Origin: Mustelus asterias
Taxonomy: Eukaryota
Direction of reading: 5' to 3'
Length of the DNA stretch: 64,000 nt
NCBI RefSeq assembly: GCF_964213995.1
Contig: NC_135830.1
Coordinates: forward strand, 8,246,001 to 8,310,000
Part shown: one piece after another, positions 1 to 64,000 of the stretch
Layout of the letters: every line of letters begins with the position of its first letter
How positions within the stretch are numbered: position 1 is the stretch's first letter
Translations under genes and position numbers: made by a program
The notes under the pieces: model-generated
What the model was told of the DNA's origin: nothing
What the model saw: only the letters and a program-made list of their open reading frames with translations
The model's database searches: none

Positions 1-697
1 GGGACCTGGGTGTGCAAGTCCACAGATCCTTGAAAGTGACATCACAGGTGGAGAAGGCGGTGAAGAAGGCATATGGCATGCTTGCCTTTATAGGACGGGG
101 CATAGAGTATAAAAGTTGGGGTCTGATGTTGCAGATGTATAGAACGTTGGTTCGGCCGCATCTGGAATACTGCGTCCAGTTCTGGTCGCCACACTACCAG
201 AAGGACGTGGAGGCTTTGGAGAGAGTACAGAGGAGGTTTACCAGGATGTTACCTGGTATGGAGGGGCTTAGTTATGAGGAGAGATTGGGTAAACTGGGGT
301 TGTTCTCCCTGGAAAGACAGAGGATAAGGGGAGACTTAATAGAGGTGTATAAAATTATGAAAGGCATAGACAGGGTGAACGGTGGGAAGCTTTTTCCCAG
401 GTCGGTGGTGACGTTCACGAGGGGTCATAGGTTCAAGGTGAAGGAGGGGAGGTTTAACACAGATATCAGACGGACATATTTTACACAGAGGGTGGTGGGG
501 GCCTGGAATGCGCTGCCAGGCAAGGTGGTGGAGGCGGACAGACTGGGAACGTTTAAGACTTATCTAGATAGCCATATGAACGGAGTGGGAATGGAGGGAT
601 ACAAAAGAATGGTCTCGTTTGGACCAGGGAGCGGCGCGGGTTTGGAGGGCCGAAGGGCCTGTTCCTGTGCTGTATTGTTCTTTGTTCTTTGTTCTTA
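1..697 (+). mobile_element. CR1-type (HER1-like) LINE, 3' end of RT plus tail
   Basis: ORF 12..698 has the CR1 C-terminal motifs RPHLEYCVQFWSP, LERVQRRFTRM and RGDLIEVYKI, and ends in a (TTCTTTG)n tail. Confidence 0.93.
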
Positions 698-879
698 ATC
701 CTCATCTAGCTGTTAATGTAAGTGAACGTGAATAAGCTCCTAATTGGAAAAAAAGAATCCTCCAGCCAAATTTGAGGTTAAGTCCTCGATCAGAGGGATT
801 GGGTATTTATCCAGCTGTGAGAAACAGTTTAACGTTTCTTTAAAATTTCCCAGTACAAAGTATTTTTATTCACTCTTCG

Positions 880-1205
880 GACTTGGGTGTCACTGGCCGG
901 CCAGCATTTATTGCCCATCCCTAATTGCCCATGTTCAGAGGGCAATTAAGTGTCAACCACTTGGAGTCACATTTAGTCCTGACCACGTAAGGACGACAGA
1001 TTTCCTTCCCTGGGACATTGGTGAACCAGATGTGTTTTTCTGAAAATCGACAATGCTTTTATGGTCACCAAAGGATTCTGAATTCCAGATATATGTATTC
1101 AAATTCCACCATCTGCTGTGATGGGATTGGGACCCGGGTACCCCGAACATTAGCTGCGTTTCTGTATTAATAGTCTCGTGATAAAACTACCAGTCCATCG
1201 CAACC
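880..1205 (-). mobile_element. tRNA-derived SINE, SacSINE1/DeuSINE-like
   Basis: Minus strand has a tRNA-like head, central CATCTGGTTCACCAATGTCC...GGAAGGAAATCTG and a 3' tail GGGCAATTAGGGATGGGCAATAAATGCTGGCC; related copies near 31.0 kb and 50.3 kb. Confidence 0.7.
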
Positions 1206-1362
1206 ACCCCCTGAGTGTACACACCCAGAGTTCCGGTAACCAAGACACGCCATAGTATATACGATTGCAGGGCTCCCGGATTGGACAGCATTAACTGCCT
1301 CAATCAGAGAGCTCATATTCCAGTACGTCCACCTGATGGTTATTGTTAAAATCATTAAGTAT

Positions 1363-2051
1363 GTCTCTCTCTCTCTCTCTTTCTGTCTTTCTGTGCATCC
1401 CTCTCTCTGTATCTCTCTCTCTCTGTCTCTCTCTCTGCCTGTTTCTCTGTGTCTCTTCCTGTCTCTCTGCATCTCCCTCATTCACCTTCTCTCTATACTC
1501 TTCCTCTGTGTCTCCGCCCCCCTCTCAGTCTCACTCTCCTTCTCCCTCTCCTTCTCTGTCCCCCTTTTCTTATTTCTCTGTCTTTCTCTCTCTCTACCTC
1601 GCTCTGTCTTTTGCTAGTGCTGTGTCCATTGTATTCATTCAGTCTCACTGTTTCAAATTCGCTGACGCTCCCTGTCTCTGTATCTGTTTCTCTCTGCCTC
1701 CCTTTCTGTCTCCCTTTCCGTCTTTGTCTCCCTCTCTCATTACATCCTCCCATCTGTCTCCCTCTGTCTCCCTTTCTCATTCCCATCTCCCTCCCAATTT
1801 CCCCCAATTTCTATCCCTGTTTTTCTCGCTCTGTGAGAGTCCCTATCTGTCTCTGTCCTTTCTCCCTGTCTCTGTCTCTCTCTCTCGCTCTTTCTGTTTC
1901 TTTCCCTGTATCTGTTAGAAACTCTTTCAAACTCTGTCACGCTCCATGTATTTATGCCCTTCTCTCTCTTTGTCAATCTCCGTCTTTCTATCACTCTCAC
2001 TGTTGCTCTCACTGCCCTCTCTCTCTTTATCTGTCACTCTTTCTGTCTCTG
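1363..2051. repeat. CT/GA-rich low-complexity tract
   Basis: Degenerate (CT)n/(CTGT)n run; source of the spurious Ser/Leu and Arg/Glu ORFs. Confidence 0.95.
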
Positions 2052-2123
2052 TGAGGCTGTTCATTATTTCTAGTTTGAATGTCCAACAGGAAGAGTCAGG
2101 GGTCTTGTGGTTGTAGTTTCCTG

Positions 2124-3025
2124 TCAGGGTTTAATGAGTTGAAGAATTGCAGTAAGGGGATATTTTAGCAGATTTTTCAGCTGCTGTCTGAAGTGAGTCT
2201 GTGTCACAGCATAAATGGCAGTGTTTGTACAGCAACTTGTGAGTTGCAGCATGAAACCCAATTCCATAACAAAATAATGTAAATATACCGACTGATAGCC
2301 CAACTCATACATCCGACGCCATATTGAATATACCATTAATGTCGACCATAAGAGGATGAAATTGGCTGAGATAACAAACAGTAAAATGATGGAATTCCTG
2401 CGACTCTCCATCTCTGGGTCTCTGGGATTCTCCCCACTGCTGTGAGCCCGGAGTCTCCTGCGGGCTCTGCTGCTCACTAAAATGTGTCTGACGGTGAAAG
2501 CATTGAGCAGCAGAATCAGGACGAATGGGACAGTCGGGGTTAGAATGTTGTGGAGGAACTCGATTGTTCCCCAGACCGGAGAGAGCGCAACATCCAATGT
2601 GACCAAACAAAACCAGGGTTGGTTCCCCAGCAGATATATATCTAATAACATAAAATACCAGAAAATGTTCTTTAAGCAGCTCAGCACCGTCACTGTTCCC
2701 AGAACCACAGCCGCCGATTTCTCACTGCAATATTTACTTTTCAGCTTGGGGCAGCAAATGGCCACAAATCGATCAAAGGTTAAAGTGACGGTGAACCAGA
2801 CAGAACAGTCAGTGGCTGCATAAAGCAGGACGGCGTGGATGTTACACACGGGGAGCCACAGCAGGAAATTAAACTGTTCCCAATAAAGAACGGGAATGTG
2901 TCTCAATATCAGGTCGAGGATAATGACCAGCAGATCCCCCACTGACATGGCCGCCAGGTAACGGGTGACACATTTGGACAGACCACAGTTTCTGCTCGTC
3001 AGGGTCACAATTGTGATTATGTTCA
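2124..3025 (-). CDS. GPR139/GPR142-like class A GPCR, gene 1, exon 2 (TM1 end to TM7, stop)
   Basis: 7TM pattern: NIITIVTL, YLAAMSVGDLL, SVWFTVTLTFDRFVAICCP, PFVLILLLN, CCTNTAIY. Acceptor tccttcctgacAG|TG, with the AG at 3027-3026, phase 1. Confidence 0.92.
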
Positions 3026-3152
3026 CTGTCAGGAAGGAGATTAAGAATAAAATTAGATATGATTCAGGGAAAGAAATAGCCATTTAGACTGAGGACGGGT
3101 TAAAATAAAAATGTACACACTCACAGAAGAATTAAATCTATTTTTTTTAATG

Positions 3153-3318
3153 CAGCACGTCTTTTGCAGTGTGAGAGGAAAGTGGAGCATCCGGAGGAAA
3201 CCCACGCGGACGCTGGGAGAAGGTCCAAACTCCACACAGACAGTGACCCGAGACTGGAATTGAACCCAGGTCCCTGATGCTGTGAGTCAGCAGTGCTAAC
3301 CACTGTGTCACCGTGCTG
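3153..3318 (-). mobile_element. HE1/V-SINE-like SINE (5' part)
   Basis: Minus strand ACAGTGGTTAGCACTGCTG..., GGTTCAATTCC B box, and V-domain GTGTGGAGTTTG...GCGTGGGTTTCCTCCGG. Confidence 0.85.
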
Positions 3319-3924
3319 CTCCATGGTAGCGACACAATGGTACATATTTGGGAGAGAGTTTTCCGGAGAGTCCTCAATATTGTCCCTCACTCAGCTACAG
3401 CTAAATAACCCCTCTACCTTGTGGGAGATTTGGAGAGTAAGAAGGCTGAGGGAGTAAAACCTGACAGAAAATCAGGAGTGGAGTCCTGTCGGTGGTTATC
3501 TGTCGTCTCTCAGACAGCTTACTGACAACCTCTGCAGCAGAGCTGGTACCAAACAGTACTGGCTTCACCCTTGCCTCTGGACAATACTAAAAGTTGGCAG
3601 AGGGAGATCCTGATGCCTCAACAGCTCCGACTCTATTATACTTACACAGGACTGTACCCTGGAGAGGAGGCCACAGCATTGTGGCCACCGGAAGCACAAC
3701 ACAGGAAGAAACAGTCATCTCACACAGAACACAAGTAGCAGGGTTTGCTTTGAACAATGGGAGAAAACTTCAGGGTTCAGTGAATAGCTACCGTCGAGAG
3801 TGCCCAGTGTGTTTTCTGCTCTCCCACTATGGCCTACTGGACCACTGAAGCTTAGTGAGTCATCTCGCAGCAGGAACGTTGCTAATCTATGCAGGAAGTA
3901 AGAAAAACTTAAACCAAGGCCGAT

Positions 3925-4670
3925 ACCAAAGAAAAGCCAAGCAGCCTGCCTTAATGACTATCGTCCGGTGACTCTAACATTCAATATTATGAAATGCATC
4001 AGAGATTAGTCATGGAATAAATCAAATCCAGCCTCCCAGATTGCCTGGATCCACTATAGTTCACCTACTGCCACAACAGGTCCACAGACGCCATCTCCCT
4101 GGCCCTACAGTGAACCCTGGAACACAGACTCGTGTTTATTGACTTCAGCTCAGCCTTTTTCATCATTATTCCTGCGAAACTCATGTCCAAATTCCGTGTC
4201 CTGGGGTTCGGCTCCTGCCCCTGCAATTTGATCCGGAACTTCCTGACACGCAGACAGCAATAAATAAGGACAGTCAACAACACCTCCTCCACAATCATCC
4301 TCAACAGCGGTGCCCCACAAGGCTGTGCCCTCAGCCCCTTACTAGACTCCTTATACGCCGATGACTGTGTGGCCAAATTCCCCTCCAACTCGATTTCCAA
4401 GTTTGCTGATGACACCAGTGGGTCTGATCTCAAACAACAATGAGTTCGAGGACAGGGAAGAGCTAGAGAATCTGGTGAACTGGTGCGACCACAATAATCT
4501 CTTCCTGAATGCCAACAAAGCAAAGGAGATAGTCATCGACTTCAGGAAGCAGAGTGAAGTACATGCCCCTGTCTAAACATTGGGATGAAGTTGAAATGGT
4601 CGAGAGCATCAAGTTTGTATGGGTCCAGATCACCAACAACCTGTCCTGGTCCCTCCATGACGATCCAGAT
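3925..4670 (+). mobile_element. Rex1/Babar-type LINE RT fragment
   Basis: Degenerate LNDYRPV, DFSSAF, PQGCALSP, FADD and KEIVIDFRK motifs. Confidence 0.8.
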
Positions 4671-4774
4671 AGTCTGGGGCCGCAGCTCTTCGCGAGCAGC
4701 CCCCGACCGGATATAGGGCCCCCGCTTCGCCATATCCCGGACCAATCATCTACTCTTCCCCCACACCAATTACA

Positions 4775-5710
4775 TGCAGACAGGCAGCGAGACCCCCTCC
4801 CTACCCCACTGTGCATGCAGAGAGGCAGCGAGATCCCGCTCCCTAACCTACTGTGCATGCAGACGCAGCAACACCCCCTTCCTACCCCACTGTGCAGCAG
4901 AGAAGCAGCGAGGCTCCCCTCCCTAACCCACTGTGCATTCACAGAGGCAGCGTGAACCCCCGTCCTACCCCACTGTGCATGCAGAGAGGCAGCGAAACCC
5001 CCTCCCTACCCCACTGTGTATGCAGAGAGGCAGCAGACCCTCCCCCTACACCACTTTGCATGCAGAGAGGCAGCGATGCCCCCTCCCTACGCCACTGTGC
5101 ATACAGAGAGGCAGCGAGGCCCTCTCCCTACCCCACTGTGCATGAAGAGAGGCAGCGAGGCCCCCTCCCTACGCCACTGTGCATACAGAGAGGCAGCGAG
5201 GCCCTCTCCCTACCCCACTGTGCATGAAGAGAGGCAGCGAGACCCCCTCCCTACCCCACTGTGCATGCAGAGAGGCAGCGAGACCGCCTCCATAACCCAC
5301 TGTGCATGCAGAGAGGCAGCGAGACCCCCTCCCTGCCCCACTGTGGATGCAGAGAGGCAGCGAGACCCCCTCCCCACCCCACTGTGCATGCAGAGAGGCA
5401 GAGAGACCCCCTCCCTAACCCACTGTGCATGCAGAGAGGCAGCGAGGAACCCTCCCTGCCCCACTGTGTATGCAGAGAGGCAGCGAGACCCCCTCCCCAC
5501 CCCACTGTGCATGCAGAGAGGCAGCGAGACCCCCTCCCTACACCACTGTGCATGTAGAGAGGCAGAGGGACACCCTCCCTACACAGCTGTGCATGTAGAG
5601 AGGAAGCACGCCCACCCTCCCTACCTCACTGTGCATGCAGAGAGACTGAGGGACACCCTCCCTAACCCACTGTGCATGCGGCGAGGCAGCGAGACCCCAT
5701 CCCTGCCTCA
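4775..5710. repeat. 41-bp minisatellite, about 22 copies
   Basis: Unit GACCCCCTCCCTACCCCACTGTGCATGCAGAGAGGCAGCGA repeated head-to-tail with scattered substitutions. Confidence 0.95.
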
Positions 5711-6644
5711 CCGATCGTGTGCAGAGCGGCTGGAGGACCCGCTACACTCACCAATCTCGTGCAGAGCAGCAGTGGGGGTGCGCTCCCGACTCCACCAATC
5801 ACATGCAGCGTGGCATTGGGCCACTCTCCTGAATGGATCAGCCCGCCCCCCAAGGGCCCATCTGCCTGCAGGACCTGCCCCTTCAACTCCCACCCCTGCA
5901 GGTCCCGCTCCTGCACGCCATGGCCCGCAGGCCCCACTATCTTCAGGCTCCGCTCTGTAGACCCTGCCACCTCAGGCCCCACCCTCTGGTACTGCCCGGT
6001 GGGCATTGCCCAAGGGGAACCTTCCTTTGCCCTCGACCTTGCCCGGTGTCCTCAATGGCCTTCGCTTCAACCAGCGAGGCCATCACAACTCGTCCTCATA
6101 CATGTGGCCAGCTCTTTTCCTCACCGGACACAACTTCTCCGGGTGAGGCTGCAAAGGTAAGCGTGCCCGGACGATTACATCCCAGGCTCGCTAATTTTAA
6201 TTAAATTTGTTTTAAAATAAATTTCAATTATTTATTCAGCCTCTTGCCAGAAATGGGCAGGAGACTCAATCCGCCGCATTTCCGTTGCGGGTGAAGGTTG
6301 CAAGAGGCGAGAAATGGGGCCTGGAACTGAGTTCTCGGCTGTTACGCCATCAATGGGCAGGCAGTAGTGGTTATCCTGCCCCCTACTGTGTGTGTGTTGC
6401 GTGTGTCTATATTGTCTGTACCAGTATGCATGTGTGTTTGTGTGTGAGCAACAGAGTACCTGACGCGTATTCCTAAGTGTGCGTTATTCTGGAGTGTTAC
6501 AGCAATTTTGCTTCTTGAATTTGTGTGTGTGCGAGTAAGTGTCTAATCTGATTGCTTCTATCAGTAACTGTCTGTATTAATATATGTGCGTTTGAGTATG
6601 TCTGTGTGTTCGTGTTCCTGTGGCTCTGGGAGAGTTTGTGATGG

Positions 6645-6930
6645 TACAAGGGATAGCGTTGTTGCCTCATAGCACTAGGGGCCCTGGATCAATTCCAGTC
6701 TTGGCTGCTGTCTGTGCAGTCTGCACGTTCTCCCTGTGTCTGCGTGAGCTTCCTCCAGGTGCTCCGATTTCCCCCCACTCTCTGAACGTTGTGCTGGTTA
6801 GGTGCATTGGCCATGCTAAATTCTCCCTCAGTGTACCTGAGCAGGCGCTGGAGTGTGGCGACTCCGGGATTTTTATAGGTAAATTCATTGCAATGTTAAT
6901 GTTCGCATACTTGTGACACTGATGCATAAA
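6645..6930 (+). mobile_element. HE1-like SINE, variant tail
   Basis: tRNA-like head, V-domain, tail ...GCAATGTTAATGT...ACTTGTGACACT. Confidence 0.75.
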
Positions 6931-7435
6931 TTTCAACTTTTATGAAATATGTTCTCTCTCTGTGGGATCCTGCTGTGCATATATGACCAATAAAATTGAT
7001 GCTGTGGCGTGGTGATTTGGTGGGTGAACTGGTGTTATATGCAGAGGGTAAAAATGATTCTGTCTCAATCTTTTACTCACGATGGAATAGCGTTTGAGGT
7101 CACATGTCTATGGAAAGTCACAGCACACAGAAGACATCCAAGCCCATAGGCCCTCAGACAATTGTCAGTGGCTGAAAGAATTAATAACCGGAGACAGAGA
7201 TTCAACAGAAACAAGAAGAGCAGCAAGCCGAGTACAGTAAATGTCAAGGAAATCAATACAGTTAAACAGCCTTTCTAGAATTAGGAGCTGGACACAGGGG
7301 ACGGGACTTTACAGCCTCACTCTTCCCAAAGCTGCAAAATCCCACCCGTGTTCAACAATCCTCCCCATGCTCCGACCCTCACCTGCTCCGATTCCCGTGG
7401 CGGCCGAGCCGTTACAATTCCAGCCAGGGACTTAC

Positions 7436-7637
7436 CCGGAACTCCGACAATGGCCAGGAGGGGATAGTAAATGCATTGAATCGCCTTCAGTAGATATTCA
7501 ATCCGATGAGCTGATGTTATCCACAAATAATCTGCAGTAAACCAAGAAATCCAATAGAATAAACTCCTATCCTTGGTTGGAACATTCCAATCCATTGTTC
7601 CCTGATTCTGATCCATTGTTGAAACATTCCAATCCAT
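7436..7637 (-). CDS. GPR139-like GPCR gene 1, exon 1
   Basis: MDWNVST...IQCIYYPLLAIVGVP followed by donor G|gtaagt at 7435. Splices in frame to exon 2 to give IVGVPVNIITIV. Start ATG uncertain (several in frame). Confidence 0.85.
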
Positions 7638-8009
7638 TGTTCCCAGATTCTGATCTCTCCTCTCCCTCCCTCTCTCTCCACAGTCGCTGATCTCTGTTAG
7701 TGCCGGAGTTGTCGCTCCCGCTGCCTCAATGGGACAACACATTGAACGGAATCCCTTATTAATAGAAGAGGGAAATCCCCCCAGACACACTAATCGGATC
7801 CATGGAGACTCACATCAATTACAGTCACTAAACAAACAGCTTCACTTAACCCCCTTCAATCCAACACTTTTTATACCCAAAGTAGAAAATTTACAGCCTA
7901 AATGGGATGTCGCGGGTCAGGGAGTTATGGAAAGTTGGAAATAATGGAGGGTCGGACCGTAAATCTTTCAGTATTCATTCTATGTAACAGAGCTCCCTCT
8001 GCTCGCGTT

Positions 8010-8765
8010 CATTTTGAGATGACTAGAATATAAAAGCAGGGGTATACTGCTGAGGTTTAATAAGACTCTGTTCAGACCACATTCAGAATATTGTCAGCAA
8101 TTTTAGGCCCCGTATCTAAGGAAGGATGTGCTGGATTTGGAGAGGGTCCAGAAGAGGTTCACAAGAATGATCCGGGAATGAAAGACTTAACGCATGAGGA
8201 GCATCTGAGGACTTTGGGTCTATACTCGATGGAGTTTGGAAGGATGAGGAGGGGGATACCATTGGAACTTACAGAATAATGAAAGGCCTGGATAGAGTAT
8301 ACTTGGGGCTGATATTTCATTAGTAGGAGAGGCACAACCTCAGAGGAAACGGATGACCCTTTAGAACTGGGATGTGGACCTGCCGGCGTTGGACTGGGGT
8401 GGGCACAGTAAGCAGTCTCACAGCACCAGTTGTCCACACACCTGATGAAGGAGCAGCCTTTCGAAAGCTCGTGGGACTTTAACCTGCTGTTGTGAGACTT
8501 CTTACATTCGGACTTTGACGAGGAGGAATTTCTTCAGCCAGAGACTGGCGAATATGTGGAATTAATTGTCACACAAGGCTGTGGAGGCCAGGTCACTGAG
8601 TGTATTTAAGAAAGAGATATCTAGGTTCTCAACTGGTAAAGGGCTCTAGGGTTACAGGGAAAAAGCGGGAGAATGCGTTTGAGAAACTTATCAGCCAGAA
8701 TTGAATAGTGGAACAGGCTCAATGGGCCTAATGGCCTAATTCTGTTCCTATATTTTATTGTCTTA
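8010..8765 (+). mobile_element. CR1 LINE 3' fragment, interrupted by a Penelope-like piece
   Basis: Frameshifted GLYSMEF and RNFFSQR-type motifs; CR1 tail AATGGCCTAATTCTG. Confidence 0.8.
8371..8505. mobile_element. Penelope-like terminal repeat remnant (inverted arms around a hammerhead motif)
   Basis: 8372-8430 is the approximate reverse complement of 53975-54033; 8439-8473 reads CAC-CTGATGA-A-stem-GAAA-GC-TC-GTG. Confidence 0.7.
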
Positions 8766-8929
8766 CGGGTATCATGGATGTGGCTTTTAGATGAGGTTAA
8801 AGTTAATCAGGGTTGATATAGTCTGCTAAATCCAGGCTGTAGCCGATCTTATGTACAGCTTATGTACAGAACAACCTGAGTAAGGGACTTCACACAGATC
8901 AATCTCTCAGTGTTATGTGCAGTACAATC

Positions 8930-11438
8930 TGAGCAAGAGGAGCAGATTGGGAAGCAGATCCTGGAGACATGTGATAATAACAGAGTGGTCGTGATGGGAG
9001 ATTTTAATTTCCCAAATATCGATTGGAATATCCCTAGGGTAAGGGGTTTATATGGGGAGCAGTTTGTTAGGTGTGTTCAGGGGGGCTTCCTGACAGAGTA
9101 TGTGGATAAGCCTAGAAGAGGAGAGGCTGTACCTGATTTGGTATTAGGGAATGAACCTGGGCAGGTGTCAGATCTCTCAGTGGGAGAGCACTTTGGGGAT
9201 AGTGATCATAACTCAATCTCCTTTACATTAGCATTGCAGAGAGATAGGATCAGTCAAGCTAGGAAAGTGTTTATTTGGAGTTAGGGTAATTATGAGGCTA
9301 TTAGGCAGGAAATTAGAGGCATAAATTGGAAGGAGGTTTTCTCAGGGAAATGTACAGAAGAAATGTGGCAAGGAAAATGTGTCTGGAGCTCTGCACAGCA
9401 ACGTACGAATGAGACAGGGGAGTTATGGTAGGTCACAGGAACCATGGTGCACGAAAGCTGTAACGAATTTAGCCAAGAAGAAAAGAAAAGCCTACAAATG
9501 GTTCAGGGAGCTAGGTAATGTTATAAATCTAGAAGAGTATACGACTAGTAGGAAGGAACTTAGGAGGGAAATTCGAAGAGCAAGAAGGGGTCATGAGAAG
9601 GCCTTGCTGGGCAGGATAAAGGAAAACCCCAAGGCATTCTACAAGTATGTTAAGAGCAAGAGGATAAGATGTGAAGGAGTAGGACCTATCAAATGTGACG
9701 GTGGGAAAGTCTGTTTAGAACCGATAGAAATGGCAGATGTACTCAATGAATATTTTGCTTCAGTATTCACAGTGGAAAAGGATCTTGGTAGTTGCAGTGC
9801 AGACTTCCTGTGGACTGAGAATATTGAGCATGTGGACATTAGGAAAGAGGATGTGTTGGAGCGTTTGAAAAGCATCAAGGTAGATAAATCGCCGGGACCG
9901 GATGGGGTGTACCCCAGGTTACTATGGGAGGCGAGGGAAGAGATTGCTGAGCCTCTGGCGATGATCTTTGCGTCATCAATGGAGACGGGAGAGGTTCTGG
10001 AGGATTGGAGGATTGCGGATGTGGTTCCGTTATTGAAGAAAGTGAGAAGCGATAGCGCGGGAAATTATAGACCGGTGAGTCTAACCTCAGTGGTTGGTAA
10101 GTTGATGGAGAAGATCCTGAGAGGCAGGATTTATGAACATCTGGAGAGGAATAGTATGATCAGAAATAGCCAGCACGGCTTTATCCAAGGCAGATCATGC
10201 CTTACGAGCCTAATTGAATTTTTTGAAGATGTAACTAGACACATAGACGATGGAAGAGCGGTAGACGTAGATTATATGGATTTCAGCAAGGCGTTTGATA
10301 AGGTGCCCCATGCAAGGCTCATTGAGAAAGTGAAGGGGCATGGGATACAAGGGGACATGCTTTGGGGATTCAGAACTGGCTTCCCCACAGAAGGCAAAGA
10401 GTGGTTGTAGATGGGTCTTTTTCAGCATGGAGGTCAGTCACCAGTGGAGTGCCCCAGGGATCTGTTCTGGGACTCTTGCTCTTTGTGATTTTTATAAATG
10501 ACCGAGATGAGGAAGTGGAAGGATGGGTTGGCAAGTTTGCTGATGACACAAAGGTTGGTGGTGTTGTGGATAGTGTAGAGGGATGTCAGCAGTTGCAACG
10601 AGACATAGATAAGATGCAAGACACGGCGGAGAAGTGGCAGATGGACTTCAACACAGATAAGTGTGTGGTGGTTCATTTTGGCAGGTCGAATAGGATGAAC
10701 GAATGTAATATTGAGGGTAAGACGCTTGGCAGTGTGGAAGATCAGAAGGATCTTGGGGCCCGGGTTCATAGGACGCTCAAAGCAGCGTCTCAGATAGGGG
10801 CTGTGGTTCAGAAGGCGCATGGAATACTGGCCTTCATCAATAGAGGAATTGAGTTTAGAAATCGGGAGATAATGCTGCAGCTGTATAGGACCCTGGTAAG
10901 ACCCCACCTGGAGTACTGTGCCCAGTTCTGGTCGCCTCATTACAGAAAGGATGTGGAAGCCATAGAAAGGGTGCAGAGGAGATTTACAAGGATGTTGCCT
11001 GGATTAGGTGCCTTATGAGGATAGCTTGAGAGAGCGAGGTCTTTTCTCCTTGGAGAGGCGAAGGATGAGGGGTGATCTGATAGAGGTGTATGAGATGGTG
11101 AGGGGTATTGATAGAGTGGATTCTCAGAGGCTTTCACCCAGGTCTGTAATGGTTGCCACAAGAGGTCACAGCTTTAGGGTGCTGGGGAGTAGGTACAGAG
11201 GAGATGTTAGGGGTACGTTTTTCACTCAGAGGGTGGTGGGTGCGTGGAATCGGCTGCCGGTAGTGGTGGTGGAGGCGGATTCGATAGGGTCTTTTAAGAG
11301 ACTTTTGGATAAGCCCATGGAAGTTAGTAAGATATAAGGTTATAAGAAGCCTAGTAGGTAAGGACATGTTCGGCGCAACTTGTGGCCGAAGGGCCTGTTT
11401 GTGCTGTAGCTTTTCTATGTTCTGTGTTCTATGTTCTA
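8930..11438 (+). mobile_element. CR1 LINE, 5'-truncated, about 2.5 kb (endonuclease end plus RT, frameshifted)
   Basis: GDFNFPNIDW, GDSDH, KSPGPDG, NYRPVSLTS, DFSKAFDKVPH, GVPQGSVLG and KFADDTK motifs; (TTCTATG)n tail. Confidence 0.95.
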
Positions 11439-11704
11439 AGTAATGAGTACAATTGGTTGAGATTATTCGAAGGAAGATGAGAATGATGCATTAATGAGTC
11501 AGCAGAAATCATTGCACTCTTAGAAATTTGCCAGACGAACACTTTTACATTTTGAAGATCAAGCTAAGTTGAGAAGTCAGGTTGAAAGAGACGGTTTTCT
11601 TCTTGAATTAAGTAACGTGGGCTCACATTCGAACCATTGGACCCTGCAGCAACACAGCGCGGTTGAACATTGCCGACAGGCCGATGAGCAGCAGGGTGCT
11701 GTCA

Positions 11705-11777
11705 GTTTCTGTAGTGTAGTGGTTATTACATTCGCCTCACACGCGGAAAGACCCCGGTTTGAAACAGGGCGCAAGCA
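11705..11777 (+). tRNA. tRNA-Val(CAC), degenerate
   Basis: GTTTCTGTAGTGTAGTGGTTATTACATTCGCCT-CAC-ACGCG...; B box GGTTTGAAAC and acceptor 3' strand are mutated. Confidence 0.8.
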
Positions 11778-11829
11778 CTTTTGGATCCTTCTCGTTAAGC
11801 TTGGGCGAAGTCTGCATGATTTAATAAAG

Positions 11830-11930
11830 ATTTGACAAGGAGTCAACTGGACTCGAAACGTCAGCTCTTTTGTCTCCTTACAGATGCTGCCAGACCTGCT
11901 GAGACTTTCCAGCATTTTCTCTTTTGGTTT
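11830..11930 (+). mobile_element. Penelope-like terminal repeat fragment (second family)
   Basis: GAGTC..GACTCGAAACGTCAGCTC...CAGATGCTGCCAGACCTGCTGAG; similar to 26905-27040. Confidence 0.6.
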
Positions 11931-12904
11931 CTGCATGATTCAACATTCAGCGAACCTCGAGGTTACACCAACTCAAATGCATTTAGGAAAATCAGATCTT
12001 ACATCAACTCAAATGCTTTGAGGAAAATCAGAAATGCTGTATTTTAGGACGCTATGACAGCAAATAAATGTTTGTATGGTTTGCATACATATTCGCTCCT
12101 CGTTCAGCCCACAACATAATTTAATGGGTTTATGGATGCAGACTAACATATCTAATCACCATCTGAAACATGTCTGAAAGTATTGCCTCCTCATGAAGGC
12201 AAACGGAAGTGAAGCTGCAATTGAATTAGAGGTAATGGCGCACATTTCTTCGAAGCATCATTTTAAAAATTGTTCTTCATGATAAAGAAATAGGAAACAA
12301 ACACTCAGGCAGATGAGGAAATCGCGAATCAGTGCGGACCTGCTGGACTTCCTACAGATGAACGAGATTTAAATGCCACAATGTTTTACACACAGAATAA
12401 AGAAGGGTCAAGTATAAATAACAGATCATTCTTAAATCTCTTCCCTTGGAAGATATGTGATTTTTAAAAAAAGTATGGTCATTCTCCAATAAGTACCCTA
12501 GGATGTGTATTACCCAGTGAATAGATTTATTTTGATGGTCAGTCATGTTTGCAATTCAATATTTTATATTTCAGAGATACTCAATTCAGAATGCGGACAT
12601 CTGGTTAAATAAATGTACTGATATTAAATGTTGAATAACGAACCAATACTGGATATAAACGGTTGAAATTATTGGACGGAAGATGAGAATGATGCATTAA
12701 TGATTGAGCAGAAATCATTGCTCCCTTAGACATTTGCCGGACGATCGCTTTTTAACTTTGAAGTACAAGATAAGTTGAGATATCAGGTTCAAAGTAACGG
12801 ATGTGTTCTTGTATTGAGTGACATGGGCCCTCAATCTCACCATTAGAACCTGCAGCAACACTGTGGAGTTGAACATTGTAGTCAGGCCGATTGGCGGCGC
12901 TATG

Positions 12905-12970
12905 CGGTCACTTGGTTATCACATTCACCTTATACGCAGGCGGTTCCTGGTTCCTGACCAGGAAGGAACA
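12905..12970 (+). pseudogene. tRNA-Val pseudogene within a direct duplicate of 11450-11780
   Basis: TGGTTATCACATTCACCT...GGTTCC...GGAACA; about 250 bp of upstream flank matches the flank of the 11705 gene. Confidence 0.6.
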
Positions 12971-13412
12971 TTCATTTAGGTTTCCCATGTAGGGTGAGAG
13001 GAATATGTTTGATTTCAGTTTGTTGGTAAACATTATCTGAATCTCGATGTTGCAGCCATATTATCTTTGCTCTGACTCCGGCCTCACATGCTTTCTCCAA
13101 AATCAGAAATGCTGAATTTGATGACGCACATTATACAAAATTGTGTAAATTCTCTCAGACATTCTGGATTATGAACAAAACGTAATTGAGATTAACATTT
13201 ACTTAATGTCTTAAACTTACTTGATGAAAATCTTTGAGTAGAATTTAACTTAAAATAGTCAGTTTCTGTTGAAAGGCCATTAGCTAACATCAATTTCTCC
13301 AGAGAAGCGGACGAAAGTTCGCCAGCATCTGTCTGAAGAGATCGAAAGTTAATGCAGACATTTTTTATCCAAAGTAATATGGAATTGGTAAACCTATTTT
13401 AAAGTTTCACGC

Positions 13413-13485
13413 CGAACCAGCCAGGAGTTGAACTTAGAGCCTTCTGATATGCAGGGAGAGCCGTTACCCATTACGCCACTGGCCC
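13413..13485 (-). pseudogene. tRNA-Arg(ACG)-derived pseudogene
   Basis: Minus strand GGGCCAGTGGCGTAATGG...TCAGAAG...GTTCAACTCCTGGCTGGTTCG; anticodon arm disrupted. Confidence 0.75.
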
Positions 13486-13914
13486 ACACCCAACCTTGTG
13501 GAAGATGTTACATATTGGTCCAACGTTTCGAAATCAGGCAGAATTTTTTTAAAATTCTGCGTTCACTTGTGAGGAAAAGTTTCATCATTCAGAGTGTCTT
13601 TATTCATTTACAATCATCCCTAATTGCCCTTGAATTGAATTGCTGAGTTAACCTGCCGTGTTGGAATTCAAACTGCTGTCTAAATACAATAAGGCTATCC
13701 AACTACTCACCGTTCCCCTCAGTGAATCAACGATCGAATATTACTTGAACATAATATTTTACACACATGTGCCATTAGCTCTTACATATGCCTCAACATG
13801 TATCCAGAACAAAGAAATAGAAGTGTTGTAAATTCTCTGCACACTGAGCAGGAAAAGAACTGCTCTTATTTTGACTCAGCAAACATATTATCAGTTCGTG
13901 CAGTGTCTTCGTGA

Positions 13915-14310
13915 GCAGGTCAGAGGCTGGGAATCCTGCAGCGAGTAACTCACCTGACTCCCCAAAACCTGTCCACCATCTACAAGGCATAAGTCGGGTG
14001 TCAGTGGATACTCCCCACTTATCTGGATGATGCAGGAACTCACCAAATACACTCGAGACAGCTGTTTTCAAATCCAAAACCGCAACCACCTGTAGGTTCC
14101 CCTCAAGGCAATCAATGACCTTGACTTGGAAATATAATGACCAGGAAAAACAACCCGTACCCCTTCACGAACAGCATTATGGATGTACCTGCACCAATAC
14201 ACTGCACTGCTCAAGAAGGCAGCTCGCCACCACCTTCTCAAAAGTAATTAGTGATGGGTAATAAATGCAGGCCCAGCCAGTGACACCCACATCTCGTTAA
14301 TGAATAAAAG
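13915..14310 (+). mobile_element. LINE 3' fragment (CR1/L2 group; shares its tail with the SacSINE1-like SINE)
   Basis: CTGTCCACCATCTACAAGGC...CAAGAAGGCAGCTC.CCACCACCTTCTCAA...AATAAATGC; homologous pieces at 16190-17010, 26175-26400 and 48915-49245. Confidence 0.7.
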
Positions 14311-15021
14311 AAAAAGAACGGGCAATCATGGGATCCCTTGAACAGATGAAGGGTGACAAACTGAATGTCCGCTGCCAAGTCAATCCTTTTGAAAATGTTT
14401 TTTCTCGTGAGCGTGTTGTGCTGATGGATTCCCTGCAGTTTGTGCTCAGGATTTCAAACCAGACCACATATTAACCAATCCCGCTGTCTGCACCTGAATG
14501 AAATGCACAAAACCTGCGGATTAGTCAATAAACATCAAACAGCTCGGCCGGCATGTGAAGTCTAGACTTCTCGCATACTTTGATTTCAAAGACCAAGAGC
14601 AAGAATCGTTCCGCTCGACCAATGACTCTACACTTGCAGTCCTTTCACCAAAGTCTCACTCATTTGTTTGCATCCAAAGCAGCTTATAAATCTCTTTAAA
14701 AGCCAAAATTGTTGAAAGCACTCAGCAGAGAAACATAGAATCCCGACAGTGCTGAAAGAGACCATTCGACCCATCGCGTCTGCACCGACCACAATCCCAC
14801 CCAAGACCCTATCCCCATCACCCTATGCATTTACCCTAGCTGGCCCCCCACCCGCCCCCACGCCCCCGCCCCCCCGCCCCTCCCCCGCCCCCCCGCCCCT
14901 CCCCCGCCCCCCCCCCCAATCAACTCAACAGGAAAATCCGAGCTGCAATAAAAAGCATTTGCTGACAGACGGCGCCAAATTCAAGTCCCAGCGTCACAAA
15001 TGTTAGCATGTATGGATGGCT

Positions 15022-15031
15022 TGTGATGTCA
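15022..15031 (+). promoter_or_regulatory. CRE-like TCR V promoter decamer
   Basis: TGTGATGTCA (TCR V decamer consensus AGTGAYRTCA) about 155 bp upstream of the V leader ATG. Confidence 0.45.
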
Positions 15032-15183
15032 CAATAGACTGACCAACCACCCCTCCCCACTCCACCCAGACGCACACACATACACGCACTCACTCACTGG
15101 AATCAGCCGGACAGAGCCCGGGTTCCCTCTCTCCTCAATCACTGACTCATTCCGTTCGCATTCACCGAGAGAGATGGGCTGCG

Positions 15184-15676
15184 ATGCTTTTGGTCATACT
15201 GGCGGCGCTCTCGCACAGTAAGCACTGGATGATGTTCATCAAACCGGATAAATATATTGATGGCAACTTGATTAACAATCTAAAATATCCATGCGATGCG
15301 CAGAATGGAGGTTCCACAAACTATCGCAGATACAAACACATTTACGTTAACACTTGATATTTCATTCTTCTGCCTTTCCAGACGGGCTGTGCGTAGATCC
15401 AGTAACTCAGTCACCGGTGACAATAACCGCATCGGAAAGGGGCTTTGGCGCAGTTACATTGTAATTAGAGAGAAAAGGATATGCACAGCATGCAATGGTA
15501 TCAGCAGAAACCGGCACAGCCACCGACATGGATTATTTCCAAAATATTAACAATGAAGGAAGATAAAGTTTCAGGACGATATCTGGCGATAGCTAACAAG
15601 TCTAATCAGAACGGTTACCTTAATATCAGCCACCTTCAGTGTGGGGGACGGGGCTGTCAATTACTGTGCAATTAGG
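15184..15676 (+). pseudogene. TCR alpha/delta-type V segment 1 (pseudogene)
   Basis: Leader MLLVILAALSH 15184-15217|gtaag; acceptor at 15381. Exon reads DPVTQSP...AQLHCN...MQWYQQKP...GYLNISHLQ...YCAIR, with frameshifts in FR1 and FR3. Confidence 0.85.
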
Positions 15677-15715
15677 CACAACGTTAGATTACAGTTAAAA
15701 CCCCGTACAAAGACC
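15677..15715 (+). other. 23-bp-spacer recombination signal sequence
   Basis: CACAACG + 23 nt + ACAAAGACC. Confidence 0.85.
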
Positions 15716-16189
15716 TCAGCCATTTTCTACAGGTCCATTAAGTTTGCTTCTGCGAGAATGGTTTGTCCCCGGGTTCACGAAGGCAGTCAGATCTATTTAT
15801 CGGGCATTTTGTCCTGATTGAGATCGGCAAAGAAGCAGTTTGGGAAATCCCCATGCTGCGATTTACATAGTAAGCACGAACCAGGAATATCATCAGCAGG
15901 GTGAACTCAGGTGAAAATATGGCAGGAAATTACAGGCTGTTCTTTCAGAATTGCTAGCTCAAATACCACGACCCCCCCCCCCCCCCCCCCCCCCAGACAC
16001 CGAATCTCCGGTACACTTGGAGTATGCTAAATACTAATTGGATAAAAATCTTAAGTGCTTAACAAATGAGATGTAGAATAACTGCCACATAGACTCACCA
16101 AACAACACGACTATTATTATAAATCCGGGACACAGATGCCTACCCATCAGCACGAAGATAGTCGATTCTCACAGCTGACATTGGTGTAT

Positions 16190-17010
16190 TGTGTGGTGGT
16201 GAGCTGCCTTCTTGAAGCGCTGCCCGAGATGCAGGTACACCCACGTGCTGTTAGTGAGGGAGTTCCAGGGTGTTGACCCAGTGAGCGTGAAGGAATAGCG
16301 ATATATTTCCAAGTAAGGATGTGGAATAACTTGGAAGGGAACCTCGAGGTTGTCGTGTTCCCATTTGTCTGCTGCCCTTGTCCTTCGTGTGTTTGGATTT
16401 TGCGATCTAAAAAAAACCTTGGTGAGTTGCTGCAGTGTATCCTGTAGATGGTGCACACGGCTGCCACTGTTCGTCTGTGGTGGCAGGAATGGATGTTTAT
16501 GGAATGGGTAGCAATCAAGCGGGCTGCTTTGTCATGTATCTTGTCGACCTTATTGAGTTTCGTTGGAGCTACATTCATCCAAGCAAGCAGAGAGTATTCC
16601 ATCACACTCCTGACTTGTACCTTATAGATGCTGGACAGGCTTTGGGGAGTCACGAGGCGTGTTACTCGCCGCAGGATTCATTAGATCTGCTCTGGTAGCC
16701 ACTGTATTAATATTCCTGGGTCCAGTTCAATTTTCGGTCAACTCCCAGGATGTAGATGAGGGTGGGGGTGGGGAAGGGGGTGTGTGTGGGGGCGGGGGGT
16801 GGGGGGGGGGGGTGGAGGTGGGGGAGGTGGGGAGGCGGGAGCAGGGGGGAGGATTCAGCGATGGCAATGCCATTGAACATCAAGGAACGTTGGTTAGATC
16901 CTCTCTTTTAAGAGATGATCATGGTCTGGAACTTGTGCGACGTGAATGTTGCTTGTTTATCAGATCAAACCTGAATATTGTTTAGGTCTTGCGGTATTTG
17001 GGCATAGACC
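16190..17010 (-). mobile_element. LINE 3' fragment (CR1/L2 group) with an internal G-rich tract
   Basis: ORF 16147..16653 has IYKVQVRSVMEYS and HRRTVAA motifs. Confidence 0.8.
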
Positions 17011-17027
17011 AAATGTCTGATTCGAGA

Positions 17028-17320
17028 CATAGAAACATAGAAAAAGGAGCAGGAGGAGGCCATTCGGACCTTTCAGCCTGCTCCGCCTTTCATTACGATC
17101 ATGGCTGATCGTCCAACTCAATAGCCTAATCCTGCTTTACCCCCACAACTTTTGATCTCATTTGCCCAAAGTGCTATTTCTAGCCGCCTCTTGAATGCAT
17201 TCAATGTTTTGCCATCAACTACTTACTGTGGTAATGAATTTCACAGGCTCGCCACTCTTTGGGTGAAGAAATGTCTCCTCACCTCCGTCCTAAATGGTCT
17301 ACCCCGATTCCTCAGACTGT
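17028..17320 (-). mobile_element. CR1 LINE tail
   Basis: ACATAGAAACATAGAA...GGCCATTCGG...AATGAATTTCACAGGCTC. Confidence 0.8.
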
Positions 17321-17577
17321 AAGACAATGCAGTATCATCCTTAAATTAAAGAATGCGGATGATTTTCTCATCACAAAACCCACTCTCACTGAGTGGCTGC
17401 TTCTTCAATCGGATAAGTTATGCCCTGACTGTCAATATGTCTGAGCAAAGCCGCTGTCAGGAATTGCAAAGCCCTGGCAACGGCGCTCACATACTCCATT
17501 TCCTGTTCTCGTTCTGACATGTCTTGCCTGCAGTGTGCTGTTTATTTGATCGCTACAGCAACTGTAAACAGGGGTGA

Positions 17578-17616
17578 GGTTTTTGTACAGTGACTGCCGT
17601 CTTTCCTCTCAGTTTG
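17578..17616 (-). other. 23-RSS with mutated heptamer
   Basis: CAAACTG + 23 nt + perfect nonamer ACAAAAACC. Confidence 0.85.
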
Positions 17617-18034
17617 GGCTCTATCGCACAGTAATATAAACCGGTATCCGTGCTCTCCATGTTTTCAATCATCAACTGGCTCGATTTGTCCGCAGTGGAA
17701 AGTTGCAATTCGAATCGGTCCTTTCTCTCTTTGCCATCCGAGAATCTGCGTATCATCCACTGCAGACCTTGACCGGGCTTTTGTCTGTACCGATACATTC
17801 TGTAAATGCTGGACATATCATAGCTGCAGTTTAGCCGCACCGAATCCCCGCTCTGGGCTGTTCTGGCTATGGGAGTTTGTGAAACTTGGTCCGAACGACA
17901 CCGGTCTATAAAAAAAACATTTAGTCAATTCGGCACTGGAGAAAATGCATTTAAATAGCAGTCTCGACACGTTATAGAGTAACTTTCTTGCACTTACAAA
18001 TTAGTAGAACCATAATAAAATGGAACAGACTCAT
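17617..18034 (-). CDS. TCR alpha/delta-type V segment 2 (open frame, conserved Trp changed to Arg)
   Basis: Leader 18034-17998 MSLFHFIMVLLI|gtaag; exon 17905-17617. Spliced: YRCRSDQVSQTP...VRLNCSY...MYRYRQKPGQGLQW...DRF...DTGLYYCAIE. Confidence 0.88.
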
Positions 18035-19144
18035 TTGCACCGTGGAATACAATAAAAATGTCAATCGGAAAATGGAGCACATCTCACAGCAGAAAGGCAC
18101 GAAGCGAATCAACAACTTCAATATTCCCCTAATGTAAGATGTACCAGAGAAACCTTCAGACACTGGGGTTTTCTGCAATCTGATTGGCTGGAATCAGACT
18201 CTGTTCTTCCGATGTAAGGATGTGTTTGTTGATATACTGCTGCTTCTCTTCCGGGTCACGTGTGAACAAGTCAATTGTTTATAAACCAGGACCCTGTTTT
18301 ACTGCAGTTATTTTAGTTGATAAAAGTGTTTAAAGCCTAACTGTTCAACAATGAAGGCATTGATTTCAAATTGAGGTAATTATTCATGCGAATTCCACCC
18401 AAGTTGCAGTTCAAGTGATCGTTTTAAATACAAGCAGCTCCTCACGCTGCTCAGGTCTGGCTCCGTTATCCTCGGAAACTCTACATTGGGGTCTCAATTG
18501 AAGCATCAACGATTTCGTTGATGTCCTGTACCGTTCTGGTTATTTTCTTTTCTATGCTCATCATCCTCACACTGACAAGAGGAATATCCTGATTTTATTT
18601 ATAACGTCTCATTTTATAATTTCCCCGTGCTTTCCGAAAGGGAAGAATTCGGAAATGTAATGTCGAATATTTACAACCTACAAACAGCAATAGCAACATT
18701 AGCAAGGCGTAGGAATATATTGCGTAAAATATAAACATCCTATTTGTGCTAATAATAATTTGTTTCCATAGTTACTCATTTATTATTTTTTATTTAATAA
18801 AGTTACTGAACACTTTTGTGAGTCTGGAGCTCTTTCCAACATTGAACCCAAACAATCTCTCACTGCCCTCTGGTGGCGCCGACATTAGAAGTAAGTTACA
18901 GCGTCCAAGTATTTTCACCTCCGGGAATCAAGATTGTTTTGAACAATGACCGATCCTAAACTCTGCAACAGTTTTTAAATGTTTTCTCTTTGCATTTTTA
19001 AATTGGAAACTTGTGGTGACGAATCTGTTTTCTCATGGGTTAATCGTCTTCACAATTATTAATTGCTTCATATTTTATCCCACTGCCTCGTCTTTCCTTG
19101 TCCATCTTCCCCTTTGCCATTTAAACTTTCTTACCTTCCACTGA

Positions 19145-19372
19145 ATTTACACATTCTCCCCGTGTCTGCGTGGGTTTCCTCCAGTTGTTCTGGTTTTCTC
19201 CCACAGTCCAAGGATGTGCAAGTTAGGTTGATTGGCCATGATAAATTGGTTCTTATTTCGGGCGATCAGCAGGGTAAAAATGTGGGGTTACGGGAATAGG
19301 GTGGGATTGTTATCAGTGCAGGCTCGATGGGTCGAATGGCCTCCTACTGTGCTGTAGGGATTTTATGATTCT
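19145..19372 (+). mobile_element. HE1 SINE, 3' part
   Basis: ATTCTCCCCGTGTCTGCGTGGGTTTCCTCC...GAATGGCCTCCT...TATGATTCT. Confidence 0.8.
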
Positions 19373-19739
19373 AAATGTAATCAATGCTTCGCTCTTCACA
19401 GATGCAGTCAGATTGAATGAATGTTCCAGAATTTCCAGATGTTCTTATTACAGGCATCAAGCATTTGCAGCATGATGTCTTTGGTTAACTGGTGTGTTCT
19501 CAGAATGGGGAAATTATTTGCAAAGAAAATTGAGATCTCCCTCTAAGCTGAATCCCGATGGGTAAAATCAGAATGATAATAAGATCATCATTAGCCTACA
19601 ATGAAAAGTGATTCACTCGGTCATCACACTTATTGATACAATAGCCGTGTCACACTGGAGAGCGACAATTAAATGCATCATGGTGGAGAATGGATTCACA
19701 CCTCGGCCGGATGTGATGCAGTACACGGGATTTCATGAA

Positions 19740-20095
19740 ATCATAGAATCATACAGCGAAAAAGAGGAATTTCGGCCCATCGAGTCCGCACCAACACATT
19801 AGTAACACCCGAAATCCCACCCAATCCCATTTACCAGCACTTGGCCCATAGCCCTGAAAGTCATGACGTGCCAAGTGCTCATCCAGATTGTTTTTAAAGG
19901 ATATGAGGCAACCCGCATCTACCACCCTCAGAGGCAGCACATTCCAGACCGTCAACACCGTCTGGGTGAAAAAGGTTTTCCTCACAATCCCTTAAACCTC
20001 CTGCCCCTCATCTTGAACCTATGTACCTTGTCGATTGTCCCTTCAAATAAGGAGAACAGTTGCACCTTACCCACTGTGTCCATGCCCCTCATAAC
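19740..20095 (-). mobile_element. CR1 LINE tail
   Basis: Minus-strand ORF RKTFFTQTVLTVWNVLP; ATCATAGAATC tail. Confidence 0.8.
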
Positions 20096-20844
20096 CATAA
20101 GGGTCATAGCGAGAGAAGACAGGAATGAACGTTTCCCGTTGGCCTCTTTTAAGGTCAAACCGAATAAACAAACTCAATTTAAGTCAGGACAAAGTAAAAG
20201 GGGCAGCTCCCCAAAAGTGTGTGGGGGGAGGGGGCGGGGGGGGGGGGGGGGGGGGGGGAGGAACAGCCCGAACAAAAATCAAAGTACAAAGGAAACTTGA
20301 AAACATCAAATTAAAGCGTTTCCCGTTGGCAGAAGGATCAATAGCTCGGATTAAAGATTTCAGGTAACGAGGCTTAGTGGGGGTGTGAGCAAAACTCGTT
20401 ACACCCCGGAGGTGGTGGGAAACTGGAACTCACTGCTGAATGGGTGGTGGAGGCAGAGACCCACTTAACTTTGAGGAAGTATTTAGATGTGTATCTGTGA
20501 TGTCAAGGCATGCAAGGCTATGGGCCCAGAGCTGAACAAAATGGGACTATAATAAGGAGGTGGTTGCTTGAGCGATGCAGACGCGTTGGGGCAAAGGGCC
20601 GTTTCTGTGCTGTAGCCCTCTATGACTGGGTACTTGCTCCTGTGAAACATGACTATTTCTGCTGATATCTCCCAATACGGCTTGAGATGCACTAATTTGA
20701 TGTAGATTTAGGGACATTGTCATGTGAGTTTTTCACATATCAATGGTAGCCGCATAATGACACATTGTTGTCGCACTTCATGTTGCTGCCGCATTGAATG
20801 AAATATGTCAAATGCAATGAGTGACCATTTGCAGCGGACGGCCA

Positions 20845-20916
20845 CGTTCGGCGTTGTAATGATGAGCAGGGTGGACTCTGCATCCAGCGATCGGAGTTCA
20901 AATCTCGGCAGGTCTT
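20845..20916 (+). pseudogene. tRNA-Gln(CTG) pseudogene (cassette 1)
   Basis: TGTAATGATGAGCA..TGGACT-CTG-CATCCAGCGATCGGAGTTCAAATCTCGG. Confidence 0.8.
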
Positions 20917-21174
20917 TGATTTTCTTTGCCACAGCAAATGACTGATTTGCTGCAGGAAATTTTGCTTAAATTTCACAGAAAGTGTTCCTTTAAACATTGA
21001 GAAACTTTCAGCATGTTCCACCGCACTGACACTGCAGCGATTGACTCGCCTGGCGTCACCGCATCAACCCCAGAGTACGATTGCTAAAGAACACAAATCG
21101 CTGAGAGGCGGAGAAACCACCTATCGGTGTCATTCACTCATTCCCAATTTATACAAGAGGTGGGAGAGGAATAG

Positions 21175-21246
21175 TGGTTCCTCTCAGATTCGAGGTAGGA
21201 TTGCTGGATTCAAAGTGCAGAGTACTAACCGTTACACCATGAAAGT
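21175..21246 (-). pseudogene. tRNA-Gln(TTG) pseudogene (cassette 1)
   Basis: Minus strand ATGGTGTAACGGTTAGTACTCTGCACT-TTG-AATCCAGC. Confidence 0.75.
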
Positions 21247-21603
21247 GAAGCGGACCGAGCCATAGCTAAGGCACGAGGCCTTTCTCCGAAAACGTGCACA
21301 CACGTACACAAACACACACACACACGCACGTGCAAACGCACACGCACACACACTCACACTTGCTCAAAGATTGCCAGACTCCAGTCGAATGATTGTTCTT
21401 TTGTGACACCAACTGCTTCTTTCTTTCATCAGAGGAATTAAAGAGCAGCGAAAGGATGAAAAAAACACACTGATGTGCAGGCATCTGGCGCCAGAGACTC
21501 AGCAATGTGCATTGTAATAACAGTTGAACTGGCTGACAAATTGTCCTCTCCGTCCGTACTTTGTAAGCAATTTAAATGAATGTCCGTCAGCAAAGAAAAA
21601 ATG

Positions 21604-21674
21604 AGGTTCTGCCGAGATTTGAACTCGGATCGCTGGATTCATTATTAGTGAATTGACTATTACACCACAGACCC
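21604..21674 (-). pseudogene. tRNA-Gln pseudogene (cassette 1)
   Basis: Intact 3' half ATCCAGCGATCCGAGTTCAAATCTCGGCAGAACCT; 5' half decayed. Confidence 0.75.
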
Positions 21675-21782
21675 CAGAACACATGAACAAGCGGCAAATG
21701 GTCACTCAAAGCATTTGACCTTTTTCATTCAACGTGGCAGCAACAGCAGTGCGAAAACAGTGAGTTGTCATACGCCACTATT

Positions 21783-22252
21783 GATGGGATCAAAGGAAAT
21801 TTGGCAAATTGGATGCAGAATTGTCTGAGTGGCACGGAGCAGACGGTGAATTTCGAGGGCAGTTGTTCAGACTGGAAGCCTATGTCCACTGAGGTCCCGA
21901 AGTGATCAGCGTTGGTGTTCTTGCATCCCTGGTTTGCATGATTGATTTCTATTTGAATGTTGGAGGCTTGAGCAGTAATTTTGCGGATGATAGAAACATT
22001 GGAGAGGTGGTGAATAGGGACAAGGATAGCCTTCTTTCACAGATGGATATTGACAGGGTGGTCAGCTGGGCTGATCAATGGCAAATGGAATTCGATCCGG
22101 ATGTGAGGTGATGCGGTTGGGCAGAACGAACAAGGCAAGCGAATGCATGATGAAGGCTGGACCCTGGGAATCGCCGAGGGACATTGGTGTGCATGTACTG
22201 GGGTCCCTGAATGTAGCAGGACAGGTGAAGAAAGCGGATAATGGAATGAAAA
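21783..22252 (+). mobile_element. CR1 RT fragment between tRNA cassettes 1 and 2
   Basis: SNFADDRNIG and WADQWQMEFDP motifs. Confidence 0.75.
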
Positions 22253-22301
22253 AGGTCAAACTTTTTGAGTGTCCTCATTTAAAGGTGGCGGGTGCGTTTC
22301 T

Positions 22302-22373
22302 GGTTCTATGGTGTAATGGTGAGCACTCTGGACTCTGAATCCAGCGATCCGAGTCCAAATCTCGGTGGAACCT
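22302..22373 (+). tRNA. tRNA-Gln(CTG), near intact
   Basis: GGTTCTATGGTGTAATGGTGAGCACTCTGGACT-CTG-AATCCAGCGATCCGAGTCCAAATCTCGGTGGAACCT; T-loop reads GTCC instead of GTTC; TTTT terminator follows. Confidence 0.9.
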
Positions 22374-23009
22374 TGCTTTTCTTCGCGAAAGCTGGTGACT
22401 GGTTTGCTGAAGGGACTTTTAATTAAAATTCCCAGAAAGTGGAATTCCAAGCACTGAGGAAATTGCAGCAAATTCCAGCGCAATCACATTGCAGGCGATG
22501 CAGCGAATGACTCTCCTGGCGTCATTGTTTCACCCCCAGAGCACGATTGCTCAAGAATCCAAAGCGCTGAGAGGCAAAGAAGCCACAGCGGGCAGGGGGC
22601 CACATAAAGGTGCCATTCATTCACTCATCTGTTCCAATTCTTTAAGAGTTCGGACGGCGAGGGTCCAGAGTGCGAAACGTTTCACCATGGAACCGACAGC
22701 ACTCTGACCTAAGACATTCGGCCTTTCTCCCAAAACGCACCTACACACAGCACACATATACTCACACACTTGATTCATAATTACCAGTCTTCAGTCGAAT
22801 GGTTGCTGTGCCACCAACTGCTCCTTTCTTTCAACACATGAGTTAAAGAGTAGCGAAAAGATGAAAAACACGTACGTTGCAGGCATCTGGCGCCAGAGGC
22901 TCAGCAATGGGCATTGTAATAGCAGGTGAATTGTCTCTCGATTCGTACTCTGTGAAAAAATTAAACGAACTATCCTTCAGCAAATCAATCATCAGCATTG
23001 GAAAAGAAC

Positions 23010-23082
23010 ATCTTCCACTGAGATTTGCACTCCAGTTCCTGTATTTATAGTCCAAAGTTGCTCACCATTACACCACGGAACC
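23010..23082 (-). pseudogene. tRNA-Gln pseudogene (cassette 2); a 5'-half copy also lies at about 22660-22694
   Basis: Minus strand GGTTCCGTGGTGTAATGGTGAGCAACTTTGGACT... Confidence 0.7.
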
Positions 23083-23322
23083 CGGAACAACGCAGCCTGC
23101 TGCAAATGTACTGTCAAACATAACTATTTCTGCTGATTTCTCCCGATGCGGCTTGCCATGAAATGATTTGCTCTAGATTTGGGGAACTGTGTTTTCTGAG
23201 ATTTTCTCCTATCAACGATGGTGCATAACGACGCGTTGTTGTCGTACTTGTTGTTGCTGCCAAAGTGAACGTTATAGGTCAAATTCTTCGAGTGGCCATT
23301 TGTCGATGGTGGGCGTGTTGTG

Positions 23323-23394
23323 GGATCTGTCGTGCAACAGTGAGCACTCTTGACTCTGAGTTCAGCGATCCGAGTTCAAATCACGGCAGAGCCG
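23323..23394 (+). pseudogene. tRNA-Gln(CTG) pseudogene (cassette 3)
   Basis: GTGAGCACTCTTGACT-CTG-AGTTCAGCGATCCGAGTTCAAATC. Confidence 0.78.
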
Positions 23395-24059
23395 TGCTTT
23401 TCTTTGCTTAAACCAATGACTGGTTTGCGAATGGGCATTTTATTAAAAATTCGCAGAAAGTGGAAATCTAAACACTGAGGAAATTTCAGCAAATTCCACC
23501 GCAATCACGTTGCAGACGCTGCGTCACTGCATCAGTCCAGAGGACGGTTGCTCAAGAATACAAAGCGCTGAGAGACAGAGAATCCATACTTAGCAAGGGG
23601 TCTCCTTACAGGTGTCATTCACCTGTTCCAAGTTAAAGAAGAGTTTGGAGGCGAGAGTCCAGAGAGCTAACCGTTATATCATGGAGCCGACAACAATCTG
23701 ACCTGAGACACTAGGGCTTTCTCCCAAATCAGACACACGCACGCAAACACGCCCACATAAATACACACACACACACGCACAAAACACACACACACACACA
23801 CTTGCTCAATAATTGCCAGACTCTAGACAAATCGTTGTTGTTTTTGTGACACCAACTGCTCCTTACTTTCAGCAGAGTTAAAGAATAGCGAAAAAGATGA
23901 AAAACACTGACGTGGCAGGCATCTGGCGCCAGAGGATCAGCAATGTGCATTGTAATAGCAGTTGAACTGGCTGACAAATTGTCCTCCTGATTCGTACTTT
24001 GTGAGAAAATTAAACGATATATCCTTCAGCAAATCCATCGTCTGCATTGGCAAAAAAAA

Positions 24060-24131
24060 AGGTTCCGCCGAAATTTGAACTCAGACCGCTGGATTCGAAG
24101 CCTTCAGAGCTCACCATTACGCCACGGAACC
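24060..24131 (-). pseudogene. tRNA-Gln pseudogene (cassette 3); a 5'-half copy also lies at about 23655-23689
   Basis: Minus strand GGTTCCGTGGCGTAATGGTGAGC...ATCCAGCGGTCTGAGTTCAAATTTCGGCGGAACCT followed by a poly-T terminator. Confidence 0.78.
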
Positions 24132-24738
24132 CAGCACCCGCTGCCAAGTTACGAATGGTTGCTCAAATATTGTCCCAATTTAAGAACAAAGAACAAAGAA
24201 AATTACAGTTCAGAAACAGGCCCTTCGGCCTCCAAGCCTGCACCGACAATGCTACCCGACTGACCGAAAACCCCCGACCCTTCCGGTGACCATATCCCTC
24301 CATTTCTATCCTATTCAAGTAGTTGTCAAGTCGCCACTTAAAACTCACTATCGTATCTGGTGATTTCGTTTTTGATCAGCAAGGTACAAAATTCGTCTCA
24401 ATCTACAATCCCATGAATTACTCACAGCAATTCATATTTACATTGCCCTTGCTGGTTCCTCCCGTCAAAATGTGTAAGCTACCTTCAACAGCATTAAATT
24501 TCACTGTCGCTCACCACATTCAAAGTGCAATGTTAGCATCGTCCTGTATAATCCTGATTGTGGTAAAAATGCTGAACAACATCAGATTATCACAGCTCTG
24601 CTTTCGTCACACTGGAAGCCAATGTGAAAATACGAACAATTTCAAATCTTAACAGACCGGAAGGAGTGCGTGACTGTTGATAATTGGCGCTGTGCACATT
24701 GCCGTACTCAGTATCTGGGAGAATCAGGCAAACGAGAT

Positions 24739-24773
24739 CCTGGTGGTCCAGTGGTTCGGATTCGGCGCTTTCA
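24739..24773 (+). pseudogene. tRNA-Glu(TTC) 5' half
   Basis: TCCTGGTGGTCCAGTGGTTCGGATTCGGCGCT-TTC-A. Confidence 0.65.
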
Positions 24774-25484
24774 GGGTCGCAGACTGTCTTAAATATATTA
24801 AGATTTCATGTTTTTGATCAACAAACATGTAATACTTCCTGGTCCAAAACAGCTCTGCCAGAATCAGTGGAGTTGAGATTTGTAGTTTTGCTTCCGAGTT
24901 GGAAATGTCACTTGTGCAACAGGTTAAGAACAAACACAGATAGTAAAGGACAGTGACAGGTTGCAGAGCGCTGCCGATAGAGATGGTGATACAAGGTATA
25001 ATCTGAGTAGTAATGGGTCAGATTTAACCGTTTGCATTGACAGAAATATCACTCATTTCGGGATAAAAATCTCGGGGTACACGACAAGACTCCTCTCACT
25101 GAATTTACCACTAAGCTATTTGATTTCGACTGATTGCAAACAGTTTTCATTGAGAAAGCAGTAATTGTGAGATTAACAAAGCGGGATGGAGAAAGAGTCA
25201 GTTTGATTGGTGACACTGCCGGAGGAATGGAGAGCTGGATTTCACCCAGGAAAGCAGCAAAGTCTAAAAATAATGAGAAGCAACCAATGGTACACTGGTC
25301 CATCATTCCATGTGTCAGTCAATCCATCCTGTTGTGCTGTCTATCACAGATCTTCCATTTAATCTCTTTACTGAGTGTTACCCGTCTTTAACGCTGCAAT
25401 GACTCAACAGCTCAATTAATGTTTCGTGAGAAACAGGAATCATTTTGAAATGTGAATGATTTTGAAAAAAAACACATTTGGAAA

Positions 25485-25557
25485 CTTTTCTGCCCGGTCT
25501 CAAACCGGGGAACTCTCGCGCGTGAGGTAAATATGATAACTACTACACTACAGAAAC
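25485..25557 (-). pseudogene. tRNA-Val(CAC) pseudogene
   Basis: Minus strand GTTTCTGTAGTGTAGTAGTTATCA...CCT-CAC-GCGCGA...CCCCGGTTTGAGACCGGGCAGAAA. Confidence 0.8.
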
Positions 25558-26434
25558 ATCACGTGCGCTTGAAGCAGTTCTGGTTCACTGGGGGAACAAC
25601 TAACCTCGTCCGACAAGCCTGTCAGTTGCTCACTTTACATTCCGTCTGCTGGTTCCTCTAATCAAAATGAATGATGATACAACCTACTGCATTCACTTTT
25701 AGGAATCACATGTTTGACTGAAGGTGTTCATAACGTTTATAGCAATTTAAGTGAAAATCTGACAGTGGGGGGATTTGATCTCACTCCTCCATAAATATGA
25801 CTATATTAAATTTGTGTGTTAGACTTCCCTGCAAGGACACCAACAGAAGTAACTGCTATCAAAGCTGGTATTGGCAGTGAACAGAATCAATGGAGTTGAA
25901 TTAAATCACATGTCCCATTGAGTCTCCTCCGCCATTTAAAACCAGGGCGGATCCCCAGCTCAACAATTCAATGAAACTTGGTTCCACCCAGACAGAGAGA
26001 GGATAAAAGGAACAAAAACAAAAGAAAGGAATGGATAGTTAGACTGAGACAGGGAAGGACTGAGGCAGATCTACAGAGAGAAAAAAAGATAGAGCCAGAG
26101 TGGAGTAGATCCTGAATGGAAGAGATACACTCTACTATTCCATATGATTTCAAGAAGAAAATATTGAATGCATTGGTAAGAGCAAATGCTACAGCCCTGA
26201 AAAATATTCTGACAATGGTGCTGAAGAATTGCGCTTCAGAACTTGCCACAACCTTACCTAAGCTGTTCCGCAGGCACAGCACTGGCATCTCACCGCCAAT
26301 GATACAATTTTTCCAAGATTGTCCGGTTTACAAAATTCAGGTCAAATCCAACGCCGCCAATTACCACCATTCTACTCTTGATCAACAGTAACGTGACGGA
26401 AGGGCAATAACCAATGGTATCGGGAGGCATTCCA

Positions 26435-27040
26435 ATGCAAACTGGAGGAACATCGCCCGAAACCCCGATTCGGCATTTACTGCGTTCATGACTTAACATT
26501 GAGTTCAACAACTTCAGAGCATCTCCTCTCCTCGATCTTCACCCCATTTCCATTTATTTTGTTTTATTTCATTTTATCTTATTTATTTTTGTTATTTTAT
26601 GTCTTATTTTATATATATATATATTTATGTTTTAATTTCCATGTTTTGCATTGTGTATTTAAAATCTCACTTTCCATCTTGTTGCCCCTTCTCCCTCCAC
26701 CCTACTCGGGCCGTCTCTTACATTTTCTTCGTCCTGCCATTTACACATTCTGATCTCTTAATGGGCAGCCAGCAGCACCGTTCTTTGCGATGATCACTAC
26801 CATTTAAATTCTCTTTTTTATTTATATGTGACACCTTTGTCACCCATCCCACACCCATATCCCTCACCATTACAGTATCAATCTCGTACAAATTTCTTTG
26901 TCTTCAGCTCTGACGAAGGGTCATCCAGACTTTGAACGTTCGCTCTATTTCCTATTCACAGGTGCTTTCAGACCTATTGAGATTTTCCAGCATTTTCTGT
27001 TTTTGTTTCAGATTCCAGCATCCGCAGTAAATTTGTTTCT
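26435..27040 (+). mobile_element. Penelope-like element 3' end (GIY-YIG C-terminus remnant plus terminal repeat)
   Basis: Degenerate KLEE...LNIEFNNFR coding remnant; CTGACGAAGGGTC..GAC..GAACGTT hammerhead-like motif at about 26910. Confidence 0.65.
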
Positions 27041-27155
27041 ATCAAGAGGCATTTGTCAGACTGACTTGTCCCTGGTTTACGAAAAATTAATGTGAAATAG
27101 AAACAAAGCGCCAAGTTAGCATGGACATGTTAGTTTAAAATCCTTACCGGCAGTT

Positions 27156-27222
27156 TCCCTGGTGGCCTACTAGTTAGGATTCGATACTTTCATCGCTAGA
27201 GGTTCGATTCCCGGGCAGGGAG
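27156..27222 (+). pseudogene. tRNA-Glu(TTC) pseudogene
   Basis: TCCCTGGTGGCCTA...AGGATTCG..CT-TTC-A...GGTTCGATTCCCGGGCAGGGA with an internal deletion. Confidence 0.78.
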
Positions 27223-27426
27223 TGGAAGTTTATTGTTTTCTTGCAGCACATGGTTTAAGTGGAGTTGGAATTACTTCCTGATCCAAAACCTGAGTGATAT
27301 TGGTGCCAGTTTCAACAACGGAGAGAAAAACCCATACCTTCCCATAATCCCGTCAATTACCCACAGCAATTAAAATTTGCATTGCCTCTTGGTTCATCCA
27401 GTTAAAATGAATAATGATATATTCTC

Positions 27427-27738
27427 ATAGAATCCCTACAGTACAGAAGGAGGCCGTTCGGCCTATCGAGTCCGCACCGACCACATTCCCCCCACGCCCC
27501 ATTCCCGTAAACCCACATATTTACCCTGCTAAACCCGCTGACATTAGGGTCAATTTAGCATGGCCAATCAACCCAATCCACACACATCTTTGGAAAGGAA
27601 ACCGGAGCACCCGGAGGAAACCCGCGCAGACACGGGGAGAGCATGAAAACTCCGCACAGACAGTGACGCGAGAAATTTAACCTTGTATCCCTGGCGCTGT
27701 GAGGCATCAGTGCTAACCACTGTGCCACCGTGCCACCC
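27427..27738 (-). mobile_element. HE1 SINE, full length
   Basis: Minus strand GGTGGCACGGTGGCACAGTGGTTAGCACTG...V-domain...GTAGGGATTCTATG. Confidence 0.88.
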
Positions 27739-28446
27739 ATTCTACTGCATTCAATGTTGCTGCAGCTCACTGCATTCAAAGAGCAGTGTTGGTATCAAGC
27801 TGTGATAAACCATCTTGTGGTAATTCTGCTGAACAACATTAACTTATCACCGTCAATGGACGGTGGGTTCCAGCCCCAAGTTGGGTGCCATTGTTTTTAA
27901 ACTCTGCTGCTTTTCTGGGTGAACACCAGCTCTCTATTCCTCCGGCAGCGTCACCGCTCAAACTGAGTCTTTCTCCATTCCGCGCTGTGAATCTCACAGT
28001 TACTGCTTTCTGAGTGAAAACTGCCTCCACTTCAAAGAACAAAGAACAAAGAACAGTACAGCACAGGAAACAGGCCCTTCGGCCCTCCAAGCCTGTGCCG
28101 CTCCTTGGTCCAACTGGACCAATCGTTTGTATCCCTGGAGGTCGGAGAGTTTACTGTGTAATTCAATGAAAGGTTTTCTTGTCATTGAGCCTGAGATTTG
28201 GACCTAGACCTGCGAGATATTTGTGTCAGTAGAAACAATAAAACTTACCCCATTAACAGCTAGATTTTACCCCGCATCACCATTTCTATCGTCAGCGCTT
28301 TCCAGCCGATCGCTCTCTTTTTTAAATCTTTTCACGTGACATTTCCAATTCCGACGCCAAAGAGGAAATCTCCCTGATACTGATTCCGACATAACGAGTG
28401 GTAATCATGAAGTAACTCGGTGTTTTTACACAGCAATAAAGAAAAA

Positions 28447-28518
28447 TTCCCTGACCGGGAATCGAACCCGGGCAGCGGCGGCGAAAGCGCCGAATCCAAG
28501 CCACTAAACCATCAGGGA
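28447..28518 (-). tRNA. tRNA-Glu(TTC), slightly diverged
   Basis: Minus strand TCCCTGATGGTTTAGTGGCTTGGATTCGGCGCT-TTC-GCCGCCGCTGCCCGGGTTCGATTCCCGGTCAGGGAA followed by TTTTT. Confidence 0.88.
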
Positions 28519-29873
28519 AGTTGAGGCAAGCTCTTTAAAAAAATGATTTATGCATGAGCCTTTAATTTTTATTTCAGACGTTTTATTCACCAAAAACAAG
28601 TTTCTATTTTAAATTGTCATGTTTAGATCGAACGCAAGTGACTGCATCAGCCAATGAAAACAGCGATTCCTGTTCGCTGGAACATGAAATCGACAGTGAG
28701 GTGAAATAGTCCCGCAAGCTGCTCATGTGACACTTTCAATTTCCAAAACCCACCAAACCCATCACTGTGGCTTTTGTGAAATTTACAAAGTAACACACGG
28801 CAGGCATTCATCACGGATGGCAACTGGCACAACTCATTTACGAAACATTATCCTATCGCTTCTCTTCCTGTTTCTGTCGCTGACTGTCATCCAGCTCCCT
28901 CTGGTTGTCCATCTCCCAGTGTCAATTCGCTGCTTGATACAGACACAGAGAGTTGGTGAACCCGAAAGCAGGGAACCAGGAAAGCAGGGAAAGCGAATGT
29001 ATGACACACAGCATTGAGAAGAGATGGAGTTTAGAGATAACAGTACAAAGAGACAAAGAGATCTCATCTTCCTGATCCAGTTATTGATTACAGGAATGTA
29101 CAGAGTGCCAATTATCCACTGTCACGCTCTCCTTCCAGCCTTGAGCATGGAGTTAAGTTCTGAAGTGTTTGAAGGCTTGCTGCAGTTATTCAGGGTTTTG
29201 TTGAGACTACATTTGGAATAGTGTGTGCAGTTTGGATCTCCACATTTTAGACAGAATAAAAGCAAAATAATGAGGATGCTGGAATCTGAATCAAAAACAG
29301 AAAATGCTGGAAAATCTCACAGGTTTAACGAGAAAGGATAGATAGCATTGAAAAACTGCAGGGATTCTATGATTCTATGGGTTTGATAGCGTTGAGGCTG
29401 AGACATTATTTTCCCTGATCCGGGAATATAAAACAATCTCAGGATAAGGCGCTGATGATTTTGGACTGAGGTGAGAAGAAATTGATTCACTCAAAGGGCA
29501 GTGAATCTTCGGAATTCTCTACGCCAGAGGATTGTAGATGCTCCATCATTGAACAGATTTCAGCCTGGGGTTTGACAGGTTTATGATCTATCCAGGAATG
29601 AATGGAAGCAGGGATATGGAATTGGAGCAAATGCTCATCCACGAGTTTATGTTTCGATTGTAATCTTTTAAGTTTAATGGTATAATGGAAAGATGTAGAT
29701 GATGTTATATGTAATATGTTTGAAGTCAATCGGCATTAAATAATGTTGGTAATACCAGATAACAGTACAGCAGGTAACAATTGAGAGCTATTTTTTATTG
29801 ACGCCCACGGACCCACTGCCAACCCACAACTGTTTACCTATGAATGCTGATGGCGAGAAAATAGTGAAACCGC

Positions 29874-29947
29874 CGTCCCTGGGTGGTCTTGAACCACCAA
29901 GCTTTCAGTTAATAGCTGAACGCGCTAACCAATTGCGCCACAGAGAC
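29874..29947 (-). tRNA. tRNA-Asn body with ATT anticodon
   Basis: Minus strand GTCTCTGTGGCGCAATTGGTTAGCGCGTTCAGCT-ATT-AACTGAAAGCTTGGTGGTTCAAGACCACCCAGGGACG. Confidence 0.88.
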
Positions 29948-30883
29948 TGAGATAACAAATGCGACAGATATTCTAAACTGGAGTGTCAATGGCCACAATT
30001 CTATTTCTGCACAATTTGTTCCAGAACTGCAGCATGACCGCACCGTGTACAATTTTATACTGGTTTCTTTGGTTACGTTGATCCCGGAGCACTGCAGTAG
30101 TGTGTTGGTTATTCCCTTTCTCCTATGAATGTGCAGGTAAAATGAATCCATGTGCCTTAGCACAGGGAGGAATTCAATGGGAGGGAACGGAACTGACCAC
30201 CAGAAGACCGAGGATCCAATATTTTCCATTCAGTCATCAATAACACCATTCCCAGCTGCACCCCCTTCCAAATATTGCGATCCATTTCCCTCAGGATCTG
30301 TCCAAAGATTTAATATTTTCCTTCTTTTCCCCTCATTTTGAACTGAGATTCGCTTCAATACCCAACAGAAATTGAATTGCAAACCTGAGGGCTAACCGTG
30401 GGAAACAGGTCTCTGGGTAAAACAAATGTTCATTTTCAGATTCACAGCACTCAGCTTTTCACTCAGATGAAGGAATTGATCACTGAAAAGCTTTGGAAAC
30501 TTGGTGTGAATATTGATTGTGACTCACTCTGGTATTGTGTAAATGCTACTCGAAGGTTCAATGAGCGGGATATAATCTATGTAAGTTTTGCTGAGCTTGT
30601 GTTCGGTGTACTGGGAGGTTGTTTGAACCGGGTTGAATTTTGTGTCAGGAATGTGCAAGAACCCGCTGATTGAAGCTGCAGCCGCCGCTTTTTGCCGGCA
30701 GCGGCAGTGGGTGATTGGAGAATGTGGGCTAAAATCCTGCTGCGTTTCCCTGTCTCACTCACGCGGAAGAGAGAATCATTGATGGAGTTACTTCCCCGAC
30801 TGAAATGTTGCTTTGCGTGACTGTTAACGGAGGTAACTCCGCAGGAGCTATTAGTAATCTGATGCAAAGTAACATGGAGTAGT

Positions 30884-30978
30884 ACTCCAATGGCGCAATC
30901 GGTTAGCACGTGGTACTTATGCAAAAGTGTTGCCAGCAGGCTATGCCGAGGTTGTGAGTTTGAGGCTCACTTGGAACA
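30884..30978 (+). pseudogene. Intron-containing tRNA-Ile(TAT), degenerate
   Basis: CTCCAATGGCGCAATCGGTTAGC..GTGGTACT-TAT-G, then a roughly 21-nt intron at 30922-30942, then ATGCCGAGGTTGTGAGTT. Confidence 0.82.
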
Positions 30979-30994
30979 GATGTGTTAGGTGAGG

Positions 30995-31275
30995 CGATGG
31001 GGTGCTAGTATTCTCGCTCGATCTGGTAACAGTCTGGAAACCACCGTGGCAGCTTTTGGAATTTGAATACAATAAAGAAGATTGGAATTAAGAATCCACT
31101 AATGACCATGAAGCCACTGTCCATTGACCCATGATTCACTCATGTCCTTCAGGGAATGTTCTTCGCTGATCTGGCCTACACGTGACTCCAGAGCCACAGC
31201 AGAGTTGTTGCCCCTCAACTAGGGATGGCCAATAAATGCGGGTCAGCGACGCTTATGTTCTACGAACGAACGATA
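30995..31275 (+). mobile_element. SacSINE1-like SINE
   Basis: CCACCGTGGCAGC...AATGACCATGAA...GTGACTCCAGAGCCACAGC...AATAAATGC. Confidence 0.65.
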
Positions 31276-31885
31276 AAGCCAGAACGTGCAGGTTTGAGAG
31301 AAGCTTTCTAAACCGTCAGAGATGGAAACGGGAGTAAGTGAAAAATATTGGGTTTGAGTGTGCGCAGAGAGATGGGGAAGTGTAAAATACTGTTTTCAGT
31401 TAATTTTCAACAATACATTATAGATTTTCACTCTGAGTTTAAAACAACGTAGAGATGCATTTGCAGTCGCGACTTTCTACTGTCAGCGGGTGATTGGAGA
31501 CTGCGGCAAGAAATCCTGTTGCTTTTCCCTGTCTCACTCACTGTGGAGCCGGAGAAGAGAGAATCATTGTTGGGTTTGTTTCCCCGTCTGCAATGTGGCT
31601 TCGAGTGACTGTTATTAACGGAACACGCGCTGTCGGAGCCTTTAATAATCTGACACAAATCAATGGCATTCAGCCGGAATCTGCAGGTTTGCGGGAAGCT
31701 TTCTGAACCATCAGAGCTGGAAACGAGAGTCAATGAAAAATGTTCTGTCGGGTGTGACTGTGTACCGAACTGTCAAGGGGAAGGGTAAATGTAACACAGT
31801 GTCAGATACAGTATTCAGTTAATATTCAACAACAAACGCGGATTATTGTTATTTTCCTCACTTTGAGGTTGAAAGTATGTATAAA

Positions 31886-31954
31886 TGTTTCTGCCCGTTG
31901 TCAAACCGGGAATATTTTGTGAGGTGAATGTGGCAATCACTACACTACGGAAAC
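31886..31954 (-). pseudogene. tRNA-Val(CAC) pseudogene
   Basis: Minus strand GTTTCCGTAGTGTAGTG...ATTCACCT-CAC-A...CGGGCAGAAACA. Confidence 0.72.
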
Positions 31955-31964
31955 AATGCGGCCC

Positions 31965-33976
31965 CTCCACCCTGGAAGCTTTGAATGAATCTGTACCAGA
32001 GGTCACCATTGCAGATGTCAGAACAACTTTCTGAAAGGTCAACCCACGGAAAGCAACAGGCCCGGATGGGGTACACGGACGAGCACTCAGATTCAGCGCG
32101 GATCAGGAGGTGAGGGGATTCACAGACATCTTCAATCTCCCTTTACAACAATTTGGGGTCCCTATCGACAGTCATCCCAGTACCAAAGAAAAGCCAAGCA
32201 GCGTACCTCAATGAATACCGTCCGGTGGCCCTGACATCCAGTGCTTTGAAAGGCTACTAAAAGAACAAAGAACAATACAGCACAGGAACGGCCCTTCGGC
32301 CCTCCAAGCCCGCGCCGCTCCCTGGTCCAAACTAGACCATTCTTTTGTATCCCTCCATTCCCACTCTGTTCATGTGGCTATCTGGATAAGTCTTAAACGT
32401 TCCCAGTGTGTCCGCCTCCACCACCTTGCCCGGCAGCACATTCCAGGCGCCCACCACCCTCTGTGTAAAATATGTCCTTCTGATATCCGTGTTAAACCTC
32501 CCCCGCACCCCCCCCCCCCCCACCCCTCACCATGAACCTATCACCCCTCGTGAACGTCACCACCGACCTGGGAAAAAGCTTCCCACCGTTCACCCTATCT
32601 ATGCCTTTCATAATTTTATGCACCTCTATTAGGTCTCCCCTCATCCTCCGTCTTTCCACACGTGGCACGAATCAATTGCAGTGTCCAGGACTGCCTGGAT
32701 CCACTGCATTTCGCTACCGCCGCGACAGGTCCACAGCAGGCGCCATCTCCCTGGCCCTACACTCAACCCTGGAAAGCTATATGACAAAGACACTTATTTC
32801 AGACTCCTATTTATTGACTACAGCTCAGCATTCAGCATCATTATTCCTACGAACTTCATCTCCAAACTCCGTGGCCTGGGGCCCGACCCCTCCCTTTGCA
32901 ACTGAATCCTGAACTTCCTAACCCGCAGACCACAATCAGTAAATATTGGCAACAACACCTCCTCCACGATCGTCCTCAACATCGGTGCCTCACAAATCTG
33001 AGTGCTCTGTCCTCAGCACCTTACCCTACTCCTTGTGCACCTGTGTGGCTAAATTCCCCTCCAACTCGATTTTGAAGTTTTGAAGCATCACCGTAGTGGG
33101 TCGGAACACAAACAATGGCGAGGCGGAGCACAGGCAAGAGATAGAGAATCTGGCGAACGTTTGCGGCGACAATAATCTCTCCCTCAATGTCAACAAAACA
33201 AAAGAGATTGTCATCGACTTCAGGAAGCATCGTGGAGAACATACCGTTGTCTACTTCAATTGGCGATGAAGTAGAAATGGTCGAGAGCTTCAAGTTTTTT
33301 GGTGTCCAGATCACCAAAAACCTGTCCTCGCGTACCCTCCACCCAGTCCCGCCGCCCCCCCTCCCCCCCCCCCGCCCCCTGCCCTCCACTCCCAATACCG
33401 ACATCTGGTTAAAAAAGCCCACAAACGCCTGTAAATTCTCAGAAATCGAAGGAAATTTGGCATGTCCGCTACGACTCTCACCCATTTTTACAGATGCACC
33501 ATAAAAAACATTATTTCTGATTGTACCATAGTTTGCTATGGTTCCTGCTTTGTCTAAGACCGCAAGAAACTACAAAGCCCACTCCATCACGCTAACCAGC
33601 CTCCCACCCATTGACACTGTTGACACTTCCCGCTACCTCGGCAAAGCAGTCAGCATAATTAATGACCCCATGCACCCCAGAAATGATCTCTTGCCCCTTC
33701 TTCAGTCGGGAAAAATATTCAAATGTCTGAGGACACGTACCAAACGATTCAAGAACAGCTTCTTCCCTGCTGCTATCAGACTTTTCAATGGACCAATCTC
33801 GCACTAAGTTGATCCTTCTCTACACCCTAGCTATGATTGTAACACTGCATTCTGTACTCTCATTTCTTTCTCTATGAACAGTATTCCTTGTCTATATAGC
33901 GCATAACAAATACTAATTTTCCACTGTATGCCAATACATGTGACAATAATAAATCAAATCAAATCAAATCAAATCA
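31965..33976 (+). mobile_element. Rex1/Babar-type LINE, 3' 2 kb, with a nested CR1 tail
   Basis: [26 protein letters not shown] and RFKNSFFPAAIR motifs; ends AATAAATC(AAATC)n. Confidence 0.85.
32262..32658 (-). mobile_element. Young CR1 tail nested in Rex1 (near identical to the copy at 300-697)
   Basis: RFNTDIRRTYFTQRVVGAWN shared with ORF 12..698. Confidence 0.9.
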
Positions 33977-34598
33977 AGCACCCACAGAAACATAGTGAAT
34001 GTTGAGAAGTTCTTTGTTTTAACACAGCGTGTCACTGAATGGGACTCTGAATGACGGTAACTGGCAACATCCCATAATAGTCTGATTAGTCAGAATGTCA
34101 ATCACCAGTCTCGCTCAGAATGAGGAGAAAGTGAAGCTCCCCTCTCTATTCCCCTTCCCCATCATTGACAGTCCTGGCCTCTGCAGCAAATTCCCGTCTG
34201 CAAATAAAACCCTGATTGATCCATCTTCATTATTACGAACAAAAGCCTGTTTGCAGCTGAAGCTCTGATATTGTGTGATTATATTTTTTTCTAACCAAAT
34301 GCCATGTTTTACCAATTTATTAATAATGCGTGTTAGTTAATTGACTGTTCTTTTGTTCACAGCCGTTCAGTGTGACGATCAAAGCTCCCATCCTGAGCAG
34401 ATGCTGTCTCGGGAAAGGGAATCGCTTGAACTGAACTGTCGGATCCCCGATGGTTCTGGTATCTGTTGGGTGAATGTTTGATCCGATGTTATTCTGGTTT
34501 CCTCTCGCTCTATTTGAACAGCTGACAGCGCCGTTGTTCATTGTGACTACCTGCCCGCGATTCTAAACAACCCGCAGCAGACAGGAGCACCTATCTAG

Positions 34599-34637
34599 AG
34601 TTTTCCTACGGCTGTGGGAATGTTTTCTATCACTGTG
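34599..34637 (-). other. 23-RSS
   Basis: Perfect heptamer CACAGTG + 23 nt + AGGAAAACT. Confidence 0.85.
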
Positions 34638-35367
34638 AGACTGAAAGCGCAGTAATACGCAGCAGAGTCAGTCCACTACAGACCCAATGTATTTAAACTA
34701 GTCACTTTTTTCCCACTCTGGAGTTGCTGCAAAATCTGCTTTATCCTCAGTATCCCAGGAGCTTTTACTCACGATAAATTCCGTTTGTAGATCTGGGAGC
34801 TGTCGATACCAATCTAACTAAAGTTTAGATTTATTTATTTGTCAGAAGTAATGTTTGCATTAACACTGAAATGAAGTTACTGTGGAATCCCCTCGGTCGC
34901 CACACTCCGGCGGCTGTTCGGGTCAATGCACCTAACCAGGACGTCTTTCAGAATGTGGGAGGAAACCACAGCACGCAGATGAAACCCACGCAGACACGGG
35001 GAGAACGTGCAAACTCCACACAGACAGTGACCCAAGCCAGGAATCAAACCCGCGTCCCTGGTCCTGTGAAGCACTGTGCTACCCTGCCGCCAGTGCCAGC
35101 AATAATAGTTGCTGGCTGTGGCATCAAAGGTGCAGGTCATTGTCACCGCTTCTCCTTGTGCCTTAACATCTGAGGAGCGTCGCTGAGTCACAGAATCTTA
35201 GTTAGATCTGGAAAGAGAAGAAATATAATCACATCTGAACAGTTCAGGCTATAGGGTGCTAAGATTTGAACCGTGCTTGATAAATGCGAGAAAAGATTAA
35301 ATGTATTTAATCTCCAAGCACCTGCTCGGAATGATCCGCACACAACCCAGATGCTGAGCAGCCGCAT
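34638..35367 (-). pseudogene. TCR delta-type V segment 3 (pseudogene, split by a SINE)
   Basis: Leader 35367-35322 MRLLSIWVVCGSFRA|gt. Exon from 35207: DSVTQ...GEAVTMTCTFDATASNYY, then the SINE, then LDWYRQLPD..EFI...EDKADFA..LQSGKKVTSL...DSAAYYCAF, with frameshifts and a stop. Confidence 0.88.
34820..35091 (-). mobile_element. HE1-like SINE inserted at the CDR1/FR2 boundary of V segment 3
   Basis: Minus strand GGCGGCAGGGTAGCACAGTG...GGTCACTGTCTGTGTGGAGTTTGCACG...CAGTAACTTCA...AATAAATAAA. Confidence 0.85.
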
Positions 35368-36139
35368 TGTCGCTTTCCTCTGTGTAAAAGTGAGTTGGGT
35401 ATTTGACGGTATCTGTTCTACATCCCACTCCCAATAATCTGTTGTTGCCTCAAAGTGTCTTCACCTCACTTCTTGTATCGCTGGGGACGCTGTGAACCCA
35501 GTGGATGGTGAGCTGGTGATTCGCAAATGGAATCACCCCGAGCTGGGTGACTCATTCTCAGATTTTGGTTCCAGAATTCACGAGCAGAGCGAGTGTCACT
35601 GTCTGGTTATACTGACCCCGGATATCGATCTTTTGGTTTTATTCCATTCGTACTTTCGAATTCCCATTGTCTCATTTGCAGGTAACGGCGACTCCCACTC
35701 AGGGGTTTTGTTTTTCTTCACACTTTCAAAGGATTTCACAATCGCGGCCGATGCTATTATGTGTCGTTCATCCCTAATAGACCCAAGGGATTTGGTTGAC
35801 ATTTTGCTGGTGCTCGTGCTGAAGGCTCCCAACATAAAGGCTGCTCATTCACTATTAGAGCTACCCAAAGCTAACATAAAGTATATGAAGGACGAGGGCG
35901 CCAAGGGTGTTTTGAAAGGAACAATGCGGTCCAGTTAAAAAGAAATGGCAACAGTTATTCAGTAAAATGAGGCGTTACTGACCAATTTATGCAGTCTGGG
36001 ATGCGTCGAGCAGCAGATGGGGTCAGACAAAATGTGGTGTGTCGTTCAGGACAAAAATAAATAAAACATCTTGTTAACGTTCATGTTAGCTTAAACGTTC
36101 ATCATCGATTTCAAAATAGAACACAGTATACATGTGAAA

Positions 36140-37845
36140 TACTTCATTCATTGCTCTTCCTGCCAGATGTGGGGGTTCAGGGAGCATTCTAGTGGCCCTG
36201 ACGGCTATGTCTGCGGTAAGTTTGACTAGCTACAGCTCCTCACACACAGCATGGTTCGGTTGGAGCAGCAGCTGGACACACTACGGAGCATCCAGGGAGT
36301 ATAAAGCATGATGGACACTGGCTTCAAAGAAGTAGTCACAACACTGATCCAGATAGGTCGATGGATGACCTCCAGGAGAGGCAGGCAGGAAATGCAAGAG
36401 TCTCCTGTAGCTATTCCCCTCCCATACATATATACCTTTATAGATTTTGTTGGAGGTTGGGGGCAGATAGACTCTCAGGAGGAAATACCAGCAACAACCA
36501 AGCCTGTGGCAACACAACGGGTTCTGCTGGAGAGCAAGGTCGGGCTAGGTCTTAGCGAGTGATAGTAGAAGGATTCTCGATAGTCAGGGACACAGAATGA
36601 CGTTTCTGAGGCAGCGAACGACACTCCCGGATGCAGTGTACAAGGATCCATGGCTGTCTCTGAGCAGGTACAGGGCATATGAAACGGGAGGGTAAACAGA
36701 CAGATATCATTGCCCACATTGGCGCTAACGACATAAACATGAAGAGGGAGGAGTCCTGCAAAGACGTTTCTGGGAGTTAGGTAGGAACCTACAAAGCAGG
36801 ACCACGAGGATAGTAATCTCAGGATTGCTGCCAGTGCCACGTGCTATTGAGGCTTGTCACTGGGATGTCTTCTGTTGTTTGCAGTGTATATAAATGATCT
36901 GAAGGAAAATGTGGGTGGTCTGATTAGTAAGTTTGCAGATGAAACGAAGGTTGGTGGAGTTACTGGTAGTGCTGGGGATTGTCAGAGGATACAGCAGGAT
37001 CCAGTTAGACTGGAAACTTGGGCACAGAAATGCCAGGTGGAGGTAAATCGGGACAAATGCGAGGTAATGCATTTTGGAGGATCAGATTTAGGTGTGAGTT
37101 ACACTGTAAATGGCAGAACCCTTCGGCACATGAACATACAGAGAGATCTGGGCATGTGGGTACACATCCACCAAAAAGAGGCAACACAGGTGACCAAGGT
37201 GATTAAGAAGGAATATGGCATCCTTACATTCATCGGCCGGGACATTGAGTAAAATAGTTGGAAAGTCATGTTGCAACTATATAAAACGTTTGTTCTGACG
37301 CATTTAGAGTATTGTGTGCAGTTTCCGTTGCCACAGTACCAGAATGACGTGGAATCTTTGGCGAGAGTGCAAAGAAAGTTCACCAGGACGTTGCCTGGTC
37401 TCGAGGGTGTTGGCTGTGAGGAGAGTTTGAATAATCTAGGATTATTTTCACCAGAAGGACGGAGGCTGAGGGAACTGAGAAGACCAGAGGTCTGCAAAAT
37501 TACGAGAGGCATAGACAGGATGGATAGTCAAAGGCTTTTTCCCAGGGCGCAAGTGTCATTTACAAGGGGGGCAGTGGTTCAAGGTGAGAGGGGAAAATTT
37601 TAAGGGAAATGTATAGGAGAAGTATTTCACACAGAGAGTGGAGGGTGCCTGCAACGCTCTGCCAGAGAAGGTTGTGGAAGAAGAGACATAAACAACTTTT
37701 AAGAGGCATCTGGATGGGTGCATGAAAAGGGAGGGATCTAGATCGAATAAGCATAGGAGGTTTTTTTAGTTAGGGCATTATGATGGACATGGACCTGGCG
37801 GACCGAAGGGCCTGTTTTTGTGCTGTACTTTTCCTTGTTCAATGT
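36140..37845 (+). mobile_element. CR1 LINE: ORF1 remnant joined directly to the RT 3' end
   Basis: CSSCQMW and VCGK zinc-finger-like and esterase-like (DS.VR.T, HIG.NDI, ISGLLPVP) remnants to about 36850; then INDL..KFADETK..LEYCVQF and the CR1 tail. Confidence 0.75.
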
Positions 37846-38720
37846 TTTTTGTACTAAATCAATTAAATAAAGGAAATAACTGAAACGCAAAAGGACAAAA
37901 GAGTTTCTAACATGACAGAGACAGGAGGAGCTGGTTTTGTGTTCGAGTTCAGGCTTGAATTTAGCATTTACCATTAGTGCGTCTAATTAATGTTGATGCC
38001 AATTGTTGCGGGCTTTGATATCAGTCTTTTAATTGATCACAACTTTACCCTTTGAGTCAGCCAGAAAAGTAACAGAGTTTTCTTTAAAAGATTTTAATAT
38101 AAGCTTTAGCAACGACCCTGGGAAACTACAGTTCATATCCCTGGTTAGAAAGTTAGCCAGAGATATTTCATGATACAAAGGCAACTAAAGTTTTCAAAAT
38201 CGATGACAAGTAATTAGCATAAACCAATCACAATCACTTTATGCTTACTTCATTATAACATCCAATCATCAAGAAAACTTAAGAGTACAACTCGCTTTTG
38301 TATCTGTGAATCACTCCCATTTTCCAGTAGTAGATGTCTAATTCATGTGCTTTGCCAGTCTGATGGCCTTGGTGCCTCTCTATGAAGCTGTTATAAGAAG
38401 ACTTTTGTTTTTCTTCCTTTGTGAATTTTAAACTTGTGTGACTATTAACTATTTTACCAACGCATGGTTTTGAGGGAGGGGGACAATGGAATTTGCAGCC
38501 AGCACTTTTGCTCATAAAAATAATAGAATCACCCACCTTGCCACCCACCGGCAAGAAACCAGGAGTTAATTTGTTTGTTAACCGAAGTGTGAGTAATGTG
38601 CATTGTTATAATGTAATTGATCCTCTGGAGACAATCACACAGGATAAATGAGATGCCCTTGGAGCGTGTGGCATAGCTAAGGTGAACGGGTTGGAGAGTT
38701 TTCTCCCTTTGTGAAAAACG

Positions 38721-38790
38721 ATGCATGGACCAGCGAATGGCCCTTTCTATGCCGTTTACTATCCCGTTCTCGCTGCAGTTGGCATTCCAG
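38721..38790 (+). CDS. GPR139-like GPCR gene 2, exon 1
   Basis: ATG 38721 MHGPANGPFYAVYYPVLAAVGIP, then G|gtaatt (70 nt, phase 1); joins exon 2 as GIPANLMAIVIL. Confidence 0.88.
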
Positions 38791-38961
38791 GTAATTTTTT
38801 AATTCCAAAAAGAACTTTGTTTTTGTTCGCGATGATTATATTGGTTGCATTGTGATGTCTCGACAGAATAGAATGGAGTGAATATTAATCATTCATGTAA
38901 CTTCTCATGTTCAATAAAACTTGTTCTTGTTAGAAATATCGAAATGATTTGGAGGAAAATT

Positions 38962-40710
38962 TAACTGGTTTGATTCGTAAGTTTGCAGGCGACACAAAGA
39001 TTGGTGGAATTGTGGATAGGGATGATGACTGTCAGAGGATGCATCAGGATATAGATTTGTTGGAGACCTGGGCAGAGAGATGGTAGATGGAGTTCATAGA
39101 ACATAGAACAGTACAGCACAGAACAGGCCCTTCGGCCCAAGATCAAGCTATCCCACTCCCTATCATCCTGGTGTGCTCCATGTGCCTATCCAATAACCGC
39201 TTAAATGTTCCTAAAGTGTCTGACTCCACTATCACTGCAGGCAGTCCATTCCACACCCCAACCACTCTCCGCGTAAAGAACCTACCTCTGATATCCTTCC
39301 TGTATCTCCCACCACGAACCCTATAGTTATGCCCCCTTGTAATAGCTCCATCCACCCGAGGAAATAGACTTTGAACGTTCACTCTATCTATCCCCTTCAT
39401 CATTTTATAAACCTCTATTAAGTCTCCCCTCAGCCCCCTCCGCTCCAGAGAGAACAGCCCGAGCTCCCTCAACCTTTCCTCATAAGACCTACCCTCCAAA
39501 CCAGGCAGCATTCTGGTAAATCTCCTCTGCACTCTTTCCAGCGCTTCCACATCCTTCTTATAGTGAGGTGACCAGAACTGCCCAAAATATTCCAAATGTG
39601 GTCTCACCAAGGTCCTGTACAGTTGCAGCATAACCCCATGGCTCTTAAACTCCAACCCCCTGTTAATAAAAGCTAACACACTATAGGCCTTCTTCACAGC
39701 TCTATCCACTTGAGTGGCAACCTTTAGAGATCTGGGGATATGAACTCCAAGATCTCTCTGTTCCTCCACACTCTTCGGAACCCTACCTTTGACCCTGTAA
39801 TCCACATTTAAATTAGTCCTACCAAAATGAATCACCTCACATTTATCAGGGTTAAACTCCGGAGAAATGTGAGGTAATGCAGAAAGTTCAATCCGGAGAA
39901 ATGTGAGGTAATGCATTTTGGAAGGTCTGATAAAGTTGGGAAATATACAGTAAATGGCTGATCCCTTAAGAGTATTGATAGGCAGAGTAATCTGGGTATA
40001 CAGCTACGCAGGTCACTGAAAGTGGCAACGCAGGTGGAGAAGGTAGTCAAGATGGCATATGGCATGCTTGCTTTCATCAGCCAGGGCATTCAGTTGAAAA
40101 ATTGGCAAGTCATATTGCAGTCTTATTGAATCTTAGTTAGGCCGCACTTGGGAAATAATGTTCAATTCTGTTCGCCACACTACCAGAAGGATGTGGAGTC
40201 ATTGGAGAGGGTACAGAAAAGACTTTCGAAAATGTTGCCTGGAAGGAAGGGCATTAGCTATGAGGAGAGGTTGGAGAAACTTGGTTTGTTCTCACTGCAA
40301 CGACGGAGGCTGAGGGGCGACCTGATAGTCGTCTAAAGGATTATGAGGGTCATGGACAGAGTAGATAATCAGAAGGTTCTTCCCAGGGCACAAGAGTCAA
40401 TTACTAGGAGGCATAGGTTTACGGTGTGAAGGGCAAATATTAAAGGACATTTACGAGGCAAATTCTCTACACAGAGAGTGGTGGGTGCCTGGAACTCGCT
40501 GCCAGGTGAGGTAGTGGAAACAGGTGCAACCGTGACTTTTAAGTGGCGTCTTGACAAGTACATGAATAGGATGGGAATAGAGGGATAATGTTCCCAGATT
40601 GGTCGGGTATTTTTTTCAGTTCAGTCGGGCAGCATGGCCGGTGCAGGCTTTTAGGGCCGCAGTGCCTGCTCTTGTCCTGTAATTTTCTTTGTTCTTTGTT
40701 ATTTGTTCTT
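38962..40710 (+). mobile_element. CR1 RT fragment (host) in the GPCR gene 2 intron
   Basis: KFAGDTKIGG...WAERW.MEF at 38975-39097, resuming as NPEKCEVMHFGR at about 39890; CR1 tail. Confidence 0.8.
39098..39861 (-). mobile_element. Younger CR1 inserted antisense in the host CR1
   Basis: ORF 39143..39916, EFNPDKCEVIHFGR through LLDRHM, is uninterrupted; tail TGTTCTATGTTCTATG. Confidence 0.9.
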
Positions 40711-40856
40711 AAAACGTGAAACCTTCTGGTGTAGATCTTCTGTTAAATATGAGGTTTGTGGGCTTCAATTCAAACGATAATGCCCTGACCAGGATCCGAA
40801 AAGAAAGGCCTAATGTTTGGAATCAGATTTTCAACATTTTTAACCCTCCCTTACAG

Positions 40857-41758
40857 CCAATTTGATGGCTATCGTGATCCTATCCAGAGGACGGTGTGGA
40901 CTGTCCCAGTGCATCACCTACTACCTGGTGGCAATCGCGGTGACTGATTTCCTGGTTATGATTTCTGCTGTCATCCTCAACCGGATTGGTGGCATTTACT
41001 TTCGATATAGTGTCCTCTCCACCACCCCCGGGTGCACGGTCAGCAGCGTCCTGGTATATACCACCCGTGATGGGTCCGTCTGGCTGACTGTAGCCTTCAC
41101 CATCGACCGTTTTGTGGCCATCTGCTGCCAGAGCCTGAAGACCAGATACTGCACCGAGAAAACAGCATTGCTGGTTATCGGAATAGTCTGTGCACTGAGC
41201 TGTGTCAAAAACATCCCTTTCTTCTTCACCTATCAGCCCTTGTATATCCTAGACGGGGTGCCTTGGTTCTGTGATATCAAGTCCACCTTCTACACGTTAA
41301 CCATCTGGCAGGCCTATCTCTGGCTAGACCGCATATTAACACCATTGTTTCCATTCTTCCTGATCCTGCTGCTCAACGCTCTGACTGTGAGGCACATCTT
41401 AGCAGCCAGCAGGGCCCGCAGGAGACTCCGGGGTTCCGAGAGTCGGGGAGACATGGAGATGGAAAACCGCAAGCGGTCTATTGTCCTGCTTTTCGCCATC
41501 TCCCTCAGCTTCCTCCTCCTGTGGGTCATATATGTCGGTCATTTCCTCTACGTACAGATTTCGGGTGAGCCATACTTCACCGGCCTGGATTTCAATGACC
41601 CGCAGTACATCCTTCAGGAGACGACCAACATGCTGCAACTACTTAGCTCCTGCACTAACATCTTCATTTACGCAGTGATTCAGACCAGATTCAGGGAAGA
41701 GATCAAGAACCTGTTGATGTCTCCGTTCGCCACCCTCAAAGGTTTTCTGAAACGGTGA
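40857..41758 (+). CDS. GPR139-like GPCR gene 2, exon 2
   Basis: Acceptor ccttacAG|CC at 40856. 7TM motifs: YLVAIAVTDFL, SVWLTVAFTIDRFVAICC, PFFLILLLN, CTNIFIY; AATAAA at 41874. Confidence 0.93.
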
Positions 41759-42165
41759 AAGACTATAGAAACGTTTGCTTTTCTCAGTTAAAGCCTCATT
41801 ACACATTACCTGCCACCATTGTCTGCCTTCCATCCTAATGTCTCAGTACATGCCACTTTATGTCCGTCAGCTGAATAAAAAAGTCAATGTTTGGGACCCA
41901 CTTCGAAAACCTAAGGACTATAATGCCGGCTAAGAGTTCTCTGTCAACAGAACTGAAGCAGTGCTGCATTGTTGGCGGTTTCTTGTTTGTTGGTCTGATA
42001 CATAACCCATGCAATGCGCCTGCAATCTGAATGAAATTCCAGTGACCTCAGGGTCATTTTGCCAAAGAAGAATGTCAGGAATTTATCCCAGAGCCTTGGG
42101 TTAATATTTATGCTTAATTGGCACCCCTGAACCAATCCCCTGCCCATCAATCTAACTCGTTGCAG

Positions 42166-42313
42166 AGTAAAGCAAAACAGATATCGTGGCTGGAATTTCG
42201 AAATGTGAGAGTTGAAGACACCGTTTCCTATTACGGTGAAGCTCCGTACTGGTATGATGACTGGTCTGGGACTCACAATGGAAGCAACCTGAACAGATAT
42301 CTGTGCAAAATTA
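42166..42313 (+). pseudogene. 3' stub of a NAR/NAR-TCR-like V segment with an RSS
   Basis: SKAKQISWLEFRNVRVEDTVSYYGEA resembles NAR FR3 (L.I..VRVEDT..YYCKA; GGT for TGT); then CACAATG + 24 nt + GCAAAATTA. Confidence 0.55.
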
Positions 42314-43562
42314 CAATATAAATTGTCTGGAAATGGAGAGTGAAGTGCCGTCTTAATGTTATTATCGTTTTAATCAGCTTTAATTTAATTGTAATTTTCA
42401 CAATTCAGTTATAATTGCTGGAATATAATGATAAATATCTGTTTTTTAACCAGTAATCCGTTTATGTCGTTCATTGGAAGGGAACACCCGCAATCACTGT
42501 TACCATAAAGACATTGGTTACAGAGACTCCATTGAGATTCCCCTAAGATGTTAGCAACCAGTGAACCAACACTGAACTCATGTTGGAATGTTAATAACAG
42601 TTACTGAACAATCCATTGAACTAGTGAAAGAATCAACTGTCCCTTTAAATCGCCTTGATCAACATTTCAAACAGTGCACCCCACCCGAAACCTGCTCGCC
42701 CTCTCCCCCCGCCCCCCACCGCCCCAACCACCCCCCCCCTCCCCCCCCCACTCCCACCCCGCCTCGTCCCTCTCGCTATCTTATAGATCTTTTATCCATG
42801 AGGCCTTGAATCCCTTCAACTGCACCATCCAACAATTCCAGTTAATCTTCTTGCTGCATTCTTCCTAAAGCTTTGTTTCACTGTCCTGTTTCGACGACAA
42901 ATATTTATCCGCCGTAAGATTCCGTTCCAGGATTAAATTATCTCAAACCAATTAAACAACGGGAGCTATTGAAGCATTTGATCGAGTCAAAGCTTTCTTA
43001 AGGTGTTGAATATCATCCGAATTCCGATGTTACAGTCAGATCATATTTGTTCTGACCACGGTCTGAAATGTCTTTTAAAAAATCTTAAAAATCCACTGCG
43101 GAAACTGGAAGTCTGAAATAAAGACTGAAAATGCTGGGCTGTACCAGTCGTACTGACAGCATCTGTGGAGAGAGAAAAAGAGTTAATATTTCGAGTCCTG
43201 TGGACTGATGGCTGCAACGGATACAATGGCCGATTGGCTGAAAGGCCTCTTTCCGTGCTGCAAAATCCTGTGCCTTTTATGATCCTATTTCGGAACTGCC
43301 CACCAGTTTATATTATGGAGGCCATTGTCTCTGTGTACATTAGAATCGATCTTGTCTTTGTTACAATTCGTACAGAACCTCTCTGTTTATATTCCAAAAA
43401 AAACACACACTCTTAATACGCTTGACCCTCTTTCAGTATCTACTGAACTGGACCCAGTCTTCCTTCATATCAGTGCAGGTGATGTGTCAATAATTGGTGT
43501 ACTAGGCCTTTTCTTTGTATTATTAAATTGTATTATTAAATTATTAAATTGTATTATTAAAA

Positions 43563-43972
43563 CTGCGTGGGTTTCCTCCGGGTGCTCTGGTTTCCTCCCA
43601 CAGTCCAAAGATGTGCGGGTTAGGTTGATTGGCCATGCTAAAATTGTCCCTTAGTGTCCTGGGATGCGTGGACTAGCGGGTAAAATATGTAGGGATATGG
43701 GGGTGGGATTGTTGTCGGTGCAGACTCGATGGGGCGAATGGCCTCTTTCTGTACTGTAGGGTTTCTATGATTTCTATGATTTCTATGATCATGTTAGGTG
43801 TATTAGCCATGCTAAATTGCCCCTTACTGTCGAAAGATGTGTAGGTTATATGGATTCGCTATATTAAATGCGCGTGGTTTAAGGGATATGACAAAGACGA
43901 GGGCCTAGGTGGAATGCAGAAGCATTGGGTCAGATGGTCCCTTTCTGCACTGTAGAGTTATATGGTTCTATG
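43563..43972 (+). mobile_element. Two tandem HE1 SINE 3' halves
   Basis: CTGCGTGGGTTTCCTCCGGGTGCTC...(TTTCTATGA)n followed by a second tail. Confidence 0.82.
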
Positions 43973-46604
43973 TCCATGAAATATTTCATCATTTCCCGCG
44001 TCAGATATTTGAGCGCTTACTTACTTTTCAATAACCCTCAATGGAGAAAATGACCTTTGTTGTAGCAATTTCCATTCAGTTGTCCCAGTGATAGCCTTCA
44101 ATCCATTTCTGCCTTCTGTGAGTGTACAAAAACTCCAATCACTCCATGCATTTGAATTGAAGATTATTTAAAAATGTAATTATTTATTGATAACCGTTCT
44201 GTTGTGCGTTGTTGCTTTTGGAGTGATTTCAGATAGTCTATTTCGTTCCCAGCATCGACTCTCATGTCTTTCGAGCTCAGTTGGAAAATTGATTAAATCA
44301 CGTCGTGAATGAGGAGCGGATTACTGACAAATGATTAACTCAACCTCTCACAGAAAGGCCTCACACAAAATTCGAACGCGCAAATGATGGCAAAAACGTT
44401 CCTGGGCTGTACTTGACAGGAGATAAAGACTCTCGGAATTCTCAGACATCTTATTGCTATTGATGCAAAGGATGGAAACCTTTGCTTCTCGCCAGAGAAT
44501 GTGCAATATTTCTGTTTCTACAAATTTGAACGTTACCTTTCCAAATCACACAGTAATCGCCCGAAATATTTTAGACTGATTGAACTCCCTGCAGATTGTA
44601 CAATCTAGAAAAATTGATTTAAAAAATGAATGAGGATTACATGTAGCATAAAGAGAGACCAGACCTTGTGTAATGTACAAAGTAGTAGGGGCTGGTGTAT
44701 ATGGGCTGCAGAGATTCAAGGCGGCAGCTCATCACCACTTTATATGGGTCAATAAGAGCAGGCAACCAATTCTGACCTAACCAGCGACGTCCACATGCTA
44801 TAAATTATGAATAAAGACAGATATGCCAGTGCAATGGTAACATAAACTCTTCATGGGAGTAATATAAACCAATATTTGGGCTGCATGGAATAAGAGAGAC
44901 TGGACCTGCTATAACTTTAGAATAAACAGAAAAGTTATTTGTGTGATCAGTAAAGAAAAGTACTTTGTCTAATAATAACTAGGAGGAGTCAAATGTACCA
45001 AACCAGAGATAGGTCCTTATTCTGAATTGATTGTGAAACTGTTTGCAGAAGTAATCGTAGAAAGTTAGAGTGCTAGAATTTGAATAACCGGCTCAAGTCT
45101 ATCAATAACAGAGACTGTCGGGCCTGTGGACAGACTTGACGCTGATATAAGGAAACAGTGATTCTTATGGCCTTAACGCAGGTTTCTGTGTCATTGTGAG
45201 TGACATAGCGATTTGTGTGGTAAATACGGAGAGAAATGTCACGCCAAACGCAGGAGTGACTAACTCCAATCTGACTGAGGGTTAATATTCCCAAGGCGTA
45301 CCCCAGAGATTTTTGATATCTGAGGCGACAATGCTGCATCTGTCAGAGGAACAGAAAATCACCTGTTCCTTCTCATTCTTACCAATAGTTCCCCACTTAC
45401 ACAGACAGACAAATGTCCGATCCGGCATCTTGCAGAAAACAAGGTTTAAATCTTCAGCTTAGCACATGCGATGACTAAAATTTGAAATTTCAAAACCTCA
45501 TCGGAGGAAAAACTGTGCATCAAATATGAAGGGTAATTGTGCTTTTTCTAAACAACTTATATCGTGTGTTATTCTGTTGAAAGCGATGATTTGTAAAGTG
45601 TAATGAATATCGGAATTGTTCCTGGCAATTATCAACACACTCAAGTTCTGTTAAAAGACAGGATTGGCACAAGACGACAGCTATATAAATATTCTCTTCT
45701 ATTAAGTCTCAGTAAAGGACGGAGATGGATAGAGAAAGGATGTTAAAATAATGGAAGGTAACTTATGCTATCATTTCCCGGCTTCAGAGAACAGAGGGAG
45801 CTCAGTGACTGATCCACTGACCATTCACTTATCTCCTGCAATGGAAGCGCTAAATAGATCATAACAGCCTCATTTGTAATTGTCACAGCAAGGTGACTAC
45901 TGTGACTCTGCCCTAACGCAGTGGACAGATATCGGCTGTCTTGACAGATCTTCTCATCAGATTGTGGCCCCTGGATTTATTTTCTGCTCAGAAGTGAGAT
46001 GTGCGGTTTGGAACCGGCAGCAGAGAAACACCAAGTTGTTCAAAACAGCCGGAGTCAGTTTGATGTTATCTCCATGAACATTCTTCCTGCCTGTGAAGGT
46101 GAACTCACTCTGAGAGCACCAAGAAAAAACAGAGAGATTACTGCCGCTCTCAGCATTACATTTACACCCATTCCAATTTTAAAGAATAAAACCAATGACA
46201 ATATTTGGGTTTTAACACATTAACTGAAGGGGACTTGGAGAAAAAAAAGGAAAATTCAAGTAATAATTTTGCTCACAGAGTTATTCTAGAACAGAAAAAT
46301 GTAGATGTGTTAGGTGTTGTGTGGGGGTAAGTGAGGGGACAGGTAATGCGAGTGAAATAGTCTGTTTCTCTCACTGAATTTCCTCTGATGAGAATTTTGT
46401 GATTCATCTTTTCAGTTAGAAGGTACCTGAAGCAAAAACTTAAGCATTGTTTACTACTAGCTGACAGGTCCGGCAGGTACCTGTTTTTGTCAGTTGATGG
46501 ATTGAGAGAGAGGGAGAAGAGAGGTTATCTGATTTAGGTACAGTCTGAGACAGAGAAAGGAGAATACAAGCACAGTCAGTCATTTGAAAGATGCATTGCC
46601 TTAT

Positions 46605-46880
46605 CAGCGGAAGGCACAGTGGTTAGCACTGCTGCCTCAAAGTGCCAGGGACCCGGGTTTGATTCCTGTCTTGGGTCACTGTCTGTGTGGAGTTCGCACG
46701 TTCTCCGCGTGTCTGCATGGGTTTCCTCCGGGTACTCCGGTTTCCTCCCAGAATCTGAAAGACGTGCTGGTTAGGCACATTGGTCCGAGCAGGCGCCGGA
46801 GTTTGGCGAGTACGGCAATTTCACAGTAACTTCATTGCAGTGCTAATGCAAGCCTTACTTGTGAATAATAAAAATAAAAT
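46605..46880 (+). mobile_element. HE1-like SINE (variant tail); further copies at about 47085-47280 and 48252-48535
   Basis: GGCACAGTGGTTAGCACTGCTGCCTCA...CACAGTAACTTCATTGCAGTG. Confidence 0.82.
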
Positions 46881-47546
46881 AAACATCTCTTTTAGGAGCG
46901 TCCAGGGCAATTCATTACCTTTAGGTATTGACTGAGGCATAGGATCTATAAGTGAATACTCAATAAATTATCATAACATGCTTAAAGACAATTACAGTTA
47001 ATTGCAGCTCACTTTTGTAAACAATGAAAAAATATATGTTTCAGATGCAGCCACATCCACACTAACACATACAAGTGCACTCACAGGGGTGGTATGGTTA
47101 CAAAATGGCTAACACTGCTCTCTTACGACTAACCCAGGTTCAATGTTGGCCTTGGGGGTCTGTCTGTGTGAGGTTGCACGTTCTGCCACTTGGGTTTCTT
47201 TCTCGGTGCTTCGTTTCCTCCCACAGCCCAAAGATGTGCATCTTCGGTGGATTGGTCATGCTAAATTAACCTTTAGTGTCTATTTGCATTGCAACATTGA
47301 GACGTTTATTCAGTTCCTAAGTCTCTTTTGAATCACATCATGTTACACGATTCACCCCAAGCTTCCAAACAAATATTACACACAATACGAGAGTGATTAG
47401 ATATCGTGCACAACAGCTAATAGTTATTAAGAAGACGAAACGTATTTTTCCAACCAAAGGCGATTGACAGCTTTCACCCATACGCATATATAATATTTTT
47501 AAAAAGTTAATATCCATCTCGTCAACTAGTTATCTTTCTCTCCCTT

Positions 47547-47582
<36 letters not shown>

Positions 47583-49355
47583 ACTATCAAATGCATTTTG
47601 TAGAGAAGTAATAACTGAGACAGTCTCCGTTTTATTATTAGAACCCAATGTAATACAAATCGAGTCACACGTCAGTTTAATAGTGAATTAAATAGAGCCG
47701 AACACCATAATAACCGAGAAGGAGCCTAATGGAACATAATGGACACTTTATGCAGATAAACAACACTGGAGAAATGAAAACTCGTAGTTTATCTCGCGGC
47801 ATTTCCACGTGTATTAATAAGTGAAACTGCATAGAATGTAATGTGAATAGATACAATGTCTGTGACAATAATCTCTCAGAAGGAGTCAAATGTAGTATAT
47901 AAAGAGGCATGGCCTAGTGCATGACTGGATGCGACTCCACCTAAAGTAATCAGTGTCTAACGTAGCAATAACCGAGAAAGGATTAATTGGGGCACAGATA
48001 GAAGCAAGGCACTGTGCATTAATAAACTAAACTTCAGATCGCGTTATGAACATACGTACAGTGTTGGAAGAAAGATAAAATGAATCATGTCTAGTCCAGT
48101 CATAACTGAAACAATTCATATGCAATAAAACGATTGCATGGTTAAATGCAGTAATAATTGAAGTATTCAAACTCAGTAATTGAGTGTAATCAAACTAAAC
48201 TCAATGTGCAGTGAAATATAAACGCACACATGGCCGCACTATAGCAAGTGTGGGGCGGCATAGTGGTACAGTGCTTAGCACGGCTGCCTCACAGCACCAG
48301 CGACCTGGTTTCGTTTCCTGGCTTAGGTTCTCCCTCTGTCTATATGGATTTGCCTCCGGGTGCTCCGGTTTCCTCCCACAGTCCAAAAGATGTGCTGGTT
48401 CTGTGCATTTTCCATGCTAACCTCTCCCGCAGTGTACCCGAACAAGTGCCAGATAGTGGCGACTGGGGGATTTTCACAATAACTCAATTGCAGTGTTAAT
48501 GTAAGCCTACTTGAGACTCTAATAAATAAATAAAAACGTAAAAAAAGTTCAGTTGTAGGTTCCACGGAATCATAGCGTAATTCAGTAAAAACAGTATACG
48601 ATCTGATGTTACGAAACCTGAGAGGATCAGTTGCCGTGGTGACAGAGAAAGACTTGGTACAGTAATACCGCTCCAATAATACTCAAAGATTGCTGAGTGT
48701 TTCTGGCATGTTTTTTTTTTTCAGATCCCATGCATCTGCAGTATCATGTTTTTGCGCAACCAGACATTGGATGAATAAAAGGATGGTCAATAAAGGGACA
48801 GTTTTATGGATTGGGTTAAATGAGGAAAGTGAGATAAAGAGATGTAGTGAGGGAATAATAGAGTTTAAGGACTAGGTAGGTGAAGGCATCACAAACTGAA
48901 CGAGATGAGCGCTTTCTGATCGTATGGACATTTATCCTATCGTTCCAGCAGGACTCATCCAGCCAATTGGAGAGAATCCCATTACACTCCTGACTTGTAA
49001 CTTGTGGATGTTGGACAGGTTTTGGGGAGTCAGGAAGTGAGTTATTCGCCACAGGATGCTTATCAGGTGTTTTGATAATCTAGCGGAACAATAATTTGGC
49101 AATCCAGCATCCAGCGACTGCTCAGTGGTATTCGCCAACGTGTTTAAAATGGGCGATTCAGCGTTGGTAAAGCCATTGAATGTCAAGGGACAATTATAAG
49201 AACTTTTCTTGTTGGAGATGTCGTTGCATGTCACTTGTGTGGCGCAAAACGGTATTAATAATCATCAATTCAGAAAGAGAGAAAGTTATATTGACCAATG
49301 CCGATAAATTCAATAGATTACTGTACTTTAGATTACTATAGCATACTACATGCTA

Positions 49356-49480
49356 TAATTACCATAATTTACAAAAATAAATAATTGTTTTCACTAATTA
49401 TCATCAGTTCACAAACATGAATAATTATTTCACCAATTACCATCAATTCACAAAGATAAATAATTATTTCACCAATTATT
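49356..49480. repeat. AT-rich tandem repeat, about 39 bp x 3
   Basis: AATAATTATTTCACCAATTACCATCAATTCACAAA-like unit. Confidence 0.75.
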
Positions 49481-50274
49481 TTCAGAATTTTATTATATAC
49501 GAAATGCAGTGGTTTATTTAATGCAATTTTTTGAGATTGAAATGCATTGAGATCACTTTGGCATTTCTGTCACCAAGGAATTAATTCTGTCCCAGAACTC
49601 GGTGAGAAATGGAATTAATTCAGACCGAGGACAATGACCAGCTACTCGGCAGCCTCTGCGCTTTATTGGCAAGTAATACCCTCGCCATCAGACAGAAACT
49701 CCTGATATATAACTGGAGCGTGTGATCATTTTGAAAGTGACAGGATGAGTGGAAAAAAAAACCTGTACATTAGACTAGGTTGTTGATTCTTAAAATCCCG
49801 ACTAATTGTTAAACTATTTGGGAATGTTTCTATTGCCACTGAGGGTATGCTCAATGATTTGTTGCACATGAAAGGACCACAAGTTCCAAATATATGCCCT
49901 CCTTAACCTAATCATTTTCCCTTATTTTTATCTTGGAAATGAATATTTTCATTATCAGTAAAGAACCATCAGTCCCGCCGAAAAATCTCCTCCATCTCTT
50001 AATGAATGCTAGCTCCCGATAACCTAGGGATGGATTTCACCCAGAAAAAACTGGATGAGTGGAAGGTATTAAACAGACACAAATAGAATAAAGGAGCTGC
50101 TTCAACTTATGAGGTAGTCAAGTACAAATATGGGAATGTAGAACACCATCTTTCAGGGACATCTACCGACGCATCCATCAATTAATTCACTGATTTCTCA
50201 ATTCAGGTTTTCAGGCACCCAACTATCATTCATTCCTGCATCAACGCAATCATCCGTTTATTTTTTTGGGTTGA

Positions 50275-50605
50275 TGGTGGCGTAATATTAATGCCATTGG
50301 ACGTAATCCAGAGGCTCAGATCAATGATGTGGGGATAGGGGTTTAAATCCGACAGTGGCAGCTGGTGAGATTGAAATGAAACAATCTGGAAGATATACCG
50401 ATGGTGACCAGGGAATCCTCTCTCATTCCCCAATGTAGAAAATCCGCCATCCCTACCTGCTCTCACCAAGGTGTGACTCCAGACGGACCACAATATGGCT
50501 GACCCTTCAATGTCTTATGAGATGCCGTAGCAAAGCGCTCAATTCATGAACAGTTAGGGGCGGGAAAGGAATATTGGTCTTGACAGTGATCCCACAGCCC
50601 CTGAA
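50275..50605 (+). mobile_element. SacSINE1-like SINE
   Basis: GGTGGCGTAAT...TAATCCAGAGGC...GGTTTAAATCC...GTGACTCCAGAC. Confidence 0.65.
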
Positions 50606-50659
50606 AACAAAGGGAGAAAAAAAACCCAAATATGCATGTTTACGCATTACAACAGCTAT

Positions 50660-52122
50660 AGAAAACCTTGTGTAGGCCGTACTTGGAGTACTGCCTGGAG
50701 TTCTGGTCACCACACTACTAGAAGGACGTGGAAGCTTTGAAGAGAGTGCAACGAAATTTCATCACGATGTTGCCTGGTCTCGAGGGTGTTGCCTATGAGC
50801 GGAGGTTGAATAAACTGGGATTGTTTCCGAGGAAAATGCAACTGGTTTGATCAGTAAGTTTGCTGATAACACAAAGGTTGGTGGATTTGCAGGTCGTGAT
50901 TAGGACGTTGAGAGGATACAGCAGGACATGAATCTGTTGGAGACTTAGGCGGAGAGATGCAAGCTAGAGTTTACTCCGGACAAATATGAGATAATGCATC
51001 AAGAAGGCATACAGCATGCTTACCTTCATCGGTCGGGCCATTGAGTTTAAAAATTGGCTAGTCATGTATAAAAAAATCCAAGTTTATAATAACCTGTGCT
51101 CATAGCCAACACCATCGAGACCAGGCATGTTGCAGCTTTATAGAACCTGAGTTAGGCTGGATTTGGAATATAGTGTTCAATGCTGGTCACCACACTACCA
51201 GAAGGATGTGGAGGCTTTGGACAGTGTACAGAATAGATTTAACAAGATGTTGCATGGTATGGAGGGCATTAGCGATGCTGACAGGTTGGAGAAACTTGGT
51301 TTGTTCTCACTGGAACGACGGAGGTTGAAGGGCGATCTCATAGATGTCTACCAGATTACGAGGGGCGTGGACAGAGTGGATAGTCAGAAGCTTTTTCGCA
51401 GGGTGGAAGAGTCAGTCACTGGAGGTCATAGGTTTGATGTGCGAGGGGCAAGGTTTAAAGGCGATGGACCGGGCAACTGTTTTACACAGAGGGTGTTGGG
51501 TGCCTGGAACTCGCTGATAGGGGAGGTCGTGGAAGCAGATACGACAGGGGCGCCTTGACAAATGCATGAATAGGATGGGAATAGAAAGATACGATCCCCG
51601 GAAGGGGGTGTTTCAGTTCAGTCTGGCAGTATGGTCGGTGCAGGCTTGGAGGGCCGAAGGGCCTGTTCCTGTGCTGCAATTTTCATTGTTCTTTGTTCTT
51701 TGTTTTCACTGGAAAGACGGAGGCTGAGGGGAGACCTGATAGTGGTGTACAAACCTTTGAGAGACATAGACATGATGGATAGTCAGAGGCTGTTTCAAAG
51801 GATGGTAGTGTCAATTACAAGGGGGCACAGGCTCAAGGTGTAAGGGTGAAAATTTATGGGAGGAATGCACGGAAAGTTTTTCAGGCAGAAAGTGCTGGGT
51901 GCCTGGAACCCGCTACCAGAGCAGGTGGTGGAAGCAGGCACATTCGCATCATTTAAGAGGTAACTGCGTGGGTACATGAATATGGAGGAAATAGAGGGGT
52001 ACAGACCAAGTAAGAGCAGAAAGTTTCTTCTTTTGTTTTTTTGGGACATTATAATCGGCACAGGCTTGGAGGGCCAAAAGGCCTGCTCCTGTACTGCAAT
52101 TTTCTTTATTCTTTGTTCTTTT
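50660..52122 (+). mobile_element. Stacked CR1 3' fragments (two complete tails in tandem)
   Basis: Repeated WSPHY.KDVEAL and RGDL..VY motifs; two GGAGGGCC.AA.GGCCTG tails. Confidence 0.85.
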
Positions 52123-52314
52123 TCTTTAACATCAGTCCTCTCTTTGAGTCATCTCTCACAGTCTACCTGTATTTCTTTTCAACCAACCATCGCAATGTCC
52201 TGATGTGTTGGTGAGATCATCATTGTTGCTAACAATGTGCCAGAGAACCTGGTTAACTTTCCTGTCCTGAGAAATGGGAACAGTTTAAAAAAGTTTACAA
52301 CTTGATAAAAGTAA

Positions 52315-52655
52315 CACAGTGGTTAGCATAGTGGTTAGCACTGCTGCTTCACAGCTCCAGGGACCTGGGTTCGATTCCCGGCTTGGGTCACTGTCTGTGT
52401 GGAGTTTGCACATTCTCCTCGTGTCTGCGTGGGTTTCCTCCGGGTGCTCCGGTTTCCTCCCATAGTCCAAAGATGTGCGGGTTAGGTTGATTGGCCACGC
52501 TAAAATTGCCCCTTAGTGTCCTGAGATGCGTAGGTTAGAGGGATTAGTGGGTAAAATATGTAGGGATATGAGGTAGGGCCTGGGTGGGATTGTGGTCGGT
52601 GCAGACTCGATGGGCCGAATGGCCTCTTGCTGTACTGTAGGGATTCTATGATTCT
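52315..52655 (+). mobile_element. HE1 SINE, full length, young
   Basis: Perfect B box GGTTCGATTCC, V-domain, tail GTAGGGATTCTATGATTCT. Confidence 0.9.
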
Positions 52656-53230
52656 AAATTGCCTCCAGTCTTGTTGCTAGGTAGATTTGTTTATGAATAT
52701 TCCTCATTGACACTGTTAAGAATTTGACGTTTGCACCCAACATTCTCTGCCTGAAAAACTTCCCCCACACATCTCCCTTAGACTTTACAGACAAGCGGTC
52801 AGTACTGAGGAAACAAATCTTTGATTTGCAAGTATAAACACCACCAGATGTTTCCTGTGAATAACTTTGGGCGTTTGGCAACCGGCTGGATTGCTGCTAA
52901 ATGCTGTGTGGGGCAGATGAGCGTGAATTGAATTGACCCTGCATTGTTGCAAAATAGACGGATGGTCTCTTTATTCTCTGAAAACGTAATTCAGTTTAGT
53001 TTTATCTGCTTGCTAAAGGGTGCGGAAATTAAATAATTACATTTACAATAGAATCAGCGTTTTTAAAGCAGAGACGATGAACTGCAATATCACCATTAGA
53101 AATGGGACATTACAGTGAATCTATTCAGTCAAACCAATTTCCCTATACCAATAAAAGGTCAATTTTAATAACAATGCATTGTAAATGTCAGAGTCCATTC
53201 TGTTGGGCGCATGGAAGATGGGACGTGGAT

Positions 53231-53297
53231 CCAATCGCCGCCTCCACCAGGGAATCAAAAGGCTGGAAAGTCGCGCCCTTCAGCCGGGTATTTAAAT
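53231..53297 (+). promoter_or_regulatory. IgH V promoter (CCAAT and TATA-like TATTTAAA)
   Basis: CCAAT at 53231 and TATTTAAAT at 53289, about 100 bp upstream of the VH leader ATG; no perfect octamer seen. Confidence 0.5.
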
Positions 53298-53387
53298 GCC
53301 GCTCACTGGGACCGGAATACAACAGTCCGGGAGCTGGTTTGTTCACTGAGTTCCTGACACAACCATTTCCCCCTAATGACCAGAAGG

Positions 53388-53602
53388 ATGAGGTCGACGA
53401 TATCTCTCAGTTTGTTGCTGACTTTCTTATCCGGTGAGCAGATTTATTGTCCAAGCCTCTCACTGTTACTGTCTCATTGTTATTTTATCTATGGAATGTT
53501 GCAGAGTCAGCAATCATTTCACCAGGGTTAATCCTCGTGTTTTTTGATATATTTGTACAGGTGTCCACTCGGAGATTATGTTCGCTCAGCCAAAGGCAGA
53601 GA
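53388..53602 (+). pseudogene. IGHV: IgM VH leader exon plus truncated VH exon
   Basis: 53388-53433 MRSTISLSLLLTFLS G|gtgag; acceptor tacAG at 53560; GVHSEIMFAQPKAE (shark VH start GVQSE..LTQPEAE), then breaks off. Confidence 0.88.
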
Positions 53603-54034
53603 GGCATCGCTGAGAAGAAACTGATAGCCACGTTCCGCACACACCAGGACGGCCTCAACCGGGATATTGGGTTCATGTCACACTATTTGTAACCCGCACA
53701 GTTGCCTCGACCTGCAGAGTTTCACTGGCTGTCTTGTCTGGAGACAATACACATCTTTTTAGCCTGTCTTGATGCTCTCTCCACTCACATTGTTTTGTTT
53801 CTTAAAGACTTGATCAGTTGTAAGTATTCGCATTCCAACCATTATTCATGTAAATTGAGTTTGTGTCTTTATATGCTCTGTTTGTGAACAGAATTCCCAC
53901 TCACCTGAAGAAGGGGCTTAGAGCTCCGAAAGCTTGTGTGGCTTTTGCTACCAAATAAACCTGTTGGACTTTAACCTGGTGTTGTTAAACTTCTTACTGT
54001 GTTTACCCCAGTCCAACGCCGGCATCTCCACATC
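53603..54034 (+). mobile_element. Penelope-like element 3' end (GIY-YIG C-terminus, terminal repeat, hammerhead)
   Basis: IAEKKLIATFRTHQDGLNRDIGFMSHYL-stop; terminal repeat AAATAAACCTGTTGGACTTTAACCTGGTGTTG...CCCAGTCCAACGCCGGCATCTCCACATC. Confidence 0.8.
53902..53938 (+). ncRNA. Minimal type I hammerhead ribozyme (Penelope type)
   Basis: CAC-CUGAAGA-A-GGGGCU(UAG)AGCUCC-GAAA-GC-UU-GUG: both catalytic boxes, stem II, stem I CAC/GUG and palindromic stem III. Confidence 0.7.
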
Positions 54035-54308
54035 ACGTTCTCTTTTAATCCAATGAATATATGTCATTCAGATAACAGCAGAATGTATTCTTATTATGCC
54101 GGGATAGAAACGGAGAAAGATATGTGAGTTTCTATAGGGGACAATCAGTGCAGAAACCTAAACGATAGAAATAGTAGAATATCAAATTGAAATTTGAAAA
54201 CGAAGCTGTGAAGATAGGATCATAATTGTAGTCGAATTATTAATTCCTTGATTTCTTATTGAACAGAATAACAGAGTGTAATTTGTTCAATCGGTCATTC
54301 TTTGCTCG

Positions 54309-54606
54309 CACCGCCATCTCCGCCTACTCTCTACAGCCTGGTCTCCTGTCAGCAACGCAAGTCCGACGGCTCCATCACCTATGGCTGTTTGGCGATGGGC
54401 TACTCTCCAGAAATCACCAGCCTGACCTGGAAGAAAGAAGGGCAGCCGATCACCACTGGATTTAAGACTTACCCATCAGTCAGAAACCATGATGGGAACC
54501 TCCTCCCTGAGCAGCAAGTTAACCATCACTGAGTCAGGGGGAGCATGCAGCAAAATTAACTGTGAGGTTCGACACAGCGGATCAGACCATAGCATTGAAA
54601 TGCAAT
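54309..54606 (+). pseudogene. IGHM: IgM Cmu1 exon (acceptor lost, frameshifted)
   Basis: [15 protein letters not shown]...[22 protein letters not shown]; +1 frameshift near 54495; continues [15 protein letters not shown]; donor gtaagt; acceptor reads CG, not AG. Confidence 0.9.
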
Positions 54607-54816
54607 GTAAGTATTGAGGATCCTGGGAAGAACAGAAACACTGTTATTAAACTGTATAGAGCCTTGGTTATAACACATATATAGAAATCTCTAGTCCTAC
54701 TCCATGAAAAAAACTACTCTGGTGTCGCCTGACGGCAAATAAATTGTCAAAATATAAGTAATTTTATTTGTTATCAAAACATTCTACAAGAAATGACTAA
54801 CATGTGTTTCTTGAAG

Positions 54817-55128
54817 GTCCGACAGATGACATCCCTCCAACCGTTATGCTCACCGTGAGCTCCAGTGAAGAAATCACAAGCAGCAAAGTTGCAACCATCG
54901 ACTGTTCAATCGTCGGTTTCTATCCAAAGTCAGTGGCGGTGAAATGGCTGAAGAATGGACAACCCATGGATTCAGGAATTATCACCTCTCCCACCTGCAA
55001 AGTGAACGGGAACTCCTCGGCGAGCATGCGGCTGACAGTCTCCGCTCAATGGTTCAGCAAAGCGGTTTACACCTGCCAGGTCACTCATCAAGAACTCACC
55101 CAAATTCGGAACATCACCAGCTCTTTGG
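54817..55128 (+). pseudogene. IGHM: IgM Cmu2 exon (open, AG/GT intact)
   Basis: [34 protein letters not shown]...VYTCQVTH; 312 nt, phase 1/1. Confidence 0.92.
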
Positions 55129-55735
55129 GTAAGAGGCACCGACCATCAACCAATAAATCATTGTGCAGTCCGATGTTAATGAACATCAGGAATTCATTGA
55201 AGTTAATCCAAAGCACAGGACAACTTCTAATTTACTGCCATGTATTTCATTCTGATTTAAGAACTGCATTCGGATTGTTCAACATTTAGGATTTTATCTG
55301 AACAGGAAATAATGTTTCCCTCTACTTTGATATCATATAGTGTGTAAGGTGGACTTGACGTCAGCTTTGGCCTGAGGCATCTCAGAATATTTAGAGAGAA
55401 AGAGAGAGTGTGCCTGACATCATTTTTCAGGTAACAGATTCAGGATAAAGAGTTGAAAAGTGTATCCCGTCTATTCAGTGTGTTTTCCTGAGATCAGGAA
55501 TTGTATATTTGTATTGGGAATGGTGCAATGTTTATTCATTAGAATGAACGAGTTTAACGATGAGAATAGTTTTCACAGGCCAAGCTGATATTCCATTGTC
55601 TATAGAAGATAAAAGGCGACAATTAGAGTTTGATATCTGGAAGTTGATTTATTCCCATTTAGAGAATGAAGGCTGAATAATTCTGTTATGATTCTGAAGA
55701 GGGAACTGGGGTTGAATTTCAGTATCTATTCACAG

Positions 55736-56044
55736 ATTGTTCCCACTGTACTCAGTCCACAGTGACAATACTGCCACCGCGAATGGAACAGGTGTTACTG
55801 GAGGCGACTGTAACATCAACCTGCGTCATTTCTGATTCTCCTTATGGAGTCAGCGTGTCCTGGATCCCAGAAAAGAAGACTTTGAAAGCAGAGATTGCCG
55901 AAAAGCCTGGAGAGGATCCTGACAGCGTGCTCAGCAATTTAAACATCTCGACACAAGCCTGGCTGAGTGGGGCTGTGTTTGATTGCGTGGTGAGCCATCA
56001 GGATCTGCCGACTCCTTTCAGAAATTCCATCCACAAGAAAGAAG
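55736..56044 (+). pseudogene. IGHM: IgM Cmu3 exon (open, AG/GT intact)
   Basis: [25 protein letters not shown]...[20 protein letters not shown]; 309 nt, phase 1/1. Confidence 0.92.
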
Positions 56045-57359
56045 GTGAGTGGAGAGTCATTGTGCCTACTTCCAGTGTAAGTGTCAAGGTGAATATTTAA
56101 TATTCGGTGCATTTCAGGTCTACCAGAATTGGTAATTCCACTAACTAATCACTCTGGGACTGTAGAATTTGTATTGAGGAAATTGAGAAGTAGATGAAAG
56201 AAAATGAACTGAAGGGGTTTTTTTTACATAAAAACTTCCTTGTAAAAAATGACTTTCAACATTTTTTCCCCAAACTTCCTGCAAGTTTACTCTCTCTGGA
56301 AGATTTTTGTTCAATTTTGGGTTTAGGTGGAGTAAGACCATGCACCAGACAACGTAAGAGCAGAAGTAAGCCACTTGGTCCTAGACAAGCCCATTCTGGC
56401 ATGCAGGAAAATCCTGGTTGATCTGACATTGTAATACTCCATTCTACTTTCCCGCCTTATCCCCATAACCCTTGATTCCCTGACTGATTACAAACATGTC
56501 CATATCAGCCTTGAAAATACTTAACGACCCAGCCTCTGCAGCCCTCTGCGATAAATACTTCCTTAGATTCGCTACCATCTGAGAGAGGAAATTCGTCCTC
56601 ATCTCTCTCAACAATGGGCGACCCTTTCTCTGAGATTATACACTCAGCTCCTGGACTCTGCCACAAGAGGCAAAAAAACAGTAAGAGGGTTGTTCCTCTG
56701 ATCGAAGGAAAGATATACTGGCATTGGAAACAGTCAAAAGAAAGTCCACTAAGTTCATCACGGGTAAGGAAGGATTTTCTTATGATGAGAGGAGAGATAC
56801 GTTTGTCCTGTGCTTATTGGACCTTACTGAGACATGTAGGACTCTCGGGAGTCTTGACACGGTAGATGCTGATAGGTCTCCATTTTCATCTTTTTGATCT
56901 GTCCAGTTTCCCAGCTCGGAGCGGAGATGGATACACTTTTCTCTGGGAAATTAATGGGTTGGATTAGGAAGTTTCAGTAATTTACAGCACAGAAACAGGT
57001 CATTTGACCCTACTGCTCTATTTTTAACCTCCGTACCAGACTCTTCTCATCTTCTCCCAGAGGTTCAAGGGAAACAAATAAATGTAATGTACTTGGATTT
57101 CCCAAAGCCTTCAATAAGGAACTGCACTGAAGGCAATTTAATAAGAAAAAAAACCCTTAGTGCTGGTGGTAGTATATCAGCATGGATAGACAATTGGCTA
57201 ACTAACAGAAGACAGAGAGTCTGGATCAGGGTAACATTTCAGGCTGGTAAACTTTAACCAGCGGAGTGCCACCGGTACTATTTCTCTAACATCTGGCTCG
57301 CCGTTTCATTGTGTCCGGAATTCTCCAGTTTATTGACATTTATTCTACATTTTCGGCAG

Positions 57360-57751
57360 ATCCACATCTGTGGGAACCGTCCGTCTCTGTCCTCCTGCCC
57401 TCTGCAGAAGAAGTCTCCGCTCAGAGATTCGTCTCCCTCAGCTACTCAGTGAGACGTTTCTCTCCCCGAGAGATCTTCGTCAAGTAGACCGTCAACGACA
57501 AGCCACTGAATCCTGGGAACTAGAGGAACACCGAGGTGATGGCGAAGATCGGCAATAGCTCCTTCTTCATTTACAGTCTGTTATCCATTGCAACGGAGGA
57601 GTGGGCTAGCGGCGCTTCTTACTCCTGTGTGGTGGGACATGAAGCCATCCCCTTGAAGATCATCAACAGAACGGTTGATAAATCCAGCGATATACCCAGT
57701 TTTGTGAACATTTTCCTTGCACTGATGGACACCGTCAACTCATGTCAATGA
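57360..57751 (+). pseudogene. IGHM: IgM Cmu4 plus secretory tailpiece (two stops)
   Basis: [23 protein letters not shown](C>Y); TAG at 57485 and 57521; [40 protein letters not shown]; internal TM donor GT changed to AT; AATAAA at 57779. Confidence 0.93.
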
Positions 57752-58964
57752 GAATCAAACAGTTGCATTCAAAACTTCAATAAAATAATAAATGACGAAT
57801 GAAAATACCCAATCACTGACCTGATTGTTTTCCATTCTTACTTCCGTTTGATCTCTTTGACTTACATCTGATATTCAGAGAGTGTCGGATCCGTCTTGTG
57901 GAACCAAAGCTCCCACCTCAGATACATCCTGACTTACAGATAGACTGGAGATCATTCATCACAGGATACTGAGATATAACTTCACCAACCTTCCTCCCGC
58001 TGAGCAGAAATCTGACGATTTCCCATTTCTGATGAACAAACACAGCACATTTAGATCTCTGTGTTCCTGTTTCTTTCTTTGTCCATCTCTTTAACCTTGA
58101 CGTCAGCTTGAAGCTGTTGCACCACACCCACTGGGAACTGAAGCGAGGGTCACAAAGAAACATGGAAGAACAAGCCCCCATCAGAGAGAATGGCAGGGAG
58201 TGAAATGATTAACACACTGGACTCCTACTCACCCAACAAAGAGAGGGGAGGGGCATTAGTTTACTCACTGTCCCCCCACTCTCACAAAAAAGAGATGGGA
58301 GCGACATTAGTTAGCCCCATGTACCACCATAAAACAAATACAGAGAGGGCGTTGGGGCATTATTTATCCAACTATACTCCCACTTTCTCAATGAAAAGAT
58401 GAGAACGTTATTATTCAGCCAACTGCACCTCAACAGATGGAGCCAAAAGTAAAAATTGCTCCATCACTGAGAACGGGAAGCGATGACTTCACTATCCTTC
58501 CTCTCCCCAAGCAGGGAGTTTTAGAAAGGAAGAGCTGCCTAATGTAAGGATTCAGTTGCCAACTGAAGATATTGACTTCTGGTTTACTTGCCGCAGATTT
58601 TGAAATCTCATCATGCTAATCTTTTTACTGAATATGCATTTATGCAACATACTTTTAATGTGTTTTAACTCTCTTGTTCCTATTAATCATTTGCTGCCTT
58701 TGATACATCATATTCCAAATTTAAACCAATGATTGAATCCTCCCTGGTTTTCACTGTTCTGTCCTGGAGTTTTCTGAGATGCAAAAATGAATTATTTCAT
58801 TCGGTCAGCTGATGTCACCTTGTCACTCACATGCAAGAAAATTATACACCAAACATTGAAAATATGCTGCATAATTCGTATTGTCAGGTTAATGATTGCC
58901 GGTGAAACTTGGAATACCAGTTAAAAAATACACATAGTGACAATACTGCAGAAAACTGACACAA

Positions 58965-59915
58965 TTACAAGTACACATATAGACATACACATCCACACAC
59001 ATCAACACAAATGCACAAATACAAACACAAATACACATACTCACATTTATGCTCACAAATGCACAGACACGCAAATGTGTACGCATAGACACACATGCAT
59101 ACACCACACAATCACGTATATCCATATGCACATTTATGGATAACACATACAAATACAGACAAACAAATATAGACACAGAAGCACATGTTTGCACAACGCA
59201 CGCACACATACACAAAATGCATACATAAATATGCACAAACGCATTCGCCCACAAAAACACGCACAACACAGGCACCACTGAACACACATACAGAGGAGCA
59301 ATGGCAGTCACACCAACACACCCATACACGCAGATTTAAAAACACAGATTGACATACCCACAAATAAACACATACGAAATTATGCAGATGCACAAATACA
59401 CACATGGGCACACACAAATACACAAATGCTCAAACAGGCACAAAAACAAATACATACACACAAGCAATCAAATTAAATAATCACACACAAACCCGCACAC
59501 ACATACACATACAAACATGCAAGTGCACGCATACATGCACATACACGAATATTTACACAGACCCACACACATAAAACATACATACATATACACAAATAAG
59601 GACAGACACATACACACGTGCAGAGCCACATAAATCTGCGAACACACATACACTGAAACAAATACATATATATTAGCACACGTTAATGCTGAGAGGAATA
59701 CAGATATAAAGACAAACAATACCACACACATTAACACACATAGCACATTATAATCACATATAAGCACATTAGCAGATTATACACAGGCACATAGATGAAC
59801 AGAGAGCAAAACATTCACATGAAAATATGCAGACGTAAGCATTAACATGCTCATACAGAGCAGAACACCACTACACGCATTAGTGCACATGGAGACACAA
59901 ACACATATCAACACA
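58965..59915. repeat. CA-rich low-complexity tract
   Basis: Degenerate (CA)n/(CATA)n; source of the Cys/Val ORFs. Confidence 0.92.
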
Positions 59916-59929
59916 TAGGGTCATCGAGT

Positions 59930-60295
59930 CATAGAGGATTACAGCATGGAAACAGGCCCTTCGGCCCAACTTATCCATGCCGCCCTTTTTTTTAAACCCC
60001 GAAGCTCATCCCAATTGCCCGCATTTGGCCCATATCCCTCTATACCCATCATACCCATGTAACTATCTAAATGCTTTTTAAAAGACAAAATTGTACCCGC
60101 TTCTGTTACTTCTGGCAGCTTGTTCCAGACACTCACCACACTCTGTGTGAACAAATTTCTCCTCTGAACACTTTTGTATCTCTCCCCTCTCACCTTAAAC
60201 CTATGCCTTCCAGTTTTAGACTCCCCTACCTTTGGGAAAATATATTGATTATCTAGCTGATCTATGTCCCTTATTATTTTATAGACCTCTATGAG
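59930..60295 (-). mobile_element. CR1 tail (further CR1 pieces at about 56350-57275)
   Basis: DLIEVYKI..GRHRFKVRG..VWNKLP. Confidence 0.85.
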
Positions 60296-61280
60296 ATCTA
60301 GAACATAGTTATAAAGAACTATCAAGATGTAAATACATACAGTAACGCATTAAGAGACACGCGCACAGACTCAGAGAAATGGAAGTAAACATTAATAGTC
60401 TGATAGAAATGTGGAATACAAAAAGGGGGATCATTACCGAGCAACAGGCACGAACACATGCGCATGTATTACGGGTGGCATTAAGAAATAAGCATAGATT
60501 TCACACAATAATGCAGTCATACACACAGAATTGCAGAAGAATAAAATATACACACTGTTGAAGACGCACAAATACCCAAATGAACATTCATAGGGAAATG
60601 AATACGGACATTAACACTCATACATATTAACTCGGAATCAAAGATTAATGCAGAACACGAGATGCTCATACGCACAGCACAAATATAAAATTTTAAATAC
60701 AAACGGCAAGCAACTGATTGAAATAAAATTCAAACTTGACTATATTAATTGGCACATCCTCTGAAAACTGTCCGTATTATACAATGAACGGACAAATACA
60801 CAGAAGGGGTGCCCTCACTGAGAAACTAGTTAATGATATACTAAACATTTCGAACATAACTAAACATAGAGGATGGGAACTCACATCTGAATTCCTAAAC
60901 AACAAAATTCATAGTTTGCAGATCAGTAGCAATCTGCTAAAATAATCATCATTGATCAGTGAACGTTCCGCGATATCAACTATAACATACTTCAATAAGG
61001 GATAGTGCCAAACTGTTCGAAAATGGACTGATCCTGAAGAAAAATTCTTAAGGACTATCTGACAGATTCTGTCTAAGGAATGCAAATAATGAACAGTTGT
61101 GAAGATAGTTACGGAGATCGGTTACTGAGTCTCCCGAACTTAACAGTAGATATAGTTTAAAAATTAAATTTGAGAATAAATTAACAGCGTAAGAAAGTGA
61201 AAATGTAATATAGAAATAACAATAAAATTTCCTGGATCAATTAAGTAAATTAATTATATTTCCTTGTCTACGTCCCCTAG

Positions 61281-61397
61281 ACTCCACAGACCGCATCTGG
61301 GTTGAAGACAATGAGGATCATAATGGCAACAGATGGACAACCGCTTCCGCGTTCATCGTCCTAATCTTCCTAAGCATTTTCTACAGCATCGCAATCA
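61281..61397 (+). pseudogene. IGHM: IgM TM1 exon (3' end and donor deleted)
   Basis: ccctAG|(D)STDRIWVEDNEDHNGNRWTTASAFIVLIFLSIFYSIAI, the conserved antigen-receptor TM motif WTTAS.F..LF..S.FYS. Confidence 0.88.
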
Positions 61398-61482
61398 GAA
61401 GGGATTTGAAAAGCCCCTAAATGTTTCCTTGATTAAAAACTTTTTAAATCATCTGCTTCATTATTTTATCTCTCTTTTCCAG

Positions 61483-61491
61483 CTCAAATGA
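61483..61491 (+). pseudogene. IGHM: IgM TM2 exon
   Basis: ctcttttccAG|CTC AAA TGA (LK-stop; canonical VK-stop). Confidence 0.7.
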
Positions 61492-63224
61492 TGGGCTGAA
61501 TTTTGGATTCTGTAGTTTTCCCTCTGCTGATTATTAAGATGTCTATATGGCACAAATACAATACCTGGTCTTGGTGATTCGAGGAGTAACATTCCGTCAG
61601 TTTATGTTCCGCACTTGTAACTGAGACAAGTGTTGTCGGTATTTCTGTTTTTCAACTTAAAATTTACGGCATAATTATAGTTGTAAGATGATTGTATCTT
61701 GGAGTTTCCCCTGAATTTAATGTATAAATAAGTACATTTTCATGAAACATATTCACAATTGTTCATTTTCCTTTATCTTGAAGTCCTGTGTTCTTTTTCT
61801 GGTTCTTGGTACAATTGTACATATATTGGACAGCTCAGAGCGCAAGTGTTCTATTCTCAGTGCAAAGTTCAATCTTCATTTTCCCTTTTGTGAGCTTTAA
61901 AATAGACTTTTCTGTAAAATGTTCTTTGAAATTTTTATTAAATCTTGAATGAAATATGAACAAAATAATCTTCGAGCGAGGGTGTAAAATCTCGCCCTAA
62001 TTCAATGAAAGAATTGCTGCGCCACGCAGCGACCTATGCTGTAAATACATCTTTACCTCGCCTTTTTATGATAAAGTCCAATGATTGAACAGCGAGAACC
62101 TCGATGATTTCGCTTCTAACTGGTCTGTCACTGTCACATGCCAGGTAATTATGAACAGCACGAACTCTGCTTCATCATAGACCGATGCAGGACATTGTGG
62201 GAGAAAATAGTTTCCTTTACAATGTCCCACCAAGCACGGCCGGTGTCGCAGCATCGTGGCTTGACTGAGTGAATCTCTATATTCCCCGATGAAATGCTCA
62301 CAAGAAATGCGTACCGCAGACTAGAATATAACACAAACAGAACAGGGGTGCAAAACATAAAGTGGCCCAAGTGACTGAGGTGTATTTCACACTAACATAT
62401 CATCGAATGCAAACTTCCAAATAAAAGGGCTGATGAGATTTACCAGAGTAAAATATTGATGAAATTCTTGAAACCTGGGGTGTATCTGACACAGTTCAGT
62501 GCAAACCGTGGGAATTGTTCCCAGGCTGGGCCTTACTGATACAGAGATTTCAGCTTCGCATTTTGTTTAAAATATACAGGCAGATACATTGTTCTCCCAC
62601 AGTTCAATTAGATAGTGAAAGGGTCCACTGTCAAGAAAGTACAATGGCTGTCTGCTTCCACCATTATGGTTGTAATCACTGCCTTCTGTATCCATGATGC
62701 ATTTCTCCCTCTTTCGCTCCACTTCCTTTGATGCTAACGCCCAGAACTCATGAGGATCACTCCAGGGATCCTCTCTCCCTGCTCCATTGTCTCTGATGCC
62801 ATCTCACTAAACTCACTGAGCAACACCTCAGAGTTGCAGAGCAGTTCCTTCAACAATTTTTCAGCGATTCCTTCGAAGACTTCCTGTTACAGGAATTTCA
62901 GCAAAAATAAAACTCTGTTGGGATCCCAGTATCTTCCAATGTTTTCATTCTACTGTGAGGCAATTGATCCTCTGCAGACTTGAGGTGCAGGCATGTTGTT
63001 ATTTGACGTTTAATATCACAAATTACAAGGAGGAAATAATTCAATGTGTTCCATTGTCTGTGGGTCTTCAGTCGATGGTAGCATTAATAGGAAGGCAGAT
63101 TATTAATTGAAATGACCTCAATTGAGAGAGACGGATAATCAGCGAGAACTTGGTTTCCTCGTGCATCAGTCGCTGAAAATAGGCATGCAGGTACTGCAAG
63201 CAGTGAGAAGACAGACTGCATGTC

Positions 63225-64000
63225 AGACCATTAGACCATTAGATTTAGGAGCAGAATTAGACCATTCGGCCCAAGGAGACTGCTCCTGCATTCAATCGTG
63301 GCAACTATGATTCTCATCCACACTCTCCTGCCTTCTCCCCAGAACTCTTGATCCCCTTATCCATCAAGAACCTATCTATCTCTGTCCTAAAGACGCTCAG
63401 TGACCTGACCGCCACAGCCCTCTATGACAATGAGTTCCACAGATTCACCACTCTCAAGCTGAGGAAATTCCTTCTTCTCTCAGTTTTAAAGGAGCGTCTC
63501 TTCACTCTGACTTTGTGCCCTCGAGTTCTCGTCGCTCTCACAACTGGAAACATTCTCTCCACGTTCACTCTAACCAGGCCTCTCAGTATTCTGTAAGTTT
63601 CAACGAGATCCCCCCAGATCCTTCTAAACTCCATCGAGTATAGGCGCAGACTCTTCAACCGCTCCTCATATGAAAAACCCTTCATTCCTGCGATCATTCT
63701 TGTGAACCTCCTGGTGCCCCTCCAAGGCCAGCGCATCCTTCCTAAGGTATAGGGCCAAAAACTGCTCACACGATTTCAAATAGAGTCTGACCAGAGCCCT
63801 ATATACCCTCAATAGCACATCCCTCATCTTATATTCTAGCCCTGTAGAAATGAATGCAAATGTTGAATTTGCCTTCTCAACTGCCAACTGAACCTGCATG
63901 TTAACAATCAGAGAGTCCTGAGCTCGGACTCCTAAGTCCACTTGTGCACAGATTTCGGAAGCCTTTCCCAATTGAGAAGATTTTCTATGCTTCTCTTCTT
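63225..64000 (-). mobile_element. CR1 LINE 3' fragment
   Basis: RRFTRMI.GMKGFSYEERL, LYSMEFRR and LRVVNLWNSL motifs. Confidence 0.88.

Follow-up and report, generated by a model that had tools for sequence, protein, structure and literature searches.

Genes and features of the window

The stretch analyzed in this study (the window) comprises 64,000 nucleotides of Mustelus asterias (assembly GCF_964213995.1, NC_135830.1, positions 8,246,001-8,310,000). It is free of N and lies on a 20-Mb scaffold, labeled C71 below. The window contains three pseudogenized TCR alpha/delta-type V genes (V1, V2, and V3), a fragment from the 3' end of a NAR-TCR V exon (the NAR stub), and an IgM pseudogene (Table 1). 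No TCR J or C was found in the window, as the original prediction had stated, nor in the 100 kb on each side of it.

Table 1. Features of the window, with positions counted from its first nucleotide.
Feature	Position	Strand	Details
V1, TCR alpha/delta-type V pseudogene	15184..15715	+	leader 15184-15217, V exon 15382-15676, damaged 23-RSS 15677-15715
V2, TCR alpha/delta-type V pseudogene	17578..18034	-	leader from 18034, V exon 17905-17617, 23-RSS 17616-17578
V3, TCR alpha/delta-type V pseudogene	34599..35367	-	23-RSS 34637-34599; repeat at about 34821-35101
NAR-TCR V exon, 3' fragment	42164..42257	+	matched best by NAR-TCR Vs in DNA and protein
D-like 16-mer fused to the V end	42258-42273	+	followed by a decayed 3' 12-RSS of a D, 42274-42301
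NAR-TCR D-J intergenic remnant	42302..42640	+	local alignment
IgM leader and first ~13 VH codons	53388..53602	+	leader 53388-53433; cut by a many-copy repeat, 53611-54040
C-mu exons of the IgM pseudogene	54308..57751	+	translations; Pfam C1-set for CH2 and CH3
CH1	~54308-54606	+	frameshift
CH2	54817-55128	+	
CH3	55736-56044	+	
CH4 and secretory tail	57360-57751	+	stops at 57485 and 57521; first Cys lost
IgM TM exon (shortened) and TM2 exon	61281..61491	+	compared with the open TM exon at C71:7.08 Mb

V1, V2, and V3 each have a split leader, a V exon, and a 3' RSS with a 23-nt spacer. Their places agree with the three TCR alpha/delta-type Vs predicted originally, but the signals are not intact and the genes are not functional. 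None of the three combines the open frame, Cys/Trp/Cys, and usable RSS of a functional V. V1 has two 1-nt insertions relative to its intact paralogue L021 and a CACAACG heptamer. The frame of V2 is open, but Arg replaces the conserved Trp and the heptamer reads CAAACTG. V3 contains stops, is interrupted by a repeat of ~280 nt (seen in the alignment to the intact paralogues L143 and L146), and has a broken RSS nonamer (AGGAAAACT). A strict RSS scan of the window passed only the RSS of V1 among the three; their intact paralogues carry good 23-RSSs. For V1-V3 and the NAR stub alike, intact paralogues were found at 75-88% DNA identity. V1 is present in five copies (100% identity), V2 in seven (96-100%), and V3 in six (98-100%).

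The assignment of these Vs to a receptor class differs in firmness. In the tree, V1-V3 fall outside the IgH-like clade (100/100) and the NAR-TCR clade (100/100). The V3 paralogue groups (99/97) with the V of P0060, which is spliced to C-delta in a gene model of another shark. A grouping with light-chain or non-rearranging Vs, which would have spoken against the original prediction, is thus not seen for V3, while V1 and V2 are weakly tested in this respect: in the same tree, which holds no IgL, TRB, or TRG rows, they fall in no placed class. Their top atlas matches are TVA11-named clusters (0.96 and 0.97), with TRG, TRB, and IGL clusters close at 0.94-0.96. V2 matches the Pfam V-set with E=4.7e-15; a protein search of V2 against longer proteins passed none of 54 candidates. 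The PDB search with the V1 paralogue was dominated by multi-V antibody constructs and was uninformative.

The IgM pseudogene begins with a promoter, leader, and V start that match the same part of the IgM at C71:7.06 Mb with 80% identity across 689 nt. The body of the V is missing, and no D, J, or RSS was found for this IgM in the window. The four C-mu exons, the secretory tail, and the TM exons are all there, three of them damaged, and the protein identity to an open C-mu set is 75-85%. What had been taken for a whole embedded IgM minilocus at 53-61 kb is therefore only a promoter, a leader, ~13 V codons, a repeat, and a damaged C-mu. A functional IgM was rejected given the absence of V-D-J and the presence of stops.

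The NAR stub and its V-D join

The V part of the NAR stub consists of the last ~30 codons, in which the second Cys is lost; the leader and the 5' part are absent. Seven NAR-TCR V rows score best among 29 rows, and the top PDB match of an intact paralogue is a VNAR (E=9.6e-19). The V end is fused to a D-like 16-mer and its 12-RSS, so the NAR-like V remnant predicted at 42.2 kb is real and on the plus strand, but it is more than a V remnant. The DNA behind it resembles the D-J intergenic regions of NAR-TCR cassettes, with local alignment scores of 200-216 against at most 151 for shuffles, while V-D regions score no higher than shuffles. No J and no match to a supporting V-delta was found 3' of the stub in the window. 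The paralogues consist of a NAR-type V, one D, a J, and then a leaderless supporting V-delta with a 23-RSS, a full set that the stub does not have. Judged by these comparisons, the stub is a relic of a NAR-TCR cassette and not a complete cassette. No RNA record is listed for its region.

The V-D interval of 391-430 nt that is present, with both RSSs, in all 15 unjoined paralogues is missing from the stub. The distance from the anchor to the 3' heptamer is 63 nt in the window, and the V coding end plus D measure 62-69 nt in 15/15 unjoined paralogues. The junction was judged by a two-diagonal comparison, as a single-gap global alignment split the gap and was dropped. The best split point shifts with the paralogue used, between positions 39 and 62 on a span of 103 nt. 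The V part is ~80% identical to the paralogues, and the join is so old and diverged that P and N nucleotides are unreadable.

The same junction is found in six of six block copies (see below). Among four read runs across it, two (X2 and X3, from two samples of one study) bridge the junction, X3 without any difference; X4 ends 3 nt before it and X5 extends only 16 nt beyond. X3 stems from a different sample than X2. X2-X4 belong to a single study, and the sample behind the assembly may be that of X2. The join is present in inherited DNA, since it recurs in six diverged copies whose RSS is decayed and is bridged in two samples. Because the V-D interval is missing, the junction is the same in all six copies, and it is seen in a second sample, we regard it as likely a RAG join made in the germline.

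Placement and copies of the block

Scaffold C71 carries C-delta at 7.14, 11.04, and 12.27 Mb, C-alpha with 34 J-alpha motifs at 18.42 Mb, and C-mu in several places. The nearest TCR-delta C and the TCR-alpha C, whose location the original prediction had proposed to determine, thus lie on the same scaffold as the window at distances of 1.1 and 10 Mb, respectively. An isolated orphon, one of the two readings proposed originally, fits poorly and was rejected given that C-delta and C-alpha share C71.

The order of V1, V2, V3, NAR stub, and C-mu is kept on C88, C160, C447, and C770, while C444 has V3, NAR stub, and C-mu only, co-linear with the window. The block is thus present in six places, the window included. 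The copies elsewhere have 94-100% identity to pieces of the window, and pairwise identity among copies is 98.1-99.97% across 2-3.4 kb. Two alleles cannot account for six copies, and the co-linearity of the copies identifies the block as a segmental duplicate. A scaffold chimera between 36 and 53 kb, which had been named as a possible refutation, was accordingly rejected, and the suggested co-duplication of B- and T-receptor parts is confirmed on five other contigs. The block in the window is a dead, segmentally duplicated part of the shark antigen-receptor complex, of an already published kind.

NAR-TCR cassettes and joins in the genome

A pattern search of the genome gave 40 NAR-TCR V matches. 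Of these, 15 show no join at all, a second V-D join is common to 18, a third join occurs in one, two are D-J joined, two have other irregular joins, and in two neither D nor J lies within 1.1 kb. Independent joins of the type found in the stub are present in supporting V-delta and in no fewer than two further NAR-TCR lineages. The pattern search for supporting V-delta gave no match, and these exons were retrieved by position instead. Many NAR-TCR cassettes of this assembly come with a D-delta, J-delta, and C-delta of their own in a space of about 16-58 kb. A signal joint was found at C110:113.7 kb, and the single-copy joins on C110, C90, C173, C850, C401, and C138 could represent rearrangements from lymphocytes that entered the assembly.

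C-delta copies and miniloci

The assembly contains 19 C-delta exons, all open, with 14 distinct sequences, or 18 when 1-kb flanks are included. They form two subtypes that are ~10% apart in the exon and >20% in the flanks. In a PDB search, human TCR delta chains make up nine of the ten best rows. Most copies are found in miniloci of NAR-TCR, V-delta, D, J, and C. The V-D-J-C layout was mapped at C71:7.09-7.14, 11.02-11.05, and 12.22-12.27 and on C850 and C436, and in these five copies a D and three to five J precede C-delta. Two of the three C-delta on C71 come after an IgM cluster. The C-alpha loci, with >30 J motifs, are separate from C-delta; C-alpha was located via its TM exon, as the Pfam PF09291 search for C-alpha passed none of 17 candidates and was silent in control genomes too.

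Three copies of one subtype (C119, C96, and C436) have a common pre-joined supporting V-D and differ from each other at 22-30 of 1510 nt. On C138, an IgM VH with D1 (99.65% identical to C71:7.06 Mb) is fused to D-delta, ahead of J-delta. The bearing on the exchange of V genes between Ig and TCR that was claimed originally thus holds, albeit through loci outside the window (IgM beside D-delta and C138).

Sixteen of the 19 exons lie off the main scaffold on short contigs, and three groups are identical in the exon (C115/C123/C138, C71:11.04/C110/C3311, and C71:12.27/C850), with C850 being identical to C71:12.27 over 2.3 kb. Some copies are therefore alleles or false duplicates, and seven loci are a safe floor. 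The three copies on the same scaffold have different neighbors.

Proposed origin of the block and of the multiple C-delta

Taken by itself, the window is a pseudogene block of a type already in print, and its genomic context is of greater weight. For the window, we are largely confident in a dead duplicated block that contains three TCR-type V pseudogenes, a NAR-TCR fragment with a likely RAG-joined V-D, and an IgM pseudogene in which V body, D, and J are missing. Directly observed are the damage to the pieces, six co-linear copies, a scaffold shared with C-delta and C-alpha, and the lack of the V-D interval; the mechanism that follows is inferred. In this complex, IgM clusters would adjoin TCR V segments and NAR-TCR cassettes, and all would be copied jointly in blocks of tens of kilobases by birth and death. 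RAG in germ cells would have joined V to D in the ancestor of the stub, later deletions and repeat insertions would have removed its 5' half, its J, and the IgM V-D-J, and the dead block would then have been copied again recently. The same copying would multiply D-delta, J-delta, and C-delta and turn TCR-delta into many miniloci. If an IgM cluster is upstream in the same orientation, a regular 12/23 deletion would place an IgM V on C-delta.

For the genome, the evidence leans, with some reserve, towards a multi-cluster TCR-delta. At least seven and up to 19 miniloci of NAR V-D-J, V-delta, D, J, and C-delta would lie among IgM clusters, megabases from TCR-alpha and off the single-translocon plan. 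Germline RAG would have fixed V-D joins both in NAR V (the stub and a second family) and, in three clusters belonging to a single C-delta subtype, in supporting V-delta, which would be a convergence on marsupial TCR-mu. The IgM V-D that germline RAG would have fused to D-delta in one cluster would be an inherited Ig/TCR chimera.

The multiple C-delta and the joins could mostly be an artefact of haplotigs, false duplicates, and lymphocyte reads, with a single true translocon as in other sharks. The many C-delta matches off the main scaffold and the identical exons fit such an artefact, and so do the many different single-copy joins and the C110 signal joint, which resemble lymphocyte products. 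We nevertheless consider it unlikely, given the distinct exon and flank sequences, the two subtypes, the different neighbors of the three copies on C71, the supporting-V/D junction common to three diverged copies, and the stub join in six copies and a second sample.

Still less probable is that the V-D interval of the stub was lost by an ordinary decay deletion instead of RAG, with the 12-RSS beside the V by coincidence. The block is rich in deletions (V 5' half, J, IgM V-D-J) and the junction is too diverged for hairpin marks, but both ends lie within about 6 nt of the coding ends, both signals are gone while the D is kept, and like joins recur in the other lineages mentioned above. We give hardly any credence to a germline-joined IgNAR V in an IgNAR/IgM orphon outside the TCR system. 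NAR-TCR V and IgNAR V are close, and the best PDB matches of the paralogue are VNARs; the best DNA matches (75-83%), however, are single-D cassettes, several of them followed by a leaderless supporting V-delta, and the DNA downstream of the stub aligns with the D-J intergenic DNA of NAR-TCR cassettes, the one class included in that comparison.

Comparison with known systems

Interleaved TCR V, NARTCR V, and Ig genes have already been published (main text and Table S1 of PMC12227049). The elasmobranch AgRC (Flajnik et al. 2025, PMC12227049) is described, in the accessible part of that source, with IgM genes, some of them labeled ‘IgM (missing V)’ or ‘IgM pseudo?’, interleaved with TCR alpha/delta-type V exons and NARTCR V over megabases on the TCR C scaffold. 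On chr27 of the white shark, TCR V, NARTCR V, and ‘IgM (missing V)’ are interleaved (PMC12227049), and a white shark gene is labeled ‘NARTCR V(gj)V(gi)V’ in the same text. C71 bears IgH clusters and TCR alpha/delta C on one scaffold, one of the traits of an AgRC. Where the accessible text calls TCR alpha/delta a translocon, however, this assembly has minilocus C-delta, and where Table S1 gives at most one delta-C-bearing model per species, it has 19 C-delta exons.

NAR-TCR is a doubly rearranging TCR delta in the descriptions available from PMC5931798, PMC6795676, and PMC12227049. The paralogues of the stub follow this plan, whereas the copy in the window is a V-D-fused fragment without J or supporting V. 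RAG-like germline joining is reported for shark Ig (PMC2193156, seen in part), and germline-joined shark Ig (VD-J, VDJ, and VJ; PMC2193156, PMC5192425, PMC6795676, as far as these texts were accessible) has inherited coding-end joins, a partial VD-J state, and copying after joining in common with the join of the stub. The segments here are TCR, and the window copy is dead. The marsupial TCR-mu clusters, [Vmu-Dmu-Jmu-Vmuj-C] in the accessible text of PMC7615758, likewise encode a two-V-domain, delta-derived chain in repeated clusters with their own C, and the pre-joined supporting V of one shark C-delta subtype is a further likeness. The marsupial and shark clusters are not homologous. According to the same text, V-muj is completely joined and is ascribed to retrotransposition; the shark supporting V has a join to D alone and has yet to be joined to a J.

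We found no published report of multiplied C-delta clusters, of their shared supporting V-D join, or of IgM D fused to D-delta in a literature search that did not include several primary NAR-TCR papers; the accessible part of PMC10787021 holds nothing on the number of C-delta. The available text of PMC6795676 and PMC12227049 presents translocons as the arrangement of shark TCR genes and clusters as that of shark Ig genes. Should C-delta really be multiplied in clusters like those of IgM, the division between clusters and translocons would not be set by receptor type and would be switchable within sharks. Delta would then also escape deletion by alpha rearrangement and would need its own exclusion among loci. 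Trans-rearrangements between IgHV and TCR-delta are known, and the IgM clusters directly upstream of D-delta offer a concrete route for them. With the multi-copy V-D joins, germline RAG activity would reach beyond shark Ig to shark TCR.

Receptor segments in the window and their copies

The window carries a dead duplicate of an already published kind of Ig/TCR mixing; one feature is unusual, a TCR segment whose V and D were likely joined in the germline. The larger significance lies beyond it, in the surrounding TCR delta clusters and joins: TCR delta near the window is apparently organized as clusters beside IgM, and within this organization inherited joins appear to affect at least three segment lineages. 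TCR alpha/delta-type V exons are located between IgH clusters in Flajnik (2025; PMC12227049), and in Table S1 of that paper white shark chr27 carries an interleaved series of NARTCR V, TCR V, ‘IgM (missing V)’ and ‘IgM pseudo?’ entries. The mixing pattern of the original prediction is thus already published. A further entry, ‘NARTCR V(gj)V(gi)V’, shows that a germline-joined NAR-TCR (doubly rearranging TCR delta, with a NAR-type V-D-J followed by a leaderless supporting V-delta) had already been flagged, from a gene model.

The window contains no N, and six-frame translation placed three V-type exons (V1 to V3), a NAR-like fragment (the stub) and a C-mu set where they had been predicted. No piece of this block can produce a receptor. 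The V exons carry the lesions listed in the table. Of the IgM, the promoter, the leader and roughly 13 codons of V remain; they match an IgM at 7.06 Mb on C71, the scaffold bearing the window, at 80% over 689 nt. A repeat comes next, and then CH1 (frameshift), CH2, CH3, CH4 (with stops at positions 57485 and 57521) and a TM exon that is cut short. Rhodopsin-family 7TM reading frames are copied along with the block, and the window also contains broken LINE-type reverse transcriptase stretches.

Locations of the features discussed (plain coordinates refer to the window; C, contigs; L, stretches of the same assembly)
Feature	Location	Strand	Description
V1	15184-15715	+	two 1-nt insertions vs. intact paralogue L021; heptamer CACAACG
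V2	18034-17578	-	open V-set exon (Pfam E=4.7e-15); conserved Trp to Arg; heptamer CAAACTG
V3	35367-34599	-	exon split by ~280-nt repeat; stops; nonamer broken
Stub	42164-42257	+	NAR-TCR V 3' fragment
Stub RSS	42274-42301		decayed 12-RSS
7TM frame (PF00001)	2124-3083	-	open, ~300 codons
7TM frame (PF00001)	40844-41758	+	open, ~300 codons
7TM fragment (PF00001)	~7654-7814	-	
Further 7TM copies	C71:8.359 and 8.407 Mb		
Reverse transcriptase	8880-11337	+	broken; PF00078 for 9325-10407
Reverse transcriptase	36851-37603, 39143-40003	-	broken
Downstream V	C71:8,324,147-8,324,451 (L088)	+	open; good 23-RSS, to 8,324,490
Delta cluster	C71:7.085-7.142 Mb		NAR V-D-J, supporting V-delta, TCR V, two IgH-like V, D-delta, five J, C-delta with hinge and TM
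Delta cluster	C71:11.0 Mb		VDJ-joined IgM, TCR Vs (one joined to D-delta), four J, C-delta
Delta cluster	C71:12.22-12.27 Mb		layout as at 7.085-7.142 Mb; no IgM within 24 kb upstream
Joined IgM VH	C71:10,998,800-10,999,300 (L149)		VDJ-joined; in-frame insertion in framework 1; full C-mu set downstream
Paired 23-RSSs	L009:7480-7580; C71:7,091,239-7,091,340		61 nt apart, 3' of supporting V-delta
Signal joint	C110:113,660-114,800 (L041, L116)		head-to-head, D-delta 12-RSS/NAR V 22-RSS; also NAR V end joined to inverted J signal
Shared V-D junction	L175:1871-2200, L176:7590-7918, L067		C119, C96, C436; in frame
Chimeric join	C138 (L186, ~9000-10000)	-	IgM VH and D1 fused to D-delta; J-delta and C-delta next

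In a 29-row tree without IgL, TRB and TRG rows, which V1 and V3 entered via intact paralogues, all three Vs fall outside the IgH-like and NAR-TCR clades. V3 groups (99/97) with a V that a Pristiophorus gene model splices to C-delta, and V1 and V2 take no firm place. Protein-atlas matches lean to TCR alpha without separating the classes, and the longest single-domain cover of V2 in the PDB comes from TCR alpha chains. The intact paralogues belong to arrays of mixed orientation whose Vs carry 23-RSS, the arrangement expected of alpha/delta V fields.

Four other contigs (C88, C160, C447, C770) carry V1, V2, V3, the stub and C-mu in unchanged order, and C444 carries V3, the stub and C-mu, likewise in order. 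These six copies, 98.1-99.97% alike over the compared stretches, imply three or more loci in a diploid genome and exclude a one-off scaffold chimera between 36 and 53 kb, which the original prediction had named as grounds for its rejection. C71 is 20.4 Mb long, and the window occupies its positions 8246001-8310000. The 100 kb upstream of the window gave no V or C probe matches, and the 100 kb downstream contain GPCR copies and three further TCR-type Vs, one of them open, 14 kb beyond the window between two broken Vs; no D, J or TCR C was found in this downstream stretch, nor a TCR J or C in the 100 kb upstream.

A likely germline V-D join in the stub

Beyond its six copies, the nearest matches of the stub (69-83%) are cassettes that combine a NAR-type V (22-RSS), a single D flanked by 12-RSSs, and a J; in several of them a leaderless V-delta follows. 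The top PDB match of such a cassette V is a VNAR, the V-V layout is also found in gene models of many sharks and one ray, and the cassettes match NAR-TCR as outlined in the published descriptions.

The stub V end continues directly into a 16-nt D-like stretch and then the decayed 12-RSS. In the window a fixed anchor lies 63 nt from the 3' heptamer; in all 15 unjoined paralogues the V coding end and D together account for 62-69 nt, and each of these paralogues carries an extra 391-430 nt, including two RSSs, between V and D. Past the stub RSS, the sequence can be aligned to D-J intergenic DNA (scores 200-216 vs. at most 151 for the best of 30 shuffles), and no comparable alignment was obtained with V-D regions. 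The fusion likely represents a germline RAG join, with no assignable P or N nucleotides at the junction. The junction is identical in all six copies. Among four sequencing runs compared (X2 to X5), it is bridged in X2 and in X3, a different sample of the same study (42105-42303, zero differences), while X4 coverage ends before it, at 42254. X5, from another organism, spans 42020-42273 with six differences, reaching just 16 nt beyond the junction, and weakly hints that the join may predate Mustelus asterias as a species. Shark Ig has been shown to undergo RAG-like joining in germ cells (PMC2193156), and a germline-rearranged TCR is reported from catfish (PMC6170632); marsupial TCR-mu is presented in PMC7615758 as the only TCR with a germline-joined V.

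All 40 matches to a NAR-TCR V pattern in the assembly were inspected; the six stub copies, which the pattern does not detect, are additional to them. Fifteen are fully unjoined and 18 share one V-D join (12-RSS recognizable in seven, decayed in 11). The others comprise a separate V-D join (one), D-J joins (two), a D joined to unrelated DNA (one), a V joined to an inverted J signal (one) and two Vs lacking both D and J within 1.1 kb. On C110, the signal joint and the NAR V end fused to an inverted J signal together resemble an excision circle that has reinserted, or an inversion. Two gene models, P0009 (basking shark) and P0013 (white shark), have an identical peptide across the V-to-J junction; at the level of gene models, this would be consistent with a germline-joined NAR-TCR VDJ that has been conserved.

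Apparent TCR delta clusters beside IgM

The C exon of gene model P0004, whose top PDB matches are human TCR delta chains, has 19 matches in the assembly, three of them on C71 (7.14, 11.04 and 12.27 Mb). A TM-exon query returned the same 19 C-delta and two weaker matches, which are C-alpha behind J motif arrays at C71:18.42 Mb (34 motifs) and on C546 (240 kb). The two C-alpha exons clearly differ, each with a long J-alpha array upstream, and are either paralogues or very divergent alleles; no C-delta was found in the 90 kb ahead of the C71 array. The nearest TRDC and TRAC, which the original prediction had proposed to locate, thus comprise C-delta 1.1 Mb upstream and 2.7 Mb downstream of the window and C-alpha 10.1 Mb away. 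An IgM V-D-D-J-C-mu cluster lies directly upstream of the delta cluster at 7.085-7.142 Mb, on the same strand.

In PMC12227049 TCR alpha/delta is treated as a translocon, and no species is listed with more than one model bearing delta C. Our literature search, whose scope left out Criscitiello 2006 and 2010, Deiss 2019 and Ott 2021, returned no shark with multiple C-delta clusters. A protein search with the C-delta exon, too insensitive for counting C-delta in other species, gave 10 among 80 candidates (eight models labelled Mustelus asterias and one each from two other sharks); database proteins that match the C-delta exon of the assembly exactly bear the Mustelus asterias label.

The main doubt is that the many C-delta copies and joins reflect assembly redundancy together with captured lymphocyte rearrangements, which can account for identical copies and single joins. 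Every one of the 19 C-delta exons has an open frame, and they fall into two subtypes that differ by about 10%. Fourteen are distinct (18 with 1-kb flanks), a diversity that such an origin cannot explain; even with two different alleles per locus, 14 exons still require seven loci. Nor can it explain junctions common to diverged copies. One supporting-V/D junction is common to three C-delta copies of the divergent subtype (C119, C96, C436) that differ at 22-30 of 1510 nt.

For 11 of the 19 C-delta copies an unjoined supporting V-delta lies behind a NAR V on the same contig (the stretch up to C-delta was read for two of these). Besides the three copies with the common junction, two have single joins (C850, C401), one has a TCR V joined to D, and one has no V in the part examined. 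The remaining copy, C138, with IgM VH and D1 fused to D-delta, is an Ig/TCR chimeric join in DNA that the 12/23 rule permits; it occurs once and may be inherited or somatic. The supporting V-delta joined to D-delta on C119, C96 and C436 parallels marsupial V-muj.

Follow-up and report, generated by a model that had tools for sequence, protein, structure and literature searches.

A shark IgM cluster in which a 5'-truncated Penelope-like element stands in place of 5,664 bp: a likely one-step, insertion-associated deletion in a unit that likely encodes no functional protein

A shark IgM cluster in which promoter and leader lie next to the constant exons, and no V domain is left between them, raises a double question: is such a unit a V-less antibody gene or a broken one, and how was its V-D-J part lost? 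The cluster resides in a window of 64,000 nucleotides (G000:C71:8246001-8310000, C71 being the contig of the window) of the 3.68-Gb assembly of Mustelus asterias, to which the contigs C88, C444, C770, C160, C447, C1053, C132 and C128 named below also belong. The cluster was aligned with 10 other annotated ones, for a total of 11, among the at least 40 present in the assembly. Three undeleted close sisters (C770, C160 and C447) and three deleted copies (C71, that is the window, C88 and C444) were compared. Contigs from the public runs X1, X2, X3, X4 and X9 were also set against the window. The V-less layout is real. The whole is best explained, with good though not full confidence, by a broken IgM cluster in which a 5'-truncated Penelope element replaces 5,664 bp, likely deleted in one step by the insertion itself, and which likely encodes no functional protein.

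The components of the unit are reported in Table 1. The original prediction, made from the letters of the window, had described promoter, leader and its intron, 14 VH codons, a Penelope-like 3' end, about 275 bp of intron, Cmu1-4, secretory tail, TM1 and TM2, and all of them have been located. Leader, four Cmu exons, secretory tail, TM1 and TM2 occur in order, as in a shark IgM minilocus. In the VH 5' region, 6 bp are missing from a GC-rich motif present in the other clusters compared, and most of the best PDB matches of Cmu3 are constant chains of IgM mu. The prediction listed the exons only, and the broken state of Cmu1, Cmu4 and TM1 is an addition to it. RSS, D and JH had been described as missing between VH stub and Cmu1. 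This is borne out by a scan with the commonly known RSS consensus, which found no RSS in this interval and recovers RSS in the undeleted clusters.

Table 1. Coordinates of the parts of the V-less IgM unit (positions in the window)
Feature	Position	Strand	Basis
VH promoter / 5' region, TATA-like TATTTAAAT at 53289	53230..53375	+	alignment of 11 clusters
Leader exon, open, 19 codons + 1 nt, GT donor intact	53376..53433	+	
VH exon stub, 14 codons of FR1 (42 nt), after leader intron	53561..53602	+	
5' junction, GCAGAG microhomology + 5 extra nt	53596..53606	+	
5'-truncated Penelope-like retrotransposon, last codons of the ORF + 3' end, AATAAA at 53954	53607..54036	+	
J-C intron remnant, 3' end, 273 bp	54037..54309	+	
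Cmu1, frameshift from 1-nt insertion at about 54488	54310..54606	+	
Cmu2, open frame, one codon missing in window and C444	54817..55128	+	
Cmu3, open frame	55736..56044	+	PDB comparison
Cmu4 + secretory tail, Cys>Tyr 57443, stops 57485 and 57521, polyA signal 57779	57360..57752	+	
TM1, 48-bp deletion after 61397	61281..61420	+	
TM2 coding end	61484..61492	+	

Among the clusters compared, the closest undeleted relative is C770, 98% identical upstream and 96.6% in the intron and Cmu1. Relative to C770, 434 bp stand in place of 5,664 bp, which sizes the single multi-kb deletion, with Penelope at the breakpoint, that had been postulated. The nature of the missing DNA is probably different from that predicted. 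In C770, C160 and C447 alike, V is fused to D, the D carries a 12-RSS, a JH with a 23-RSS is found ~355 bp further on, and free D segments are missing. A full V-D1-D2-J set of RSS is retained in three more distant clusters (C1053, C132 and C71b). Since a germline VD join and the lack of a free D are common to the three close undeleted sisters, the parent of the deleted unit was probably a germline VD-J cluster, and the DNA lost probably comprised JH, the VD sequence beyond the stub and about 4.9 kb of intron, rather than the VH-D-D-JH originally supposed. The breakpoints fall in FR1 and deep in the J-C intron, and neither features an RSS or a coding end. The loss was thus no RAG-type join, as had been foreseen in setting this unit apart from known germline-joined clusters; joins at RSS-defined coding ends are found in the V-D fusions of the three sisters.

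The block which includes the unit (44000-64000) changes affinity along its length. It resembles C160 at 44-45 kb, C770 at 49-55 kb (up to Cmu1), and C160 again from Cmu4 on, which suggests that paralogous IgM blocks have exchanged sequence repeatedly. Because of this mosaicism, C770 is only a proxy for the parent. C770 has independently lost Cmu2-Cmu4 (about 5.2 kb), and about 118 bp of other sequence are found at the join (C770:79306-79425). Two nearly identical IgM clusters sharing the same V-D join have been identified elsewhere, one at 7316-7334 kb of C71 and the other in C128. In the former, V-D has also been fused to JH, and the fusion is not in the J frame; in the latter, JH is still separate. 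The pair looks like successive stages of joining, either germline or somatic.

The inserted 430 bp have the same orientation as the IgM gene, and match many dispersed copies in the assembly at 96-98%. A longer member of the family encodes in a single ORF an RVT_1 domain (E 1.9e-9, above the Pfam cut-off) and a GIY-YIG match (E 3e-4) which, at 21.4 vs 22.6 bits, is 1.2 bits short of the cut-off. The RT domain and the near-cut-off GIY-YIG match of the longer copy identify the insert as Penelope-like, as first proposed, the window fragment spanning only the last codons and the 3' end. This 3' end coincides with the family terminus common to 23 of 26 copies, picked by similarity to the fragment, and adjoins the J-C intron at a site which is empty in C770. 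At the 5' junction GCAGAG is shared by VH and element, and the 5 extra nucleotides which follow match nearby VH sequence; 4 filler nucleotides lie between the end of the stub at 53602 and the fragment. Matches of at least 6 nt between 10-nt windows were found in 0.6% of 20,000 random pairs, the window size having been chosen after seeing the junction. No target-site duplication was found around the fragment.

Dating the insertion by the distance of the fragment from the family majority (11/430) was rejected, as only 2 of these sites are private and the 26 copies had been selected by similarity. Recombination between two Penelope copies was similarly discarded, since the sisters carry no copy at either breakpoint; the one found in the C770 intron is a short inverted fragment located at a different place.

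The usual 3' end, the microhomology and filler at the 5' end, and the lack of a target-site duplication fit an insertion-associated deletion. The element sits at the breakpoint, intact at the 3' end and truncated at the 5' end, and the empty-site relative holds the deleted DNA and lacks the element. In the scenario proposed, reverse transcription of Penelope would have been primed, in a germline VD-joined parent, at a nick 273 bp before Cmu1. The unfinished cDNA may have paired through the 6-bp microhomology with VH FR1, 5.7 kb upstream, and end-joining may have added 5 locally copied bases, with loss of JH, of VD beyond the stub and of most of the intron. The unit would have decayed further, and been copied with a block of tens of kb to at least two loci.

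It is unlikely, yet to be weighed seriously, that the gene died in two steps, by a normal insertion of Penelope into the J-C intron followed by a microhomology deletion reaching from the element to VH FR1. Such a history would leave the same junction. Microhomology and short templated filler, both present here, are typical of end-joining repair, and independent deletions of repair type have occurred in sister copies, of 120 bp in C88 and of Cmu2-4 in C770. Moreover, many Penelope copies are disabled by microhomology deletions, according to the accessible text of one report (PMC3846280). Against two events stand the absence of the element at the site in all three close undeleted sisters, and the short time available, as the fragment has accumulated only 2 private changes in 430 bp. 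Intermediates carrying the element next to an intact VD-J are missing among the same three sisters, but their loss would be unsurprising. The one-step deletion is the likelier reading.

Whatever its origin, the unit has lost much of its coding capacity. Reading through leader and VH stub ends at a stop at 53611, within Penelope, after 36 codons. Both AGs of the tandem Cmu1 acceptor (about 54305-54311) are mutated in the window, while C160 keeps both and C770 one. Cryptic acceptors were also considered as a way to restore the Cmu1 frame, and were rejected because each of the six other AGs in the 54240-54400 interval leads to a stop within 82 codons; no leader-to-Cmu1 splice tested yields an open frame. 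The cysteine replaced in Cmu4 is a conserved one. The donor of the membrane form in Cmu4 is changed from GT to AT at 57690, and the TM1 deletion takes away the last codons and the splice donor of this exon, hence both membrane-form donors are gone. In sum, V-D-J is reduced to 42 nt of VH, and constant exons and splice sites are broken. The working V-less IgM implied by the original prediction is not supported by these data.

Each of the three deleted copies carries both the frameshift and the first Cmu4 stop, which are absent from those undeleted sisters that hold these exons. The other four Cmu4/TM lesions are shared with C160 and C447, and lie in the tract which switches from C770-like to C160-like. 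The idea, prompted by these four lesions, that the cluster was dead before the deletion has been withdrawn, since the tract has been exchanged between lineages and C770 keeps the TM1 donor.

The constant-region changes look neutral. Those derived in the window are 15 N : 4 S (dN/dS about 1.1, from small counts), with P = 0.04 if the true dN/dS were 0.4, and P = 0.55 under neutrality. Stricter polarisation gives 11 : 1, and dN/dS between pairs of other clusters is 0.31-0.44. Cmu2 and Cmu3 alone show 9 N : 3 S (P = 0.17 vs dN/dS 0.4, a weak test). Because of the stop codons, the frameshift and the broken splice sites in the rest of the gene, the cluster most likely represents a dead copy rather than a novel type of antibody.

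Transcription of the unit is possible, to judge from the sequence. Unrearranged transcripts might be spliced from leader to Cmu2, Cmu3 and Cmu4, and encode a secreted precursor of 268 aa, devoid of V and Cmu1, ending at the first Cmu4 stop; that this occurs is very improbable. Counter to the death of the gene, the promoter region, the leader, Cmu2 and Cmu3 have been preserved with their splice sites, the exons agree in phase, and their conceptual join keeps a frame of 268 aa open. The stop would fall in the last exon of the secreted form, three copies have been kept, and V-less IgW transcripts occur in dogfish and nurse shark (PMC5192425, accessible part). The product would, however, lack most of Cmu4 and the tail cysteine, and the V-stub acceptor, also intact, leads to a stop and to the AATAAA of the element. 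The neutral look of the constant-region changes speaks against it as well, and the presence of three copies is due to duplication of a whole block, which also holds GPCR genes and V relics. Slightly less credible still is the full proposal that the Penelope insertion made a germline-encoded, rearrangement-free IgM derivative, driven by the intact VH promoter and made of leader, Cmu2, Cmu3 and part of Cmu4 with Cmu1 skipped, which, kept in three copies, would yield a secreted V-less Fc-like fragment. The hypothetical fragment would resemble a heavy-chain-disease protein. Of 23 runs listed, none is recorded as RNA, which tells neither for nor against expression. No splice joints are found among the 15 joints listed, out of 44, for the contigs of runs X1, X2, X3, X4 and X9, and these contigs cross exon-intron borders. 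They therefore look like DNA, and are uninformative on transcription. A dead copy is the reading retained.

The original prediction had raised the point of whether other clusters share the VH/Penelope junction. An exact 20-mer spanning the left junction has three matches in the assembly, on C71, C88 and C444, and its reversed control none; exactly three contigs, window included, thus share it. The three deleted copies are 0.08-0.21% apart over Cmu1-4. Over about 100 kb, C88 and C71 are collinear, with an identity of roughly 99%, and C444 diverges from both beyond about window position 79850. In a diploid, three copies imply at least two loci. In X1, contig depths are 38.7 for the junction and 26.5 for the C160-type allele, roughly 3 : 2, but depth is not copy number. 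A 136-nt contig of the same run spans 53538-53673, over the left junction, with 0 differences; since X1 may be the assembled animal, this support is technical, not biological. Bridging contigs were not found for the right junction among the run contigs listed, and this side accordingly rests on the three assembly contigs. The C88 copy lacks window positions 54244-54363 (120 bp; C88:1623260-1623261), and therewith the Cmu1 acceptor region and the exon start. This deletion is not among the joints seen in run contigs, and is known from the assembly alone. An assembly chimera through the Penelope repeat is extremely improbable: the element is very high-copy (1,814 candidates) and the right junction is unbridged among the listed contigs, but the junction is common to three contigs with different flanking variants, the left side is bridged by a run contig, and at neither breakpoint do the undeleted sisters carry a Penelope that could seed a mis-join.

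The comparisons with known systems refer to the accessible parts of the papers cited. Insertion-associated deletions are known for L1, Alu and SVA, those of SVA ranging from 14 bp to 8.7 kb, with pathogenic cases reaching 46 kb and more (Vogt et al. 2014, PMC4229983). The window shares with them a 5'-truncated retroelement at the breakpoint of a kb-scale deletion, of a size within the reported range. It departs from them in its element, which is Penelope-like (GIY-YIG) instead of L1-driven, and in its target, a shark IgM minilocus. For Penelope, 5' junctions with microhomology and no target-site duplication have been described (PMC3846280). Partially germline-joined VD-J IgM clusters are a known elasmobranch form (PMC5192425), which is that of the three close undeleted sisters, and hence probably of the parent; the loss of V in the window differs from RAG joining in the position of the breakpoints. 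V-less IgW transcripts in spiny dogfish and nurse shark, and V-less secreted IgD in catfish (PMC5192425), likewise have a leader adjoining constant exons and no V domain. Yet the IgW forms are spliced and RNA-detected, whereas in the window V has been lost from the DNA itself, the first C exon has a dead acceptor, and the unit is known from DNA alone. The leader does not run in frame to the first C exon, as it does in heavy chains of the IgW delta-V type, and the likeness holds only in outline because the leader-to-C1 splice is blocked. Nurse shark IgM pseudogene clusters, as Groups 6-8 and G2C (PMC2435157), are similarly non-functional miniloci among many paralogues. V-D-J was lost through a retroelement junction in the window, and no such lesion is described in the accessible text of that report. 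In a literature search that did not cover most subscription journals, in which much of the work on shark Ig is published, neither a V-less shark IgM gene nor a Penelope-linked Ig deletion was found, nor an insertion-associated deletion in a shark Ig gene. The window unit is most likely a recently duplicated IgM pseudogene, the V-D-J part of which was probably removed by a Penelope insertion through a mechanism of known kind.

Other features are interspersed in the window. Relics of TCR-type V exons occur at 17556-17900 (-), about 34640-35200 (-) and 15439-15663 (+). One is an open V-set frame in which the conserved Trp is missing and the RSS is decayed, another is apparently split by a repeat insertion, and the third is faint. 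IgH clusters amid TCR-type V exons have been published (PMC12227049, accessible part), and the arrangement in the window is alike. Two single-exon frames of rhodopsin-family GPCRs, 46% identical to each other, lie upstream of the cluster, at 2124-3083 (-) and 40844-41758 (+).

Units such as the one described mimic V-less antibodies, and this should be taken as a warning in annotation; the present one would be of immunological importance only if a spliced product were detected. At this locus, a likely insertion-associated deletion by Penelope in a vertebrate can be followed at the level of its breakpoints, the same genome also providing the empty site. As most likely read, it is a well-resolved case of death and turnover of shark IgH miniloci, in which one small subfamily combines germline V-D joining, retroelement-linked deletion, block duplication and exchange between paralogues.
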